Below, one piece after another: positions 1-64,000 of a DNA stretch of 64,000 bases. Numbering within the stretch: the first letter of the stretch is position 1; every line of letters starts with the position of its first letter. The stretch is from an uncultured delta proteobacterium (GTDB lineage Bacteria > Myxococcota_A > Polyangia > Polyangiales > Polyangiaceae), in assembly GCA_963696385.1 (NCBI GenBank), contig CAVOKF010000007.1, forward strand, positions 1,216,001-1,280,000, read 5' to 3'. A program made the position numbers and the translations under genes. The notes under the pieces are model-generated. The model did not search any database. It saw only the letters and a list, made by a program, of their open reading frames with translations, and had not been told where the DNA came from.

Positions 1-119
1 GGGTACCGCTGCGGCGATCTATGCCCAATGGGCGCGCGGCTGGGTGCAGAACGGCGCGACCCTCGTCGGCGGGTGCTGCGGTACTGGACCTGCGCACGTC
101 TCCCGGCTCGCGCGAATTT

Positions 120-1268
120 TCAACGAACGTTCCTGACGTCCACGCGACCGTAGTCGTACGCCACCTCTCGAAAGAACCATCCGTGAGCGTCACCCCCGCG
201 CACGCGAACGTGACGGTCCGGCCCCGCGACCAAAACGACCTCGGGGATCGATTGCCCGGTGTCGACCTGCGCGAGCGTCCGGAGCTCGTCCGCCAGAGCG
301 CGCGCAACGCCCACGGCGCATCGTGCGTCCGGGTCTCTGCCGACGCAGCCACCCGACAGCGTGAGCTCGACGTTCGCCGCGGGGCGCCACGTCCATGCGC
401 GAGCCACCGAGCACGGAGCCGGCGCGGGCGGCGGCCCGCACGCGACGCCGCCGAGCGCGTCGAGAGGCGGCGAGCGCAAGCGTGACGTGTTCGCCAGTCG
501 TTCGAACGCCGGCCCGAGCTTGACGTCGAGCCGTACCTCGGCCTCATTTCGAGGCCCGGCACAGCAACGAAAGCCCGTAACGGCCGACCGCTCCCCGGGA
601 GGCATCGGACGCCCGTACGCGCAGCGCGTGACGCGCTCCCCCGCCGAGTCGTTGCCGCCCCGCACGACCCCCAGATTGTCGTGACCGCCGCGCCCCCATC
701 GGGAGGCGGTCCATTCCGATGCACCCGCGTGCATGTCGGCAACGCCGAACGGGCTGCGGCACGCAGGCCGCTGACCACTGGGCCTGCGCGACGCGACGTC
801 GGCCGGGACCCCGGCCCCGCAGGGACGCGCGTCGTAGACAGCGCCGTACTCGTAGCGGTCGTTGTCCGGGCCCTTGCACGCCCGCTCCCATTCGAGTTCC
901 GAGCAGAGTCTTTTGCCCTTTTCTTCGCACAACCGCTTGGCCTCTTCGCGCGTCACGTTCGTCGTTGGAATGGCGCCGGCCTCGTTGGGCCAGGCGAGCG
1001 CGTCGATGTAGAAGCCGGCCATCGGGACCTCGACTTCGGGCAGTTCGGCGTCCGCGATACGAGGAACGTCGTCGATCGCACTGCCAGCGCGGAGCAATCC
1101 CGAGGGGATCCAGGCCATCCCCGCCCGAGCCGCCCCGGGCGTCACGGCGCTCGGAGCGCTGACCATCGGTCCGCCGGTGCGAGTGGCGCCGTCGGTCGCG
1201 CGAGACTTGCCGCACGCGGCGACGAGCACTGCGGCCACCGCGAGTGCCGCCACGCTCGCCCGGTCCAT
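120..1268 (-). CDS. Formylglycine-generating enzyme (SUMF1/FGE-sulfatase) domain lipoprotein
   Basis: Lipobox LVAAC; FGE-like motifs CEEKGKRLCSELEWERACKG, SPFGVADMHAGASEW, VVRGG, GFRCC. Confidence 0.75.
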   Translation of the reverse strand: MDRASVAALAVAAVLVAACGKSRATDGATRTGGPMVSAPSAVTPGAARAGMAWIPSGLLRAGSAIDDVPRIADAELPEVEVPMAGFYIDALAWPNEAGAIPTTNVTREEAKRLCEEKGKRLCSELEWERACKGPDNDRYEYGAVYDARPCGAGVPADVASRRPSGQRPACRSPFGVADMHAGASEWTASRWGRGGHDNLGVVRGGNDSAGERVTRCAYGRPMPPGERSAVTGFRCCAGPRNEAEVRLDVKLGPAFERLANTSRLRSPPLDALGGVACGPPPAPAPCSVARAWTWRPAANVELTLSGGCVGRDPDARCAVGVARALADELRTLAQVDTGQSIPEVVLVAGPDRHVRVRGGDAHGWFFREVAYDYGRVDVRNVR

Positions 1269-1269
1269 G

Positions 1270-2694
1270 TCATTCGCCTTTCTCGCTCGACCCCTCGCGA
1301 AGCCCGAGCTCCTTCATTTTGAGCTGCAGGCCCTTGCGTGAAATCTTGAGAAGCCGGGCGGCGTGGGTGACATTGCCGCTGGTCTGCTTGAGGGCACGGC
1401 TGACGAGCTCCTTCTCGAGCCGGCTCATCGCGACCTTGACGTGCTCTTTCAATCCCCCCTCGCTCGCCAAGGCGGCCTGCAACTCGACCTCGGCAAGAGG
1501 GACGTTGGCCGTTGGGGGGACACCGCGCACCTCAGGCGGTAGATTGCTCGCGCGCAACTGTTGGGTGTCGGAAAAGAGAACGGCTCTCTCGATGACATTT
1601 TCGAGCTCACGAATGTTGCCGGGCCACGGGTACTGGACCAGAAGGTCGCGCGCGTCGGCTTCGACCCCCTCGACGCGCTTGCGCAACCGTTCGTTGAATT
1701 TCGCCAAGAAGTGCTCGACCAATAGCGGGATATCGCTCGTGCGATCCCGCAGCGCCGGAAGTCGAATCGGCACGACGTTGAGCCGATAGAACAAATCCTC
1801 GCGAAAGACCCCCGAGGCGATGAGCTTCTTGAGATCTCGGTTCGTCGCGGCGACGAGTCGCACGTCGACGCGAATCGTCTTGATCCCTCCGACGCGCTCG
1901 AACTCGCTCTCCTGCAGTGCGCGAAGAAGCTTGACCTGCATCTCGATCGGAATCTCGCCGATCTCGTCGAGGAACAAAGTTCCGCCATTCGCGAGTTCGA
2001 ACCGACCCGGCTTGCTCGTCACCGCTCCGGTGAACGCGCCGCGCTCGTAGCCGAAAAGCTCGCTCTCGATGAGCTCCTTCGGAATCGCGGCGCAATTGAC
2101 TTTGATGAATGGCTTGTCCCTCCGGGCGGAATGCTCGTGAAGAGCCCGCGCAACGAGTTCCTTGCCCGTGCCGCTCTCGCCGGTGATGAGCACGGTCGTC
2201 GGCGTGTCGGCCACCCGTTCGAGGATCGCGTAGAGCTCCGCGATGCCCGGCGATCCTCCGATGATGCCGAAGCGTGCGCCACGTGAGGCGGGAGTCGGCG
2301 TCGCGTCGTGACCCCGGAGCTCGCGTGTGCGAAGGGCCTTCGTGACGATCTGGCGGATTTCGTCCTTGTCGAAAGGCTTGGTCACGAAGTCGAAGGCACC
2401 GGTCTTGAGCGCTTCGACGGCGGTGTCGATGGTTCCGTGCGCCGTGACCAAGATGACCGGCAGCTCTGGCTCCTCTTCGAGGGCCTTTTTGAGAAGAGTC
2501 ATGCCGTCGACCTTGGGCATCTTGAGATCGGTGATGACCAGGTCGATGTGGTGCTCTCGAAGCAGAGCCAGCCCTTGCTCGCCGTCTTCGGCGGTCAGCA
2601 CGTCGTATCCATCGCGAGTCAGCTGGGCGGACAGAATCTTCCGCAGGTTCGGCTCGTCGTCGACGATCAGGACCTGCTTTCGCTCAGGAATCAT
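1270..2694 (-). CDS. Sigma-54-dependent response regulator (NtrC/AtoC family)
   Basis: REC domain (LIVDDE, DLKMP), GESGTGKE Walker [26 protein letters not shown]-terminal Fis-type HTH. Confidence 0.95.
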
Positions 2695-2847
2695 GCGCTG
2701 AAGTTACGTCAACGCGGGACGCGGATCGAACGCAACCGTCGGTGCGGCTTGTCCGCCCGGCGTACCGCGACCGCGCGACTCGCTTGGCCCGGGCTCATTC
2801 GCGTGAGACGCCGCAGGCGTACCCAGCGTAGCGGGATACCGTCCGAC

Positions 2848-2964
2848 GGGGCGCTGTACTAAGACGGCTTCCTTGGTGGGGCTTCGCCCCAAACCCCCAA
2901 TCGCCTCCCGGCGATTGAAGTACACCGCCCGGCTGATCCCTTTGTTCTGGGGCGGTGTACTAAG
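2848..2964. repeat. REP/MITE-like structured element
   Basis: Direct repeat GGGGCG(C/G)TGTACTAAG at 2848-2863 and 2949-2964 enclosing three hairpins (2878-2890, 2898-2917, 2919-2961). Confidence 0.55.
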
Positions 2965-3928
2965 CCAGCCGTTCGCCGAGATACTTTTCCAACTTCACGA
3001 TGGCATCCGTAAACCCCGCGATGCCTTCGGCAAGCTTGTCGTGAGCCATGGCGTCGCTGGCGTGCATCTTTCGGAACGCCGCTTCATCGACGACGATGCG
3101 CTCCACGGGGGTACGCCGTGCTTTCTCCGGGTCCAACTTGCGCGGAAGATCGCCGGTGCGCTCGGCCAGTTCCTGAAGCAGACTCGGCGCGATCGTCAGG
3201 AGGTCGCACCCGGCGAGCTCGGTGATCTCGCCGAGATTTCGGAAGCTCGCGCCCATCACCTGAGTCTTGTACCCGAAGTATTTGAAATAATTGTATATTC
3301 TAGTGACTGACTGCACCCCGGGATCCTGATTGGCCTCGTACGAGCTCTTGCCGGTCGACTTCTTGTACCAATCGAGAATCCGGCCCACGAACGGCGAAAT
3401 GAGCGTGACGCCGGCCTCGGCGCAGGCGATGGCCTGATGAATCCCGAAGAGGAGCGTCAAATTGCAATGAATGCCCTCGCGCTCGAGCGCCTCGGCGGCG
3501 CGTATGCCCTCCCAGGTCGACGCGATTTTGATGAGCACCCGGTCGCGCTTCGTCCCCGCCGCCTCGTATTGCGCGATGAGAGAGCGCGCCTTTTCGATCG
3601 TCTTTGGGGTGTCGAACGAGAGACGTGCATCCACTTCGGTCGACACTCGCCCATCGATGATCCCGAGGATGTGCAGCCCGAACTGGACGTTGAGGCGGTC
3701 CAAGGCGCGATCCAACATCGCACGTCGGTCGGCGCCGCTCTCTTTCTTGGCCCACGCGAGCGACTCGTCGACGAGCGGGGCGTACTCGCTCATCTGCGAC
3801 GCCGCCATCACGAGAGACGGGTTGGTCGTCGCGTCCCGCGGCCTGAACTTCCGGATGGAATTGAAGTCGCCCGTGTCGGCGACGACTACGGTCACCTTCG
3901 AGAGTTGATCGAGAAGGGACTGCGCCAT
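2960..3928 (-). CDS. tal: Transaldolase
   Basis: [40 protein letters not shown] (Schiff-base Lys), CNLTLLF, SPFVGRI; start placed at MAQSLLDQL. Confidence 0.96.
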
Positions 3929-3993
3929 GGTCGACCCAGGATAGGTGCAGCCTCGCGAAGCGCAAGCCATCCCATGCGGGGAGACGGCCATCG

Positions 3994-5544
3994 TCACGGG
4001 TCACGTTGGAGACCCCGAGCGACCCCATCGGCTGCACGCGCGTCATCGGTGCGTCCTTCGTGACGCAGGACAATCGCCAGATTGGCGAAAGCCCGGGCGT
4101 AACGAGGGTCGACCGCAAGCTCTTCGCGGATCTCGCGCTCGGCTTCAGCCCATCGCGCGCTCGCCATATAGATGACGGCCATGTTGTTGTGCACGACGTC
4201 GATCGCTCCGAGGTCGATGGCGGTCTGATACTCCGAAAGCGCGCGCTCGTCGTCGCCCCTGGCCTGGTACATCCGCCCCATACACACGTGGGCGAGCGGC
4301 GCGTGCGGCGCGAGGTCGACGGACGCACGCGCGAAGGCCGGCCCATCGCGAAACGCCGACGCGGTTCCTAGGGCCACGGCACACGACGCCAGGACCGTAA
4401 CCCCACCGAACGCCGCGACGACGCGGCGCTCGACGGAGACAGCGCGTACGATCTCGGCGACCGCGATGAGCACGCCGCACGCCGGAAGATACAGGCGATG
4501 ATGGCATACCAACGTTCCGGGGACGGCGAGTGCGGGAAGCGACCAGAGTGCGAAGGCGACGGCCCCAAAGAGGACGACCGGGCGCCGGACACCGGGGACG
4601 ACCCACGTGAGCAGCAAGACGATCGCCATCGCCACAAGGCCCAGGCCCACCGGCGCGTCGTCGACCACGCCGATGAGCGACGGACCGATGGGAAAGAGGA
4701 TTTCACCAAAGCCGGCCGGCACGAGACGGGCGTGGCGACCGAGTTCGCTCGCCATCGTGCGAAAGGGCAAGCCGCCGCCACCGCCCACACCCCACACGCT
4801 GAAGCGCGCGCCGAGGCATGCGGCCCAACCCAGAACGACGCTCAGAAGCGCGCGTGGCTGGTGCACGAGCCTCGCTCGCCGGCCCTCTATCATCGCGAGG
4901 TGCGCTCCGAAGACCAGCGGCAAGACCGCGGCGGTCTCTTTCGTCAACAGAGCAAGCCCGAAGAGGGTCACGTGACCGATGCGCGCGACCGACCGCGGGC
5001 GGCGCGCGTCGGAAAGGAAGGCGAGCCACGCCGCGAATACGAAGACGGCAAGCAGCGAATCGTTGCGGCCGGGAATCCAGGCCACAGCGCAGACGAGCCA
5101 CGGGTGGACCGCGAAGACGAGCGCGCCCAGCAACGCGACCAGACGGCCGAAGTCGAGTCGCAGAAACAGCGCGAAGCAGAGCACGCTGGCGAGGGCGTGA
5201 ACGAGCACGTTCGTCGCGTGATAGCCGAAGGGACGCGTGCCGCTCCATTGGGCGTCGATCACATACGAAACGACGACGATCGGTCGATAATAAGGGTGTT
5301 GCGGGTCGACCGCGTGCATGTAGGCGCGAGTGAATGCCCGCCAGACGCTCGACCATCGGGCCAGAAACGCTTGGTCGTCGACGATGAGGTCCCGGTCGTC
5401 GAGCTCCGTGAAGCCGAATGCCATGGAAGGCCCGTGCGCCACCAGAGCCGCCAGCGCGACGAGCGCGCCGGGGCCCCAACGCGCAGCGAAGAGCGACCGT
5501 GGAGCTGCCGGCCCAGCATGGAAAATTCGACCCAGCGTAGGCAC
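3994..5544 (-). CDS. Multi-pass membrane protein with C-terminal TPRs (TMTC-like GT-C glycosyltransferase)
   Basis: F..LDD loop, [41 protein letters not shown], then TPR helices. Confidence 0.7.
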
Positions 5545-5573
5545 CTCTTCGACCCCGCGGCTACCATAGCGGC

Positions 5574-6080
5574 GTGAAGCACCCGATCGTCATCCGACCC
5601 GCGGAGGAACGCGATCTGCCGCGTGTCGGACAACTCGCGGGCGACCTCGTGCGGATGCACCACCAAGCCGATCCGCAGCGTTTTTTGCTCGTCCAGAACG
5701 TCGAAACGGGATACGCGCAATGGCTCTCGCGCGAGAGGAGGCGGCCTGGGGCCGTCGTGCTCGTCGCGTGCTCGGACGGCACCGTCGTCGGATACGCGTA
5801 CGGAACCCTCGAGGGACGCGACTGGAATCTCTTATTGGATGCGCACGGGGTGGTGCACGATGTCTTCGTCGCCGTCGACTCGCGCCGTACGGGCGTCGGA
5901 CGCGGGCTCCTGACGTCGATGGTGGAAGCGCTCGAGCGGCTCGGAGCGCCACGGATCATCCTGTCGACCATGGTCGGAAACGAGTCCGCGCAGCGCCTTT
6001 TCCGAGCGTCCGGATTTCGTGCCACCATGCTGGAGATGACGAGAGACTGCGCGCGATCCCGCGACGGATCCAGCGGCTGA
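5574..6080 (+). CDS. GNAT family N-acetyltransferase
   Basis: IRPAEERD start; acetyl-CoA motif VFVAVDSRRTGVGRGLL; NESAQRLFRASGF. Confidence 0.9.
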   Translation: MKHPIVIRPAEERDLPRVGQLAGDLVRMHHQADPQRFLLVQNVETGYAQWLSRERRRPGAVVLVACSDGTVVGYAYGTLEGRDWNLLLDAHGVVHDVFVAVDSRRTGVGRGLLTSMVEALERLGAPRIILSTMVGNESAQRLFRASGFRATMLEMTRDCARSRDGSSG

Positions 6081-6168
6081 GTGGCGAGCGGGCGGGCCGT
6101 GCCTTCGCGCGGCACCGCGCGCCCGACACGTCGGTGCCTTGTAACCGCTTTGCTGCCGGTCATATTCG

Positions 6169-8283
6169 ATGCCGATGATCCGTGCGACGTCGGTCCGGCC
6201 GCGGCGGCAATACTGGAAAGCGAAAGCCCGCCGGGGCCTCGTAGCCTTGGCGTGGACTCCTTCGCTCGGCTGCGGCAACGTACCCCGAATCGTTCTCGGG
6301 CAGGCGCCTCCCTCGGCCACCGACGCGGGGTCCGACGCGCAGGCTGAGGCAGCGTCCGACGCGGGGGCCGATGCCCAGGCTGAAGCAGGGACCGACGCGG
6401 GGGCGTGCGCCACGCCAACGGGCCCCTCCGTGACGCTCGAGACGAGCGGGACCGCGTTCACGCTGTCGAACACCCTCGTGACGATGACGATCGATGCAAC
6501 GGGTCAGGTGACGGGGCTCGTGAAGAACGGCACGCCGCTCATGGCCGAAGGCCAGACGCTCTACGTCTCGTCGGAGGACGCGACCGCGGGGGACGCGAGC
6601 GGCACCACGGAACGCAAAATCAGCGCGACGACGCAGACCATCGTGGTTCGAACCCCCGAGCGAGTCGAGCTCTCGTTCATCGACACGAATGGATCGATGA
6701 ATTGGGATCTGCATTACGTCATGCAGGCGGGCCTCAGCGGGTTTTATTATTTTCTCATCGCCGATACGATGAATAAGGCACCCATTACGCTGCCTGAGCT
6801 CCGTACCGTCCAACGCTTCGACGCGACGATCGTGTCGAACGGATTCAACGCGGAGCGGTACGGGCAGCTCCCGACCAACGCGGAACAAATGGCGATGTTG
6901 ACCGCGGACGAACTTCAAGACGATACGTGGAATCTCGGCATGTTGCTGCCGGGCACACCGGCGCCTGAGGGGCCCGTTTTTACCCAATACGATTGGGCGA
7001 CGTACGTCGCAGAAGACTGGGCGGGGTCGAGCATGCTTCCGATGACGACGCCGCCCGCCGCCGGCCACGGCCTCTACGGCAACGGCTTCGGCGTATGGCT
7101 ACTGACCGCGAGCCCTGAATATTACCCCGGCGGCCCGCTGAAACAGGAGCTGATGATCGATGACGGCAACACGATACTCAACATGTATAATGGCACCCAT
7201 TTCGGGACGGACATCACGGCGCAGACACCGGCCAACTGGCAGAAATTTTATGGTCCTTCGCTCGTCTACGTGAACACCGGGACCGATGCGCAAGTCATGA
7301 CCGACGCGGCCATGCAGGCCGCGTTCGAAAGGGCGCACTGGCCGTATTGCTGGGTGAACAGCCCGCCCACGCCCCTCGACGCGGGCTCCACCGACGCCGC
7401 GGCGATCGCGAACGCTCTTTATCCGACCGAGCGAGCCGTCGTCAAAGGAACGGTGACGGTCACCCACGGGCGATCGGCCGCCCATGCCATGGTCGTCCTC
7501 GCCGACCCCACGGAGCTGTATTCGCAGACCTATGGGTACATGTACTGGGCAACGGCGGGGACGGACGGAAGCTTCTCGATTCCGAACGTGCGCCCGGGAA
7601 CGTACGCCGTGCACGTCTACGCGCAACAGGGCGACATTACGGCGGACCCCAACGGCGATGAGGTGGCGGACCCAGCGGTGACGGTCCCGCCGGGCGGCAT
7701 GGACCTGGGAACGGTCGCTTGGGACCCTGGCTATCACGCGAACCTACTGTGGTCGATTGGAACGTCCGACCGGACTTCCGGCGAGTTTCTCGTCTCGACC
7801 ACCGACGCCGGATCTCAGGTCGCCAACCAAACGCCCCGAGAGTATGGCCCATCGGCGACGGAAGGCCTGTGGGGCATCCCTCCGGCGACCCTCACCTACA
7901 CCATTGGGACCAGTTCGCCGGCCACCGATTGGTACTTCGCGCAGTCGCAGCTCGGCACGTGGAGCGTCGCCTTTGGTCTCGACGCCGCGGTCGCGGGCCA
8001 GGCCTATTTGACCATCGCGATCGCGGGCGTGTCCAACAATCCCCAGCTCACCGTGTCCGTCAACGGGAATTCCATCTACAGTCCCCCGGCGTTTGGCAAT
8101 GATCAAACGATCTACCGGAGCGCACTGACGAGCGGCCGATACCAGCTCGTGACGGTACCCTTTCCGGGTTCGTATCTTATCGTCGGCGGCCCCGCGGCGA
8201 ACACCGTGAGCTTCCAATTGGTGGCCGGGGGAACTCCAGGGCCTGGAATCATGTACGATTTCATCAAACTCGAGACCGACTAG
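6169..8283 (+). CDS. Rhamnogalacturonan lyase (polysaccharide lyase family 4, RhiE-like) lipoprotein
   Basis: Lipobox SLGC and DAG-rich linker; PL4 motifs GGPLKQEL, KFYGP..YVN, GSFSIPNVRPGTY, LWSIGTSDRTSGEF, GIMYDFIKLE. Confidence 0.85.
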   Translation: MPMIRATSVRPRRQYWKAKARRGLVALAWTPSLGCGNVPRIVLGQAPPSATDAGSDAQAEAASDAGADAQAEAGTDAGACATPTGPSVTLETSGTAFTLSNTLVTMTIDATGQVTGLVKNGTPLMAEGQTLYVSSEDATAGDASGTTERKISATTQTIVVRTPERVELSFIDTNGSMNWDLHYVMQAGLSGFYYFLIADTMNKAPITLPELRTVQRFDATIVSNGFNAERYGQLPTNAEQMAMLTADELQDDTWNLGMLLPGTPAPEGPVFTQYDWATYVAEDWAGSSMLPMTTPPAAGHGLYGNGFGVWLLTASPEYYPGGPLKQELMIDDGNTILNMYNGTHFGTDITAQTPANWQKFYGPSLVYVNTGTDAQVMTDAAMQAAFERAHWPYCWVNSPPTPLDAGSTDAAAIANALYPTERAVVKGTVTVTHGRSAAHAMVVLADPTELYSQTYGYMYWATAGTDGSFSIPNVRPGTYAVHVYAQQGDITADPNGDEVADPAVTVPPGGMDLGTVAWDPGYHANLLWSIGTSDRTSGEFLVSTTDAGSQVANQTPREYGPSATEGLWGIPPATLTYTIGTSSPATDWYFAQSQLGTWSVAFGLDAAVAGQAYLTIAIAGVSNNPQLTVSVNGNSIYSPPAFGNDQTIYRSALTSGRYQLVTVPFPGSYLIVGGPAANTVSFQLVAGGTPGPGIMYDFIKLETD

Positions 8284-8448
8284 GAAAAACCGGAGCCGCT
8301 GAAACAGCCTGAGTGGAAATGAACGCCGCAGGTGCACGCGCCTCACCCTGGGGGGCGGTTCGCGGACGTGGCTGGCGAGCCGGTCCCGGTCTCTCGGGTT
8401 GCCGGCGTGATCGATTTCAGCTTCCGGCGCATAGTACCGGGCGTGGTC

Positions 8449-9009
8449 ATGCGATTCGACGGAGCCTTGAGCATCCCATTCGTGGCGCCCCAGCAGCGTT
8501 CCGAGTGCGATCAGGTCCGCCTTCGCAAGGCGTTCGACCAGAACTTCGCGGGAGTCTGGCGTTTCCTGCGACGGATGGGCGTTCCCCACGATCGCGCCGA
8601 CGACGCAGCGCAGCAAGTCTTCCTGATTGCGCTCGAGGCATTGACGCGCATCTCCGAAGGAAGCGAGCGCGCGTTCATCTATGCGACGGCCGTGCGGTTG
8701 GCGCACGGCGTCCGTCGCAAAGGCGCGCGCGAGGTCGCCAGCGCGGCATTCGAGTGCGATCCGTCGCCGCTTCCGTCCCCCGACCAGCTCACGGACCAGA
8801 AGCGCTCTCGCGAGGTATTGGACGCCATCGTCACCAGCATGGATGTCGATATTCGAACGGTGTTCGTTCTCGCCGAATTCGACGGCTTCACGACCCCCGA
8901 GATCGCCGGCCTGCTGGAAATCCCTCTGGGTACCGCCGCGTCGCGGCTCAGGCGAGCGCGCGCGAAGTTCCAGGAACTGGCTCGAGCGGCCTACGGTGAC
9001 CTGCCATGA
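8449..9009 (+). CDS. ECF RNA polymerase sigma factor
   Basis: Region 2 VWRFLRRMGV..ADDAAQQVFL; region 4 VFVLAEFDGFTTPEIAGLLEIPLGTAASRLRRAR; start uncertain (ORF opens at 8332). Confidence 0.9.
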   Translation: MRFDGALSIPFVAPQQRSECDQVRLRKAFDQNFAGVWRFLRRMGVPHDRADDAAQQVFLIALEALTRISEGSERAFIYATAVRLAHGVRRKGAREVASAAFECDPSPLPSPDQLTDQKRSREVLDAIVTSMDVDIRTVFVLAEFDGFTTPEIAGLLEIPLGTAASRLRRARAKFQELARAAYGDLP

Positions 9010-9734
9010 ACGAAGCCCGACGACTCCTGGAGGCGGGCAGCGAACGCGAACGCGCGTTGCTGCGGGCGGGGGCTGACGAAAGGCCCAGCGCCACGAGCGT
9101 GCGCGCTGCCGCCCACCGACTGGGGCTCGCCCCGGCGGTGGCGCTCATCTCGGTCGGCTCGGCCGTCAAAGGCCTGCGATGGTCGTCGCGCATGGGCTAC
9201 GTGCTCGCGCCGACGCTGGGGATCGTGAGCTTGGGGTTGACCGCGCTTTATAGACTGTCGGCCCCTGCCCCGGCGGTGACCTCCGGAGTCGCCGCCACGT
9301 CGGTCGTCGCCGAGTCCCCCGGGCACACGACGTCGGCAACGAATGCCGCCGACCCCGCCGCGCAGCAAGCGCTCGCGAGTCCGGCAATGAACGCCCCGCC
9401 GCCAAGCATGGACTCCCCCGGGCTCACTCCAGCCCATCCCGCACAGCCGGCCACCGTCAGGCGTTCCGGGTTGAAGGAGCAGCTCGCCCTCATCGAACGC
9501 GCCCGCTCGCTCGAGGCGTCCGGCGACGCCGCCGCCGCGCTCCGCGCCGTCGAAGACTACGAACGCCGGTTCGCCGGCGGCGTTTTGGGCGAAGAGGCGT
9601 CCTTCATTCGCCTGCAGGCGGTCTCGGCGCTCGGCGACCGGGGTCGTGCGGTAGCTCTTGCTCAGCGATTCGTCGCCGAACACCCCACGAGCGTGTACGT
9701 CGACGGAGCGAAAGCGATTCTGCGAAGCCCGTAA
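9006..9734 (+). CDS. Putative anti-sigma factor-like membrane protein with C-terminal TPR-like domain
   Basis: ATGA overlap with the ECF gene; short N-terminal domain, one TM segment, Pro/Ala linker, helical C-terminus (LKEQLALIERAR..YERRFAGGVLGEEA..HPTSVY). Confidence 0.6.
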   Translation: MNEARRLLEAGSERERALLRAGADERPSATSVRAAAHRLGLAPAVALISVGSAVKGLRWSSRMGYVLAPTLGIVSLGLTALYRLSAPAPAVTSGVAATSVVAESPGHTTSATNAADPAAQQALASPAMNAPPPSMDSPGLTPAHPAQPATVRRSGLKEQLALIERARSLEASGDAAAALRAVEDYERRFAGGVLGEEASFIRLQAVSALGDRGRAVALAQRFVAEHPTSVYVDGAKAILRSP

Positions 9735-9758
9735 GGGTGTGCCCCCCCACGTAAGGGC

Positions 9759-11048
9759 TCACTCGAGGACAAGGCCCAACCCCAACGTGGCGTGCCCGAC
9801 AATCTTGGGCACCTCGAACACACTTGCGGACCCAAGTACGAATTGGTCGCGGTCGAGAGCGACGAGCGCGCCGAGCGCGATCTCGACGAACAGGGGTCCG
9901 AAAGCCACGATCCCGGCGGTCGCCTCGACCCCCGCTGCCGCCCACGGGCAATCCGCCGAGTGCGGCAGGTAGGTGTCTGAACCGGCGGCGCGTAGGACCC
10001 CGTATTCGGCGATCGCGCAAGGCCGAAAGATCCAGCGGGACAAAAAGGGCGCGGCCAGCGGGCACGCTTCGAGGGTCCCGGCGCCCAGACCGAAGCTCGC
10101 GACGCCCTGGGAGTAAGAGAAATCTCGATCCACCGTGTACGTCAGGCCGACCCGCAGCGAAGGAGCCCACATCGACTCGCCCTGCGCGACCGCCACTCCG
10201 GCGAGCGCGGCGACCCCCTGTGTGGGACCAGGAGCCATGCCCCAGGTGCTGATCGCGGCGGCGCTTCCGTGAAACGACCAGGTGCGCCGGCCGGCGGAGC
10301 GCGTGGCGCCCAACGCCCTCGCATCGCGGGCAGGGGTGAACGGCGGCGAACCGGCCCCCGAGGAGGAGGCCGGCGGCGGCAGCGCGGGCGTCAACGGCGA
10401 CGCTTGGGGGTTGGGGATCGGGGGCGGCGACACAAGAGGCGCCGGGGGCGCGGTCGCAGCCACTGCGGGCGAAGGCGCGACCACCGCGGGCGGAGACGTG
10501 GAGACTGCGGGCGAAGGCGCGACCACCGCGGACGCAGATGCCGACGCTGCAGGCGGAGGCGCCACCACGGCGGGCGCAGATGCCGAGACGGTTGGCGGAG
10601 ACGCGGAGGGGGCCGGGGCCGCGCGGGCAGGTACCGATGGCCGTGTGCCGGCGGATGCGCCTGCCGGCTCGATCGGACCGCCGGCGACGATCGCCAACGC
10701 GGCCATCAGCCCGATCGCCTCCGTCGCTTGGCGGCAGTCGGCCGCCACGATGGTGCGCTCGGACGTTCGCCCGTTGGGCTCGATGAGAAGGATCCGGCCG
10801 ACAGCGCCCTTTGCACTCGTCTGCACTTCGCCCCTGAGAAGCCGAGCGGGCGCACCCGACGGCGGCGTGCGTAGGGAGCCCACGCGGCTCCTCACGCGGC
10901 TCTCGAAATCCGCCAAATTGGGACACCCCGGGGGAGCGACGAACTCGAGACGCACGGCGGGCGGGGCGCTCTCGGCAAGCAGGCGTTGCGACGACCCGAC
11001 GACGGCGAGCACGAGTCCACCGGTCACCAAGCGGCAACGCATGCCCAT
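9759..11048 (-). CDS. Exported hypothetical protein with Cys-containing N-domain, Pro/Ala repeat linker and putative C-terminal beta-barrel
   Basis: Signal peptide; APPGCP...AADC; 14-aa repeats; amphipathic strands ending LGLGLVLE. Confidence 0.55.
   Translation of the reverse strand: MGMRCRLVTGGLVLAVVGSSQRLLAESAPPAVRLEFVAPPGCPNLADFESRVRSRVGSLRTPPSGAPARLLRGEVQTSAKGAVGRILLIEPNGRTSERTIVAADCRQATEAIGLMAALAIVAGGPIEPAGASAGTRPSVPARAAPAPSASPPTVSASAPAVVAPPPAASASASAVVAPSPAVSTSPPAVVAPSPAVAATAPPAPLVSPPPIPNPQASPLTPALPPPASSSGAGSPPFTPARDARALGATRSAGRRTWSFHGSAAAISTWGMAPGPTQGVAALAGVAVAQGESMWAPSLRVGLTYTVDRDFSYSQGVASFGLGAGTLEACPLAAPFLSRWIFRPCAIAEYGVLRAAGSDTYLPHSADCPWAAAGVEATAGIVAFGPLFVEIALGALVALDRDQFVLGSASVFEVPKIVGHATLGLGLVLE
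10462..10590. repeat. 42-bp in-frame tandem repeat, about 3 copies (AVVAP[SP]PA[AV] core)
   Basis: ACTGCGGGCGAAGGCGCGACCACCGCGG at 10462 and 10504; diverged copy at 10546. Confidence 0.8.
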
Positions 11049-11260
11049 GGATGCTTACCCTACCTCTGCCGCGGGCAGCATCGTCGCATCCCTGGCGATC
11101 GTTCGCGTCGCCGCGCCCTGCGCAGATTGGATCGCGCAGTCCTTGCGATCGTGCGCAAAGGATGCGGCGATGGCCTGGCACCTAGACGCCTACGCGTCCG
11201 GACGAGGGCGTCTGCAACCCCTCCGAGACGCGGCGGGCGCCTCATGGCGCGGCGGGCGCT

Positions 11261-11276
11261 CGGCACGGGGCATGCC
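11261..11276 (+). promoter_or_regulatory. Possible sigma-54 (-24/-12) promoter
   Basis: CGGCACGGGGCATGCC: GG-N10-GC with a GGCACG core, shortly upstream of ATG 11294. Confidence 0.35.
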
Positions 11277-11293
11277 TCTCTTTCTCCGGCATC

Positions 11294-11788
11294 ATGGCTG
11301 AACCACGAACACTTCGCTGCTACGAATACGTCAATCGGCCGTACGCGGCTGTGAGCGAGCTCCTTCATCGCGACCCGCTCAAGTTGCTCCAGCGAGCGAC
11401 GTCGTCGGCGGCCGCGCGGGCGAGTTCTTTGTTTGCAAACTTGCACGTGCACGTCGCTGGCATCGACATTGGCGTGGACGTGCGCGTTCTGGTGCGCCGA
11501 GTGCGCGACATGGAGACGGGACCCGGTATCGTGCCGGTCACGCGAGTCGAGCTGTCATGGGAGGCCACGCGCGCCGCAGCGCTTTTTCCGACCATGCTCG
11601 CCGAACTGTCCGCTCAGCCGCTGTCGGCGACGGAAACGCAACTCGATATCGCGGGAACGTACTGGCTGCCGCTCGGCCTTCTCGGCAACGCGATCGACTC
11701 CACGATAGGACACCGGATCGCGGAGGCCACCGTGCACCGCTTGCTCGGGGATCTCGTGGAGCAGATTCGAGACGAGCTCAAAGCCTAG
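11294..11788 (+). CDS. Hypothetical protein (possible SRPBCC/START-like fold)
   Basis: Compact ORF with coding-like composition; LSWEA..LFP..AEL..TQLDIAGTY..PLGLLGNAID..GHRIAEA pattern. Confidence 0.6.
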   Translation: MAEPRTLRCYEYVNRPYAAVSELLHRDPLKLLQRATSSAAARASSLFANLHVHVAGIDIGVDVRVLVRRVRDMETGPGIVPVTRVELSWEATRAAALFPTMLAELSAQPLSATETQLDIAGTYWLPLGLLGNAIDSTIGHRIAEATVHRLLGDLVEQIRDELKA

Positions 11789-11852
11789 CGCGTTCCTGCA
11801 CGGCGCGGCGCGATGCGGACCGCCTCCCGAATCGGGAAGCCCGACTGCGGAC

Positions 11853-13304
11853 GTGGTACGTCCCCTTGGCATGACGAGCGAAAGCGAGCCGGGCCAAGAG
11901 GGCCCGCGCCCGGTACCCCTGACCCGGTTCGAGCAGCGCTTCGGACACCCGCCGGGACTCGTCATCCTGTTCTTCGCGGAGATGTGGGAGCGATTCAGCT
12001 TCTACGGCATGCGCGGCCTGCTCAAGCTCTACATGGTCAACTACCTCTTCGTCACGGCCCGCGAAGCCCTGCAGGGGTGCACGAAGCTCGTGCCCCCGTG
12101 CGCTCTCACCCCCGGCAATCCGCACGACGTCTTCTTCTGGGACTCCATCCAGCGCATTCTTCCCCAGCGCCCCGCCGAGGCTGCCTCGCTTCTGTACGGG
12201 ACGTATACGGCGCTGGTCTATTTGACCCCTTTTTTCGGGGGCATCATCGCCGACCGATGGCTTGGCCAGCGCAAGGCCGTGGTCATCGGGGCCGTACTGA
12301 TGGCGCTCGGCCACTTCGTCATGGCGATCGAGAGTTCATTTTTCGTCGCTCTGATCCTGCTCATTCTGGGCAATGGCTCGTTCAAGCCGAACATCTCGAC
12401 CCAGGTCGGCAACCTGTATCGGCCGTCGGACCCCAGGCGCGACGGCGCATTCACCATTTTCTATATGGGCATCAACCTGGGTGCATTCATCGCAAACCTG
12501 GTCTGCGGTACGCTCGCCGCGATCTACGGATGGCACGTTGGGTTCGCGGCAGCCGGTGTGGGCATGATCCTCGGACTCTCGGTGTATCTTGCCGGACACC
12601 GGCACCTGGCCGAAGACAACCTCACCAAGGCGCGCCTGGCGCACGCGAGCCCGCCGGCAGCGCTCACCGGGGGGGAGAAGCGTCGAGTCGTGGCCCTGGT
12701 CGTCTTGTGCGCGCTCAACGTGGTGTTCTGGGCCGTTTACGAGCAGCAAGGCAACACCATGCAATCGTGGGCCGACGACCAGACTCGCTGGCCCAGGGTC
12801 TTCGGCTTCCAGATCCCATCGACCTGGTTCCAGTCGTTCAATCCCCTGGCCATCATCGTCCTCGCGCCGCTGCTCGATATCCTGTGGCGCAGGCAACGCG
12901 AACGCAACGCCGAGCCGACCACGCTCACCAAGATGGCGCTCGGATGCATCCTGCTCGGCGCGAGCTTCGTCGTGATGATCGCGGGTGCCCGGGTGGTGGG
13001 TGAGGGCCGCGGAAGCCCATTGTGGCCCCTGGGCTGCACCCTGCTCTTGACCATCGGGGAGCTCTATCTCTCACCCGTCGGGCTCTCGCTCGTGACCAAG
13101 GTGGCGCCGATTCGGATGGTTTCCATGTTGATGGGCATGTGGCTTCTGTCGAGCTTCTTCGGCAATTTCCTGAGTGGCGCGATCGGTGTCCTTTACACGC
13201 GCTGGTCCAAGGACGCGTTCTTTCTTCTCCTGACCTTGCTCGGCGTCGGCATCGGGTTGGCGATGCTCGCCGTCCGACGGCCGTTGAAGGCCGCCATGCA
13301 ATAG
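11853..13304 (+). CDS. Proton-dependent oligopeptide transporter (POT/PTR family MFS)
   Basis: FAEMWERFSFYGMR (ExxERFxYY-type), GGIIADRWLG, FKPNISTQVG, FYMGINLGA, GELYLSPVGLS. Confidence 0.95.
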   Translation: MVRPLGMTSESEPGQEGPRPVPLTRFEQRFGHPPGLVILFFAEMWERFSFYGMRGLLKLYMVNYLFVTAREALQGCTKLVPPCALTPGNPHDVFFWDSIQRILPQRPAEAASLLYGTYTALVYLTPFFGGIIADRWLGQRKAVVIGAVLMALGHFVMAIESSFFVALILLILGNGSFKPNISTQVGNLYRPSDPRRDGAFTIFYMGINLGAFIANLVCGTLAAIYGWHVGFAAAGVGMILGLSVYLAGHRHLAEDNLTKARLAHASPPAALTGGEKRRVVALVVLCALNVVFWAVYEQQGNTMQSWADDQTRWPRVFGFQIPSTWFQSFNPLAIIVLAPLLDILWRRQRERNAEPTTLTKMALGCILLGASFVVMIAGARVVGEGRGSPLWPLGCTLLLTIGELYLSPVGLSLVTKVAPIRMVSMLMGMWLLSSFFGNFLSGAIGVLYTRWSKDAFFLLLTLLGVGIGLAMLAVRRPLKAAMQ

Positions 13305-13306
13305 AG

Positions 13307-13879
13307 TCAACGGGGGCCGGGAAGCTTGCCGAGCTTCCGCTGCAGACTCCGCCGATGCAGGCCAAGCAGGCGCGCGGCTTGTGTGACGTTGCCCCCGCAC
13401 TCGACCATCACGCGCTCGATGTGCTCCCATTCGACCCGCGCGAGGCTCGGAACCTTCGCCGGCTGCGGCAACTCCGACGGTCGCGGTTGCAGCTCGAAGC
13501 CCGCAATGAGCTCATCGATATCGGCAGGCTTGGTCAGATAGTGGATGGCGCCTGAGCGCACGGCCTCGAGAGCCGTCGCAATGCTGCCATAGCCCGTCAA
13601 GACGACGATGCGCGTCGTGGGATCGAGTTCGTGCAGTCGGCGCACCACCGTGAGCCCGGATGCGCCTTGCAGCCGCAGGTCGACGACGGCGTACTCGGGA
13701 GTTTCTCGCTCCGCTCTCGCAATCGCTTCTCCGGGACTCCCCGCGCCCCAGGCCGCGAAACCGCGCTCTTCGAGCGCTTGCAGGAGCCGAAGACGAAAGG
13801 ACTCTTCGTCGTCGACGACGAGGACCGTCTTGCGCTCGATGTCGGCGGCCACGAGCGTCTGCGGCGACGGCTGACTCAT
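13307..13879 (-). CDS. regA: RegA/PrrA/ActR-family response regulator
   Basis: REC domain (VVDDE, VVDLRL, LTGYGSIATA) plus RegA-type HTH SLARVEWEHIERV..NVTQAARLLGLHRRSLQRKL; start MSQPSP overlaps the kinase stop. Confidence 0.88.
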   Translation of the reverse strand: MSQPSPQTLVAADIERKTVLVVDDEESFRLRLLQALEERGFAAWGAGSPGEAIARAERETPEYAVVDLRLQGASGLTVVRRLHELDPTTRIVVLTGYGSIATALEAVRSGAIHYLTKPADIDELIAGFELQPRPSELPQPAKVPSLARVEWEHIERVMVECGGNVTQAARLLGLHRRSLQRKLGKLPGPR

Positions 13880-15243
13880 GAGCCACCCGCAAGCGGGTCG
13901 AGCGGCAGCGCGAGCTCGGCATCGAGACCCCCGCCGGGCCTGGGCGAATACCGAAGCTCTCCACCGAGGCGCTGCGCGAATCTCTGGGCAAGGTAGACGC
14001 CGAGTCCGAGCCCTCCGGCCTGCGCTTTCGTTGTCAGGAAGGGCTGACCCACGCGCTGCAGCACCGACGCCGACATGCCGGGGCCGCGGTCCAGCACGTG
14101 GAAGACGAGCCGGTCGCCGACCGCGACGCAAAGCTCCACGGGCGCGTCCACCTTCGCCTCCTCGTGCGCCTCGACGGCATTCCGGACGAGGTTCGTAATC
14201 ATTTGCGCCAGCGTGTCCTTCGGCAACACGACGGTCGTGGCAGACGCTTGCGCGCCGTCGAGTCGGACGACGAGAGGCACACGTCCACGCGCAGCGGCGC
14301 GGTCGACCAAGCCCAAGACCTCGCCAGGTGTCGTGAACGCAGGCATTTCGCCCACCGACTCGCCAGCGCGTGCCGAGATGTCGCCCAGGATCTTCCGGCA
14401 ACGTGCGACTTCGCGGCAAATCAGCTGCGCGTCCGCCTGGAGCGCGCCACCGGAGCGCCCCTGCACGACGCCCGACGCCAGTTCCTTGGCGGCGAGACCG
14501 ATGGTGGCGAGGGGCGTAGCCAGCTCATGAGCCGCGTGAGCCGAGAAGCTCGAGAGCGTGGCCAACCTGTCGTTTTGCAGAGCCAGGTGCTCCACCGCCG
14601 CCAGGTGTCGATCGCGATCGCGCAGGGCCTGCGACACCTTGCCGATGAAGTAGGCGACAAACGAGGCCGTGAGCGCGTACGAGACCCACATTCCAAGCAG
14701 ATGCATCCTCGCGACCGATCCATGCCCATGCTCGTGGTGGTCGTGCACCGACCCGAGAAAGAGCGACCCGAAGGCAACGACGGTGAGGCCGACGAGTCCC
14801 CACGCCGCCCGCGGCGGCAGCAGCAGCGACGCGAGTGCGACGTGAACGAGGAAAAAGACGCTGAAGGGGTTTGCGGGGCCGCCGGAGACGTAGAGCATCG
14901 CCGTCAGACCGAGCGCGTCGACGACCAGCACGATGGGAATCAGGCGCTCGGCGGCGGTCGCGGCCGACGGCAATCGGGATAGGACGAGGTTGGAAGCCGC
15001 CGTCAGCCCGACAATCGTGCCCATCACGAGCCAGGGCAACTGCACCCCCAAGACAAAACGCGCCGTGCCCAGGGCGATCACCTGTCCGGCCACCGCACCC
15101 CAACGCAGACGCACCAGCCAGGGCAGCCCCACGAACGTTTCGGCCAAGGGGGGCACCGGGTTGGCTCGCGGTGCGACCGGCCATCCGCGGCGCACGGGGC
15201 CCGCAACGCCGCTCAGCGCGGGGATCTCGGCCTGCGGCAGCAT
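13876..15243 (-). CDS. regB: RegB/PrrB-family sensor histidine kinase
   Basis: WLVRLRW, quinone-site motif SGGPANPF, H-box AAHELATPL, redox Cys in EVARCRKIL, HATPase boxes; His-rich loop HDHHEHGHG. Confidence 0.88.
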   Translation of the reverse strand: MLPQAEIPALSGVAGPVRRGWPVAPRANPVPPLAETFVGLPWLVRLRWGAVAGQVIALGTARFVLGVQLPWLVMGTIVGLTAASNLVLSRLPSAATAAERLIPIVLVVDALGLTAMLYVSGGPANPFSVFFLVHVALASLLLPPRAAWGLVGLTVVAFGSLFLGSVHDHHEHGHGSVARMHLLGMWVSYALTASFVAYFIGKVSQALRDRDRHLAAVEHLALQNDRLATLSSFSAHAAHELATPLATIGLAAKELASGVVQGRSGGALQADAQLICREVARCRKILGDISARAGESVGEMPAFTTPGEVLGLVDRAAARGRVPLVVRLDGAQASATTVVLPKDTLAQMITNLVRNAVEAHEEAKVDAPVELCVAVGDRLVFHVLDRGPGMSASVLQRVGQPFLTTKAQAGGLGLGVYLAQRFAQRLGGELRYSPRPGGGLDAELALPLDPLAGGS

Positions 15244-15278
15244 GCCGATCACTTTAGTGCAGGAAGTCACCGGGCGAT

Positions 15279-15297
15279 GTGCGACAGAACGTCGCAC
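15279..15297. promoter_or_regulatory. RegA/RegR-type box 1 (upstream of regB)
   Basis: Perfect palindrome GTGCGAC-AGAAC-GTCGCAC; TAAAGT -10-like hexamer 7 nt before ATG 15243 on the minus strand. Confidence 0.7.
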
Positions 15298-15399
15298 CCC
15301 GGCGCGTGTCTCCGGCCCCGGGCAGCGGGCGTCCGCATCGGAGCGCCCGTGGGTCACCCTTCTGCCGTCATCCTCGCCGGTGCGGGGCCAGCGGGCTAT

Positions 15400-15414
15400 G
15401 CGACGATTTGCCGC
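15400..15414. promoter_or_regulatory. RegA/RegR-type box 2 (upstream of redoxin gene)
   Basis: GCGAC-GATTT-GCCGC, the reverse complement of GCGGC-N5-GTCGC. Confidence 0.7.
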
Positions 15415-15450
15415 GCCACGCAGCGCGCACACTCGCGGCAGACTCGCGGA

Positions 15451-16023
15451 ATGCCTCTTCGCGTCTACGTTCTACCGGCGCTTCTTGCGTGCGTCTCGTG
15501 CGCCGCGTCGGATCGGCCAGCTCCGCAAACACCGAGCGCGCCGCTCGTCGCCGTCGACGGAACGTCTCGCGACGCCCGCAGCGTCGCGGCCGACGCGCGC
15601 TTGACCGTCTTCATTTTCTTTTCGTCGCATTGCCACTGCCTTTCCGCGCACGATGCAAGGATACGCGCGCTTTTCGATGCCTATGGGCCGCGCGGCGTCC
15701 AATTCGCAATGGTGGACTCGGAGGTCCTGGCGACACCCGAAGCGGACGCGGTCGAAGCGCATCGCCGCGGCTACCGGTTCCCGATCTGGCTCGATCGGCA
15801 CGCCAGGCTGGCCGACGCACTCGGCGCCGAGTACGCCACGTATGCGGTCGTGGTCGACTCGCGCGGGAGCGTGCTCTACCGAGGCGGACTCGACAGCGAC
15901 AAGCAGCATTTGCACGACGACGCCCGGTTCTACTTGCGCGACGCGCTCGACGACCTCCTGGCGGGCCGCGCACCTCGTCGTGCCGAAGGAAAAACGCTCG
16001 GCTGCGCGCTCGTCAAATCGTAG
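15451..16023 (+). CDS. Redoxin/thioredoxin-fold lipoprotein
   Basis: Signal peptide with Cys; VFIFFSSHCHCLSAH, FPIWLD..LADALGA, VVVDSRGSVLYRGGLD, YLRDALDDLLAG, C-terminal GC. Confidence 0.75.
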   Translation: MPLRVYVLPALLACVSCAASDRPAPQTPSAPLVAVDGTSRDARSVAADARLTVFIFFSSHCHCLSAHDARIRALFDAYGPRGVQFAMVDSEVLATPEADAVEAHRRGYRFPIWLDRHARLADALGAEYATYAVVVDSRGSVLYRGGLDSDKQHLHDDARFYLRDALDDLLAGRAPRRAEGKTLGCALVKS

Positions 16024-16059
16024 AGACGGAGCCGGCAAGCGCCGAGGACAGCGGCCGCC

Positions 16060-16074
16060 GCGACGATTTGCCGC
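16060..16074. promoter_or_regulatory. RegA/RegR-type box 3
   Basis: GCGACGATTTGCCGC, identical to box 2, 37 nt before ATG 16112. Confidence 0.7.
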
Positions 16075-16111
16075 AGGCCGACCCTCGCGCGCATGTGCCA
16101 GGATGGCCCGC

Positions 16112-16561
16112 ATGCGAGTCGCGTGGACCACGGGTTGGCTCGCGCTGTCGGTCGCCTGCGGCACGGCGTCCACGCCCGAAACGTACGGCTTTACGGCACC
16201 GCCGATGCTCGCGCTCGTTTCGCGCGACTCCGCGCTACAAGTCGCCGTGCGAACTTCGCCGCAACCGCCGACGCGAGGCGAGCAAAGTGTCGAGTACACG
16301 ATCTCGGACACCACGGGCGCTCCGGCTTCGGGGCTGACCCTCGTCGTCGTACCCTGGATGCCGGCCATGGGGCACGGAACGGCCGTGACCCCGGTGGTCT
16401 CCGAGACCGCGCCCGGAACGTACCGGATCGCGGACGTCGACTTCTTCATGCCGGGGCAGTGGGTTCTCCGGACGACAATCTCGGGCCCCACCGGTTCGGA
16501 TGCAGCCGCCGACGGGGGCTCCCCGAGTGACTATGTCGAACCGTCGTTCGAAATACCCTGA
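16112..16561 (+). CDS. YtkA/FixH-like lipoprotein
   Basis: Lipobox SVAC; PWMPAMGHG, ETAPGTYRI..FFMPGQW typical of the YtkA-like Ig fold. Confidence 0.7.
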   Translation: MRVAWTTGWLALSVACGTASTPETYGFTAPPMLALVSRDSALQVAVRTSPQPPTRGEQSVEYTISDTTGAPASGLTLVVVPWMPAMGHGTAVTPVVSETAPGTYRIADVDFFMPGQWVLRTTISGPTGSDAAADGGSPSDYVEPSFEIP

Positions 16562-17480
16562 GGGGATAACCGCGCTCGGCGCCGCATGCGCAATCTTGGC
16601 CGTCTCCCCTTCCGCGCGCAGTCAGGCCTGTTGTGCGGGAACGGGGGCCGTGACGCCCGGGCGGCTGGCGTTGCACGAAGACGCGCTGCTCGGACTCCAG
16701 ACGAAGGTGGGGGACGTGGTCGGCTCGTTCAACCTGGCTGGGGACTACGTCGCGCCGCCCGCGAGAGCGTCGGAGCTCGACTTCGAAGAGGACCTGTTTG
16801 GCGCGGTCCGCTTCTTGGGTCGCGGACAAGTGGCTCTTCTCGTTCCGCTCGTCGAAACCTGGCGGGCCAGTCTTGGACAGTCGGCCTTCGGCGGGGGATT
16901 CGGCGACGTGAACGTGAGCGCCCGCTACGACTTCACGATCGCGGGGGCGTCGCTCGTCGTTCCAGGGGTTGCCGCGCTGGCGGGGCTGACTCTGCCGACC
17001 GGAAAGCCTCCCGACGCCTCCGACGTCGGGCCTCTGGCGACCGGCGCCACGGGCATCGGCGCAGCCCAATTGAACGCGGGGTTGGCCATCGAGAACGCCT
17101 TCGGGCCGTGGCTCGTCAACGCCACGGCCGTGCTCGCGGTGCGCACGGCGCGCACCGTCGGCTCTGGCGAGTCCGCCGTGCACGAACGGCTGGCGCCTCA
17201 GTGGACGATCCTCGCGGCACTGGCTTATGTGTTCCCAAACGACTGGGCGGCCGCGGTCAGCGCCTCGTACGCAGGCGAGGGAAACGCCACGATCAATGGC
17301 GTCGAGGCGCCCGGAACGTCGCATGGGCTTCCGACACTCTCGCTCTCGGGGGTCGCGCCCTTGAGCGACACCTGGAGACTCCAGGGAGCCCTTTACGACA
17401 ACGTGCCGATTCCCGGCGTCGGCGTGAACCAACCTGCCGACGCCGGCTTTTCGATCACACTGATTCGGTCGTGGCTTTGA
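16533..17480 (+). CDS. Putative outer-membrane beta-barrel / transporter-family protein
   Basis: Signal peptide followed by QACCAG; GGGFGDV..RYDF, GLTLPTG..ATGIG; amphipathic strands ending LIRSWL. Confidence 0.6.
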   Translation: MSNRRSKYPEGITALGAACAILAVSPSARSQACCAGTGAVTPGRLALHEDALLGLQTKVGDVVGSFNLAGDYVAPPARASELDFEEDLFGAVRFLGRGQVALLVPLVETWRASLGQSAFGGGFGDVNVSARYDFTIAGASLVVPGVAALAGLTLPTGKPPDASDVGPLATGATGIGAAQLNAGLAIENAFGPWLVNATAVLAVRTARTVGSGESAVHERLAPQWTILAALAYVFPNDWAAAVSASYAGEGNATINGVEAPGTSHGLPTLSLSGVAPLSDTWRLQGALYDNVPIPGVGVNQPADAGFSITLIRSWL

Positions 17481-17586
17481 CGGGGCGGGCCGCTCGCTCA
17501 GGATAGCCCCCGTTCGGTCCGGGCGACCCGCCGTCTTCGGCCACGCACCCCAGCGCGCTCCCCGAGTCGCGCCGCCAGGCCTGCCG

Positions 17587-18255
17587 TCAAGGCACGGTCA
17601 GGTGGAATGCCGCATGTCCGTGGGGTGAATCGGGGGCGACGTCCAAGCAATTCTCGTTGAAATGAAACCGGATCGTCCACGAGCCGGAGGCATCGAACTC
17701 AATCCGGCCGACGTACGTCCCGGGCGTCGTCTCGGTCATCTCGTAAATGTCTCCGCCAGGCGCATTGGTCGGTCCGGGGTGCGTCGTCATGTCGTCGCAG
17801 TAGCCTGCGCCGCCGTCGCCGGATTCGCTCGTGTAGTATTCGATATGGGTATGGGCACCCGTCAGCGGAGTGCTTGTCCCCAAGTACGTCGCTACGACGG
17901 TGAAGACGACGCCGGGGTCGCCTTCGCAGAGGGGCGTCGAGATCCATTCGACATGGTACTTGCAGTCATCGTCGTCGCCGTCTTGACCGTACATCGTCGC
18001 GGCGTACGCGCAGCCGCCGCCCGCGTCCCCCGTCTCGGTGCATCCGGCTGGGCTCACCATCTGAATCATCAAGCCCCCGTCGTCCTGGATGCAATGCGTA
18101 TCGGCCGGCCCCGGGGTCGCGCCGCCGGGGTCCAAGCAGGAACTGGCAGCCGTCGATGGACTGGATTTCGACGAGCAGGCGACGATGGCCATGGCCGTGA
18201 GCCAGAGCGGCACGCCCAGGACAGGTCGCCACTGTGAGATTCGACGAGCTCGCAT
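17587..18255 (-). CDS. Cys/His-rich lipoprotein with YtkA-like C-terminal domain
   Basis: RBS GAAAGGAA; lipobox IVAC; 8 further Cys; ETTPGTY..EFDASGSWTIRFH; C-terminal SPHGHAAFH. Confidence 0.6.
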   Translation of the reverse strand: MRARRISQWRPVLGVPLWLTAMAIVACSSKSSPSTAASSCLDPGGATPGPADTHCIQDDGGLMIQMVSPAGCTETGDAGGGCAYAATMYGQDGDDDDCKYHVEWISTPLCEGDPGVVFTVVATYLGTSTPLTGAHTHIEYYTSESGDGGAGYCDDMTTHPGPTNAPGGDIYEMTETTPGTYVGRIEFDASGSWTIRFHFNENCLDVAPDSPHGHAAFHLTVP

Positions 18256-18272
18256 GTTTCTTCCTTTCATCC

Positions 18273-18668
18273 TCAGTTTTCCGGGGCCTTGCACACGAGC
18301 CAACCAAGGAGCGCAGTCCGATCGACCGTAGAAAGCGGCCCCGCATCGGCGGGGGGCATCGCGCAGGCATTGACCTGAACGAGCATCGACCCTTGGCTTC
18401 GAGACACCCCCGAGTAGCTCGAGAAGTCGAACACGGACTGCTCGACGCCTCCGGTCAGGTGACACGGTCCGCACGACTGATCGACGATGGCCTGAACCTC
18501 GCCGCTCCAACTCGGTCGGGGGCTTGGGCAGGCCGCCGGAAGGTCGTGCGGGCAGACGGGTGGCGTGGATTCCGGATCCGCCCCCTGACAGCCCCCCACG
18601 CTCGACGCGACCAGAGCCACGCGCGCCAGGCGCATCACGGAGCCGGCGGTGCCGCGCTGAAACCGCAC
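18273..18668 (-). CDS. Small lipoprotein with c-type heme motif (CxxCH)
   Basis: Lipobox VGGC; PSW..CGPCH..MPP..LLGWL..APEN; GTG 18668 or ATG 18635 as start. Confidence 0.6.
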   Translation of the reverse strand: MRFQRGTAGSVMRLARVALVASSVGGCQGADPESTPPVCPHDLPAACPSPRPSWSGEVQAIVDQSCGPCHLTGGVEQSVFDFSSYSGVSRSQGSMLVQVNACAMPPADAGPLSTVDRTALLGWLVCKAPEN

Positions 18669-18705
18669 GAGCGCAGTCGTAGCGGCGACCGCCGCAAAGG
18701 GACAT

Positions 18706-18720
18706 GCGGTGTTTTGTCGC
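18706..18720. promoter_or_regulatory. RegA/RegR-type box 4
   Basis: (T)GCGGT-GTTTT-GTCGC(A), 37 nt upstream of GTG 18668 on the minus strand. Confidence 0.6.
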
Positions 18721-18775
18721 AGAGGCCCGACACCGCACCGAGGGGGGCGCGACCTTCATGGGGTAGCCTCATCGA

Positions 18776-19714
18776 GTGGCCTTGACTGCCGACCCGACCT
18801 TGAGCCGCCTGCAATCCGCCCTCGGGAGCGTTCTCGAAGGCAAGGACGACGTGATCGATCTGGTGCTCGTCGGCGTGCTGGCCGGCGGGCACGTTCTCTT
18901 GGAGGACGTGCCCGGAGTGGGCAAGACGACACTGGCCAAAGGCATTGCCCGCGTCTTCGACGTGAAATTTGCCCGCGTTCAGTTTACGCCGGACCTTCTG
19001 CCGAGCGACATTCTGGGCACGCAAATCCTCAATCCGCGCGAGGGGACGTTCTCATTTCATGAAGGCCCCATCTTCACGAACGTGCTCCTCGCGGACGAGA
19101 TCAATCGCGCGTCGCCGCGCACGCAGTCGGCACTCTTGGAAGCGATGAACGAGAGCCAAGCGACGATCGACGGCACGACCCATCCCCTGCCCCAGCCGTT
19201 CTTCGTCATTGCGACGCAAAATCCTGCGGATTTCTCGGGCACCTATCCGCTTCCCGAAGCGCAGCTCGATCGTTTTCTCCTGCGCGTCACGATCGGCTAC
19301 CCGAGTCCCGACGCGGAGGTGCGCATGTTATTTGGGCATCAGCGCTCTCTTCCCGTCGACGCCGTAGCGCGAGGCGCGAGCCGCGAAGCGCTCTTGTCGC
19401 TCCAGAGCCGTGTGCGCGATGTCCTCGTGAAAGACAATGTCGCTCGTTACATCGTCCGGATCGTCGCGCGCACGCGCGAATCGCCCGAGCTCGAACTCGG
19501 CGTGAGCCCGCGAGGCGCTCTGTCGCTATTCCGTGCCGCGCAAGCGCGTGCGGTCCTTCTGGGGCGGAGCTACGTGAGCCCTCAGGACGTGCAGGCACTC
19601 GCGAGCTCTGTCCTCGCGCACCGCGTGCGGCTGAGCGTCCAGGCCCGTCACGCCGGAAAGAGCGAGGCCACGTTCGTGGAGGGCCTCGTGCGCTCGATCG
19701 AGGTTCCCACGTGA
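18776..19714 (+). CDS. MoxR-family AAA+ ATPase
   Basis: LLEDVPGVGKTTLA, RVQFTPDLLPSD, LLADEINRASPRTQSALLEAM, YPLPEAQLDRF. Confidence 0.95.
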   Translation: MALTADPTLSRLQSALGSVLEGKDDVIDLVLVGVLAGGHVLLEDVPGVGKTTLAKGIARVFDVKFARVQFTPDLLPSDILGTQILNPREGTFSFHEGPIFTNVLLADEINRASPRTQSALLEAMNESQATIDGTTHPLPQPFFVIATQNPADFSGTYPLPEAQLDRFLLRVTIGYPSPDAEVRMLFGHQRSLPVDAVARGASREALLSLQSRVRDVLVKDNVARYIVRIVARTRESPELELGVSPRGALSLFRAAQARAVLLGRSYVSPQDVQALASSVLAHRVRLSVQARHAGKSEATFVEGLVRSIEVPT

Positions 19715-21027
19715 GCCCGCGAGCGCACTTTCGGGGTTGGACCCAACTCGCGGCCGACCTGAATCGCCTGAACCATATCCTCATTCCGGCCACCCCAGAG
19801 GAGCGCGACCGCTGGCGCGCGTCGCGCCTCGCACGGGCGCTTCGATGGCTGGTCTTCGCGTTCGGACGATTCAGCGCGGACGGCCAGGTTCTTCTGGGGT
19901 TCGCCGTCGTTGCCGCCGTCCTGGCGTTGGACGTCAAGACGTCGGACGTCTACATGGCATCAGCGGCACTGACGGGCCTTCTGTTCGCGAGCTGGGCCTG
20001 CTCCTTCGGGCTTCGCTTGCAGGGCGTGAAAGTGGACGTCGTCGTGCCCCGGCGCGTGACGGTCGGCGATAGAACGGTCTTCACGCTCGCCGTGCGAAAT
20101 GGCGGAGTGCGCGACCTCGATACCCTGGTGGTCCGCGGCCCATTTTTGCCTTGGGACGGGTCGTGGATCGTGCGCCGATCCGGGTTTGCGCGACTGCCGC
20201 GCCAGACGGCTTCGAGCACCGAACTCTCGGCGCGGTTTCGCTCGCGGGGCGAACACCATCTCGACCCGTTCCGCCTCCAGGCTCTCGTGCCGTTCGGCCT
20301 CGCGCTGGGACCCGCTCTCGTGACCGAGGGGGTGCGTTTTCTGGCGGTGCCTCGGATCGCCAACGTCGTCTCTCTGTCCTTGCCTCGCGGCCGCCGCCAG
20401 CAGCCAGGCGGCCTATGGGGCGCCTCGCGCACCGGCGACTCGCGTGAGATCATCGGAGTCCGACCCTACCGGTTCGGCGATCCGACGCGCGATTTGCACG
20501 CTCGAACGTGGGCGCGGGTCGGCCAACCCGTCGTGCGCGAGTACCGTGAGGAATACTTTTCGCGCGTCGGAATCGTCCTCGACACCGACCTGGACCAAGA
20601 TCCCGACGATCATCTCGAAGCGGGCATTTCGCTGGTCGCCGGAATCGTCGCCCAACTCGGCCGAACCGAGGCCCTGGTCGACGTCATCGTCATCGGAAAT
20701 ACGGCCTACGGGCTGTCTCTCGGGCGAGGACTCGGCACCCTGGATCGGGCGCTCGAACTTCTGGCCAACGTGGTGCCCGAGGGCCCCTTCCAGCCGAACG
20801 CACTCGCCGCGCGGATCCTGCCGCGTATGGCGTCGATCTCGTGTCTCGTGTTCGTCGCTCTGCGTTGGGACTCTCCACGTCGTGATTTTGCGCAAGAGAT
20901 CCGGTCTAGGGGAACCACCTGCGCCTCATTCGTGGTGACCGCACTCGGCACGCAAGCCGACAGCCAGCCCGGGGTAACCCGCATTTCGGCAGAGGCCGTT
21001 CGCGCCGGCCGTGCGGTCGCTCTGTGA
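19711..21027 (+). CDS. DUF58 domain protein
   Basis: GVRPYRFGDPTRDLHARTWAR..PVVREY, IVLDT; overlaps the MoxR gene in the usual triad arrangement. Confidence 0.85.
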   Translation: MSPRAHFRGWTQLAADLNRLNHILIPATPEERDRWRASRLARALRWLVFAFGRFSADGQVLLGFAVVAAVLALDVKTSDVYMASAALTGLLFASWACSFGLRLQGVKVDVVVPRRVTVGDRTVFTLAVRNGGVRDLDTLVVRGPFLPWDGSWIVRRSGFARLPRQTASSTELSARFRSRGEHHLDPFRLQALVPFGLALGPALVTEGVRFLAVPRIANVVSLSLPRGRRQQPGGLWGASRTGDSREIIGVRPYRFGDPTRDLHARTWARVGQPVVREYREEYFSRVGIVLDTDLDQDPDDHLEAGISLVAGIVAQLGRTEALVDVIVIGNTAYGLSLGRGLGTLDRALELLANVVPEGPFQPNALAARILPRMASISCLVFVALRWDSPRRDFAQEIRSRGTTCASFVVTALGTQADSQPGVTRISAEAVRAGRAVAL

Positions 21028-22905
21028 AAGAGCGCCTGCTTCGGGCGCTGCCGCCCGTCGTTGCGGCCGTCGCGCTCGCCGTAGCGTCTCGACAGCCGCT
21101 GCCGCCCGCACTCGCCGTCGTGTTCGCGCTCGGCAGCGTGGTGCTCTCGCCACGACTGCCGCTCGATCGCGCGACCCAGCGCCTGGCGATGATCGTGATG
21201 GTCTTGCTCACCATCGCGGGCCTCCGGGCATCCGGCATGCCGGTGAGCGCTCCCCACCTCGGAGCCTTTGGATACGGGTTCGCGCTCGCGCCTCTGCTGG
21301 GGGCGACTCTGCGCCTGTGGATCCGTGATGCCGAGGGGGGCCTCCGGGTCGACGTGGCGCTCGGATGGGTCTCGCTTCTCGCGACGGGCGGCGCGAAACC
21401 GGGAATCGCCTACCTGGCCTTCGTCTTGGCGTTTTTGTCTGCGGCGTTTGCGCTCCAGCGGTCCGAAGACCCCCATCGCCTGGCGTTCGCCTCGTTGTCG
21501 GCTCGCACGCGACGGGTCGCCGGGGTGCTGACCCTCCTGGCGACGGCCTCGGCCGTGGCCGCAGCCTCCGTCACGCACCTCGTCTACGAGCAAGTTCATC
21601 GGCGGCTTCGACACGCCTCGGAGACGGCTTTCGAAAACACGGTCGGTCTGTCGGACAGTGTTCGCCTCGGAACGGTGTCGGCCCTTCTGACCTCCGACAC
21701 CGTCGTCCTCCGCGTCGCGGGCCCTGAGAATCGACCGACTGCGGGGTGTCGTGCTCGACGAATACGGCGGCGGACGGTGGACCAAGGCAACGATCGAGAG
21801 TCTTGCCCAGATCGACGTTCCGCGCGTTCGACCCCGGGGTACCGACGTCATCGAAGTGCGTCTCGCGCATCCGGATCGGGACTACGCGTTTCTTCCTCTC
21901 GCAGCCGGCGACGTGGCGACGCCCGGCGGCGCAGTCCGCATCGATTCGATGGGCGCCGCGCATTCGGTCCCCGGAGAGGCGTTGCCGATCCTCTGGTTTC
22001 GGATGTCCGATGGGACCTCTTTCCGCCCCGCCGCGGCGCGGCTCGAAGACCTGCTGATGCCGCACAAGCTGCGCGCTCCACTGACGGCCATGGCGACCGA
22101 ATGGACCCGAGGAAAGGTCACACCGGAAGACTCTCTTGCGGCCATCGAGGCCCATCTTCGACGCGACTACACGTACTCCACGGCTCCGCAGCCCGAGACG
22201 TCGCTCGATCCCGTTCTCGAATTTTTGACGGTCTCTCACGAGGGTCACTGCGAATACTTCGCGAGCGCGCTCGCCCTGCTGGCGCGCTCGATCGGCATTC
22301 CGACCCGAATGGTCCTTGGCTATCGTGTCGGCGAGCGCAGCCCGGTGGGGTCTCACTACGTCGTTCGAAGGCGCAACGCGCACGCCTGGGTCGAGGCGTA
22401 TCTGCCCAGTGGCGCGTGGGCCATCGTCAATCCCACGCCCATGACCGAGCTGCCGCAGGACTTGCCCCACGACGAGCACGGCGTCACGGCCGCGTTCGAG
22501 GCGATCGCGTTCGGATGGGAGGTCCTGCAGGCGTGGCTCGCCGAGCGAAGCCTCTTCGAGCTCGGTGGTGCGGCCGTTGTCGGCGTCGTCATCTTCGCGC
22601 TGCAGCGCTGGCTGCGCACCCGCGGGCTCGTCGTCGGCGAGCGCGACGACGGCCTCGAATTCGATTCTCCGCCGGACGCCTACCTTCGGCTGGAGGCCGA
22701 GTTGGGGCGGCGCGGGCAAGGACGACGGCCAAGCGAGCCGATCGAGCGCTGGATCGCGCGACTCGACGATCCGGATCTCACCCCTGTCCTTCTGCGATAC
22801 GTGGGAGCACGCTACGGCAACGAAGACACGCAAGGGCTCGACCTCGCGCTCGGCGATGCGCTTGGACGGATCGTTCGCGGGTCGCCGCGAGGGCCTTCTG
22901 CATGA
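21024..22905 (+). CDS. Transglutaminase-like (TgpA-type) membrane protein, frameshifted near 21726
   Basis: TM N-terminus in the frame of 21024 up to VVLRVAGP; continues RIDRLRGVVLDEY..GHCEYFASA..AHAWVE..W..NPTP in the frame of 21751-22905. Confidence 0.8.
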
Positions 22906-22980
22906 GCATCGAGACGCTTGCTGCGCGAACCCTTGGGCATCGACCGAGGGTGACGGGACCGCCGGCAACGCGACGGCGGC

Positions 22981-23134
22981 CGGCAGGTGGCGATCGGGCG
23001 ACGATCAGCGTGCCGTTCGAGACGCCGGCTCCTGTCCGGCCGCTCGCCGCTTCGCGCCGGCAGGTCACAATCGGGCGCCAATCAGCGTGCCGTTCGGGAC
23101 GCCGGCTCCTGTCCGGCCGCTCGCCGCTTCGCGC
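22981..23134. repeat. 77-bp tandem duplication (2 copies)
   Basis: 54-bp core ATCAGCGTGCCGTTCG(A/G)GACG...GCTTCGCGC at 23004 and 23081, each with a more diverged 23-bp lead-in. Confidence 0.85.
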
Positions 23135-23477
23135 AATGCCAGTGGTCGACCGACCCGCTCGGGTAGGTGATGACCTCATCCTCGGACTGGAATCCGGTCG
23201 CGCAAAATGCGCAGGTGCCTTTCCGGGCGGCGCGGTAGCTCACCGGGGCCTCGTCGCGTCGGGCGCGACGGCCTTCGCTGGGACTCGGCGACGTCGCTCC
23301 TCCACGGCCAGGCCGGCGCCTGGCGGCGCCATCGCTCGCGCCCGCGGAAGGGTCGAGCAGCTTGTGTTTGACGATGAGCCGACAAGCCGCCATCGCCGCG
23401 GTGCGCGCTTCTTCGCACGTCGCGCTGGTGTGGGTCGCCAGCGCGACGAGCCTTCGGGCTCTCTCGCTAGGGTCCAT
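23082..23477 (-). CDS. Small protein with DUF2786-like N-terminus and C-terminal CxxC...HxxC zinc-finger-like motif
   Basis: ERARRLVALA..EEARTAAMAACRLIVKH; CAFC..HWHC. Confidence 0.5.
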   Translation of the reverse strand: MDPSERARRLVALATHTSATCEEARTAAMAACRLIVKHKLLDPSAGASDGAARRRPGRGGATSPSPSEGRRARRDEAPVSYRAARKGTCAFCATGFQSEDEVITYPSGSVDHWHCAKRRAAGQEPASRTAR

Positions 23478-23634
23478 CAATCGCCTCGGCCCATCGGGTA
23501 GCTCTTAGCGGCGCAGGCCGAGTTTTGCATTCACACGGGCAAGTTCCCGTGCGCGTGCCGCGCATTTCGCCCTTCGAGTGAGCCGTTCCTGCGGGTGAGG
23601 GCGTCTGCGTCCATGCCCAGGGAGGCCTTGGATC

Positions 23635-25017
23635 GTGTCGGATCGCCAACCATCGTGCGACGCCTCAGCCCGGCGAGCTCTTTGGGCACGGGTCACGCTC
23701 GTCGCCGGAACGCTCGCCGTAGCATGCAGCAGCAATTCGTCCGCAACCGGGGGTAGCGCGGGGTCGTCGGCGTCCGCCTCCGGTCCCGGTCCCGCCGCCA
23801 CGGCCAGCAGCGGTGCCAGCACCGCCCCGGGGTCGCTCGCTGGTTCGAGCAGCTCGGCCGCTAGCTCCGTCTCGCCGTCTGGAGGCTTGGAAAGCGGCTC
23901 CAGCGGCTCGGGCGCTGCTTCCAGCAGCAGCTCGATCGCCCTCTCGAGCGGCAGCTCGAGCGCTTCTTCGAGCAACAGCGCAGGCGCCTCCTCCAGCGGC
24001 AACTCGAGCGCCTCGTCGAACAGCAGCTCGGGCGCCTCCTCGAGCAGCAACGCGAGCGCTTCCTCGAGCAGCGGCTCGAGCGGCAGCTCGGGCGCCTCCT
24101 CGAGCAGCAGCGCGGGGCCGGACGCCGGATCGTCATGCGGATTCGATCCGGTGACACCGAATGCCACTCCGCAGACACGTAACGTGCTGTGCTACCTGCA
24201 TAGCATTTACGGTAACGGGATCCTCTCGGGTCAAGAGGAAGACAACAACGACAACGGAATGAACACCGTTTACGCGGCCACCGGAAAGTACCCGGCCATT
24301 CGGTCCTTCGACGTGAACAACAGCGAAGCTCCGACCCAATGCGTCGCACAGTGGAACGACGGCGGCCTTTGCATGTTCGGCTACCACATGGGTATCAACG
24401 GCGGAACCTACAGCACCCCGACGGACATCGCGAGCGTACTCACGGCGGGCACGGCCGACAACACGAGCTTCAACCAGGATTTGGATCGGATCGCGCAGTA
24501 TGTACAGCCTCTGCAGACCGCCGGTGGAGTCGCGCTCTTGCGGCTATTCCACGAAGCCGGTGACGGCTGCGCCTGGTTCTGGTGGTCCATGGGGACCTCC
24601 GAGCAGTGGCAAGAGCTCTTCAAGTACGCATTCAATTATTTGACGGCGACCAAGGGTCTCAATAACGTTTTATGGTTTTCACCCCTTTGCAGCAATCCGA
24701 GCTCTGCGTACAATCCCGGTTCGCAATACATCGATTTCGGTGGGGCGGACGACTACGTCGCGGCGGGGGACACGGAACCGCTCACGAGTCTGTTCAATCA
24801 AACCGAAACCGCGTTCCCGAACATGATGGTTGCGCTGCACGAGTGCGGCACGATTCCGGATCCCACGCTCCTCAAGTCGAGCAGCACAAAATGGCTGTTC
24901 TTCAACGTCTGGGCGAGCCCCTACTTCGACGCCCCGTACAATACGACCGCGCATCTGCAGGAGGTCTATTCAAACCCTTACGTGATTACGCGGGACAAGC
25001 TTCCTAGCTTCAAATGA
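23635..25017 (+). CDS. Glycoside hydrolase family 26 (beta-mannanase-like) lipoprotein with Ser-rich linker
   Basis: Lipobox AVAC; ILSGQ, TGKYPAI, RLFHEAGDG..WFWW (acid/base), ALHECG (nucleophile), NPYVITRDKLP. Confidence 0.85.
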   Translation: MSDRQPSCDASARRALWARVTLVAGTLAVACSSNSSATGGSAGSSASASGPGPAATASSGASTAPGSLAGSSSSAASSVSPSGGLESGSSGSGAASSSSSIALSSGSSSASSSNSAGASSSGNSSASSNSSSGASSSSNASASSSSGSSGSSGASSSSSAGPDAGSSCGFDPVTPNATPQTRNVLCYLHSIYGNGILSGQEEDNNDNGMNTVYAATGKYPAIRSFDVNNSEAPTQCVAQWNDGGLCMFGYHMGINGGTYSTPTDIASVLTAGTADNTSFNQDLDRIAQYVQPLQTAGGVALLRLFHEAGDGCAWFWWSMGTSEQWQELFKYAFNYLTATKGLNNVLWFSPLCSNPSSAYNPGSQYIDFGGADDYVAAGDTEPLTSLFNQTETAFPNMMVALHECGTIPDPTLLKSSSTKWLFFNVWASPYFDAPYNTTAHLQEVYSNPYVITRDKLPSFK

Positions 25018-25108
25018 GCGGCGCGTTGCCCCCTGAGACCGGCGGCGGCGGTTGCGGCGAGGGCGCGTCCATGCCGTCGTGGCCGGTCGTGGTAGAGTGC
25101 GCGCCCGA

Positions 25109-26515
25109 ATGGACCTGCTGCTGGCCCACGGCTACTTCCTCGCGGAGGATCTTCACGAGCGCGGCGTGATGAAGCCGTACCCTACGCTCGGTCTACTCTA
25201 CATCTCGGCGTACCTGAAGGCGCAAGGGCACGGCGTCGGCGTCTTCGATGCCACGTTTCAGACGCTGGCGGATTTCGACGAGCGCGTTCGCGCCGAGCGG
25301 CCGCGGGCCGTGGGCCTCTACACGAACCTGATGACGAAGTTCAACGTCCTCAAGATGATCGCCGCGTGCCGCGCCGCGGGCGCGAAGGTCGTTCTCGGCG
25401 GGCCCGAGCCTGCGATGTACGCGGAAGAATACCTCGGGCACGGCGCGGACGTCATCGTGGTCGGCGAGGGCGAGCACACGATGGCGGAGCTCGTGTCGAA
25501 GGACTTCGCCGAGTTGGCGTCGATTGCGGGGATCATCTTCCGCCGCGACGACGGAACGGTGGTGCGCAATCCAGCCCGCCCGTACATCAGCGACCTCGAT
25601 ACGCTGCCCTTTCCGGACCGCGAAGCGATCGACCTGGATCGGTACGTCCACGTGTGGCGGACCCACCACGGGATGGGGTCCGTCTCGCTCATTTGCGCGC
25701 GCGGGTGCCCGTTTCACTGTCAGTGGTGCAGCCACGCGGTATACGGAAACAGTCACCGCCGCCGCTCCCCAGCCAACGTCGTTGCGGAGCTCGAGATGCT
25801 GATGGCGCGCTACAAGCCGGATCAGATCTGGTACGCGGACGACGTGTTCACCATCCACCGCAAGTGGTTTTTCCAGTATGCGGCGCTCTTGACCGACCGC
25901 GGCCTCAAGATTCCATTCGAGTGCATTTCGCGCTCGGACTGCCTCAATGAGGAGGTGGTCCAGAAGCTCGCCGACATCGGCTGCTATCGGCTCTGGCTCG
26001 GTTCGGAGTCGGGCAGCCAACGCGTGCTCGACGCGATGCGCCGAGGCGTCAAAGTCGAGGACGTGCAAGCGAAGGCCAAGCTCCTTCAGCGCCACGGCAT
26101 CCAGGTCGGCATGTTCATCATGCTCGGTTACGATGGCGAGACCCTGCCGGACATCGAAGCGACCACCGAGCACCTCAAAGTCGCCAATCCCGACGTCTTT
26201 CTGACGACGGTCGCTTACCCGATCAAAGGGACCGGGTACTACAAGGCCGTCGAGCGACGGGTGTTGGCCCGCTCCGATTGGAATGGGACTACCGATCGCG
26301 ATCTTTCGGTCCAGGGGCGCTACTCGCCTCGCTTCTACTCGTTTGCGACCCGATGGATGGTCAACGCCGTGGCGCTGCACCGTGAATGGCAAGGGCCGCG
26401 CCGGCCCGTACCCCTCGCAAAAACGTTGGCTCATACGGTCATCGGCCGGGCCGGCATGCTCGTCACGCAGCACGAGCGCGAAGGCGCGGGCGCGGGCGCG
26501 CAAGCCCTTCGATGA
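25109..26515 (+). CDS. B12-binding domain radical SAM protein (#1)
   Basis: PTLGLLYISAYL N-terminal B12 domain, GEGE, RGCPFHCQWC, YADDVF, GSESGSQRVL. Confidence 0.92.
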   Translation: MDLLLAHGYFLAEDLHERGVMKPYPTLGLLYISAYLKAQGHGVGVFDATFQTLADFDERVRAERPRAVGLYTNLMTKFNVLKMIAACRAAGAKVVLGGPEPAMYAEEYLGHGADVIVVGEGEHTMAELVSKDFAELASIAGIIFRRDDGTVVRNPARPYISDLDTLPFPDREAIDLDRYVHVWRTHHGMGSVSLICARGCPFHCQWCSHAVYGNSHRRRSPANVVAELEMLMARYKPDQIWYADDVFTIHRKWFFQYAALLTDRGLKIPFECISRSDCLNEEVVQKLADIGCYRLWLGSESGSQRVLDAMRRGVKVEDVQAKAKLLQRHGIQVGMFIMLGYDGETLPDIEATTEHLKVANPDVFLTTVAYPIKGTGYYKAVERRVLARSDWNGTTDRDLSVQGRYSPRFYSFATRWMVNAVALHREWQGPRRPVPLAKTLAHTVIGRAGMLVTQHEREGAGAGAQALR

Positions 26516-26648
26516 GCGCCGCACGCGGAGCGGGTTCTCCGATCATCGCGTCATAAATCGGATCTCATCTCATTCACCAGCTACCGCAGGACCATCCGCA
26601 GCTCGGACGGTCTCTTTAGTTTAGCACTACTGCTGTCCAGCAGTAGTG

Positions 26649-28208
26649 TTAGTTCCGCTCCCACACTTCATCCCCATCGGAAAACGTGTGGGCCAGATGG
26701 TATCGACCGTGAATGTAGGCATTGAGCAACGTTGCCGCTCTTGCCCCCGGATCTCGCGGATTGGCTCCGTCCAGCTCCGTCGACCACAGCGTATATTTGA
26801 CTCGCCTGGTTTCCAGTTCGGATATTGCGCGTTCGGCGAACTCCGGCCGCGTCTGCGCCGTCATGCCGACGACATCCATATACGTCGGACTGCGAAGATC
26901 CAACAACACATAGTAACTCGGCCAGGTTGCGGCAAAGAAATAGTCGCTTGGAACGGTGTTTTGCGCGATCCATGCCAGCTTTTCCACGTGTAACGCGTCG
27001 CTGAGGGCGCTGCCCGCAGGTAGATCGATGCGGGTGCCGTAGTGACGGTGCATCGATCGGACATGACTCATCGCGCGGGAACCGAGGGCAAGCCAGCAAA
27101 TCCAGATGAGGCTGGTGCGCAGCCGCCGCGTTCGATCGAGCGTCCATGCCAAAAGGACAGTGCCAGGCATCGCGACCGCAAACAGTCGGAGCCAATTCGG
27201 GCTCCATAAAACCTCCGCGAGCAACGAAATACCGACAAGACAGAATAACGTAACCGCATTCCACTCCGCGCAGGGCGGATCGTGTCGATGTCGCCATGAA
27301 TAGTACAGCGCGAAGCTGTATACCGTCGGCAGAAGCGCGTAGACGAGAAGGTAAGACGCAAGCGACGGCAGTTGGTGCCAGGCGGGCGTCTCGGGGGCGA
27401 GGCTGAGAGACGACCACAGGCCGTTGTGTTCCGCCATGTGCCGCCATACATAGATGACCTGCGAACCAAAGAGTGGCCCAATCCCGACGGTGAAAAGAAA
27501 ATACGCGTTGGCGGAAAAGAGCGCCAGTAAGACTCCTCCCAGTAGAAATAGGTATTTGTCCGCGACCTGGCGGCGCCGCAGTCGTTCGCGGCGGGCCAGG
27601 TATGCAATGTAGAGGGCGAAGCCAAGCAGAGCAGCAGCACCGTGACTTTGCGTGAAAAACGAAGCCAGACCGAGCATGGCGCCGGCGCTCGCGAGTCGTG
27701 GTCTCGTCAATCGTGGTGAAAGAATGATGACAGCGCTCACGATGCCGAGCACGCTAAACCAGTGATGGGTAGGGTTCAGAGCTCTTCCGTACACGAAGAT
27801 CACGAGAAAGGCCGCTGCGATCGCCGCAAAAGCGCGCTCGGCCACGCGGCTGGCCGCGAGGTAGCAGACCACGCCGAGGGCCAAGCCAATTGCGATAACG
27901 ACCACATTGGTAACCCAAATGCGCGGCCCGAAGAGTGCGAATGCTGCGAGATAGACGAGGTCGGTTCCCGGCGGTGTGAACTGAAAGAAATCGCGGTAGG
28001 GAAGTTCGCCCTCAAGCATTCGCTTTGCGTAGGCCCAAAAGTAGACTTGATCGCCGCCCAGCAAGATCGGGGTGCCTGCAGAGACGAACGAGCACAAGCC
28101 GAGGTATCCCGTGAGCGCAATTGCAAGCGCAGAAAGGGAAAATGGACGGGGCGCCTGCCGGATGACCGTATGTGGCGGCGTCGCGGACGGAGGCGGCACT
28201 GGATTCAC
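26649..28208 (-). CDS. Multi-pass membrane protein, putative GT-C glycosyltransferase (ArnT/PMT-like)
   Basis: GDQVYF..AKRMLEGELPYRDFFQFTPPGT first loop, many TM helices, soluble C-terminus; visibly more AT-rich than flanks. Confidence 0.65.
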   Translation of the reverse strand: MNPVPPPSATPPHTVIRQAPRPFSLSALAIALTGYLGLCSFVSAGTPILLGGDQVYFWAYAKRMLEGELPYRDFFQFTPPGTDLVYLAAFALFGPRIWVTNVVVIAIGLALGVVCYLAASRVAERAFAAIAAAFLVIFVYGRALNPTHHWFSVLGIVSAVIILSPRLTRPRLASAGAMLGLASFFTQSHGAAALLGFALYIAYLARRERLRRRQVADKYLFLLGGVLLALFSANAYFLFTVGIGPLFGSQVIYVWRHMAEHNGLWSSLSLAPETPAWHQLPSLASYLLVYALLPTVYSFALYYSWRHRHDPPCAEWNAVTLFCLVGISLLAEVLWSPNWLRLFAVAMPGTVLLAWTLDRTRRLRTSLIWICWLALGSRAMSHVRSMHRHYGTRIDLPAGSALSDALHVEKLAWIAQNTVPSDYFFAATWPSYYVLLDLRSPTYMDVVGMTAQTRPEFAERAISELETRRVKYTLWSTELDGANPRDPGARAATLLNAYIHGRYHLAHTFSDGDEVWERN

Positions 28209-28305
28209 GGCATCTGGCTCAACGAAAAACCCTACGCCATATTCTCGTGGAAATCGCGCCCGATCCGGGCGTGCTGGGCGAACGGGTGGAACGTAGTATG
28301 CGCGT

Positions 28306-29200
28306 TCCGTCTTAGCGCAAACCTATCCCGACTGGGAGCTGATCGTAGCAGACGATGGCTCCGACGTTGAGACACTGAGGTTTCTGAGGGGACTTCATGA
28401 CGAGCGAATCATCGTCCTCTGGCTGTCGCATTCCGGGAATCCGGGCGCGGTTCGGAACAAAGCCATTCATCGGGCTTGGGGTCTATATCTGGCGTTCATC
28501 GATTCGGACGATGTGTGGGTGGATCGAAAATTGGAAGTTCAACTCGGACTCATGCAGTCGCGCGCGGACCGACGATGGAGCTACACGGGGATCGGCGCAG
28601 TCGATCCGGACGGAAAGTTGGCGTCGGCTCCGCGCAGCCAGTGGGCGCGCCTTGGGGACGGATCCATTATCGAAGCTTTGCTGCGATTTGATATGGGCAT
28701 TGCGACGCCCAGCGTGATGGTCGAGCGCGACCTCGTTCACGAGGTGGGCGCGTTCGACGAGCAACAACGGTATGGCGAGGATTACCAGTTGTGGTTTCGC
28801 CTGGCCTTGCGTAGCGAGGTGAGCGTCTCGCCGGAGCCGCTCGTGTACGTCCGCAACGGCCATGTCGATAGGTACACCCGCGATCGCGCGGCGGAGTACG
28901 AGGCGCGGATTAGACTTTTCGGCACCATGGGAGAGATTATCCCTCGTGGACGGCTGCTAAGCACTTTGTCGGAGGAGACGCGCAGAGACCGTGCTTGAGC
29001 TTGCCGGGGCGGTACTTCGATAGAGGGGCGCACGGGGCGGTCTCGCGATTGCTGTTCAAGACGTCACGCTTCGCGTGGCTGTATCCTTGGTGGTGCTGGG
29101 GTGCCCTCAAGGCCACCCTTTAGATTCATCGTTCCGTCACGCGCACTGCTCGGCTACCGACGTCGCCGGAGAGAGCGCAGAGGACCCGTACAAGATGCCG
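28306..29200 (+). pseudogene. 5'-truncated, frameshifted family 2 glycosyltransferase (paralog of 36542-37504)
   Basis: Reads SVLAQTYPDWELIVADDGSD..GNPGAVRN..LAFIDSDDVW from 28306 after an in-frame TAG at 28294; C-terminal similarity (YFDRG..SRFAWLYPWW) continues through further frameshifts at about 28960-29120; end approximate. Confidence 0.75.
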
Positions 29201-29285
29201 CGGGCCATTGGAGATGGGAATCGCGCCCGGACGCAGCGTGGCCGGGCGCCGTTGCAGGCGCCCTGGAAGCGGGGTACGCGATGCC

Positions 29286-30389
29286 ATGGCTCGAGCACCG
29301 GGTGAACGACTGGCCGAGCGTGCGATCCGTCGCGTCGTAGCCGCTTTCGACGGGTCGAGGCTGGCCAGCAACGCCTTGGTCCAGCTCAATGTGCGAACTC
29401 ACCGCACCTGGGCACTGCCGATCTTGCTCTATGCGCCCACTTCGCGCTGCAACTCGCGATGCGTCTCCTGCGACTATTGGAAAACGGATGGATCGACCGA
29501 TCTGGGTCGGGACGAGGTCGCCGCCCTATGCCGCGAGCTGACCGGGCTTCGCACAAGGCTCGTGGTCTTCACGGGAGGCGAGCCGCTCGTGCGCGAGGAC
29601 GTTTTCGAGCTCGCGGACTTGTTTCGTGCGCAGGGCGTGGCGTTACACCTTTTGACCAGCGGGCTTGCCCTCGAGCGCCATGCCGAGGCGGTCGTGGAGC
29701 GCTTTGCGGCCGTCACGATCTCACTCGACGGGCATACGCGCGATTTGTACCGCCGCATCCGCGGAGTCGAAGGTCTCGAGGCCGTCGAGCGCGGCGTGCG
29801 CCGCTTGAAACGGCTACGGCCCACCCTACCCGTCCGGGCGCGTTCGACGCTGCATCAGCGAAACTTCCGGGCCCTGCCGGATCTTATCGACAAGGCGGCT
29901 TCCATGGGCCTCGACCAGATCTCGTTTCTCGCCGCCGATGTCGCTTCCGATGCGTTCGGCCGGGGCCTCTTGCCCGCGGCGCCGAACCCCCACGGGCTCC
30001 TGCTCAATCGCGACGAGGTGGACGAGTTCGAGAAAGTGATCGAGAAGGCGCTGCTCAGTCACGCGCAAGCGTTTCGACAAGGGCGGGTGGCGGAGCGCGG
30101 GGACCGGCTCCGCAGGCTCGCTCGCTATTACCGTGCCCAACAAGAGCGGGGCCCGTTTCCCCAGGTTCACTGCAACGCGCCGTGGGCCAGTGCAGTCGTG
30201 GAGGCCGATGGAGCGGTGCGGCCGTGTTTTTTCCAACCACGGGTGGGAAGCCTGCGAAAAAATAGCCTACGCGCAATTCTCAACGACGAAATGGTGCGTT
30301 TCCGTCGTAAGCTGGATGTCTCTCGGGATGCTACGTGCGAGCGATGTGTGTGCTCGCTGCGGGTCGGGATGAGGTCGCGGTTATGGTGA
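29286..30389 (+). CDS. Radical SAM protein with SPASM/twitch-type C-terminal domain
   Basis: CNSRCVSC, FTGGEPL, ISLDG, CNAPW..EADGAVRPCFF..CERCVC; start uncertain. Confidence 0.88.
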   Translation: MARAPGERLAERAIRRVVAAFDGSRLASNALVQLNVRTHRTWALPILLYAPTSRCNSRCVSCDYWKTDGSTDLGRDEVAALCRELTGLRTRLVVFTGGEPLVREDVFELADLFRAQGVALHLLTSGLALERHAEAVVERFAAVTISLDGHTRDLYRRIRGVEGLEAVERGVRRLKRLRPTLPVRARSTLHQRNFRALPDLIDKAASMGLDQISFLAADVASDAFGRGLLPAAPNPHGLLLNRDEVDEFEKVIEKALLSHAQAFRQGRVAERGDRLRRLARYYRAQQERGPFPQVHCNAPWASAVVEADGAVRPCFFQPRVGSLRKNSLRAILNDEMVRFRRKLDVSRDATCERCVCSLRVGMRSRLW

Positions 30390-30399
30390 ACCTCATCCA

Positions 30400-31942
30400 A
30401 TGAAGCACGTTCCGTGGCTTCCGTGGCTCCTCACCACGCTCGCCGTCGCGATGTTGCTCGCGCGTTGGCTTCGGGTTCGACGGTACCGCGGGCTGTTTCG
30501 AATTCCGGTGCGACGGGACGATTCCTTGCTCTGCCGAGGTAACGACGGAACGCTCTCGGTCTCGGCGAACCACGACGGCTTCGAAATGCCGGCCGGTGTG
30601 GTGGCTCGCGGGCAGACTGCGTTTTTGGCGTTGCAGGTTTCGACCACGCCCGTGGGTGGTTACGTGGACCCCTTCATCGAGGTCTGGCAGGGCAGTCGGA
30701 GGTACCGGCAGTATTTCGAGCGAGGCGCGACCGGTTGGCGTCACTTGAACCTGTCGCCACTCTTCCAGAACGGGATCGAAGCCGGGTTCGGACGCGTCCA
30801 CCTTCGGGGCGGCTCGATCCGCTGGAAGAGGGAGGCCACCTTAAGAATCTTCGAATCCACCTCCAGTCGGGAACGCCGTGATTTTGGTCTTGGCGCCCCA
30901 TCCAGACGACGCCGAGATTGCGGCTTTCGGGCTCTATGCGGGCCGGCGCTCCTGGGTCGCCACGATCACCGCGGGCGAGTGCGGAATGGGGGACCTCTCG
31001 GCGGTGGCGCCTGGCCAGTCGAACGCGGCGCGCTGGAAGGCGCTCTTGCGCGTGTGGGACAGTTTGACCATCCCACAGCTGGGCGACGTGCCGCCAGACC
31101 GATGTCTCAATCTCGTCTACCCGGATGGCCAGCTGCAATCTCTCTTGCGCCGTGCCCCCCCTTCCGCCACGCTGGCGTGTGAGAAAAGTCTCTCTCGCAC
31201 TGCGCTCCGCGCGCGCAACCAGGCATCCGCGTTTCGAGCTGCAGGTCCCGCGTGCTCGTGGGAAGGCCTGGTCGAAGACCTTCGACGGTTGCTCGAGATG
31301 GCCAAGCCCGACATCGTCGTGTGCCCCCATCCGATCGTCGACGCCCACCACGACCACGTCTTCACCACGGTGGCGCTCGAACAGGCGATTCGCCGAACGA
31401 CACTGCATAGCACGCTCTTTTTTCTTTACGTCGTTCATCGAATCGATGCGCCCCTGCACCCCGTGGGGCCCAACACGAGCTGGGTGTCGTTTCCACCGTG
31501 GACCGAGCACGAATGGCTGGCCGATTCCATCTACTCGCATCCGCTCGCGCCCGAGGTGCAACGCGCGAAGTACTTCGCCGTCGAGGCGATGCACGATTTA
31601 CGAACGTTCTCGGTCGCCGAGCCCAAGGGACTGGGACGGGTTCTTCGGGCCGTAATCCGAGAGCTCTTGGCGTGGGGTGCTGGCACCGGGCTTCCCGCGA
31701 CCAGTTACTTGCGTCGGGCACCGCGCCCCAATGAGATCTACGGCGTCGTGTCCGCGAGCTCGCTTTCGGAGTTGGTCCAGCGAGCCCTCGACCGGCCCCC
31801 GCGGATCGACACTGAGATCGCGGCGGAGGCCCCATGGCTCCATTGGCTCGCGAGCCGCGCTCGGCGCATTGTACACCGCGGTCGGCCCGCAAAGCACCTC
31901 GCTCCGGAGAAGGCGCAATCGAGTCGCGTCGCAGAGCTATGA
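30400..31942 (+). CDS. PIG-L family deacetylase with N-terminal membrane anchor (DnpA-like), frameshifted near 30856
   Basis: TM N-terminus and RQYFERGATGWRHLNLS in one frame; LVLAPHPDDAEIAAFG, YPDG, PHPIVDAHHDH in the next frame. Confidence 0.75.
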
Positions 31943-32039
31943 CGCTAAGCCCGACACGTGACGCTGATTCTCGGTATCCCATCCCGCGAGTCGATGGTCG
32001 CAAGGGCATTGACGGGTTATCGCACGCTGGTGCGAGCTT

Positions 32040-32282
32040 GCCCGTGGCGCCAAACGGCTCCTTGGTGAATTCCGCGTCGAGCAGGTTCCACATCTCCGGA
32101 ACGCCTTCGCACAGAAGCATCACCTTGAGATCGGGGCGCTTCGCCAGCAGTTCCATAACGTCGGCGGCCATGCCCTCGCACAATCCCGCGGGGTCACCGG
32201 CCGCCATCGTCCCGTAACGGATTGTATAGAGGGACTCCCCATTCTTGTCGTGGAGCGTGACCGTCCGCAGTACGCCATCCGG
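32040..32282 (-). mobile_element. Transposase fragment (ISKra4/UPF0236-like)
   Basis: Reads RMAYC(fs)TVTLHDKNGESLYTIRYGTMAAGD..RPDLKVMLLCEGVPEMWNLL; family assigned from recalled motif resemblance. Confidence 0.5.
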
Positions 32283-32284
32283 GT

Positions 32285-32410
32285 AGACCTCACCAGGGGA
32301 TCGGTCAGCTCATCGCGCTCGGCTCGGCAACCTCCGTGAGGGGCGGCCGCAACGTCGTGGCCGCTCCCGTGCTCGGCGGTCTCCGCCACGATTATCACCG
32401 CGCGGGGTGA
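32285..32410 (+). mobile_element. C-terminal remnant of an integrase-core-domain IS transposase
   Basis: RPHQGIGQ...VVAAPVLGGLRHDYHRAG-stop, matching the RPHQ..LGGLHHxY C-terminus of such proteins. Confidence 0.65.
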
Positions 32411-32453
32411 GGAGCGCGGCTCCACGGATGGATGAAGTAGCCAATATCGGGCG

Positions 32454-33604
32454 TTACGAAAACCGCGGTTGGGTGTTTGATTGGCCGTCCGTCCCAAGAG
32501 TCTGCCAAATTCGAATCGTCCCCAGCGCGAGCAAAGCGCCACAGGTGCCAAGGGAAGAGCGAAACTCCGGGGTTGGTAACAGCAAAACGTGGCTGGAAAG
32601 AGCGAGCCAGAGAGCGACTATCACACTCGAGCCTCGGTCGCCTGCTGGAGGTTTGACGAGAAGCCCAAGGGCAGACATCCCCAGTGGAAGTGCGATTACG
32701 GTAGGAGCATCGCTCCTGGTCGCCTCCTGCCATAACGTACGAAGGTATTCGCGAACGCCAACGTAAACGTGTGCCTGTGCGGGGGCGACAAGGCCAACGA
32801 AGAGAGTAGTGTGAATGTACGTGGTCCACGGGTACGCGTGCCCGATGCGCTGAACGAGCATTCCTGCCAGCCCCAGCCCCACACTAGAGCAGAATGCCGC
32901 CCTTCTTTCCGCGCCCCGCAAAGCGCGCCACCCTAGCCACATAGGAACAATCACAACTACAAGGATGTTGTCAGGTCGCACGAGCAACGCGACTGCGCTC
33001 AAAACAAGCGGATGCCAAAAAGTCTTTGCGTGGACCCACGCAGCCACAGCACACGCGAGGATTATACTGGAAAGTGTGTCCGGAGTGATGAGGCTGGCAT
33101 ACTCGGCACTCACCAGCGTGAACGGCAAGATCGTGCATATCGCGCAACGCTCGTTCGTTTGTCTCGCGACCCAGGTGAAAAGGAACATCGCGAACGCAAC
33201 GAAGGAGGCGATCCCAATCTTGCGAAAAGCATCGAGTGGGCTGCCTGAACAAGCCTTCCAGGCCGCAACCCCGGCCCAGATGTAAAGTGGCTTTATTCGA
33301 TACCCTGGCAACTGTTGAGTGAAATGGTCGGAATCTTTGAACATTCGGCGGCGATACTCACCGTCTTCGTCTGGGGCGTCACGCTGCGTTTCCCGACCAG
33401 CTCCGCATATACCGCCTCGGGTGCTTCGTTTTGGGCCACCCGGTACGCGGCCGCATGGGCCTGCGAGTCGTTCAGGCCATCCAGTGAAAAGACACTGGCG
33501 ACATACGGCAGGAGGTCCCAATTGTAGACGGGGGCGCGGTATGCGGACCAGGCCTCGACGGCGACCACGACGATAAAGAGGATCGTCCACGGTCGCTTCT
33601 TCAC
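32454..33604 (-). CDS. Multi-pass membrane protein (putative GT-C-type), frameshifted near 33393
   Basis: N-part KKRPWTILF..PVYNWDLLPY..YAELVG; C-part EYRRRMF..FTQQLPGYRIKPLY..TPDTLS..LVRPDN; more AT-rich. Confidence 0.6.
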
Positions 33605-34048
33605 TTCGTGGTCCCTTCCGCTTCGGACGCTGCCCACAGGGCGCTCTGACTCTAGCCGCTCCAGGCAAGGGGTGGCGATCTTATTCCGCATCCACACCGA
33701 GAGGGGGCGTGACCCTATGCACGTCTGGTTAAGGCACTGGCAACTTGGAAACGCTTGGGCGAAAAGATAAGGGCGTTGGGTCGGCGGGTGCAGGGCGGGT
33801 CCCTAACTAAGCGGCCCCCCGCGTAGCGCGTCGAACCGCGCGAGTCGCAAATCACGCGACGGATGTCGGCGGCGCTGGGGTCGCTGACGTACGACGCAGG
33901 CGCTCGCTGAGTCACGACGCGGTCGGCCGGGCGCCTACATCGGGGCCATCGGCACCCCGGGGCCTTCGGCGTCAAGGGAGGCTCGATGCTCCGGAGTGCG
34001 TGGACGCGGCGGGTCGTGACGACGCGATGATCGGCGCCGCCGCTCCCA

Positions 34049-35764
34049 TCAGCGCACGCGGAACGCCTCCGCGTATTGCGACGTGTGCGCGTAGGCAGGG
34101 CCAATCCAGACGCGACCGATTTTGGAAACGCACGACGGGTCTGGCCCAACGAAGCTCCTAAAGAAATCCAGCTCGCGTCCGAGCTCGAAGGTGTCGACCA
34201 GATAGGTCACCCCGCTCTCTCGCCAGTAGGCGCACAGGTCGTGGCGCTTCGTTTGATAAAAATCCCACGAGTTCACGAGGCCGTCGAGATTGACGGCCGA
34301 TCGCCCCGACAAGTAGCCAATGGTGCCTGCATTCCATGCGCCCACTCGAGCATCGTTCGGCACGTTGGCTCGAACCCATTGCGCTGCGGCATAGAGCGGC
34401 TCGCGCGAGAACCCGAGAAGCGCCTCTTTTCGCCACTGGGTCAAGGTGCGCGCGGAGGCAAGCAGAACTCCGCAGCAGGCCGCGCTCGAAAACAAGTAGG
34501 CGCGTGACGACCCTCTCGGGCTCCCTAGCGCTCGAGACGCGCGTCGGGCGGCCGTCTCCCCAATCGCCGCGAGCAGCATCGCGCCGAACCACGGCTGAAT
34601 CACGTAGTACCAGCGCTGAAAACTGTAGCCATCATGGAAGGCAAACCCATAAAGAGAGACCTGGAGAACGCCGAAGAGGACGACCGGACCCCAGGGGAAC
34701 CGTGAGGAAACCCGCGGGCGCGTAGCCCCCGCGACCACGGGCTCCTCTGCGCGAGCCGGACGTGGCCCGCCGGTAGCGTGGAGGACGGACCACAGCCATG
34801 CGGCGGGAGCCCCCACGGACCCGGCTGCAAGAAAGAGCACGTACGCATGTTTCATGTGACCAACAGGCCAAACGCCGTTGACCAGTTTGGCAGCCATCCA
34901 TCCGTTCGCCTGGTAGTGCCGATCGTCGTAGAGAAGTTGCACCGACCAATCGCGCTTAATGAATCCGTTGATGGGCAGCAGGTGACCAAAGAAGTGAACG
35001 TTGACGACCATGTAGGACAACACGGCCGCCAGGGGAGGCACACCCAGCGCGAGCAGGCGCCGGGCGCCCGCCATCGTCGGGCCGCCGCGAAGCTCCTCGA
35101 CGCCCAACGCCGTGAAGAGACATCCGAAGAACAGAATGTTGTCCAAGCGAGCCAGGAACGCCAGACTCAGAAGCGCGCCGAGGGCGAGGTGCGCGGTCCA
35201 TGCGGCCGGGCCGTCCGAGAACCGCGTCCGATAGCAATGAACCACCGCGAGGATACACGCACCATTCAGGCTGTACTCCAGCCCGGACAGCGGCAGCCGG
35301 TAAAGCAGTTGAACGTGGACCCAAAGCAACGCCGCGAGGATCGCCCCGGAGCGACTGAGATCGTTGCGCGCGATGCGATAGGTCAGGTCCACACCAATCG
35401 CCATCAGAATCGCCTGCAAAAGAACGGCGAGAATGAGCGCAATATCGATCGCCGACGTGAGCCAAAAAATGGGCACAAGGCAAAGGAGCCAGAGCGGGTG
35501 GTAGCCGTTCGTGGGGTGGAGGCCGTCGAAGGTCGAGCCCCGACCACGCGCAATCTCTTCGGCGATTTTCAGATAATAAAAACCGTCGTCGTAGGTCAGG
35601 CTCGTGCTGCCAACGGTCAGCGCCTCTCGGATACCCAAGCCGGTCAACGATCCATCGAGGCGATCGGAATGTACGCCCGCGATTACGAAGGCCGCCGCAA
35701 CGACGAGGCTGTAGAGAGCCAACCCGGCCCGGGCGCGGCGATCGATCGAGTCATCCGATCTCAT
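34049..35764 (-). CDS. Membrane GT-C superfamily glycosyltransferase-like protein
   Basis: DDGFYYLKIAEEIARGRGSTFDG..TNGYHPLW, SGLE, LARLD, WNAGTIGY..NLDGLVN. Confidence 0.7.
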   Translation of the reverse strand: MRSDDSIDRRARAGLALYSLVVAAAFVIAGVHSDRLDGSLTGLGIREALTVGSTSLTYDDGFYYLKIAEEIARGRGSTFDGLHPTNGYHPLWLLCLVPIFWLTSAIDIALILAVLLQAILMAIGVDLTYRIARNDLSRSGAILAALLWVHVQLLYRLPLSGLEYSLNGACILAVVHCYRTRFSDGPAAWTAHLALGALLSLAFLARLDNILFFGCLFTALGVEELRGGPTMAGARRLLALGVPPLAAVLSYMVVNVHFFGHLLPINGFIKRDWSVQLLYDDRHYQANGWMAAKLVNGVWPVGHMKHAYVLFLAAGSVGAPAAWLWSVLHATGGPRPARAEEPVVAGATRPRVSSRFPWGPVVLFGVLQVSLYGFAFHDGYSFQRWYYVIQPWFGAMLLAAIGETAARRASRALGSPRGSSRAYLFSSAACCGVLLASARTLTQWRKEALLGFSREPLYAAAQWVRANVPNDARVGAWNAGTIGYLSGRSAVNLDGLVNSWDFYQTKRHDLCAYWRESGVTYLVDTFELGRELDFFRSFVGPDPSCVSKIGRVWIGPAYAHTSQYAEAFRVR

Positions 35765-36545
35765 GACGATCCGTAGCGACACGCCGGCGAAGGAGAGTCC
35801 GCTTCACCCAGGCGGTGTGCCGCATCGCATCGGCGACAATGAAGCGCAAGCGCGCCGCCGCGACGCACTTGCTGACGCGAAGTGCAACGGGGGTGGAAAG
35901 GTCGCGGCGCATAAACACGGCATTGAACTGATTCCGACCACGCTGACCGTCGGTGCCCAACTCAATGAACCGCGCGGCGTGAAGGAGCGCGTGGATCTCC
36001 GGATAAAGTACTTGTTCCAGGGCAACGCAAGGCTCGGTTTCGACCTCCACGTGAACGAGCTGGACGTGGTGAAGGACGCCGGCCGCCCCCCGCAGCGCCT
36101 CGTACGCCTTTCCCTCTACGTCGGTCCATAGGGCGATTCGTGGATCGGCAAGTCGCTGGCCGCCGAGAAAGGAGTCCAATCGCGTGGTTCTGACAACGAC
36201 GCCATCCGGCGCTTCCAGCTCCCCGTAGCGCCTGTGGAGAGAGCTCTGCCCCCGCTCCCCGTTGACGGTCGAATAGTCCGCCTTCACGACGAAAAACTGC
36301 CCTTCGCCGTCGTAATCCGTCGCGGCGAGAGGGACGACTTGAATGTTCTGCTTTCGGAGGTGCGCGTTGGCCTGCATCTGACGAAGGTTTTCGGGGTTCG
36401 CCTCGAAGGCAAACACGCTCGCCTGAGGCATCGCGGCCCGAAACGCAAGAGCGTCGTCGCCGTTCATGGACCCGACGTCGCAGACCGCCGTAATGCCCAT
36501 TTCCGCGAGCAACCGGATGAATAGGCGTCGCGTGTTGAGCCTCAT
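35751..36545 (-). CDS. FkbM family methyltransferase
   Basis: VCDVGSMNG, FAFEANP, TTRLDSF, LWTDVEGKAYEALRGA. Confidence 0.88.
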   Translation of the reverse strand: MRLNTRRLFIRLLAEMGITAVCDVGSMNGDDALAFRAAMPQASVFAFEANPENLRQMQANAHLRKQNIQVVPLAATDYDGEGQFFVVKADYSTVNGERGQSSLHRRYGELEAPDGVVVRTTRLDSFLGGQRLADPRIALWTDVEGKAYEALRGAAGVLHHVQLVHVEVETEPCVALEQVLYPEIHALLHAARFIELGTDGQRGRNQFNAVFMRRDLSTPVALRVSKCVAAARLRFIVADAMRHTAWVKRTLLRRRVATDRHEIG

Positions 36546-37504
36546 GGGTCAGGCGCCGACGATCGCGCCTTGGCTAGATCTCGGTACTTCGAGAGCCAAC
36601 GAGAAGGCACCATCGGCCTCACCATGGCCTTGGACGCGCCCCACCACCATTGCGGATACGGCCACGCGAAGCGTGAGGCGCCGAGCACGCTTCGGGCGGC
36701 TGCGACGTGGTTGCCCTGGTCGAAGTAGAGCCCGGCAAGAAAGAGCGCAGCGTCGCCGCGCCGCTTGTGACAAAGCGACCTCAACCGCGGATCGGGAAGG
36801 AGCTTGGCCATTTTGCCAAAGAGCCGCACCCAGCTTCGGTATTCGGCGATGCGATCCAGGCTGTACCGATCCAAATGTTGGTCGCGGATGTAGGCGAGAG
36901 GATCCGGGGTCACGCTGACATCGCTCCGCAGGGCGAGGCGCAGCCAGAGGTCGCAGTCCTCGCCGTAGCGCTGCTCTTCGTCGAAGCCGCCCACCTCGTC
37001 AATGAATCCGCGCTCAACCATGACCGTCGCGGTGGCAATGTTGACGGTGAAGTTCAATAGAGGCTCGACGATCCGTCCGTCGTAAAGGCCCCAGCGCCGA
37101 GTATCGGTATCCGGCAGTGAATGACCGCGCTCATCGGTGAGCACGACGTTCGTGTAGCTCCAGCGTCGGTCGGGGCGCGACCGCATGATCTCGAGCTGGA
37201 CGGACAATTTGCGAGGGTCCCAAACGTCATCGGAGTCGAGAAACGCGATGTACTGACCACGCGACCGCCGAATGGCCTGGTTGCGAACCGCCCCGGGGTT
37301 TCCGCAATGCGGTAACCAGAGGACGACGATCCGTGCGTCGGAGAGATTTCGGAGGTAGGTACGCGCCTCCTCGTCCGAACCGTCGTCGGCGATGAAGAGC
37401 TCCCAGCTTTCGTGGGTTTGATGCAGTACAGAGTCGATCGCCTGGCGCAGGTAGTTCAGGCGGTTGAATGTGGGCAGGACGATCGACACATCGGGAGTGA
37501 GCAT
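36542..37504 (-). CDS. Glycosyltransferase family 2
   Basis: VSIVLPTFNR, ADDGS, AFLDSDD, GGFDE..EDCDLWLRLA. Confidence 0.93.
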   Translation of the reverse strand: MLTPDVSIVLPTFNRLNYLRQAIDSVLHQTHESWELFIADDGSDEEARTYLRNLSDARIVVLWLPHCGNPGAVRNQAIRRSRGQYIAFLDSDDVWDPRKLSVQLEIMRSRPDRRWSYTNVVLTDERGHSLPDTDTRRWGLYDGRIVEPLLNFTVNIATATVMVERGFIDEVGGFDEEQRYGEDCDLWLRLALRSDVSVTPDPLAYIRDQHLDRYSLDRIAEYRSWVRLFGKMAKLLPDPRLRSLCHKRRGDAALFLAGLYFDQGNHVAAARSVLGASRFAWPYPQWWWGASKAMVRPMVPSRWLSKYRDLAKARSSAPDP

Positions 37505-37528
37505 CCGCGCAGCCCGCCCACAATTCTC

Positions 37529-39070
37529 TCAGATGCTCTCGGCTTTGGGATCGCGCAGGCGCACAATCTTCTGCCCGATCTCGAGCTCCAGGGGACGCCC
37601 GTACGTGCCCGTGGCATATCGCCAGCGCGAAAGATTTCGCAGCGCGGCTTTCCCCCAGCGGGGCGTGCGATGATCCTGCACGGTCGGAAAGCGGCACGCG
37701 AGCACCCGAGCGAAATCCGCGACGCGTCGACGGGTGCGGGGCGTCAGCCATGGGGCGTCCTGGTGGCACACCCATTGGACCCAGCGCGGCTGCGTCCACT
37801 CCTCTGGCGTCGTGGGCAGCGCGGGGCCGGACGGCCCGTACGTCCGCAAGACGGGCAAGTGCGCGATGCCCGGCTCCTTGCGAAACGACACGCGGTCGAC
37901 CTGCGGGGTGGGGCTGTAGAAGTAGAGAATGATCTCGGAGTCTGGATTGATGGTCTTGATCTTGCGAACGAATGCAAACGTCTTGTCGATTTCGCCTTCC
38001 GGGTCGTCGGGCCCGCCGAGGACGAAGGAGAACTCCGGAATCACGCCGTACTCGCGACATCGCGCGGCCACTTCGAGCGTATGATCGACCCGCGACCCTT
38101 TGCGCATGCGCGACAGGACGTCGTCGCTGGCCGTCTCGGCGCCGATATAGGCCATCCGCAAGCGGCTCCGGCGAATGGCCTCCCAGGTAGAGGCCGAGAA
38201 TCGCGCGAGGGTGTCGGCGCGCGCGTAGCACCACCACGGCATTCCGAGCCGGGCGAGCACTTCGAGCGTCGGAATGCTGCTTTCCTCGCGATCGAAGAAG
38301 TTGTGGTCGAAGAACTGCACCGCGTCGGCGCCCCAGCGATCGCGGAGCAATCCAAGGGCTGCCTCCATGCGTCGCGGCGCGTCGAGGATCGTCTGCCCGT
38401 TCCACATCGAGACGACGCCGCAGAACTCGCACTTGAAGCGGCAGCCGAGCGCCGCCTGGTGGACTGCCGTGCGCGCTCCGAGAAAGCTTGGCCGCAAGTA
38501 ACCGCTTACGTCGCCGAGGCGCTCGTAGGGCAGAGGGGGCAGGATGTCCGGAGGGACGAGCGCCCGGTCGGGGTTGTGAACGGTTTGGCCGCCGCGCTTC
38601 CAGGTGAGTCCGGCAATGCCCTGGATTGTGGTGGCGTCGCGGGCCGAGTCGGTTGAGGAGGGGGCCCCGGCGTCGGGCAAGCCATCCAGGAGATCGAGAA
38701 GCGTGTGCTCGCCCTGCCCGCGAACAAGATAGTCGACATAGGGCGCGTTGATCGCCGAGTCGGGGTAGAGCGTGGGGAAGTAGCCGCCCCATGCGATGGG
38801 CACAGTGGGGAACGACGCGCGGATGGCGGCGGAGATCTCGATGGCCGTCGCGACCTGCGGCCCCGGCATCACAGTGACGCCCACGAGCGCGTGGGGTTGC
38901 TGACCAAGGGCGGCCAGCGCCGAGTCCCGGATCGGTCCGAGATTCCCGTCGAGGATTCGCCAAGGGTGTCGGCCCTCGAGGACGGCTGCGAGGTGCAGAA
39001 CGGACAGCGGCAGTCGCGTACTGTGCGGCCGGCACATGTGCGGGTTGACTAGCAGCACGGCCGCGGCCAT
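37529..39070 (-). CDS. B12-binding domain radical SAM protein (#2)
   Basis: LPLSVLHLAA, VMPGPQ, WGGYFPTLY, GQGE, LGCRFKCEFC, FFDHNFF, IGAETAS. Confidence 0.92.
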   Translation of the reverse strand: MAAAVLLVNPHMCRPHSTRLPLSVLHLAAVLEGRHPWRILDGNLGPIRDSALAALGQQPHALVGVTVMPGPQVATAIEISAAIRASFPTVPIAWGGYFPTLYPDSAINAPYVDYLVRGQGEHTLLDLLDGLPDAGAPSSTDSARDATTIQGIAGLTWKRGGQTVHNPDRALVPPDILPPLPYERLGDVSGYLRPSFLGARTAVHQAALGCRFKCEFCGVVSMWNGQTILDAPRRMEAALGLLRDRWGADAVQFFDHNFFDREESSIPTLEVLARLGMPWWCYARADTLARFSASTWEAIRRSRLRMAYIGAETASDDVLSRMRKGSRVDHTLEVAARCREYGVIPEFSFVLGGPDDPEGEIDKTFAFVRKIKTINPDSEIILYFYSPTPQVDRVSFRKEPGIAHLPVLRTYGPSGPALPTTPEEWTQPRWVQWVCHQDAPWLTPRTRRRVADFARVLACRFPTVQDHRTPRWGKAALRNLSRWRYATGTYGRPLELEIGQKIVRLRDPKAESI

Positions 39071-39128
39071 CGGACGCGGACTCTAGCATAGCGGTGTCGC
39101 TGTTGAGGTTCGGGGCGACGAGAGACAC

Positions 39129-40343
39129 TCACCGCTCTTGGGCCAACGACTCGCCGCGTCGCGCCAGAACCGCGCGATATGCTCCTAACGCCTTTCGACC
39201 GACTGCGGGCCAACTGAGATCGCGTTCGAAGTGAGCGCGCACGGATGCGCGCCGGACGGCAAAGTCCTCCCTCCCCAGACGCTCAATGGCCCTCCCGAGC
39301 CCCGCGGCATCGCCGGGCTGGAAGAGCGCGCCGATCCGCCCGCCGGCGGTGATGGATCGGAAGGGTGCGATATCGGTCACGACGGGTGTCACGCCGAACG
39401 ACAGGGCTTCGAGCAGGGAAAAACACGCCACCTCATGGTGGCTGCCGAGGACGAAGACGTCGGCCGCGGCGTAAAGAGCGGGCAGGGCACGTCGTTCCAT
39501 GCGGCCTCGAAGATGTACGCGTCGTGCAAGCCCCGGCGACCGTGCGATCCGGGCCTTTACCGCGGCGAGCAAATCATCCTCGCCGTAGACCAGCGTCAGC
39601 GCAGCGTCTGGCAATACCGCCGCCGCGCGTTCGAATCCATCGAGCACCGTCAGCGGATCCTTGTTCGAGTCGAGCCGGCCCACCCACAAGATGGCGGGAT
39701 GCCCGGGCAGTGCGTCATCAGCGACAGGCAGCGATCCGATCGCGGTACTGCTCTCGAGGACCTCGTACACCGCGTCCTTGCTGCCGATGACTCCAGCGCG
39801 CAGCCAAGGAGCCGCCTGGTCGCGAACGGTAAACAGGAATCCGTCGGCGGCGCCCAGGCCAAATCGGTAGAAGCGGCGTCCTCGCCACGTTCGGAACGCG
39901 GGAGAGTGCGCATGGAACCCGCCGTGGTCCTGAACCACGATGGCCGTTCGCGAGGGGAGCTTCATTCGAAGCGCGCGAACGATCATGGGAAACACGAGGC
40001 CATCGACGTGCACAACGTGCGGGGCGAGTCGGCGGACTCGGTGGGTCATCCGGCCACCCCAAAACCATGCGGGCGGCCGCGGCGGCGCCGCTTCCTCGAC
40101 GAAGTGATACTGCACGCGACCGTCTGTCACGACCGCGTCCCGACTGAACTGTTGCACGACACTCACGGGGCCTGCGCCCGCGGCGACCAGCGCTTCGGCC
40201 CACCCTGTCAGCGCATGATAGCGAGAAAGGAGCGCCTCCGGCTCGCGATCGGCGGGGTCGAAACAGCAGCTGGCGATGCTGACGGCGAGCGGGCTGTCCC
40301 TTGGACGGGGGTCCGAATGGACCATTTGTCCCTGGACGCTCAC
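39129..40343 (-). CDS. Glycosyltransferase family 4
   Basis: LWVGRLDSNKDPL, ADVFVLGSHHEVACFSLLEALSFG, C-terminal LSW; start uncertain. Confidence 0.88.
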   Translation of the reverse strand: MSVQGQMVHSDPRPRDSPLAVSIASCCFDPADREPEALLSRYHALTGWAEALVAAGAGPVSVVQQFSRDAVVTDGRVQYHFVEEAAPPRPPAWFWGGRMTHRVRRLAPHVVHVDGLVFPMIVRALRMKLPSRTAIVVQDHGGFHAHSPAFRTWRGRRFYRFGLGAADGFLFTVRDQAAPWLRAGVIGSKDAVYEVLESSTAIGSLPVADDALPGHPAILWVGRLDSNKDPLTVLDGFERAAAVLPDAALTLVYGEDDLLAAVKARIARSPGLARRVHLRGRMERRALPALYAAADVFVLGSHHEVACFSLLEALSFGVTPVVTDIAPFRSITAGGRIGALFQPGDAAGLGRAIERLGREDFAVRRASVRAHFERDLSWPAVGRKALGAYRAVLARRGESLAQER

Positions 40344-41158
40344 GCGGACCCACGCACCCGTGGGTGTCGGCCGCGCCTTTCCACATCGAGGACATAGAAC
40401 CGTCCCGCCGAGCTCAGAGGCCATGTGCGCGACACGTGGGTCTCGAAACGCGCGGCGATGTCGAGCAGCCGCTCCGGAAGTGCCCGTTCGAGCCTTCGGC
40501 CAATCAGGAGCCCAAGGGAGTACGCCCCTCGATAGGCGAACTCGTGGGCAAATACGCGACGATAAAGCTCACCGGGGGCCAGAAGCGTGTGCTCGACTCG
40601 GTGACCGTGAACGTCGACTTCGACGATGTGCGAACCGGGTCGGACGGCGCGCCACCACCCCCTGGGCCCGCGGCTTCCATGGCCGGGGGCAAGAACGTGC
40701 GTCACCAGTCGGCCTCCTGGACGAACAAGACGCGCGGCTTCTCGAGCGAAAGGAAGAAGGTCGATCGTGTTGAGCGCGGCGAAGGAGGAGACGATTCCGT
40801 CAAACGGGCCCGTGAGATCGCGCATCACCTGGCCGATGTCGCCGGGCCGTACGTCGACGATCGACGCCGAGGAAGCCTGCCGAAGCTTGCTGCGAAGCTC
40901 GCTCAACATGCCCGACGAAAGGTCCACCGCGGTCACTCGGATGCCGAGGGAAGCCAAATGAATCGTGTCCAAGCCCGTGCCACATCCGACATCGAGGACC
41001 CGGTCGCCGGCGTAAAAGAGTTTCGCGAAATGTCGCCACAAGGCCCGACGCATCCAAGCGTCGCGCTGAAGGAGACGGTCGTAGTCACCCGAGACCGAGT
41101 CGTACGCCGACGCTATGCGCCACTCGTTTGACACGACTGCGGCCTCCTTTTCCCACAT
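40340..41158 (-). CDS. Class I SAM-dependent methyltransferase
   Basis: AYDSVSGDYD, VLDVGCGTG, AVDLSSGML, FDGIVSSFAALN, VRPGGRL; start uncertain. Confidence 0.88.
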   Translation of the reverse strand: MWEKEAAVVSNEWRIASAYDSVSGDYDRLLQRDAWMRRALWRHFAKLFYAGDRVLDVGCGTGLDTIHLASLGIRVTAVDLSSGMLSELRSKLRQASSASIVDVRPGDIGQVMRDLTGPFDGIVSSFAALNTIDLLPFAREAARLVRPGGRLVTHVLAPGHGSRGPRGWWRAVRPGSHIVEVDVHGHRVEHTLLAPGELYRRVFAHEFAYRGAYSLGLLIGRRLERALPERLLDIAARFETHVSRTWPLSSAGRFYVLDVERRGRHPRVRGSA

Positions 41159-41293
41159 GCGAGGCCTGGAATCCACTTTGAATCCGGGGCGGGCCCCGGG
41201 TACGCGAAGAGGGAGTCGCAAGAGGCCAACGTACCGGCTACGGTCGAACACGGAGCTCGAAGGGTGGTCGCATCGACGGCAAGGCGCAGCGCG

Positions 41294-42016
41294 ATGAGAG
41301 ATTCGCCCCCACATGGATGGCGTGGGTTGAGCTTCCGCGCCGTTGCCGTGGTGCGCACTCGAGTCGTGCGCCCTCTGATCTATCAATGGCGCCGGCGAGC
41401 TCTCCTCCGCGGTATGGCCCACGCTTCGGAGGTACAGCTTCTTGGACATCGCCTTCGCACGGATCCGGGGGTTTTCCACCCCCTCTACTTTTCTTCTTCG
41501 CGAATTCTTGCGGCGCACCTGCTCGCGCAACCCCTACGCGGCCGTCGGGTCTTGGACATGGGCACGGGCGCTGGCCCAATCGCGGTCTGCATGGCCGCAG
41601 CGGGGGCTCGAGTCACGGCCTGCGACATCAATCCACGCGCTGTGGTCCTCGCTACCGAAAACGCCGCGCTGAACGGGCTGGAAGTCGAAGCGCTCGAGTC
41701 GGACTTGTTCGCCGCACTTCCTGACAGACGGTTCGACCTCATCAGCTTCAATATCCCGTTTTTTGCGCGCGACGCTGCCTCGCACATCGATGCGGCATTC
41801 AACGCGGGTCGCCATCTCGAGACCCTCCGTCGCTTCGCTCAAGGCTGCATCCGACACCTCGAGCACAACGGCCGCGCCGTGATCATCCTCTCCGAGGACG
41901 GCGATCGCGGCGAAGTCTTCCGAACGTTCACCGAGTCGGGCCTCGCGTTAGAGAGAACGATCTTGTCGAGTAGCCTTTTCGAGCACTTTTGTGTCGCATG
42001 GTTCCGTGTGTCGTAA
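41294..42016 (+). CDS. SAM-dependent methyltransferase (HemK2/MTQ2-like)
   Basis: PGVFHP, VLDMGTGAG, DINP, SDLF, FDLISFNIPF (NPPY-like motif IV). Confidence 0.82.
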   Translation: MRDSPPHGWRGLSFRAVAVVRTRVVRPLIYQWRRRALLRGMAHASEVQLLGHRLRTDPGVFHPLYFSSSRILAAHLLAQPLRGRRVLDMGTGAGPIAVCMAAAGARVTACDINPRAVVLATENAALNGLEVEALESDLFAALPDRRFDLISFNIPFFARDAASHIDAAFNAGRHLETLRRFAQGCIRHLEHNGRAVIILSEDGDRGEVFRTFTESGLALERTILSSSLFEHFCVAWFRVS

Positions 42017-42067
42017 CGGGTCTCTCTCGTTTCTTCCGCGATCTCAACGTTCGCCCCCCCGCGCACC

Positions 42068-43004
42068 TCACTCTTTCCCCCATTCGCCGAGCGGGCGGCC
42101 GACCACAAGCTTGAAGCGGGCGGGTTCCCGTGAGCCGCGCAGGCGAGCCACGTGGGGCTTGAGCCACCACCGAATCCCATACCAAGGCTCAATAAACTCC
42201 CAGCGCAATCCGAGCTGTGGCTCCAATGCGGCGAGCCGCTCGTAGGTGAGGTAGCCCTCGCTATGGAGGGCGTTTCCGCGAAACCCGTAGCGGCGCTCGA
42301 AGTCGTTCTCGCGCTCCTGTACCATTTGCGCGCCACTGGACGGGTCGCGATACAGGGGCGAATCCATGATCACGATGCGGCCTCTCGGCGAAAGGACCCG
42401 TAGGGCTTCGCGGAGGGTCGAGGTGTAGTCCGCGGCGTAATGAAAGGACGCGTTGTAGATGACCAGGGCGATGCTCCGGTCGCAAAGGGGCAAGCGATCG
42501 AACTCGGCCAGCAAAGACGAAAAGGCGCAGTCGTAGTGGCGGTGGACGCCTAGACCGTCGAAGTCGTTGGTGACGAGAATCGACCGCGGCGACGTGATGT
42601 CCGCGGAGTGCGAGTCGATAGGCAAGCCAGCCGAGGCCGCTTCCCAGGTCCAGGATGCGAAGCGGCTCGCGCTCCTGGCGCTCCATCGGCTGCACCACAC
42701 CGCGCAGCAGAGATCGGAAGCTGCGTGACCGAACGGCCCACTCGTAGGCGCGCTTTCGAGACAGGTCCCGGTACGGGAGCGCTTGCAGATGATCCCGACG
42801 CTGCACCCGCCGGCCCTCGGCGGCCCGCACCGTCTCGTACTGCGCGACGAATTCGCGAAACGCGTCCTGTCGTCCCTCGGCCATCAGACCCCAGATTCCG
42901 CCGTCGCGCCGAAAGGTCGCGCCGCAGCGCGGACAACGGCGGATCCCGCTTGGCTCGGGCGTCAACGCGGCGTGGCACGACGGGCACGCCAGCACGGCGG
43001 CCAT
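42068..43004 (-). CDS. SAM-dependent methyltransferase with N-terminal zinc ribbon, frameshifted near 42579
   Basis: CPSC..CPRC, ILDLGSGLGWL..AVD, then after one extra base LVTNDFDGLG..YNASFHY..EALRVL..MDSPLY. Confidence 0.8.
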
Positions 43005-43192
43005 CGAGCCGTCGTCGGATGTCGGTGAGTCGGGCACGAGAGCGAGCTTGGATCGAAGGGGGCGAAACCGAAAGGGCCTGGACCGGTCGACCCAACGTGC
43101 GCGCGTCTTTCGAACGACACGCGGGGGGCGCGGCAGCGCGGACTCAGAAATCGCCTGCCGAAGGCGAAAGACCGAGGTACGGTCTCCTCGGC

Positions 43193-44707
43193 GTGGCCCG
43201 AGTCCTCTTTGCGCACGGTCATCTTCTGCGGCGCGACACCAAGCAGTTCGCGATCGGCAAGCCCTATCCGCCGCTCGCCACGCTCTTCGCGGCGGCCTAC
43301 GCGCGCTCGCTCGGCCACGATGTGGGTCTGTACGACCCCATGCTCAAGGACGATACGTCCGATTTTTCGACCGCCCTGGACCGCGAGCGCCCGGACGTCG
43401 TGGTCCTCTACGACGACGCGTTCAACTGGTTTACGAAGATGTGCTTGTCCCGCATGCGCGACGCCGCATTCGCCATGGTGGGCGAAGCACGCGAGCGGGG
43501 TCTGCCGGTGATCGTGGCGGGCCATGACGCAGCGGACGCGCCGGAGGCCTACCTGCGATCCGGCGCGTCCTTCGTGATCTTGGGGGAAGGCGAACTGACG
43601 CTCGGCGAGCTTCTCGGCTCTTTCGAAAAAGCGCGGGGGCATGTCGACGAGGTGCGCGACGCAGCGATCGCGGGCATCCCGGGCCTCGCGGTCCTGGACC
43701 ATGGCTTTGTCCGGCGTACCGGGTCGCGCAAACTGCTGAAGGATCTCGACGCGCTTCCGCTTCCAGCGTGGGACTTGGTCGACATCCCGAGCTACCGGCG
43801 GTTTTGGCAGCGCCGGCACGGATACTTCTCGCTGAACGTCGTGACCACGCGCGGCTGTCCCTATCTCTGCAACTGGTGCGCCAAACCAACCTCTGGAAAC
43901 ACGTACCACACGCGGTCGCCGGCCAACGTCCTGGCCGAATTGCAGCTCTTGCGCGATCGGTACGCGCCCGATCATCTCTGGTTCTGCGACGACATTCTGG
44001 GGCTCAAGTCGCAGTGGCTCGTCGCCTGGTCGGCGGCGGTCGCGCAGGCCGGTCTTGCCCTGCCCTTTCTCTGCCAAACGCGCGCCGACTTGATGACCGA
44101 TGCCAACGTCCGTGCCCTGGCGCGCGCCGGGGCCCAGGAGGTGTGGCTGGGCGCCGAGTCGGGCTCTCAGCGGATTCTGGACGCCATGGAAAAGGGGATC
44201 ACCGTCGAGCAGACGCGGGCTGCCGTCGCGCGCTTGCGCGCCAACGGCGTGCGGGCGGGGCTCTTTCTGCAGTTTGGCTACAGCGGAGAGGGCTGGAGCG
44301 AAGTGCAGGCGACCCGCGCGCTCGTGCGCGAATTGTTGCCCGACGACATCGGCATCTCGGTCAGCTACCCGCTTCCGGGGACCCGCTACCACGCGCAATT
44401 GGCGGGGCGCCTCGGAGAGAAGCGCAACTGGAGCGAAAGTGACAATCTGGACCCGCTCGTCTCGAGCCGCCACTCGCGTGGCTTCTATCACGAGCTAGCA
44501 CGCGTCGTGCATGCAGAGTTGCGCGTCCTTCGTGGGACCCGGGCTCTGAAGACGCTTCTGCGGCGGCCGCTCGACTTCGACGCCCGCCGGGTTCGCCATG
44601 TGGCCGGGGTGCGGCATGCCGGGCCATGGCTTATCCATCGACTGCGTCTCGAGGCGGAGCGGCGGCGGCCAGGGTCGACGATTGACAGGACCGGCGTGAC
44701 AGCCTAG
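43193..44707 (+). CDS. B12-binding domain radical SAM protein (#3)
   Basis: KPYPPLATLFAAA, FNWFTKMCL, GEGE, TTRGCPYLCNWC, FCDDILG, GAESGSQRIL, SYPLPGT. Confidence 0.92.
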   Translation: MARVLFAHGHLLRRDTKQFAIGKPYPPLATLFAAAYARSLGHDVGLYDPMLKDDTSDFSTALDRERPDVVVLYDDAFNWFTKMCLSRMRDAAFAMVGEARERGLPVIVAGHDAADAPEAYLRSGASFVILGEGELTLGELLGSFEKARGHVDEVRDAAIAGIPGLAVLDHGFVRRTGSRKLLKDLDALPLPAWDLVDIPSYRRFWQRRHGYFSLNVVTTRGCPYLCNWCAKPTSGNTYHTRSPANVLAELQLLRDRYAPDHLWFCDDILGLKSQWLVAWSAAVAQAGLALPFLCQTRADLMTDANVRALARAGAQEVWLGAESGSQRILDAMEKGITVEQTRAAVARLRANGVRAGLFLQFGYSGEGWSEVQATRALVRELLPDDIGISVSYPLPGTRYHAQLAGRLGEKRNWSESDNLDPLVSSRHSRGFYHELARVVHAELRVLRGTRALKTLLRRPLDFDARRVRHVAGVRHAGPWLIHRLRLEAERRRPGSTIDRTGVTA

Positions 44708-44742
44708 TGTTCAGGATTAGCTGAAGCGCGAGGGAGTGACCC

Positions 44743-44874
44743 ATGACCCGACACATCGATAAACTCTGGCTCGTGCTTTTGGCGCTGGCCATCGGCACGG
44801 TCGTGGCGTGCAGCAGCAGCGACACCTCGCCGGGGGGATCGGACGAAACCCCCGACGCGATGAGCGGGGGCTGA
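44743..44874 (+). CDS. 43-aa putative lipopeptide (not in the ORF track)
   Basis: RBS GAGGGAG upstream; MTRHIDKLWLVLLALAIGTVVA-CSSSDTSPGGSDETPDAMSGG has a signal peptide and lipobox. Confidence 0.6.
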   Translation: MTRHIDKLWLVLLALAIGTVVACSSSDTSPGGSDETPDAMSGG

Positions 44875-44897
44875 GAGCTCGGAACCGGAAAGAGGCC

Positions 44898-46757
44898 TCA
44901 CGGGGCCCTCTCCAGAATCGCTCGAGCGTTGCGGGTGATCGCGCTCTTTGCGGGCCCCTGCGCAAGGCGCGCAAGATGGTCCCGATCCGCCCGCGCTGCT
45001 CCGACGTCCCCTTCTTGGATGGATGCCTGCGCTCGAAGATCAAGAGCCTCAGGATAGTCCTCTAGAAGTCCGATCGCCTGATCGGCGGCCCATCGTGCGG
45101 CCGCAGGGTCCTTCAACGCGAGCTCGGCGGCCGACAGGGCGGCCCATGCGTTGGCCGAATACGGCTCCAGTGCACGGACCTGCTCCGCGGCATGCACGGA
45201 AGCCGCTGGGCGTCCCGCGCGGAGCAGCAGCTGGGCGGTGAGCAGGCGCGCCGTGAAGTCGTTGGGCGTGGCCTCGAGGGCACACTTCAGCGCAGCGAGT
45301 CCTTGTTCGGCTCCCGCGGGTCCGCGGTCTGCCCGAATGCTGCGTTCGGCCCGACCCACCCACCAACTGCCGCGCACGGCTCGCTCGGCCCGGACGGCGG
45401 CGCAGGCCACGAGGACCACGCCGAGCACAACGACCATGGCACCGCCGACGCGGCCCTTGCGGCGCACGGTCCGATCCGGCACGGCGACGGCGACGAGACC
45501 GAGGGCCAACCCGGCCAGACACAGCGTGCCCGGCATCTCGAGAGGGAAACTGGATAGCGACATCACGCCCAGGGCCACGAGCCCACCCGCCGCGGCCGCT
45601 GTGCACGCGCGCCCGTCCGCATCGGCCGTCCGCAGCGAACGGCGCACGGAAGCCGCCACCGCACCGACCCAACAAAGGAGTGCAGTCAGCCCGACCATAC
45701 CGGTCTCCGCGGCCCGCTCGAGCAGATCGTTGTGGGCTTGCCGCGGCACCACCGTGGGGCTGAGTACGCCATCGCGCATCGCGCCAGGCTCCGCGTAACG
45801 CGGAAAGACGACGGGCCAGTTGCCTGGCCCGACACCGACGAGGGGATCCTCGCCCACCATCGACAGCGTGCGCCGCCACAAGCCGAGGCGCGTTCTTACG
45901 GCCGTCGATTGCGCGTCGACGCTCTCCTGCAGCACCTCGACGACGCCCTCGTACCGTTTGGAGTCGCCCGCGTCGCGGGGATTGAAACGGCCCGGCAGCG
46001 TCGCCGCCATCCCCGCCACGAGCCCCACGCCGATCGCGACGGCGACCGACGACCACGACAGCCGTATCCGGGCCAGCCACAGGAACACGCCGAGACCACA
46101 CGCTGCGCCGAGCCACGCACCGCGCGTCCGGGTCACGGCCAAATACACAATCTGGAGCGCGAGCGACGTCCAGAGGACCCTGCGAAGGCCTCGCGGCCGA
46201 CATCGCACCGCCGCACCTACGCCGAGGGGCAGTGCCATGGCGATGGCTTCGGCGGCCAGGTTCCGGTTGCCGAACGTCGATCCGGGCTTGCTGATGACGG
46301 GGATGCCGAGCGGCATCCACTCGACGTGCTGCAGGAGCCCCGTGGCCGCGACGACCGCGGCCGCGATGGCGATGGCCTCGAGCACGCGCTGGCGTGCCGC
46401 AGGCGCATCACTCAGAACGCTCACGCCGCAGGCAATCCCAAAGAGCGACCCCCACCGCGCCAGCGCCGCGAGGGCGTAAGGGGCCCCCGGAGTTCCGGCG
46501 GCAGCGGCGGCCCACGCCAGTGCCGTCGTGGCAAGCACCCCGATCACCGCTGCGGTCATGGGCCCAGTCCAGCGAGGGCGGCCCGTGAAAAAACGCTGAA
46601 GGGCGAATGCGAAGAAACCGAGCGACGCGGCCACCTCGAGTGCAGCGAACTTCGGCACGAGGAAGGGCGCGTGCAACGCGGGCGAGTAAAGCAAGAGGAC
46701 CAGAAAAGCCGCAGCGCCGCTCGCCAACGCCGCGAGCCCCGTAGGCCACGTCCTCAC
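44898..46757 (-). CDS. O-antigen ligase/Wzy_C family protein with C-terminal TPRs (possible O-oligosaccharyltransferase)
   Basis: STFGNRN, TRTRGAWL, RLGLWR..PLVGVGPGNW, AHNDLLERAAETG; TPR helices. Confidence 0.8.
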   Translation of the reverse strand: MRTWPTGLAALASGAAAFLVLLLYSPALHAPFLVPKFAALEVAASLGFFAFALQRFFTGRPRWTGPMTAAVIGVLATTALAWAAAAAGTPGAPYALAALARWGSLFGIACGVSVLSDAPAARQRVLEAIAIAAAVVAATGLLQHVEWMPLGIPVISKPGSTFGNRNLAAEAIAMALPLGVGAAVRCRPRGLRRVLWTSLALQIVYLAVTRTRGAWLGAACGLGVFLWLARIRLSWSSVAVAIGVGLVAGMAATLPGRFNPRDAGDSKRYEGVVEVLQESVDAQSTAVRTRLGLWRRTLSMVGEDPLVGVGPGNWPVVFPRYAEPGAMRDGVLSPTVVPRQAHNDLLERAAETGMVGLTALLCWVGAVAASVRRSLRTADADGRACTAAAAGGLVALGVMSLSSFPLEMPGTLCLAGLALGLVAVAVPDRTVRRKGRVGGAMVVVLGVVLVACAAVRAERAVRGSWWVGRAERSIRADRGPAGAEQGLAALKCALEATPNDFTARLLTAQLLLRAGRPAASVHAAEQVRALEPYSANAWAALSAAELALKDPAAARWAADQAIGLLEDYPEALDLRAQASIQEGDVGAARADRDHLARLAQGPAKSAITRNARAILERAP

Positions 46758-48910
46758 GGCCCGGCCGGAGCCGGATCGCCCGGCCTCGGTTGCGAATCGG
46801 AGGCCGCCCCCCGCGCGCGCAGTTCGTCCAGGCGCGCCGCAAAGCGGTCCATGACGCGCTGCCGGTGGTCGGACAGATGCAGCTTGAGGATGCCGGCGCC
46901 GAGAATCACGTCCCCGCTGATCGCCGCCGCGGCGCGGCGCCGAAGGTGAAAGCGCCAACCCCAGCGAAGGATCGTTTCGAGCGCGGGCGCGATGGGTCCG
47001 AGCGCCCTCTCCCCGAAGGGTCGCCGTGCGACCCGCGGCGGGTCACCCGCCCCCGCCAGGGCCGATTCGGACGCGGAGTAAGCGGCTCGCGGGGCGAATG
47101 CCGGGAAGAAGGGCCGAACCCACTCCTCGTTGCTGCGGCACAAGGCCTCGTAGGTCTCATGACCCGTGAACGGCAGGGCGGACACGAGCTGATGCGCCGT
47201 GAAGAGGTCGCGGTGATAGGCGATGGTCAGCTCGCTCTCGTCGACCAAATAGTTCGGGCAGATGAGCCGCCGGGTGCTCGTCAGCTTGGTGGCGAGAAAG
47301 AGCGCCGCATAGGCCGTATACGCTCGCCCGCGTGCCGTGACCACGAAGAAGTCCACGTCTGGCCGCGCGCCCGGGTTCTTGTGCGCAACTCCCCCCGACA
47401 CGATGAGGGCGCGAACGAAGGGCAACGCGGCGAGCGAGGACAAAGCCGCGCGGTTGCGCTCGAGAAGGGTCCGGGTGAGCGCCTCCCTCTCGGGCATCGC
47501 GTCCACGAGGGGCTCGCGGCCCTTCAGGACGAGGTAACCCCTCGGATCGAACGTGAGAAGTGCCGTGAGGGCCCGGCCCGCCGAGATTCGACGCAGCTCG
47601 GACTCGTCGAGCCGAACGCCGAGCGACGCCGTCAATGCCTGATGGATGGGCAGCGGCGAGTCGAAGATGTCCGCGTACACGACGGTGGCGAGCAGTCCCC
47701 ACTCGGCTGTGCTGAATCCGGGCGGCACGGGGACCAACGGCGGTGGAATGACCGTCTTGCCGGATCCCGTGATCGGGGAGCCGTTCGAGCGGGGTCGCAC
47801 CCGCTCCGGAGCAATCCGTCGGGCTCGTGCCCAGAGGGCCTCGGCGGTGCGCGTCCAGGAGAAATGCTGCGCGCGAAGGGGGCCGGCGGCGCGCATGCGG
47901 GCAAGGCCGTCGGGGTCGCTCAAGAGCTCCGAGAGGGCTCGCGAGAACGCCGCATCGTCGCCGGGCGGCACGAAACGCGGGACGTCACCGCCGACTTCGC
48001 GCAAGGCCGCGACATCGGAAGCGATCACCCCTGTCCCACACGCCATGGCCTCCAGGATGGGCAGCCCGAAGCCCTCCAGCCGGGCGGCGAAGACGAACAG
48101 ATCGGCACCCGTATAGAGCGTAACGAGGTCCGGCTCGGTCACGTAGCCGAGCCAGTGGACGCGTCGGCCGGCTGTCCGGGCCTCGAGCGTGCGTACGAGC
48201 GTGCAATCTTTCCAGCCGCGACCGCCCGCGACGACGAGGTCGTGGCCCTGTGCTTCGGGCCCCAGGCGATCGAAGGCGCGCAAAATGGTGATCAGATCCT
48301 TGCGCGGTTCGAGGGTCCCCACCGTGAGCACGTACGGCCGCGTCAGCCCGTACCGGGCGCGGACGTCGGCCACGACGTCGAGGCTTGCGGGGCGACACGA
48401 CGGATGCGCGGCCCCGGGCAAAAGCGCGATGCGCTCGCGACGGACGCCGAGCAAACTGAGGATGTCGCGCTCCGACGTTTCGGAAACCGTTCCGATGACC
48501 GACGAGGCGGCAACCGACTGCCTCAATGTCGCGGCCATCAGCAGACGCTTGCGCATCGTGAAGTGCTCCGGCATGCGCAAGATCGCCAGGTCATGCACGA
48601 TCAGGATGCTTGGGCACGGCGACGCGAACGGCACGGCGTAGTTCGGAAAGACTCCCACGTCGACGCCCGTCTCGGCCAAGAGGCGCGGGGCGTCGGTTTG
48701 GATCCACAGCGCGCGTACCCCTACGCCGCGAACGTGAAGGTACGGCGCCCAGCGCGTCGCCAGATCGGGCGCCGGCTGGCGGTTCGACAAGAGCACCACC
48801 TCGTCGCCCGCGCGACGCGTCTGGAGCAGCGCGTCGACGAGGTGCTCCGTATAGTATCCGACCCCCGTGCGCGTGGCATTGCAGGTCGTGACTTCGATGG
48901 ATAGTCTCAC
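46754..48910 (-). CDS. GT4 glycosyltransferase fused to a nucleotidyltransferase-like domain
   Basis: GT4: TGVGYY, VHDLA, VGTLEPRKD, EGFGLPILEAMACG, FSW. C-terminal part: YADIFDSPL, SGGVAHKN..PDVDFFVV, CPNY, DLFTAHQL. Confidence 0.8.
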   Translation of the reverse strand: MRLSIEVTTCNATRTGVGYYTEHLVDALLQTRRAGDEVVLLSNRQPAPDLATRWAPYLHVRGVGVRALWIQTDAPRLLAETGVDVGVFPNYAVPFASPCPSILIVHDLAILRMPEHFTMRKRLLMAATLRQSVAASSVIGTVSETSERDILSLLGVRRERIALLPGAAHPSCRPASLDVVADVRARYGLTRPYVLTVGTLEPRKDLITILRAFDRLGPEAQGHDLVVAGGRGWKDCTLVRTLEARTAGRRVHWLGYVTEPDLVTLYTGADLFVFAARLEGFGLPILEAMACGTGVIASDVAALREVGGDVPRFVPPGDDAAFSRALSELLSDPDGLARMRAAGPLRAQHFSWTRTAEALWARARRIAPERVRPRSNGSPITGSGKTVIPPPLVPVPPGFSTAEWGLLATVVYADIFDSPLPIHQALTASLGVRLDESELRRISAGRALTALLTFDPRGYLVLKGREPLVDAMPEREALTRTLLERNRAALSSLAALPFVRALIVSGGVAHKNPGARPDVDFFVVTARGRAYTAYAALFLATKLTSTRRLICPNYLVDESELTIAYHRDLFTAHQLVSALPFTGHETYEALCRSNEEWVRPFFPAFAPRAAYSASESALAGAGDPPRVARRPFGERALGPIAPALETILRWGWRFHLRRRAAAAISGDVILGAGILKLHLSDHRQRVMDRFAARLDELRARGAASDSQPRPGDPAPAGP

Positions 48911-48991
48911 GCCGCAGCGAGTAGCTAGCACAATCCGCTGGGACGGGGCCGCAGACAGACGCGCGTCCAACGTCTAGAAAGTTGTACGTCC

Positions 48992-50815
48992 ATGCTGGCC
49001 GAACAAGCGACGAGCGCGCGCGATCCGTTCTTGATCCGCCTGGCTCGAGGCCTGCTGGTCGCTCTCGCCCTCGTGCTTCCGTTCGAGGCACCGCTCTTTC
49101 GCCTCGGGCCCCTGCAGATCACGACGGTCGAGCTCGTGCTCTACGCCCTGCTCGCCGCGTGGGCCGTCGCGTTGGCGTCCGATGGGATCGGACATCGCGC
49201 GGCCGTGTCCAAGGCCATGGCGGCGCTCCGCACGGACACGATGGTCCAGGCGGCGATCGTCTGGGCGACGGTCAACTTTGCATCCGCCCTGGTGGCTCCC
49301 TCGTACCGAAGCGCGGCGCTCAAGTTCGCGCTGCGAACCTTGAGCGGCGTGCTCGCGTTTTTCGCTGTCCGCTCTCTGGCTCGCCGTTCGGACACCGGCC
49401 GGGTTCTGATCCTCGCGCTGTTGTCGGGTGCCCTGGTGTCGGCGACCACCGCGGTGGTCGAGTCGCTCGTGCCGGCCAGTGCGTCGCTCTGGGAGCCATT
49501 TCGTGCCGGGCACTTCACGACCTTCGGTTTGATGCGAGCGAGCGGCGTCTTCGCGTATCCGACAATCGGGGCCATGTACTGGGAGGCGGCGGTGCCGCTG
49601 CTGGTCGTCGCGCCGTTTCTCGGCAAGCGACCGCGCTCCGAACGGCGTGCGTGGGGCGGCGCAGTATCCGTCGTGCTGGGCAGCGCCCTGCTCGTCGGGG
49701 CCATTCTTGCCAGCGCGACGCGTTCCGCACTCGTCGGCGCCGCGGTAGTCGCTGCGGCCATGGGCGGCCTCGGCTTGAGATCCGGGGTCGCGATCCCGCG
49801 CGCCGCCACCGGCGCTCTGGCCGTCGTCGCGCTGCTGTCGGCGATTCCGCTCGTGACCCCAGGCTCCGACTCGCTGCTCGGTCAAAGGCTGCGTTGGTGG
49901 CACGACGACACCTGGTTTCGCGCCGACTACAGGGTCGGTACCGCACCGCATGCGGTCTCCTTTGGGGAGGTCTTCTCCGTTCCGGTCACGGTCACCAATA
50001 CGGGCACGCTCGGCTGGACGCGGGCAGGGGCCCACGCCTTCCACCTCGCATACCACTGGGTAGAACCCGATGGCTCCATGTCGCCCGAGGATTTCGAGGG
50101 AATGCGCACCGAACTGCCGGCGGACGTGCCACCGGGCGGCGCGATCGAAATCGTCGGTCGAGCGCGGGCGCCCGCCACGGCGGGGACCTACCGGCTGCGC
50201 TGGGACCTCCTGCAGGATGACGTGACCTGGTTTAGCCAACGGGGCAATCCGATGCCCGAGCAACAGGTCGACGTGACGGCCGAAGCGACCGAAGTGGCCA
50301 CCGAGAACGAAGGACGGCCTGCCGCATCGTCGGTCGACGTCGCAAGCCCCGATCCGTCTCTACCGCGCAGGGTGCTGTGGCGAGCCGCCGTCGCCCTTTG
50401 GCGCACCCGACCGCTGCTGGGCGTTGGCCCCGACAACTTCCGGCGCCGCTACGGGGCCGTGCTCTCGCCTGCCCCGAACGGCCAGTCCGACGCGGACACG
50501 AGCATCCACGCCAACAGCCTCTACTTTGAAACGCTCGCCGACCTTGGGCTCGCGGGTGTGGCGGCGCTAGCCCTGATCGGCTTGGGCCTCGTGCGGCGGG
50601 TGCGGGCTCACCATTCGGCGAACGGCCTTTCGGGCCTCGCCTCCGGCGTGGCGGCCGGGGCTTTCTTCGTGCACGGATGGCTCGACTACTTCTGGGAATT
50701 CACACCGCTTTTTGGCCTATTCTGGGTGCTGTTGGGATGGACGGCAGCAACGACTGCGACGCAACCGTCAGCCGAAGCGCTCCGAGGCAGCACGCCGTCA
50801 GGGCAAGCTCCGTGA
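48992..50815 (+). CDS. O-antigen ligase/Wzy_C family protein with an inserted Ig-like domain
   Basis: RASGVFAYP, SATRSAL, insert VTVTNTGTLGW..LAYHW..APATAGTYRLRWDL..WFS, then PLLGVGPDNF, HANSLYFETLADLG. Confidence 0.78.
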   Translation: MLAEQATSARDPFLIRLARGLLVALALVLPFEAPLFRLGPLQITTVELVLYALLAAWAVALASDGIGHRAAVSKAMAALRTDTMVQAAIVWATVNFASALVAPSYRSAALKFALRTLSGVLAFFAVRSLARRSDTGRVLILALLSGALVSATTAVVESLVPASASLWEPFRAGHFTTFGLMRASGVFAYPTIGAMYWEAAVPLLVVAPFLGKRPRSERRAWGGAVSVVLGSALLVGAILASATRSALVGAAVVAAAMGGLGLRSGVAIPRAATGALAVVALLSAIPLVTPGSDSLLGQRLRWWHDDTWFRADYRVGTAPHAVSFGEVFSVPVTVTNTGTLGWTRAGAHAFHLAYHWVEPDGSMSPEDFEGMRTELPADVPPGGAIEIVGRARAPATAGTYRLRWDLLQDDVTWFSQRGNPMPEQQVDVTAEATEVATENEGRPAASSVDVASPDPSLPRRVLWRAAVALWRTRPLLGVGPDNFRRRYGAVLSPAPNGQSDADTSIHANSLYFETLADLGLAGVAALALIGLGLVRRVRAHHSANGLSGLASGVAAGAFFVHGWLDYFWEFTPLFGLFWVLLGWTAATTATQPSAEALRGSTPSGQAP

Positions 50816-52028
50816 GGACGGTCGCCCACGCCGCGCCGGGCCCATGGGCCCGTGGAATGAGGGCGAGGTCGAGGAGGACGTTGAGCACGAGCATCGCCAG
50901 AGCCAACCGTTGGGTCATCGTACCCATGTCCCGGGCCACCAAGAAGTGCGTGAGGCCGTAGTTCAGAAAAAGCAGGGGCATCCCCAACGCGAGTACGCGC
51001 ATCGAAGGGACGGCTCGGCCAAAGCCCGTGCCGAAGACCCCCCGGATGAGAGGCGTCCCGCCCACGAAACACGTCGCTCCGACCAAGAGGCCGAGTCCGA
51101 GCAGCAAGAGGCCGATCTGCCGCTCGAGGCGGCGCTGGATCGGGGGATGGCCATGCGCGCGCGCGAGCTGCGGGAACGTGACCGATAGAAGCACCGACGG
51201 CAGGATCATCGCCCCCTCGAAGATCTTGAACGCGGCTCCGTACAGTCCGAGTTCGGCGTCCCCAGCCATCGAGCGCAAGAACAGAGTGTCGATTTTGAAA
51301 TAGAGCATCGAGCAAAGCCCGGCAAACCAGAGCGGCAACGCCTGGGCGAGCGCCGCTTTGGCCAGCACCCGATCGAGCTTCGGGCGCTCGATCCGCACCT
51401 GTCTCGCGAACGGATGCAGCCGTCGCAAGACCACCGCGCCGTAGAGACCCCCTCCCAGATTCGCCGCGGCAATGCTGCTGCACAAGCCGATGAGCGATCG
51501 AGCCACCGTGAGGGTGGTCAATCCGGCGACGCCAAACAAGAGCGCCCGGAATGCGTTGACCCGCGCTTCGTCCCCGAAGCGTTCGTAACCGCGGAAAATC
51601 GCGGCGAAATGCTCGAGGAACGCATTGACGAGGGCCGCGATGCCCAGCAGGATTATGGCTGCGCGTGCCTCGCCGCGCGCTGCGAACATCGCCACGGCCA
51701 GTACGGCGACCGCGTACGGGAGCGCAGCGAGGCTTCGGATGGCCAGCCCGACTTGGACGATTCCCCGGCCTGCGAGCAACTGCGCGTCGCTGTCGACCCG
51801 GCACCGCGCCAATGCGCGTGTCGTCCATACGCCGAGCCCGAGGTCCGTGCCGAGCGCGAGCAGGGCCGTTACCGTCGAAGCGAAGACGAACCGGCCAAAT
51901 GCGGCCTCGCCGAGCACAGGCGCCACGGCAACCACCACGACCAGTCGGCAGACCCGTTCGAGGCCGATGGAGAGGGCCTTGAGCGAAAGGTTTCGGATCG
52001 CTCCGCCCAGCATGCGGCCCGGCGCCAT
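50700..52028 (-). CDS. Wzx-type oligosaccharide flippase
   Basis: Many TM segments; LGEAAFGRF, DLGL, LYFKIDTLFL..ELGLYGAA, FPQLAR, LNVLLDLALIP..GAAWAT. Confidence 0.88.
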   Translation of the reverse strand: MAPGRMLGGAIRNLSLKALSIGLERVCRLVVVVAVAPVLGEAAFGRFVFASTVTALLALGTDLGLGVWTTRALARCRVDSDAQLLAGRGIVQVGLAIRSLAALPYAVAVLAVAMFAARGEARAAIILLGIAALVNAFLEHFAAIFRGYERFGDEARVNAFRALLFGVAGLTTLTVARSLIGLCSSIAAANLGGGLYGAVVLRRLHPFARQVRIERPKLDRVLAKAALAQALPLWFAGLCSMLYFKIDTLFLRSMAGDAELGLYGAAFKIFEGAMILPSVLLSVTFPQLARAHGHPPIQRRLERQIGLLLLGLGLLVGATCFVGGTPLIRGVFGTGFGRAVPSMRVLALGMPLLFLNYGLTHFLVARDMGTMTQRLALAMLVLNVLLDLALIPRAHGPGAAWATVLTELALTACCLGALRLTVASQSLLPSIPTAPRIGQKAV

Positions 52029-52035
52029 CCTGCGT

Positions 52036-54027
52036 TCAGCCTCGAAGCTCCCGAAGCGTGTCGCGCAAGACCGCCGAACCTGTGCGTGCGAGGATTCGAG
52101 CGTCCAGTGCAAGGCTCCATTCGCGCAGGTACTGGAGATCCAAACGCAGCCGCTCGGCGATGGACGACTTGTCCCCACGCAGGCCGTTCACCTGAGCCCA
52201 TCCCGTGATCCCCGGTCGCATCAGATGGCGAGTGCGGAAGCCGGGCAGGTCCCGTTCGATGCGCGCGACACGCTCGGGCATCTCGGGGCGCGGGCCGATG
52301 AGGCTCATCTGCCCTTTGAGCACGTTCCACAATTGGGGCAGCTCGTCGAGGCCCAGGGGCCGCAACACGCCACCCACACGCGTCACCCGGCCCCGACCAT
52401 CCATCGTGCGCAGCTTGACCAACGTAAAGGGGCGTTGGTGGAGGCCCGTACGACGCTGATAAAAGAGCGCTGGCCCGGGCGATTCGAGTCGGATGAGAGT
52501 CGCCATGGCGGCCATGAACGGTGCGGTGAGCGCGAGCCCGGAGGCCGCCACCGTGACGTCCACGAACCGCTTCACGGCCCGGCCAGCCCAGGGGTGGCTG
52601 TCCACGCGGCGCCGCGTCGTCGAGGGGTCGGTCCCGTTGTCCGGCGCGATCGGGTTGTCCGGCGCGATCGGGTTGTCCGGCGCGATCGGGTGACCCGGCT
52701 CGATCGGGTGACCCGGCTCGATCGGGTGACCCGGCTCGATCGGGTGACCCGGCTCGATCGGGTGACCCGGCTCGATCGCGTCATCCGGCGCCGTCGGCCT
52801 GTCCGGCGCGGTCCCATCGGCCGCACGTACCGTCCGAGCGAAGGCCGCAGCACTCATGACTCCGCTCCCATTGTGACCGTCGCTTTTCTGCGCGTTTCGA
52901 CGGGCGCGCCGCGCGTCCTCCACGGCTTCGGCGAATCTTCGTTCGAAGTGCCCGCGGTCAAAGCGCTTCGCGAAAGCCTGGAGCCGGGCTGGATCGAACG
53001 AGTGCTGCACACGCGCGAACCGGTCCAGGGCTTGCCGGACCGCCGCCACAGTCGGCGTCTCGATGAGCAGACCCGTCTCTCCGTCACGAACGATTTCGAG
53101 CGCTCCGCCTTCGGCGACTGCGATCACCGGCTTTCCCGCCGACAGAGCCTCGGCCATCACCATGCCGAAGTCGTCGACCCCGGTATGCAAAAGGGCTCGC
53201 GAGTTCGCGCAGAGCGCGTCGAGCTTGGCCTCGTCCACGCGCGGCAGCAGCGTCACATTCGGACCTGCGAGCCGTTCGAGTCGTGCACGCTCGGGCCCTT
53301 CACCGACCACGACGAGCCGCTCCACACGTCCCTGAAATGCGCGCAAAGCAAGATCGACCCGCTTGCTTGGAACGAGCGCCGATACCAAAAGAAACGGTGC
53401 CTCGCCGTCGACGGGAGCGGCACGCGCCGCGGCGCGCTCGAAACGGCAGGTATCGATCGGCGGCTCGATCACGAGCGCGTCGCGCTGGTAATAGCGCTGG
53501 ATCCGGTCGCGTGTGTACGCGCTGTTGGCAATCAAGACGTGGGGCCGCGCTGCAGCCACCGCCTCCCAGCGGCGCAAATAATGTGCCGTGCTCCGAAACG
53601 CGGCGCGCCCGAGCCTCCCCGCCGGCACACGAGCCTCGTAGGCTGGCTGCGCCTCCCGCACGTAGCGGATCGTCGAATGGAGATACGCGACGTGCACGGC
53701 CGAGGGCCGTGCGATGGCGCCCATCGCGACGCAATGGCTGCTCGAGACGACCAAGGCGTACGGGGCAAGATTGAAAGACTCCACGGCGAGCGGAAAGAGC
53801 GGCAGGAGCGCCCGGAAACGCCCGCTGACAAATGGGGCCCTCGCCACGCGATCGATCGGTGAGGTCGTGGCCCGTCGCTCGGCGAGTGCCGGCGACAGGC
53901 CCGCTGCGTTCCGCGTGAGAGTAAAGATATGCGCCTGCGGGAACACTCCGCAGAGCACCTCGAGAACACGCTCACCACCCCTCATGGTCGTGAGCCAATC
54001 GTGAACGATAGCCACGGACTCGTGCAT
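52036..54027 (-). CDS. GT4 glycosyltransferase fused to a bacterial sugar (priming phosphoglycosyl) transferase domain
   Basis: GT4: HDWLTTMRGGERVL, SSSHCVA, DDFGMVMAEAL. C-terminal part: KRFVD, PGPALFYQRRTG, KLRTM, LDELPQLWNVLKGQMSLIGPRPE. Confidence 0.85.
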   Translation of the reverse strand: MHESVAIVHDWLTTMRGGERVLEVLCGVFPQAHIFTLTRNAAGLSPALAERRATTSPIDRVARAPFVSGRFRALLPLFPLAVESFNLAPYALVVSSSHCVAMGAIARPSAVHVAYLHSTIRYVREAQPAYEARVPAGRLGRAAFRSTAHYLRRWEAVAAARPHVLIANSAYTRDRIQRYYQRDALVIEPPIDTCRFERAAARAAPVDGEAPFLLVSALVPSKRVDLALRAFQGRVERLVVVGEGPERARLERLAGPNVTLLPRVDEAKLDALCANSRALLHTGVDDFGMVMAEALSAGKPVIAVAEGGALEIVRDGETGLLIETPTVAAVRQALDRFARVQHSFDPARLQAFAKRFDRGHFERRFAEAVEDARRARRNAQKSDGHNGSGVMSAAAFARTVRAADGTAPDRPTAPDDAIEPGHPIEPGHPIEPGHPIEPGHPIEPGHPIAPDNPIAPDNPIAPDNGTDPSTTRRRVDSHPWAGRAVKRFVDVTVAASGLALTAPFMAAMATLIRLESPGPALFYQRRTGLHQRPFTLVKLRTMDGRGRVTRVGGVLRPLGLDELPQLWNVLKGQMSLIGPRPEMPERVARIERDLPGFRTRHLMRPGITGWAQVNGLRGDKSSIAERLRLDLQYLREWSLALDARILARTGSAVLRDTLRELRG
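52636..52813. repeat. 18-bp in-frame tandem repeat in the interdomain linker
   Basis: 3x GTTGTCCGGCGCGATCGG, 5x GTGACCCGGCTCGATCG(G) and 2 degenerate units; encodes (IEPGHP)5(IAPDN[PG])3. Confidence 0.92.
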
Positions 54028-54132
54028 AGCCGGCCGCGCAGTTTAGGCTCGAACACCCGTCCAGGGCCACTCCACCCTTACCGGATCGGCGCGGCAGGCA
54101 ACCGCACACCGAGCTAGAGCATCACAGTCCGC

Positions 54133-55287
54133 GTGCGCTATCTGATCGCCATCGGCTCCGTGGTCCTGCTCGTCGCGGGGCTCGCCAGCATAAAGTACGC
54201 GCAGATTGCCTCGCTCATCCGCTTCGGCAAACAGGCGCAGAAGGCGGGGCCTCCACCCGAGACCGTGAGCTCGGCGGTCGCCGAGAGCAAGGTCTGGGAA
54301 GGAACGCTCACGTCGGTCGGGAGCATCGCGCCCGTGCGCGGGGTCGCGCTCAGCAACGACGCGCCGGGCGTCGTCCAGCGGATCCTCTTCGAGTCCGGCG
54401 ACGTCGTTCGACAAGGCCAGGTGCTGCTGCAGCTCGATAGCAGCGTCGAGCGCGCCCAGCTCGCCTCCACGGCGTCCCGGCGCGACCTCGCCTCGATCAA
54501 CGCCGGCCGCACGCGCGCGCTCGTGGGGTCCGGCGCGCTCGCCCCGTCGCAGCTCGACAACGACGACTACGCCTACAAGACGTCGACCAAGGACGTGACT
54601 GCGCTCCAGGCGCAGATCGACCGCAAGACGGTGCGGGCTCCATTCGCCGGGCGCCTCGGCATCCGGGCGGTCAACCTCGGGCAGTATCTGAACGCCGGGA
54701 CCCCGATCACGGTGCTCGAGGCCATCGACTCGGTGTACGTCGACTTCTCGCTGCCGCAGCAGGCGCTGTCCGAGGTGAAGGTGGGCATGCCCGTTCGCGT
54801 GACGATCGAGGGCGCGAACACCGCCCCCAGCGACGGCGTCATCCGCGCCATCGACCCCGAGGTCGACGCGAGCACGCGATCCATCAAGCTCCGGGCAAGC
54901 GTCCCCAACCAGCAGGAGAAGCTGCGGCCTGGAATGTTCGCGAACGTCACGGTGGTCCTGCCCACGCAGCCCGCGCAGGTCACCATTCCGGCCACGGCCC
55001 TGGTGCACGCCGCTTACGGCGACTCGGTCTTCGTCGTGGAAGACAAGAAGAACGACGGGGGCCAGGTCGTGCTGGCGTCGGACGGCAAGCCGGTGGACGT
55101 CGCGCGTCAGCAGTTCGTGAAGGTCGGCCAGGCGCGCGGCGACTTCGTCTCCGTGCTCGACGGCGTGACTGCGGGCACCACGGTCGTCGCGGCCGGGGCC
55201 TTCAAGTTGCACAACGGCTCGCGCATCGTCGTCAACAACGACGTCAAGCCGAGCGCCTCTCTCGACCCCCATCCAGCGAACCGGTGA
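54133..55287 (+). CDS. RND efflux periplasmic adaptor (MexH/MexV-like)
   Basis: N-terminal anchor, LFESGDVVRQGQVLLQLD, RAPFAGRLG, IDPEVDASTRS, LRPGMF. Confidence 0.92.
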   Translation: MRYLIAIGSVVLLVAGLASIKYAQIASLIRFGKQAQKAGPPPETVSSAVAESKVWEGTLTSVGSIAPVRGVALSNDAPGVVQRILFESGDVVRQGQVLLQLDSSVERAQLASTASRRDLASINAGRTRALVGSGALAPSQLDNDDYAYKTSTKDVTALQAQIDRKTVRAPFAGRLGIRAVNLGQYLNAGTPITVLEAIDSVYVDFSLPQQALSEVKVGMPVRVTIEGANTAPSDGVIRAIDPEVDASTRSIKLRASVPNQQEKLRPGMFANVTVVLPTQPAQVTIPATALVHAAYGDSVFVVEDKKNDGGQVVLASDGKPVDVARQQFVKVGQARGDFVSVLDGVTAGTTVVAAGAFKLHNGSRIVVNNDVKPSASLDPHPANR

Positions 55288-55291
55288 GGCC

Positions 55292-58200
55292 GTGAGGTTC
55301 ACCGACATCTTCATTCGCCGGCCCGTGCTGGCGATCGTCGTCAACCTCATCGTCATCATCGCCGGGCTTCAGGCCATCCGCACGCTCAACGTGCGGCAAT
55401 ACCCCAAGCTCGAGAGCGCCACGGTGAGCGTGCGCACGGTGTACGTCGGGGCCAACGCGGAGCTCGTACGCGGGTTCATCACTACGCCGCTCGAGCGCGC
55501 GATCGCCGCGGCCGACGGCATCGACTACATCGAGTCGCAGAGCGTCCAGGGGCTGTCGACGATCAGCGTGCGCCTGAAGCTCAACTTCAATGCGGCCAAT
55601 GCTCTGGCCGACATCAGCGCCCGCGTGAACCAGGTGCGCGCCGACCTGCCCCCCGAGGCCGAGATCCCCGCCATCAACATCGAACCATCGGACGCCCAGA
55701 TCGCGGCGATGTACCTGAGCTTCGGCTCCACCATCCTCGAGCAGAACCAGGTCACCGACTACCTCATCCGGGTCGTCCAGCCGCGGCTGTCGGCCATCGA
55801 AGGCGTTCAGCGGGCCGAGATCCTCGGCGGGCAGACCTTCGCCATCCGCGCCTGGCTCAAGCCGGACAAGATGGCGGCCCTGAACGTGAGCCCGTCGCAG
55901 GTGCGGCAGGCGCTCTCGGCCAACAACTACCTGGCCGCCGTGGGGCAGACCAAGGGGGCGCTCGTCCAAATCAACCTCACCGCATCGACCGACCTGAAGT
56001 CGGTGGACGAGTTCCGCAAGCTCGTGATCCGGCGCGAGGGCGACACGCTCGTGCGTCTCGAGGACATCGCCGACGTCGTCCTGGGCGCCGACTCCTACGA
56101 CACCGACGTCCGGCTCTCGGGCAACAAGGCGGTATTCATGGGCGTCTGGGTGCTGCCCAACGCCAACTCGGTCGATGTCATTGCCCGCGTCCGCAGGGAG
56201 ATGGACATCGTCCGCGCCGAGCTTCCCACCGGCATGAACGCGGTCATCGCCTTCGACTCCACCACGTACATCGACAGCGCCATCCACGACGTCGTCCACA
56301 CCCTGGTCGAGACGGTGCTCATCGTCATCGTCGTCATCTTCTTGTTTCTCGGGTCGCTCCGCACGCGTGCTCGTGCCCCTGGTCGCAATCCCGGTGTCGC
56401 TCATCGGCGCCGTGTTCCTCATGCAGGTTCTCGGCTTCACGGTGAACCTGCTCACGCTGCTGGCCATCGTGTTGGCCGTGGGGCTCGTCGTGGACGACGC
56501 GATCGTCGTGGTCGAGAACGTCGAACGGAACATGCGCGACGGCAAGAGCGCGCTCGACGCTGCGCTCGTGGGCGCGCGGGAGCTCGTGGGTCCTATCATC
56601 GCCATGACCATCACGCTGGCGGCGGTGTACGCGCCCATCGGCTTCCAGGGTGGCTTGACCGGCGCGCTGTTCCGCGAGTTCGCGTTTACGCTGGCCGGCG
56701 CCGTGTTCATCTCGGGCGTCGTCGCACTGACGCTCTCGCCGATGATGTCGTCGAAGTTGCTCCGGCCCTACGCGAGCCACGGCTGGCTGACGCGCAGCAT
56801 CGACCGTGGCTTCGACTTCGTGCGGACGACCTACGATCGCGCGCTCGGCGCGACGCTCGGAGCCCGGCCCGCCGTCTACGTCGTCTGGATCGTCCTGTCG
56901 CTGATGGTGGTTCCGCTCTACTTGCTGTCGCCGACCGAGCTCGCCCCGAACGAGGACCAGGGCGTTGTCTTCGGCGCGCTCGACGTGCCGGCCAACGCGA
57001 CCCTCGAGCAGCTCGATTCGTACGTCACCCAGGTGCAACACATCTTCGCGAGCGAGCCGGAGTTCGAGCAGAGCTTCCAGATCACGTTCCCGGGCAGCGG
57101 CTTCGGCGGCATGCTCGCCAAGCCATGGGACGAGCGCAAGCGCAGCATCTTCCCCATCCAGGTCGAGCTCAACGGCAAGCTGGCAGCCGTCGCGGGGCTG
57201 CGGTCGCCCGCATTCCTGCCGGCGGCTTTGCCCAGCCCGGGTACGTTCCCCGTCGAATTCGTGATCGCGTCCACCGCCAGCCACGACGAGATGGTGCGCT
57301 ACGCGGGCCAGCTGGTGCAGGAGGCCGTCAAGAGCGGTCTGTTCGCGTTCCCGCCGATCGTGGACGTGAAGATCGACGAAGAGAGCGACGAGATCGTCCT
57401 CGACCGCGACAAGATCTCGTCGATGGGGTTGACGCTGCAGCAGGTGGGCACCGATCTGTCATCGATGGTCGGCGGCAACTTCGTCAACCGCTTCAACATC
57501 GACGGCAGGGCCTACAAGGTCATCGCGCAGATCGAGCGTGCCGGCCGCCTCACCGCCGATCAGCTCGAGAAGATCTACATCTCGGGCCCGGGCGGCCAGC
57601 TCATGCCCTTGTCCGCGGTGGCGACGATGCGCCAGGGCGTCGAGCCCCGATCGCTCAACCGCTTCCAGCAGCTCAACGCCGTGAAGATCTCGGGCCTCGC
57701 GCCGCGTGGGCTCGAGGGTGGACTGCGCATCCTCGAGGACGCAGCGGCAAGGATCCTGCCGCCGGGCTACCGCGTCGATTACACGGGCGAGTCGCGGCAA
57801 CTGCGGCAAGAGGGTGGCAAGTTCTTGCCCGCGATGGGGCTCGCCGTGATCCTCATCTTCCTCGTGCTCGCGGCGCAGTTCAATTCGTTCCGGGACCCGC
57901 TCGTCATCCTCGCCGGGTCCGTCCCGCTCGCGATGTTCGGCGCGCTCATTTTCACCTTCCTGAAGTTCTCGGGGCCCCCTGGGTTGGGCTTCAAGCTGAC
58001 CGATGGCTGGACGACGACGCTCAACATTTACTCCGAGGTGGGCCTGGTCACGCTCGTCGGGCTCATCTCGAAGAACGCCATCCTCATCGTCGAGTTCGCG
58101 AACGTCCAGCAGGAGGCCGGCATGAGCAAGGTCGCCGCGGTCCGCGCGGCGGCCACCACGCGCCTGCGCCCGATCCTGATGACCACGGTGGCGACCGTAG

Positions 58201-58430
58201 CCGGCCACTTCCCGCTCACGCTCGTCACCGGTGCCGGCGCTGTCGCCAGGAACTCGATCGGCATCGTGCTCGTGGGCGGCATGTCGATCGGCACGCTGTT
58301 CACGCTGTTCGTGGTGCCTTCCGTCTATGTTCTGCTCGCCAAGGATCATTCCCACGAGCGGGCCGCGGCGGGCGAGAGGGGCGCGGCCGCCGAGCGTGCC
58401 GAGTTGGGCGCGCCTGCCATCGCCGAGTGA
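55292..58430 (+). CDS. RND efflux permease (MexI/MexW-like), frameshifted at about 56366
   Basis: MRFTDIFIRRPV..FLFLGSLRT, then after one extra base VLVPLVAIPVSLIG..GLVVDDAIVVVENV..KNAILIVEFA..RLRPILMT. Confidence 0.9.
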
Positions 58431-58570
58431 CCGGCGGCCGGGCAACCATCCTGCGCCCGGCCCCGCGCCCGACGGCACCTCGACTCGCGAACGGAACTGT
58501 CTTGCCCCTGGCGACATCGAACGGGGGCAACGGTCCCCCCCAACAATCCGAACCCGTCTGAGGAGTCGCC

Positions 58571-59443
58571 ATGTCCCTATTCGTCGTCGCAGGTGCCACC
58601 GGTCACGTTGGTTCCGTCGTCGCTCGCGAGCTCTTGGCCGCGGGCCACAAAGTGCGCGCCATCGTGCGCAGCGTCGAAAAGGCCAAGGCCCTTGCCGGCC
58701 AGGGCGCCGAACTGCTCCCCGGCGAGCTCGGCGACGCCAGCTTTCTCACGCGCGCCCTGCGCGGAGCCGACGGGGCCTTCCTGCTGCTGCCGCCGCCGGC
58801 GAACGACACGCCGGACGTGCGCGCTTTGCAGGATCGCGTGGCCCGTGTTGAAGCGGCCGCGGTCGCCGAGAGCGGCATCCGTCACGTGGTCCTGCTGTCG
58901 TCCTGGGGCGCGGAGAAACCGTCCGGCACCGGTCCCATCGTCGGGCTTCACGTCCTGGAAGAGGCCCTGAAGAAGACCCGCGCGATCTCGACCTTCCTGC
59001 GGGCGGGCTCGTTCACCGAGAACCTGCTGCACATGCTGCCGGCGGCGCAGCACCAGAGCATCCTTCCCAACTTCTTCCCGCCCGAGCACAAGATGGCCAC
59101 CATCGCCACGCGGGACATCGCCGCCGCGGCCGTGCGCGCGCTGCTGGCCCCGCCGGCCGCAACGCAGGTCGTCTACGTGCTCGGCACCCAGGAATACAGC
59201 GCCGTCGATCAGGCCGCGTACTTGTCGAAGAAGCTCGGCAAGGAGGTCAAGCTGCTCAACCTGCCCGTGTCTGCCGCCTCGGGGGCGATCCGCCAGGGCG
59301 GCGTGGGCGCGTCGATGGCGGACCTCATGCAGGAGATGTACGAGGGCGCACTGAAGGGGCTGCTCGGCGTCGAGCCGGGGCACCGCGTCGAGAAGGGGAC
59401 GACGACGCTGGAGGAAGCGCTGGATCCGTACTTCGCGAAGTAG
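58571..59443 (+). CDS. NmrA-family NAD(P)-binding protein
   Basis: RBS GAGGAG; VAGATGHVGS, ADGAF, VVLLSS, LRAGSFTEN, IATRDIA. Confidence 0.88.
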   Translation: MSLFVVAGATGHVGSVVARELLAAGHKVRAIVRSVEKAKALAGQGAELLPGELGDASFLTRALRGADGAFLLLPPPANDTPDVRALQDRVARVEAAAVAESGIRHVVLLSSWGAEKPSGTGPIVGLHVLEEALKKTRAISTFLRAGSFTENLLHMLPAAQHQSILPNFFPPEHKMATIATRDIAAAAVRALLAPPAATQVVYVLGTQEYSAVDQAAYLSKKLGKEVKLLNLPVSAASGAIRQGGVGASMADLMQEMYEGALKGLLGVEPGHRVEKGTTTLEEALDPYFAK

Positions 59444-59649
59444 GCGAGGTCCCAGGCGTCCGCGCCTGGCACGTTGACGGTTACCGTCAGCGCGGCCGGC
59501 TTCCCAAACGCGGTGTGACGTCCGTCACGAGCCGATCTTTGTCCCTTTAGCCGATGAATCGAGGGCGCCCTTTCATCTGGTTCTCTGATCGCAGCGTGCA
59601 ACGTCAACGGGGCTGTACGCATTCGTGCGTCCGCCGCCGCAAGTGCACA

Positions 59650-59688
59650 ATTTCAGTGAAGTGACCGGTGCCCATTTCAATGAAATGG
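59650..59688. promoter_or_regulatory. Tandem palindromic operator-like site
   Basis: ATTTCAGTGAAGT at 59650 and perfect CCATTTCA-A-TGAAATGG at 59672-59688, period 24. Confidence 0.5.
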
Positions 59689-59739
59689 CCGGCGCAATCG
59701 GCTGGCTCGCTCGGTTCCGTCGTGTTAACTGCAAGCGAG

Positions 59740-60468
59740 ATGATGAGCGTCCGCCGTTGCGCTCAGTGCGTCGTAGCGGCGATGGTGGGCTTCGTCCCCA
59801 CGGTGGGATGCCTCGTCGAGGCCAGCGATTCCCCCGGTTGGGACGATGGAGGCCGGGACACCATCGACGGCGACGCCGCCAGCCCACGGGGTGCAACGGA
59901 GACCGAGTCCAGCAGCGGATCGAGCTCGAGCAACCGCAGGGACGGCGGCTCGCTCGGCCCGGCGTTCGGAGGCTCCACGGGCAGTAGCTCAAGCGCAAAC
60001 GGCGGGGGTGGCTTCGACGCCGGTACGGGCATCAGCCGCGACGACTCCGGCGGTGCCGACGCTGGGTTGGGGCTCAGCTCGAGCAGTGGCAGCAGCAGTG
60101 GCTCTTCTTCGAGTAGCGGCAGCTCCAGTTCGAGCAGCGACTCTGTCCCCACCGAGGTGACGGACGCCGCGAGCACCGGGTGCCCGGCCCCCTCGGGGAC
60201 CGCACCGGCGTGGTCCTCGATCTGGGACAAGGATGGCTTCTCGAACATCTGCCACACATGCCACAAGCAGGCGAGCAGTGCCTCGGCGGCCTACACGTGG
60301 CTCAAGCAGCAGGGTGAGATCAGCGGGATCACGTCGCCCATCGCGTCGGAGGACGACTCGGTTCTGGCGATTTTCGGAGGCTTCATGCCGCCGAATCCCA
60401 ATGACATCAGCGCGGCAGCGAAGTGCGCCATCGTGGACTGGGTGGCTGCCGGCGCACTGAACAACTGA
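59740..60468 (+). CDS. Ser-rich lipoprotein with C-terminal CxxCH (c-type heme-like) domain
   Basis: Lipobox TVGC; Ser/Gly linker; PAW..CHTCH..MPP..IVDWVAAGALNN. Confidence 0.6.
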   Translation: MMSVRRCAQCVVAAMVGFVPTVGCLVEASDSPGWDDGGRDTIDGDAASPRGATETESSSGSSSSNRRDGGSLGPAFGGSTGSSSSANGGGGFDAGTGISRDDSGGADAGLGLSSSSGSSSGSSSSSGSSSSSSDSVPTEVTDAASTGCPAPSGTAPAWSSIWDKDGFSNICHTCHKQASSASAAYTWLKQQGEISGITSPIASEDDSVLAIFGGFMPPNPNDISAAAKCAIVDWVAAGALNN

Positions 60469-60610
60469 CGTCTTCACGCCGGGTTCGACCCCAGCGCCAC
60501 GCGCGAGGAAAGCGTCGCTTCGGGGGCATCCAAAGCGTCTCGACCGACGAGACTCGGGCAAGCCGGGCAGGCATAGCGTCGGCGGCAAGGAAGCTGCCAG
60601 GTGCGAGGAT

Positions 60611-61369
60611 TCACGTGACCGACACGGGTCCGTCTCCGCCGAGTCGCGGCTTCTCGGGAGCGGTGACACTCGCTCCACCGAATGCGAGCGGGTAGAAGAG
60701 TCCCGCCAGCGCGCCGCCGATCAGCGGCACGACCCAGAACATCCACAGCTGCTCGATCGCCCACCCGCCGACAAAAAGGGCTGGACCCGTGCTGCGCGCA
60801 GGGTTCACCGATGTGTTGGTCACTGGGATGCTAACGAGATGAATCAGCACGAGAGCGAGCCCGATGGCGATGGGCGCGAAACCGCCCGGCGCCCGCGCAT
60901 CCGTCGCTCCGAGAATCACCAACACGAACATGAACGTCATCACCAGTTCGCACACGATGCATGCGCCGAGCGCGTAGGCCCCGGGCGAATGCTCTCCGTA
61001 GCCGTTGCTGGCGAAACCGCCTGCCGCGCTGAAGTCGGACGACCCGCTCGCGATCGCGTAAAGCACGGCCGCTCCGAGCACGCCGCCGGCGACCTGCACG
61101 GCCATGTAGGGCAAGACGTCTCGACTCGGTATCCTGCGCCCAGTCCACAGACCGATCGTGACCGCTGGATTGAAATGCCCTCCCGAGATCGGTCCCAACG
61201 CATAGGCCCCTGTCAGCACGCTCAGCCCAAACGCGAACGCAACGCCCATGAAGCCAATGCCGACCTTCGGAAATCCTGCGGCGAGGACGGCGCTCCCACA
61301 ACCGCCCAAGACCAACCAGAACGTTCCGAGCAGTTCGGCGGCCAGTCTGCGCGCAAGCGAATGCGTCAT
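60611..61369 (-). CDS. aqpZ: Aquaporin Z
   Basis: [50 protein letters not shown]. Confidence 0.95.
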
Positions 61370-61510
61370 GAGCGGCACGGTAGCAGGCTTTGGGTTCCAT
61401 GGCCTATGCGTCGAGGCTCCCCTAAAGTGTCCGGTCGCCGGTCTTGTTCTCGACCGACGACAGGCCTAAGCGCTTGCCCCATGTCGCCTTGCCTCGGCGC
61501 TGAGACAAGG

Positions 61511-64000
61511 TCACTGGGGATCCACCTTGCCTACGACGCGCACTTCGCGGATGCGTGCCGGGAGTTTCGCCGGCAAGTCGGTAAACACGATCCGCACGAA
61601 ACGACCGCGGGTTCCGGGCGCGAAGGAATCGTTGCGCGTCGGACTGGCGTCGAGCGTTTGCGATTCATCCACGGCCACATGCCAATGGTCACGGTCGTCG
61701 GAGGTCTCGATCTTGTAGCGGTAGTTTCCCGCGGAAGGGAACGTGACAAGGGCCCGTTCGATGACACACTGGCGCTCCAGATCCATTTCCCACCAAGCGC
61801 CCGCCGCGTCGCTCGGCGCAGACCAGAACGTATCGTCGTTGCCGTCGTTGGCCAGCCGTGCCGGATGATCCGGCGCTTCACCGGAAGCGCGCGAGGGTGC
61901 ATCTCTCCCGAGCGTCGGCTCGGCGGTGGCCGGTCCCGCGGTTGAGAAGCGTACATAGGGCCGTGGCGAGACGGCTGGCGTCCGGCCGGGAACGAAGGGT
62001 GGCGAGCCCTCGGTCACAAGGGTCAGCGTAGCGTCCTCGAGACCCGAAGAGTGGGCGCGGATGACGGTCGTGCCGGCGTAATAGGATCGGAATTCGATGG
62101 CCGCCTGGCCATCCCGGATGGCAATGTCGCTGTCGGGACCGAAGGTAATGGACAACCCGGTCGGAAATTGTCCCGGGCCGGAGTCGACGGTCAACGTGAT
62201 GGCCGGCGAGTTGCTGATCGGTCGGCCGTTCGCGTCCACAACCGTGACCACGACCTGCGCGTCCTCAAGCGCATCGGTGCCGTGAATGACGGTTCGGTCC
62301 GCCGTCAGTTGCAATGCGGCCGGCGCTCCCGGAGCCGGCCACGCAGGCGGCGGGATACGACGGTATTCGTTGCGATACCAATACCACTGACGTTTGGGAA
62401 GCCGGAAGTAATCCACCATCCCCATGCTGCCGAAATGCCCGGCAATGCTGCCGTGATCGAAGGCGCACCACAGGGCCTGTCCGGACCGCCACGAGAACGG
62501 CTCCGTTTGCAAATCACCCCAGCCAGGTTCGTAATGGCCCGGACGGTCGCCAACGGTGGACCCATACTCGCTCACGATACTGGGAATTCCGGGATTCAAA
62601 AACAGGCGCGCGCCGTCGCCGTTGTATCCAGCCACGTCGCCGAGCTTGTCCAATTCTCCGCGTTGAACGCCGCCGATGGCGACCGGGCGTGTCGGGTCCC
62701 ACTGATGAGCCAGGTCAACCAGCTCCTTCAGAAACTGGCGCACCCTGGGCATCGTGGCGGGTGCGGTAAAAAAGACCTCGTTGCCCAGACTCCACACGAC
62801 GATGCTCGGATGATTGCGATGGATGCGGATCTCGTCGCGTAAGCTGGCCCGCACGCTTGCCTCGAAACCCGCCTGATATTGCGGCTCGGGTGGATAGGCG
62901 CTGGCATCCCAGGGGGCTTTGAAAGTCGCCGTACCCCAAAAACAATTCTCGGACCAGAGCAACAACCCCTGGCGATCGCATGCCTCCGAGAAGGCCGGAG
63001 CATGCGGGTAGTGCGATCCGCGAACAAAATCGAACCCGGCATCTTTGATCAGTCGGATGTCGCGTTCGAGACCGCCGTCCGTCACCGCGTCGCCCCAGCC
63101 GGCATGATCTTGATGCGCATTCACCCCCTTGAAGTACAGGTGGCTGCCATTCAGAAAAAACCCTTGATCCGCAGTCCATTGGAACCAGCGAAAGCCGAAC
63201 GGGGTGCGATAGGTATCTACCAGCCCCTTTTCGTCGTAAAGTCGTGTCGCCACAGAATACAAATTCGGACGGTCCGGAGACCAGAGGTTGGGACGGGTGA
63301 CCTCCGGAGCGTCCTGATCGAAGGTCACCAAAGCACCCGGCGCGATGGATTGCGATGTCTTCACCGTCGACACGATCCGATCGTGGCCGTCCACCACATC
63401 GGATTCCAACGTGCATTCCTTGGCTTCAGTCGTATCGTTTCGGATTTCGGTTTTTACGTGCACCGAACCGGTCTCCGCCGAAACCTTGGGCGTCGTGACA
63501 AATGTCCCATACCAGGTCACGTGCAACGGCTCGGTGATCACCAAACGCACGTTGCGATAAATCCCCCCTGAAAAAACGTGTTCTCCAGCACGGGGCGCGA
63601 GTTCAGGATTCCACGAATTGTTGACCCGTACGGCGATCAGGTTGTCGCCCGAATGAACAGACTCGGTGATATCGAACGAGAAGCCGGTGTACCCCCCCTG
63701 GTGCACCCCGACCTTCCGGCCGTTCACGAAGGCCTCGGCAACCTGGAACACCCCGTCGAATTCGAGAAATATTCGCTTCCGTTGCCATTCTTGCGGAATC
63801 GTCAGATGCCGGCGGTACCAACCGTAGCCCGTGTAAAATTCGGAAGATAAGAAGTAAGGCTCGCTGAAGGAGTGGGGAAGTCCGATCCGGCTCCATGAAT
63901 CGTCCGGGAAACCGGGGTTTTCGGCACCCACGAAATCGCCCAACGCGAATTTCCACTCCCGGTTCAGACTCGACTCCTGCCTGGGTGACGGGTCCGGAAG
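61511..64000 (-). CDS. Glycoside hydrolase family 2 with C-terminal discoidin/CBM32-like domain (5' end outside the window)
   Basis: Frame open to the window edge (SLNREWKF); GYGWYRR, HQGGYTGF, RGSHYPH, RNHPSIVVWSLGNE, SEYG; LANDGNDDTFW..WWEMDL. Confidence 0.9.
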   Translation of the reverse strand, partial: LPDPSPRQESSLNREWKFALGDFVGAENPGFPDDSWSRIGLPHSFSEPYFLSSEFYTGYGWYRRHLTIPQEWQRKRIFLEFDGVFQVAEAFVNGRKVGVHQGGYTGFSFDITESVHSGDNLIAVRVNNSWNPELAPRAGEHVFSGGIYRNVRLVITEPLHVTWYGTFVTTPKVSAETGSVHVKTEIRNDTTEAKECTLESDVVDGHDRIVSTVKTSQSIAPGALVTFDQDAPEVTRPNLWSPDRPNLYSVATRLYDEKGLVDTYRTPFGFRWFQWTADQGFFLNGSHLYFKGVNAHQDHAGWGDAVTDGGLERDIRLIKDAGFDFVRGSHYPHAPAFSEACDRQGLLLWSENCFWGTATFKAPWDASAYPPEPQYQAGFEASVRASLRDEIRIHRNHPSIVVWSLGNEVFFTAPATMPRVRQFLKELVDLAHQWDPTRPVAIGGVQRGELDKLGDVAGYNGDGARLFLNPGIPSIVSEYGSTVGDRPGHYEPGWGDLQTEPFSWRSGQALWCAFDHGSIAGHFGSMGMVDYFRLPKRQWYWYRNEYRRIPPPAWPAPGAPAALQLTADRTVIHGTDALEDAQVVVTVVDANGRPISNSPAITLTVDSGPGQFPTGLSITFGPDSDIAIRDGQAAIEFRSYYAGTTVIRAHSSGLEDATLTLVTEGSPPFVPGRTPAVSPRPYVRFSTAGPATAEPTLGRDAPSRASGEAPDHPARLANDGNDDTFWSAPSDAAGAWWEMDLERQCVIERALVTFPSAGNYRYKIETSDDRDHWHVAVDESQTLDASPTRNDSFAPGTRGRFVRIVFTDLPAKLPARIREVRVVGKVDPQ

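Follow-up and report, generated by a model that had tools for sequence, protein, structure and literature searches.

Fixed-phase RegA/RegR-type boxes probably place a small, predicted copper-supply gene set under a neighbouring RegB/RegA system

The RegA-like response regulator encoded in the window (the whole 64,000-nucleotide stretch analysed here) probably binds four neighbouring boxes and a fifth before a distant SCO1/SenC gene, and would activate a small set of genes with a predicted role in copper supply to respiratory oxidases. Binding by RegA is considered likely because the five boxes match the known RegA/RegR site and each is followed, 24 bases on, by a predicted -10 element. Sequence comparison shows the box with its targets, orientation, and constant spacing, and shows that clusters of genomes in which no RegBA was found are without it; the most likely account is that RegB reads a build-up of quinol and RegA activates copper supply. 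The RegA/RegR-type box is itself not new, as it matches the known RegR/SpdR site, and the link between RegA and SenC was likewise already known.

The regulators are encoded on the minus strand by regB (13876..15243), giving a RegB/PrrB/ActS-like membrane histidine kinase, and regA (13307..13879), giving a RegA/PrrA/ActR-like response regulator with a receiver domain and a Fis-type helix-turn-helix (Pfam PF00072 and PF02954). Their top NCBIfam matches, NF033791 for RegA (176 bits, cut-off 250) and NF033792 for RegB (223 bits, cut-off 350), fall below the cut-offs, the latter of which is passed by none of 61 relatives; these two families are still the best matches by far. RegB retains the quinone-binding motif GGxxNPF (PMC8191878) as GGPANPF at residues 121–127, with motif alignment showing that the H-box (AAHELATPL) and redox-box cysteine (ARCRKIL) are also retained, and a His-rich loop lies at approximately residues 167–175. 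By motif alignment, the quinone motif and redox cysteine are kept in most relatives' RegBs, and the majority of aligned RegBs carry a His/Met-rich loop, which is of differing length and has few histidines in G050, G046, and G035. A cysteine immediately ahead of the helix-turn-helix of RegA is likened by its position, rather than through an alignment to the Rhodobacter protein, to Cys156 as described in PMC9147068. One RegA was found in the genome, in line with the assignment of the boxes to the adjacent RegA in the preliminary description.

The four 15-mers lie where the preliminary description placed them, at 15281..15295 (box 1, minus strand), 15400..15414 (box 2, plus strand), 16060..16074 (box 3, plus strand), and 18706..18720 (box 4, minus strand), with boxes 2 and 3 identical and box 4 carrying a single mismatch in the right half of the repeat. 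Its distances from box end to start codon also hold, at 37 nt for the regB ATG (15243), 36 nt for the redoxin ATG (15451), 37 nt for the YtkA ATG (16112), and 37 nt for the CxxCH cytochrome GTG (18668), as do its four hexamers, whose last base lies 6–7 nt ahead of the start codon. These predicted -10 elements, TAAAGT of the regBA promoter (15251..15256, minus strand), CAGACT of the redoxin promoter (15439..15444, plus strand), CAGGAT of the ytkA promoter (16099..16104, plus strand), and TACGAC of the cytochrome c promoter (18676..18681, minus strand; shared by G003 and G025), each start exactly 24 nt downstream of the corresponding box. When spacers of 19–29 were tried on the four window sites and the SCO site, the -10 score rose above zero only at 24; a sigma-70 consensus scan of 13000–19000 found no promoter. 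At all five sites the predicted -10 element lies 6–8 nt before the start codon, as leaderless promoters would have it. Predicted pairing with the anti-Shine-Dalgarno sequence reaches -6.5 kcal/mol for ytkA and is weak, between -2.8 and +0.4 kcal/mol, for the other four genes (regB, redoxin, cytochrome c, and sco). The hexamer before ytkA may have a second role as a ribosome site; in relatives YAnnnT is retained there and AGGA is not.

The box is rare in the genome as a whole. The bare core GCGAC-N5-RYCGC is common, matching 498 times on both strands of the 6.9 Mb, with ATG or GTG at a gap of 36/37 in 34 matches and YA at offset 24 in 28; five matches have both, and four of these are the window sites, for which the count is circular because the criterion was derived from them. 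A matrix built from nine training sites of seven other genomes, with G000 and the near-twins G003 and G025 excluded, ranks boxes 3, 4, 2, and 1 at 1, 2, 4, and 7 among the 453 genome positions with a box score of at least 11, although its independence is only partial because the 15-mer of boxes 2 and 3 also occurs once among the training sites. The assignment to the RegA/RegR type made in the preliminary description is upheld by the inverted repeat GCGRC-N5-GYCGC, which agrees with published sites; the consensus of 31 sites is T-GCGAC-AAYWT-GCCGC-A. Rank 6 is box 2 in reverse reading, and rank 5 is the site before the SCO1/SenC gene. Rank 3 (C5:1310601) lies within an ORF and looks to be a chance match, and none of the other top positions (C5:1025810, C7:240639, C4:559679, C8:26512, and five more) was accepted, most being within ORFs or having no -10 element.

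The SCO site, approximately 510 kb away, has the same geometry, and the regulon cannot be called self-contained, as had been proposed, because of it. The gene product matches PF02630 above cut-off (E 5e-25) and has the CxxxC motif and distal histidine of the family. The SCO box is retained in four relatives (G003, G005, G007, and G015), at 37–39 nt from the ATG, with regA directly upstream of sco in G005 and G007; it was not found in the RegBA-negative G008, nor in any of 23 more distant SCO loci.

The unit conserved beside RegA homologues throughout the order and class is the box followed after 24 nt by a -10 hexamer, YAnnnT. Selection on the box alone gave 34 sites, including seven from the near-twins G003 and G025, in 423 kb around RegA and SCO homologues, compared with 0.3 expected (approximately 100-fold), and TA stands at offset 24 in 12 of the 34 and at 23 in four more, compared with 15/952 at other offsets. 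A later class-wide set of 16 sites in 101 kb has TA at 24 in six. Neither T at hexamer position 6 nor T at the first -35 position was a selection criterion, and each is present in 19 of the 31 promoter-oriented sites. YA at offset 24 is missing from 22 of 53 box sites, some of which are the same palindrome in reverse, and in G025 the best -10 element for the regB box comes 38 nt after it. Positions equivalent to box 1 are occupied in G003 and G006, box 2 is retained by G003 and G025, and in several genomes a box precedes regA itself. Pattern counts over 61 whole genomes were too noisy to use, with matches and reversed-pattern controls both numbering a few per genome.

The proposal that these transcripts are leaderless stands in part. 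An ATG at a gap of 35–40 nt follows 13 of the 31 promoter-oriented sites, compared with 0–4 in ten windows of equal width, but G004, G006, G035, and others retain box and -10 element with a gap of 60–90 nt; predicted leaderless starts are common and not obligatory, with many relatives inserting a leader after the retained box and -10 element. An RNA run of a close relative (93–94% alike), available as assembled contigs only, covers every gene in pieces. Contigs cannot show transcription starts. Three pieces end within regB, redoxin, and ytkA, 11–19 nt from their predicted starts, one extends beyond the predicted CxxCH start (a single run, in which DNA is possible), and another reaches into the regB-redoxin gap.

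Box 1 is predicted to serve autoregulation of regBA, and the genes behind the other boxes likely point to copper supply for oxidases, comprising SCO, two YtkA/CtaK-type lipoproteins, a CxC redoxin, and a Cys-Cys-tipped barrel, with copper binding predicted from family, motif, and fold. Box 2 heads the redoxin gene (15451..16023, plus strand), encoding an exported redoxin-fold protein (PF08534) that carries CxC-x3-H plus a GC motif at its C-terminus; CxC..H is found in 30 of 33 homologue matches, the three exceptions being partial matches that begin beyond the motif. Box 3 heads ytkA (16112..16561, plus strand), whose product is a YtkA/CtaK-like lipoprotein with an MPxMGHG motif (PF13115, E 4e-11), and a predicted outer-membrane beta-barrel (16533..17480, plus strand, start uncertain between 16500 and 16533). 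The barrel has no family in Pfam or NCBIfam; its predicted structure (pLDDT 88) has the COG4313/FapF fold, with Foldseek matching FapF (E 9e-18) and the COG4313 channel 4RL8 (E 2e-14), and an N-terminal QACC after the signal is invariant in an alignment of 28. From box 4, a CxxCH mono-heme lipoprotein (cytochrome c; 18273..18668, minus strand) and a 222-aa lipoprotein (17587..18255, minus strand) are predicted to be co-transcribed. The cytochrome matches PF13442 below cut-off (E 0.006), keeps CxxCH in 18 of 19 homologue matches, and may start at GTG 18668 or at the in-frame ATG 18635, which likewise yields a lipoprotein signal. The 222-aa protein is distantly YtkA-like (E 2e-5 in a homologue, E 0.11 for the window protein), with a C-terminal PHGH conserved in alignment and the H. 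pylori copper protein CrdA as its best fold match (E 2e-4); in G003 an additional 220-bp stretch with its own box precedes this gene. Boxed genes in relatives further include those for MbnP (three genomes), YtkA, and CcmH, whilst for several relatives' targets Pfam and NCBIfam give no family. The copper theme of the target genes was absent from the preliminary description.

The box centre would lie near -44, adjoining a degenerate -35 element, and phosphorylated RegA would therefore activate the housekeeping polymerase from a promoter-proximal position, with transcription in this genome starting at or next to the start codon. The likeliest signal would be indirect, with copper shortage lowering heme-copper oxidase activity so that quinol accumulates and is detected by RegB through GGxxNPF; RegA would then induce the barrel, YtkA lipoproteins, redoxin, cytochrome c, SCO, and its own operon. 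The genome has three COX1 genes, and no cytochrome bd was found in it. The regulon is small, in line with the local action that had been proposed: boxes are missing around the heme-copper oxidase loci, of which there are three, and around the cytochrome b loci, and the matrix score never exceeds 12.4 there. The accompanying claim that RegA is not a global redox regulator is not established, RegB having kept its quinone-binding motif and redox cysteine.

Relatives lacking RegBA appear to hand control of copper supply to a predicted copper-sensing leader peptide. A box score of 18 or more occurs at none of 14 cluster loci in 13 RegBA-negative genomes (77–97% complete, with part of the candidates scored, 54 and 23 per genome; the RegB profile has weak matches, ~1e-31, in G019 and G020), and at nine of 18 cluster loci in RegA-positive genomes, seven of the nine having supplied training sites. 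A CutF/CruR-like leader gene stands at the cluster in ten of the 13 RegBA-negative genomes, where it would place the operon under translational copper control, and in four RegA-positive genomes, so that box and leader controls are not strictly exclusive. The 18 leader ORFs in 14 genomes are short (approximately 130–150 aa), with an N-terminus judged by eye to be hydrophobic, the cysteine motif HxCxC-x6-7-CxxC, and a C-terminal proline motif of TPPPR type 66–74 residues from CxxC, and they lie directly 5' of a copper-related operon. Pfam and NCBIfam give them no family; membership of DUF2946 was rejected, with PF11162 matched by none of 13 proteins at E ≤ 1 and neither the RAPP motif nor the 45-residue spacing found. 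A leader profile found nothing in the present genome (best E 0.98). In two genomes the leader gene stands ahead of regBA itself, and in the barrel tree the starred branches require at least two changes of box label.

In another reading, which we regard as unlikely though worth weighing, boxes and targets are the same but copper itself, and not the quinone pool, is what RegB/RegA detects, either with the extracytoplasmic His-rich loop of the kinase or with the cysteine that precedes the helix-turn-helix of RegA. Besides the leaders taking the place of the boxes, this reading draws on the His/Met-rich loop of most aligned RegBs, on targets that are nearly all predicted copper proteins, and on R. 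capsulatus RegA, reported to bind copper and dimerise via Cys156 (PMC9147068), a cysteine preceding the helix-turn-helix here also. However, GGxxNPF and the redox cysteine are retained here and in most relatives, loop length is variable, the three genomes named above have a loop poor in histidine, and the G040 targets include cytochrome cd1 nitrite reductase, which is no copper protein. Quinone and copper inputs to RegB/RegA can coexist.

Activation also accounts for the promoters better than RegA acting as a repressor, or as activator and repressor both, beside the -35 element, which seems improbable. The box does adjoin the predicted -35 position, but the strict single-orientation 24-nt phase and weak core promoters suit activator contact better, and repressor sites are usually placed loosely. 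Repression of some genes by RegA homologues is on record (PMC5359404). Slightly less probable still is that another regulator binds the boxes, or that the true regulon is wide with degenerate sites missed by the matrix, as ChIP studies of PrrA gave no strong consensus (PMC4263372), RegA/PrrA/RegR sites are called degenerate (PMC5506826), and this RegA and RegB score under the equivalog cut-offs, but the boxes cluster beside regBA, are gone where RegBA was not found, and precede regA itself in several genomes, and no score exceeds 12.4 near oxidase or cytochrome b loci.

Tentatively, and with more doubt than confidence, RegB/RegA, a global redox switch in origin, may here have become restricted to regulating copper supply, its His-rich loop possibly reading copper directly, and be interchangeable with an uncatalogued family of Cys-rich TPPPR leaders that fronts regBA in two genomes. 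The operon would then have passed two or more times between RegA boxes acting on transcription and a copper-sensing nascent chain acting on translation. The exchange of two-component system and leader peptide on one operon offers a natural experiment on the true signal of RegB, and the tight, rare, -10-phased sites a clean test case for activation of polymerase by a Fis-type RegA, leaderless promoters included. The regulon also assigns a likely role in copper supply for oxidase assembly to the unannotated Cys-Cys-tipped barrel, the CxC redoxin, and the CrdA-like lipoprotein.

Several described systems share parts of this arrangement. The relatives' leaders resemble CruR of Bordetella pertussis (DUF2946) and CutF of Rhodobacter capsulatus, as reported, in size, hydrophobic N-terminus, cysteine cluster, C-terminal proline motif, and position directly 5' of copper-related operons (PMC9426467, PMC9973294), but differ in lacking PF11162, in their cysteine motif HxCxC-x6-7-CxxC, in having TPPPR rather than RAPP and a spacing of 66–74 rather than 45, and in being absent from the present genome. 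In Bacillus subtilis, CtaK/YtkA is described as a partner of Sco that supports assembly of CuA when copper is low (PMC13344008, PMC9145763); YtkA-domain lipoproteins and Sco are common to both, whereas here they are accompanied by the barrel, CxC redoxin, and cytochrome c under a two-component system, in a predicted role. SpdR of the SpdS/SpdR pair of Caulobacter crescentus binds an EMSA-tested, near-identical site, CTGCGAC-N5-GTCGCAG, which is also rare in its genome and serves a very small direct regulon, but it acts directly on cspD and CC0517, with neither a copper kit nor a leader-peptide swap among the features described in that account (PMC4830024). The RegB/RegA family itself, RegS/RegR and PrrB/PrrA included, shares with this pair the kinase GGxxNPF, H-box, and redox cysteine, the receiver and Fis-type helix-turn-helix with preceding cysteine, the GCG-N-GC inverted repeat with a 5-nt spacer, as in the published RegR site GCGGC-N5-GTCGC, and the SCO/SenC link, with regA/regB reported as co-transcribed with senC in R. 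capsulatus. In contrast to the family, this pair scores under both NCBIfam cut-offs, its sites are tight and fixed in phase to the -10 element where those reported for the family are degenerate, and structural genes for oxidases and electron transport are without a box, the targets instead being predicted copper-supply genes of the envelope.

The four RegA/RegR-type 15-mers lie at 15281-15295 (box 1, hexamer TAAAGT, ahead of regB), 15400-15414 (box 2, CAGACT, redoxin), 16060-16074 (box 3, CAGGAT, YtkA-like lipoprotein) and 18706-18720 (box 4, TACGAC, cytochrome c lipoprotein with a CxxCH motif), with boxes 2 and 3 identical and gaps from box to start codon of 37, 36, 37 and 37 nt, all as the preliminary description had it. 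In the direction of the gene, each box is followed by 24 nt, the predicted -10 hexamer, 6–7 nt and the start codon. The bare core, GCGAC-N5-RYCGC, is frequent in this 66% GC genome (498 matches). Five matches combine YA at offset 24 with a start codon at gap 36/37; four of these are the window sites, for which this filter is circular.

A matrix built from nine box-plus-hexamer sites of seven other genomes, leaving out the source genome G000 and its near-twins G003 and G025, places the window sites at ranks 1, 2, 4 and 7 of the 453 genome-wide positions with a box score of at least 11, the training sites having been picked by eye and one sharing its 15-mer with boxes 2 and 3. Rank 6 is box 2 read in reverse; rank 3, inside an open reading frame and with a poor hexamer, was rejected. 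Rank 5 (G000:C7:718805, minus strand) is a fifth box outside the window, followed after 24 nt by TATACT and after 37 nt by GTG, ahead of a minus-strand SCO1/SenC gene (G000:C7:718090-718819, or L063:8088-8820). Summed over these five sites, the hexamer score exceeds zero only at a spacer of 24 (19–29 tried). The SCO site is conserved in G003, G005, G007 and G015, with ATG at gap 37–39 and sco immediately after regA in G005 and G007; it is missing from G008, a genome for which no RegBA was found, and from 23/23 more distant SCO loci. The SCO1/SenC gene belongs to the regulon, and since this distant, conserved site shares the geometry of the window sites, the regulon is not self-contained as had been proposed. 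It is small, with no site scoring above a box score of 12.4 around three COX1 or two cytochrome b genes. Given the three COX1 genes, and with cytochrome bd subunit I not found in G000 (96% complete), respiration may depend on copper oxidases.

Selection on the box alone yields 34 sites, seven from the near-twins, in 423 kb of DNA surrounding the order's RegA and SCO homologues, with 0.3 expected from the G000 background. TA lies at offset 24 in 12/34 and at offset 23 in 4/34, compared with 15/952 for other offsets, and 29 RegA loci collected later from across the class give 16 sites in 101 kb, six with TA at 24. Across a pooled set of 53 non-redundant sites, which takes in the training loci, YA stands at 24 in 31, with the 22 exceptions including some reverse readings; in G025, the regB box lies 38 nt from the best hexamer. 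Among the 31, T occupies hexamer position 6 in 19 and the would-be first -35 position (17-nt spacing) in 19, and ATG occurs at gap 35–40 in 13, ten other windows giving 0–4. The proposal of leaderless transcripts thus stands in part, as starts at this gap are common, whereas G004, G006, G016, G023 and G035 retain box and hexamer with starts 53–91 nt away behind a purine-rich ribosome site. This argues that the promoter is the invariant part, with leaderless starts predicted to be frequent yet optional. Contigs of one RNA run, one of which spans the predicted CxxCH start, do not decide the start sites. Two strong boxes in G005 (L037:11815 and 11950) face away from a leader-regB unit, toward the 3' end of a cytochrome c gene; with no convincing gene in their direction, they possibly mark a small RNA or a relic.

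Besides the redoxin, which is exported and carries a CxC-x3-H motif, and the two lipoproteins behind boxes 3 and 4, the envelope genes encode a predicted beta-barrel of COG4313/FapF fold (structure model), whose mature end begins QACC in 28/28 aligned sequences (one unparsable homologue excluded), and a 222-aa lipoprotein with the Helicobacter copper protein CrdA as its top structural match (E 2e-4, TM 0.66 of target). Boxes in relatives lie ahead of YtkA proteins, SCO, Cys-tipped proteins without a family, MbnP copper-binding proteins (G047, G049, G109), CcmH (G015), the cytochrome cd1 nitrite reductase of G040 (L112:3078-5009, where a -10 accompanies the box and ATG stands at gap 35), and the regulator genes regA or regB. 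Boxes placed directly ahead of regA instead of regB are seen in other families (L110, L111, L115, L119, L122, L162, L170, L175). In G003, but not in G000, the cytochrome c and 222-aa genes are separated by an extra ~220 bp that carries a box of its own (L031:6770); boxes thus track transcription-unit heads through rearrangements.

Divergent from box 4 lie a MoxR AAA ATPase, an unannotated neighbour and a transglutaminase-like gene (18776-22905), the last split over overlapping frames (starts 21024, 21751), possibly by a frameshift. At 8332-11048 lie genes for an ECF sigma factor, a likely anti-sigma factor and, in the opposite orientation, a membrane protein. No connection to the boxes was observed for the polysaccharide lyase family 4-like (6169-8283), POT peptide transporter (11853-13304), GH26 hydrolase (23635-25017) or B12-binding radical SAM (25052-26515) genes.

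The envelope cluster also occurs in genomes for which searches gave no RegA and no close RegB (completeness 77–97%, candidates scored in part, with weak kinase matches in G019 and G020). Among 32 cluster loci, from related genomes and hence not independent events, boxes scoring at least 18 occur in 0/14 from these 13 RegBA-negative genomes; boxes occur in 9/18 from 16 RegA-positive genomes, seven of the nine having given training sites. Ten of the 13 negative genomes instead carry a leader gene upstream of an operon head at the cluster; its product of 130–150 aa begins with a hydrophobic stretch, contains HxCxC-x6-7-CxxC and has a TPPPR-type motif at the C-terminus. The leader occurs in four of the 16 positive genomes, immediately ahead of regB in G005 and G007, and is absent from G000. 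In a tree of the 28 barrels, the starred branches require the box label to have changed at least twice, with leader-headed G008 and box-headed G006 as sisters. The family (L037:12041-12445, L107:5736-6188, L040:12179-12631 and 15 more, ahead of copper operons or regB) has no Pfam match. Its Cys motif and C-terminal prolines resemble those of the copper-responsive upstream ORFs CruR and CutF, as far as the available text of PMC9426467 and PMC9973294 describes them; a test for DUF2946 membership fails, with 0/13 Pfam matches and a CxxC-to-proline spacing of 66–74 rather than 45. CutF-like and DUF2946 proteins are listed in supplementary material, which may already include the family.

The regulators are a divergently encoded RegB-like kinase and RegA-like regulator, each the best NCBIfam match yet short of its equivalog cut-off (223 bits against 350 for the kinase, 176 against 250 for the regulator); 0/61 searched genomes pass the kinase cut-off, a tally including unpublished G010 and G027, on which no specific claim depends. 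Only one RegA was found in the genome. RegB retains GGxxNPF, the H-box and the redox cysteine, and by likeness to RegB proteins described as responding to the quinone pool (PMC5506826, PMC8191878, PMC9147068, in the parts available), the pool is its likely input. RegB also has a His-rich loop, and a cysteine immediately precedes the helix-turn-helix of RegA; direct copper sensing through either is the main rival to quinone input. We infer from binding onward that phosphorylated RegA most likely binds the palindrome centred near -44, beside a weak -35, and activates transcription. With quinone input, copper shortage would slow heme-copper oxidases, leaving a reduced pool and raising copper supply, with regBA exerting positive feedback on its own expression. 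In Bacillus, copper supply is handled by CtaK/YtkA and Sco, according to the accessible text of PMC13344008 and PMC9145763.

Searches without most subscription journals found no paper joining RegB/RegA, Myxococcus and copper, nor any combining three of RegA, RegB, copper uptake and MbnP; judged by title, none of the papers found on leaderless transcription starts in Myxococcus addresses this topic, and RegA is not mentioned in the available part of PMC12914433. The regulon is real and conserved and belongs to a known regulator family; it appears to have specialised in predicted copper supply and to be interchangeable with a leader peptide. In the sources as available, the regA-senC link is classical, ChIP studies of PrrA and RegA report wide regulons with weak consensus (PMC4263372, PMC5359404), and the box is the known RegR/SpdR-type site (10.1101/2023.01.17.523660, PMC4064962, PMC4830024), with SpdR likewise having a very small direct regulon (PMC4830024).

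Follow-up and report, generated by a model that had tools for sequence, protein, structure and literature searches.

The window, i.e., the whole 64,000-nucleotide stretch of DNA that was analyzed, contains a soil myxobacterial gene cluster in which B12-type radical SAM enzymes and methyltransferases adjoin sugar-chain assembly genes and the gene of a 43-aa lipoprotein (Table 1). Gene identities were assigned by Pfam search and translation of the open reading frames, which bore out the initial annotation for three B12-binding radical SAM proteins (rA, rB, and rC, each with an intact CxxxCxxC motif), a radical SAM/SPASM protein, four methyltransferases (FkbM-type, class I, HemK-like, and zinc-ribbon/class I), a PIG-L protein, GT2, three GT4 enzymes, Wzx, two Wzy_C proteins, and a priming transferase fused behind a GT4. 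The nucleotidyltransferase (NTase)-like domain was likewise recovered through a weak Polbeta match of a homologue, Atlas neighbors, and a fold match, the window copy itself giving no Pfam match. The GT-C labels of that annotation proved weak: a sub-threshold PMT_2 match (E 0.008) was obtained for the protein at 34049–35782 only, and those at 26649–28208 and 32454–33697 (split) had no Pfam match. The conserved 43-aa lipoprotein gene was absent from its gene list.

Table 1. Features of the locus, with positions in the window.
Feature	Position	Strand	Basis and remarks
rA, class B (B12-binding) radical SAM	25109..26515	+	Pfam; 35/80 rB loci
Membrane protein, GT-C-like by topology only	26649..28208	-	no Pfam match; strain-level; not found in G670 block
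GT2 without start and N-terminus, relative of the 36542 GT2	28297..28998	+	no indel listed in runs
SPASM/twitch radical SAM, five conserved C-terminal Cys	29286..30389	+	Pfam; 45/80 rB loci
Membrane-anchored PIG-L de-N-acetylase	30400..31942	+	Pfam; extra base near 30854
Probable transposase remnant	32034..32309	-	no Pfam match
Split membrane protein, GT-C-like by topology only	32454..33697	-	no Pfam match; strain-level
Probable GT-C glycosyltransferase	34049..35782	-	sub-threshold PMT_2; position differs among strains
FkbM-family methyltransferase	35751..36545	-	Pfam; TIGR01444 over cut-off
GT2 glycosyltransferase	36542..37504	-	Pfam
rB, class B radical SAM, separate family	37529..39070	-	Pfam, fold
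GT4a, cassette-specific GT4, intact E-x7-E motif	39129..40424	-	Pfam; 22/80 rB loci
MT1, class I SAM methyltransferase, core partner of rC	40340..41158	-	Pfam; 55/80 rB loci
HemK-like methyltransferase, NPP[YF]-type motif	41294..42016	+	Pfam, NCBIfam
MT3, zinc-ribbon + class I methyltransferase	42068..43037	-	Pfam; extra base near 42578
rC, class B radical SAM	43193..44707	+	Pfam; 57/80 rB loci
43-aa lipoprotein, candidate glycan acceptor	44743..44874	+	SD, lipoprotein signal
WzyC1, Wzy_C (O-antigen-ligase/OTase-type), C-terminal TPR-like region	44898..46742	-	Pfam
GT4 fused to winged-helix + pol-beta-type nucleotidyltransferase (SG...DxD)	46754..48898	-	Pfam, Atlas, fold
WzyC2, Wzy_C with inserted Ig-like (NBR1-type) domain	48992..50815	+	Pfam
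Wzx flippase	50700..52028	-	PF01943
GT4 fused to polyprenyl-phosphate priming glycosyl-1-phosphate transferase	52036..54027	-	Pfam, NCBIfam

A genome of the same genus, G670, carries this block with unchanged gene order (80–97% identity), the GT-C-like genes excepted, so the clustering of these genes is not due to chance. One extra base splits each of the PIG-L and MT3 reading frames in the assembly; the PIG-L base is missing from contigs of 3/3 DNA runs, and the MT3 base from runs X2 (two contigs) and X1, the latter with one more one-base insertion in MT3, while run X8 has no difference listed at this gene. The orthologues in the same genus are single reading frames, and both frameshifts look like assembly errors. 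The break in the split membrane protein is not among the run indels, and this gene is absent from the L192 and G670 blocks; the truncated GT2 is a probable pseudogene. Homologues of the membrane protein next to rA adjoin some Terriglobia cassettes. By resemblance, the short frame at 32034–32309 is probably a transposase remnant, and the PIG-L protein may be similar to Pseudomonas DnpA. The HemK-like methyltransferase may, judging from its sequence, perform N-methylation.

A class B architecture is indicated by PF02310 and PF04055 matches above cut-off in rA, rB, and rC, with which the rB fold agrees (model pLDDT 86.8, Rossmann and TIM architecture). rA is a paralogue of rC (37% identity) and an optional cassette member, and rC is the radical SAM that accompanies the glycan-assembly genes in Polyangia. 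None of the four enzymes reached the cut-off of any named NCBIfam family. Given as best score over curated cut-off, the matches were BchE 149/481, ApyD 142/750, and HpnJ 131/578 for rA, HpnJ 81/578 for rB, ladderane 87/360 and MiaB 27/606 for rC, and ScmE 73/400 for the SPASM protein, which also stayed below the cut-offs of NirJ, BlsE, HpnH, and PqqE. All scores for BchE, HpnJ, HpnR, PhpK, SD1168, ApyD, MiaB, and AprD4 were under one third of the cut-off, and an HpnP-named model was absent among the NCBIfam matches; membership in characterized families of unrelated function, which the initial annotation had named as a possible refutation, was thus not observed. PDB sequence searches gave distant matches only, and a search of the plasmid collection with rB returned nothing. 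A Trp two residues past the Cys loop (C-x-W) is described in the accessible text of PMC9204698 as a signature of the TokK/ThnK/CysS/PctJ/Swb9 serial methylases; it is missing from rA (SH/SR, 33/33), rC (AK, 48/48), and rB (AV/GV/AI/GI, 84/84), and the accessible portion of PMC9407657 held no usable motif. GG and GE motifs are retained in rA and rB. MetH was above cut-off in 5/5 carriers, which indicates that they use B12; however, cobS was above cut-off in 0/5 and the rC GG motif is degenerate (GS in 24 and GG in 1 of 48), so cobalamin binding is not secure and cobalamin dependence is putative.

The combination of a glycosyltransferase, a deacetylase, and a class B radical SAM follows the HpnI–HpnK–HpnJ logic outlined in the available part of PMC13459092, which raises the idea that the cassette tailors hopanoids or other membrane lipids. 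An HpnH-type DUF3463 cluster is indeed among the Atlas neighbors of the SPASM protein, and G000 carries a cyclase-like gene with a sub-cut-off score. However, squalene-hopene cyclase was above cut-off in 0/5 carriers, with no match in two Bacteroidota (G301, G305), the HpnJ scores were 81–131 of 578, and HpnH reached 32–49 of 225 in 3/4 homologues listed. Lipid tailoring of this kind is very improbable, and its hopanoid version is largely refuted.

The priming transferase, glycosyltransferases, Wzx, and Wzy_C expected of a Wzx/Wzy O-antigen or capsule locus are present. The second Wzy_C protein scored 29 bits alone, rising to 48.1 bits, above the cut-off, when neighboring segments were included. 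Both Wzy_C proteins combine this domain with conserved Arg and His residues and thus have the domain and conserved His that mark O-linking oligosaccharyltransferases; this His is required for TfpM activity according to the accessible text of PMC9829042. Neither protein scored up to a named oligosaccharyltransferase model, WzyC1 had no match among solved ligase structures, and its PDB search gave chance or TPR matches only. Five Wzy_C matches were found in each of three carriers versus two in each of two same-genus non-carriers, so the Wzy_C proteins of the locus are accessory. The NTase domain has the motif (hG[GS]...DxD) and fold of the pol-beta nucleotidyltransferase superfamily: residues S117, G118, D130, and D132 are invariant in 19 sequences, and its model superimposes on ANT(4') with Z 8.6 and rmsd 3.5 over 113 aligned residues, all Foldseek matches being at E >= 0.03. 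Its fusion with a GT4 occurs in both the window and G225. LicD/fukutin, Campylobacter MeOPN, and the lasso-peptide PsmK/PsmN pair may be analogous systems.

The overlooked lipoprotein has a tail of 21 residues, rich in Ser, Thr, and Asp, with Ser at position -3 of a P-D-[AS]-M-[TS]-x-x end. This end is fixed across the family: the motif was observed in 33/45 distinct tails (shuffle mean 3.3, maximum 9), and residue -3 is Thr in 38 and Ser in 4 (42/45). The Bacteroidetes-type sequon D[ST][AILVMT] (17/45 tails; shuffle mean 11.4, maximum 20) was not clearly enriched, and N-x-[ST] (15/45; shuffle 18.6) was not enriched. Of the 61 metagenome loci whose rC was at least 55% identical, 56 had the peptide (50 by scan and 6 more by profile). 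In a set of 351 Polyangia genomes, rC was present in 22 and strong peptide matches in 23, namely those 22 and G781, although 20 of the 22 belong to one family and, the compared genomes being kin, these counts are not independent. The new element is the gene of a 43-aa lipoprotein with a fixed Thr/Ser three residues from its C-terminus. In an RNA run, a contig of depth 46 begins at 44735, beside the SD of the peptide gene, whereas other pieces of that run have depth 2–9; such contigs cannot show strand, start, or level, and this one is a weak hint only. No paper that seems to describe the cassette or the peptide was found in the open-access literature, judged mostly by titles and the beginnings of abstracts.

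Considering these features, we hypothesize, giving the idea about as much credence as doubt, that a short lipid-linked glycan is tailored by radical and SAM enzymes, flipped, and then transferred to the 43-aa lipopeptide, by analogy with TfpM/TfpO and pilin. Between the lipid-linked glycan, glycolipid, and glycoprotein that the initial annotation left open, the glycoprotein is now favored, with a named candidate acceptor. The peptide family was found in no non-Polyangia locus examined, and its role as an acceptor therefore cannot be general. The same gene set could instead build a tailored O-antigen or other surface polysaccharide, one Wzy_C acting as polymerase and one as ligase to lipid A-core or another lipid, with the lipoprotein a structural or regulatory passenger. 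In its favor, O-antigen loci classically combine a priming transferase with Wzx and two Wzy_C proteins, the cassette adjoins Wzy_C/Wzx without such a peptide in Mucilaginibacter and other phyla, and Wzy_C also occurs in Chloroflexota carriers (L068). We nevertheless consider this reading unlikely: it leaves the hydroxyl residue at -3 and the 22/22 co-occurrence unexplained, no chain-length regulator was present among the window proteins scanned by Pfam (families Wzz/Wzc/Wza), and the genome has further Wzy_C genes elsewhere.

The peptide gene always follows rC immediately, or else a divergent rA, and never follows Wzy_C, a placement that would also fit a direct-substrate role. In such a RiPP-like scheme, the B12 radical SAMs, the SPASM enzyme, and an N-methyltransferase would modify residues of the lipopeptide, with or without later glycosylation; the conserved C-terminal core of the peptide and the rank of ApyD, a RiPP methylase model, as second-best NCBIfam match of rA point the same way. 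However, the ApyD score is far from its cut-off, rC orthologues of other phyla have no such peptide nearby, rC–MT1 occurs in the available sequence of L202 and L207 without the Wzy block or the peptide, and in G781 (91% complete, 540 contigs) the peptide adjoins WzyC2, the priming transferase, GT4, WzyC1, and the NTase, with rC not found. Structure prediction for a complex between rC and the 43-aa precursor (score 0.00, mark 0.32, controls not folded) counts neither for nor against this scheme. Direct modification is improbable, and glycosylation of the lipopeptide is preferred.

The radical SAM/methyltransferase cassette is present in many phyla, and rB occurs in 75/121 genomes of the Mucilaginibacter genus. 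A glycosyltransferase or assembly gene accompanied 27/39 full-flank cassette loci versus 17/317 control windows, a control biased low; a glycan count of 22/39 that took in generic ABC transporters was corrected to 19/39. In 9/9 Polyangia genomes (40 kb read), the priming transferase, two GT4s, NTase, Wzx, two Wzy_C, rC, and the peptide were found together. The radical SAMs are thus co-conserved with glycan genes, and the proposed link between them is supported; the locus nevertheless comprises two separable modules rather than the single pathway of the initial annotation. Mucilaginibacter loci have GT4a, a second GT4, and the NTase in 19/20, Wzy_C in 18/20, and an ABC exporter in 17/20. Terriglobia-type loci carry the cassette without GT4s and usually without assembly genes, and GT4a was not found in 5/5 such genomes by a search without a positive control. 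Acidobacteriota cassettes include two more B12-type radical SAM families besides rA, rB, and rC. rB stood without another cassette radical SAM in 7/46 full-flank loci, a point that, like the missing GT4a and the loci without a glycan gene (12/39), speaks against the glycosylated lipopeptide.

This wider distribution bears on whether the product is a small diffusible or lipid-bound molecule, e.g., nucleotidylated or nucleoside-derived, with glycan genes as secondary partners in some lineages. The cross-phylum core consists of SAM enzymes, a deaminase-type amidohydrolase (38/80 rB loci), and one of two mutually exclusive nucleotidyltransferases (wHTH-pol-beta type 16, NTP_transf_5 12, both 0/39); 12/39 full-flank loci, nine of them Acidobacteriota, have no glycosyltransferase or assembly gene, and the ABC exporter opens the Mucilaginibacter loci. 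The amidohydrolase, however, is dispensable, being not found in G000 and having an MtaD/DadD-like enzyme in its place in G225, which fits a clean-up of 5'-deoxyadenosine and SAH; the GT4–NTase fusion and the constant synteny with Wzx/Wzy_C in Polyangia also stand against a small molecule, which we regard as quite improbable.

For the favored glycosylated lipopeptide, we infer the reactions and their order as follows. Two modules, of which module I is constant in Polyangia and module II variable, would converge on one product, a short, chemically tailored glycan carried by a minimal lipid-anchored peptide. In module I, the priming transferase would load a sugar-1-phosphate onto undecaprenyl phosphate, two GT4s would extend it, the fused nucleotidyltransferase would add or activate a phospho-linked substituent, and rC would perform one radical step. 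Module II (rB, rA, SPASM, the four methyltransferases, PIG-L, GT2, and GT4a) would add further sugars and modify them by de-N-acetylation, N/O-methylation, and radical C-methylation, possibly with an HpnJ/Cds-like ring contraction, so that a heavily methylated or rearranged sugar would result. After flipping by Wzx, one Wzy_C may act as the O-linking oligosaccharyltransferase onto the lipoprotein Thr/Ser at -3 (Ser41 here), and the second may polymerize the unit or serve a second acceptor. More speculatively, and with belief well short of even, the locus may represent a new class of surface molecule: a lipid-anchored peptide of ~22 residues as pure scaffold for a radical-tailored glycan (C-methylated or ring-contracted sugars plus a nucleotidyl/phospho substituent), made by a cassette that is shared across phyla and has as many as five B12-type radical SAMs, with activation and acceptor modules swapped between lineages (Polyangia: wHTH-NTase, Wzy_C, and lipopeptide; Acidobacteriota: HprK-like kinase and NTP_transf_5).

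At least five B12-type radical SAM families with thousands of homologues have no assigned reaction, and the cassette can be tested now, since Mucilaginibacter is culturable and the cassette is common in its genus. The tiny lipoprotein narrows the product search to one short peptide and one hydroxyl residue. Characterized class B enzymes act mostly on antibiotics, cofactors, lipids, and peptides, so a cell-surface glycan role would be a new setting, and glycoengineering would have a use for a seven-residue internal sequon that comes with a dedicated transferase.

Among solved folds (OxsB, TsrM, TokK, CysS, MgmA, AprD4), the rB model shares the Rossmann and TIM domains at 13–19% identity to all; its invariant Met68 sits at the position of OxsB Asn186 and TsrM Arg69, so that the predicted residue under cobalt would be Met, versus Asn, Arg, and a nearby Trp in OxsB, TsrM, and TokK, respectively. 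Unlike the product proposed here, pactamycin is an antibiotic that is assembled on an ACP and secreted; we take its PtmG to be a PIG-L deacetylase. By description in the accessible parts of PMC9092360 and PMC9204698, its pathway (PtmJ, PtmG, PtmC, PtmH/L/M, PtmD) applies the same toolkit to a GlcNAc-derived ring, i.e., a glycosyltransferase, a SAM methyltransferase, and several radical SAMs, B12-type methylases among them; rA, rB, and rC all lack the C-x-W signature that PctJ is predicted to have. In HpnI/HpnK/HpnJ (BHT cyclitol ether) and Cds, a radical SAM is proposed, in the available text of PMC13459092 and PMC9092360, to contract a lipid-attached hexose ring after de-N-acetylation. The calditol synthase Cds is likened here by description only, and HpnI/HpnK/HpnJ differ in that the HpnJ cut-off was not reached, no cyclase was over cut-off in five carriers, and export here would use Wzx/Wzy_C. 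MoeK5 (moenomycin) and GenK/GenD1 (gentamicin), class B radical SAM C-methylases of sugar-containing products, were also compared by description only, from part of PMC9204698, and belong to antibiotic pathways of actinomycetes, unlike this locus. A likeness is also seen with TfpM/TfpO/PglS, in which, as far as the accessible text of PMC9829042 goes, a Wzy_C protein with a conserved His lies next to a dedicated secreted acceptor with a conserved C-terminal Thr/Ser motif, as here. The acceptor there is a pilin or ComP, and TfpM and TfpO modify its C-terminal residue, not position -3 (PMC9829042); here, in place of a type IV pilin-like protein whose last residue is modified, the neighbor is a lipoprotein, a ~22-residue lipopeptide with Thr/Ser at -3. 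The locus further differs in that neither of its two Wzy_C proteins reaches a named oligosaccharyltransferase model and in that it encodes a glycan pathway of its own, with radical SAM enzymes for tailoring.

The window lies in a 6.9 Mb genome that is 96% complete, and its closest homologs are named as Polyangiaceae; nine sequencing runs, labelled soil, peat or plain metagenome, contain at least half of it. Translation and Pfam searches recovered all the enzymes listed in the initial annotation; the GT-C assignments are backed by topology or by a sub-threshold Pfam match. Two B12-binding radical SAM proteins, rA and rC, are paralogs (37% identity), and the third, rB, forms a separate family (26%). 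The frameshifts in the PIG-L deacetylase and methyltransferase MT3 genes are each a one-base excess in the assembly: the base is missing from contigs of three out of three DNA runs for PIG-L and in runs X2 and X1 for MT3 (X1 carries another one-base insertion within MT3), and each gene is a single ORF in the same-genus genome G225. The transglutaminase-like and RND transporter genes also change frame in the assembly, probably through further assembly indels. In G670, a second genome of the genus, this block is collinear with the window's, except that the 26649 membrane protein, the truncated GT2 and the split 32454 gene are missing. The fusion of a GT4 with the priming transferase, joined by a tandem six-residue Pro/His/Ile-rich repeat, is kept in G225; in other Polyangia the two parts are encoded separately or a gap lies there.

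Coordinates of features discussed in the text (window positions unless a contig is named)
Feature	Position	Remark
Whole window	C7:1216001-1280000	
Secreted carbohydrate-active enzymes	6169-8283, 23635-25017, 61511-63943	rhamnogalacturonan lyase-like, GH26, GH2
Transglutaminase-like gene	21024-23501	
rA	25109	B12-binding radical SAM
SPASM	29286	radical SAM/SPASM protein
rB	37529	B12-binding radical SAM
GT4a	39129	cassette GT4
MT1, HemK-like, MT3	40340, 41294, 42068	methyltransferases
rC	43193	B12-binding radical SAM
Region where an RNA-run contig starts	44735-44900	lipopeptide SD
Lipopeptide gene	44743-44874	43 aa
WzyC1	44898-46742	Wzy_C protein
GT4-NTase	46754-48898	fusion
WzyC2	48992-50815	Wzy_C protein
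GT4-priming transferase	52036-54027	minus strand; linker 53200-53400
RND transporter gene	55259-58430	
Squalene-hopene-cyclase-like gene	G000:C8:421160-423103	own genome

rB is present in 19 of 301 genomes of the phylum. A species-genome scan returned at least 607 matching stretches, 458 of them relatives; the best 80 were kept, with titles naming Acidobacteriota, Bacteroidota, Chloroflexota, Gemmatimonadota, Ignavibacteria, Alphaproteobacteria and others. HMMs built from these same best 80 loci detected rC (57), MT1 (55), SPASM (45), MT3 (45), a BioC-like methyltransferase (42), an amidohydrolase (38), rA (35), two further B12-radical SAM families (27), GT4a (22), an HprK-like kinase (22), the window-type NTase (18), NTP_transf_5 (17) and HemK (17). 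Full flanks were available in 46 loci; seven, six of them Chloroflexota, had rB without another cassette radical SAM and were set aside, leaving 39. Chloroflexota loci L065, L067, L070, L081, L085 and L099 have rB homologs whose surroundings, over ~10 kb, lack the remaining cassette genes. The two NTase types are mutually exclusive in the 39 loci (16, 12 and both in 0).

The proposed co-conservation of the radical SAMs with glycan genes was borne out: a GT or assembly gene occurs in 27 of the 39 loci versus 17 of 317 own-genome windows, and an assembly gene in 19 versus 2, the control being biased low because the HMMs derive from cassette loci. Neither was found in 12 of the 39, mostly Acidobacteriota, nor was GT4a found in five genomes of this type. 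A small molecule or nucleoside as the product appears improbable. In Terriglobia-type loci (L045-L057, L069, L074, L089) the BioC-like methyltransferase and the amidohydrolase form a fusion, and as many as five consecutive B12-radical SAMs accompany the HprK-like kinase and NTP_transf_5; GT87, cytochrome c and cupredoxin-like genes often adjoin. In other Myxococcota (L025, L027, L029, L033, L034), rB with MT1 or an MT1-SPASM fusion adjoins a ~1040-aa invasin/Big_1 surface protein, possibly a third acceptor type, with no GT genes among the matches.

In Mucilaginibacter's genus, rB was found in 75 of 121 genomes, a tally that takes in one unpublished genome (G307). Twenty of the 75, picked for long contigs, all have rC, MT1, the BioC-like enzyme and the amidohydrolase, accompanied by two GT4s plus NTase (19/20), SPASM (18/20), Wzy_C (18/20) and an ABC exporter (17/20); further GT4, GT2 and Wzx genes come next in both loci scanned. 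Some Bacteroidota cassettes (L102, L103, L107, L108, L112) also encode a NodB deacetylase, a GNAT and a third protein that has no Pfam match and resembles flavin reductases; L042 and L062 add a carbamoyltransferase.

None of the window's four radical SAM proteins reaches an NCBIfam cut-off. The best scores fall far below it (rA, BchE, 149/481; rB, HpnJ, 81/578; rC, ladderane, 87/360; SPASM, ScmE, 73/400), which places none of the four in a known NCBIfam family, such as the BchE named in the initial annotation. Hopanoid tailoring, viewed against the low HpnJ score, is highly improbable; a full-length squalene-hopene-cyclase-like gene of the same genome scores about half of the TIGR01507 cut-off. 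The rB structure model (pLDDT 86.8) matches TsrM, MgmA, AprD4, OxsB, TokK and CysS at 13-19% identity, and its invariant Met68 occupies the position of OxsB Asn186 and TsrM Arg69. By motif criteria drawn from PMC9204698 and PMC13331322, the C-x-W of serial methylases (PMC9204698) was not found in rA, rB or rC; the GG motif is degenerate in rC. Together with Met68, these features suggest that a single methylation or rearrangement is more likely than iterative alkylation. MetH is present in five of five carriers tested and cobS exceeds its cut-off in none of the five, which suggests that carriers would obtain B12 by salvage.

The cassette amidohydrolase, with a deaminase-type HxH...HxxE...H...D pattern, may be read as a by-product clean-up enzyme; it was not found in the window's own genome, and an MtaD/DadD-like enzyme takes its place in G225. 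The NTase comprises a winged helix and a pol-beta domain and is fused to GT4 in the window and G225; of 17 loci with both this NTase and rC, 12 have them no more than 1.5 kb apart.

The initial annotation missed a small gene in the interval that separates rC from WzyC1. This ORF of 43 codons is preceded by an SD and encodes a lipoprotein signal followed by a tail rich in Ser, Thr and Asp; its G225 ortholog occupies the same position. Among 80 metagenome loci around rC, 61 had rC of at least 55% identity and enough downstream DNA. The peptide is directly 3' of rC in 50, and a profile search added two after rC and four after a divergent rA (56/61); neither scan nor profile detected one in the downstream DNA covered in the other five. 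The gene is single-copy in its own genome, and it was not found in non-Polyangia loci. Across the class, rC occurs in 22 of 351 genomes, and strong peptide matches (E 1.5e-10 or better, the next following after a gap at 2.3e-7) in 23, namely those 22 and G781; weak matches in 17 further genomes of the 351 nearly all lie at the start of long ORFs. The main family has the peptide in 20/20 genomes with rC versus 1/39 in which rC was not found, and the window's own order has rC in 5 of 301 genomes. In G781, where rC was not found, the peptide adjoins WzyC2, the priming transferase, GT4, WzyC1 and NTase. RiPP-like direct modification of the peptide appears improbable. An RNA-run contig, with depth much above its neighbours, begins at the lipopeptide SD, a weak hint of high expression.

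The 45 distinct tails (median 22 residues) have Thr (38) or Ser (4) at position -3, Met at -4 in 23, Asp at -6 in 28 and Pro at -7 in 25; a shuffle contrast overstates this motif because the sequences are mutually related. Secreted carbohydrate-active enzymes flank the locus. One of them, GH26, starts with a Ser/Gly-rich linker, as do other lipoproteins encoded in this genome; given the resemblance of these linkers to the lipopeptide tail, the proteins could be further acceptors.

GT4-NTase, WzyC1, WzyC2, Wzx, priming transferase, GT4, rC and peptide occur together within 40-kb spans in nine of nine Polyangia genomes; rB, SPASM and rA are each found in two of these spans. Five of the nine genomes (78-89% complete) have rB elsewhere in two cases, SPASM in one and rA in none, and in G225 the two modules of the locus, this constant set and a variable one with rB, SPASM and rA, lie on different contigs. 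Arg and His are kept in both Wzy_C proteins, E-x7-E in the GT4s and NPP[YF] in the HemK-like enzyme; carriers have five Wzy_C matches versus two in two same-genus non-carriers. A tailored O-antigen or polysaccharide with the peptide as a passenger seems rather unlikely.

We give about an even chance to a mechanism, argued from sequence, in which assembly and tailoring of a short undecaprenyl-linked glycan would take place in the cytoplasm; Wzx would then flip it, and a Wzy_C protein acting as oligosaccharyltransferase would attach it to the lipopeptide's -3 Thr/Ser. Literature searches, judged mostly from titles and abstracts, gave no apparent description of the cassette or lipopeptide. The locus is real and uncharacterised, and is a candidate case of dedicated-acceptor O-glycosylation combined with unassigned radical chemistry. 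The proposed transfer would work like that of TfpM/TfpO with pilins, as outlined in PMC9829042, but acceptor and site differ here, so the locus is not a member of that system. The tailoring set would likewise resemble, in its mode of working, the toolkits of pactamycin (PMC9092360) and of HpnI/HpnK/HpnJ/Cds (PMC9092360, PMC13459092).
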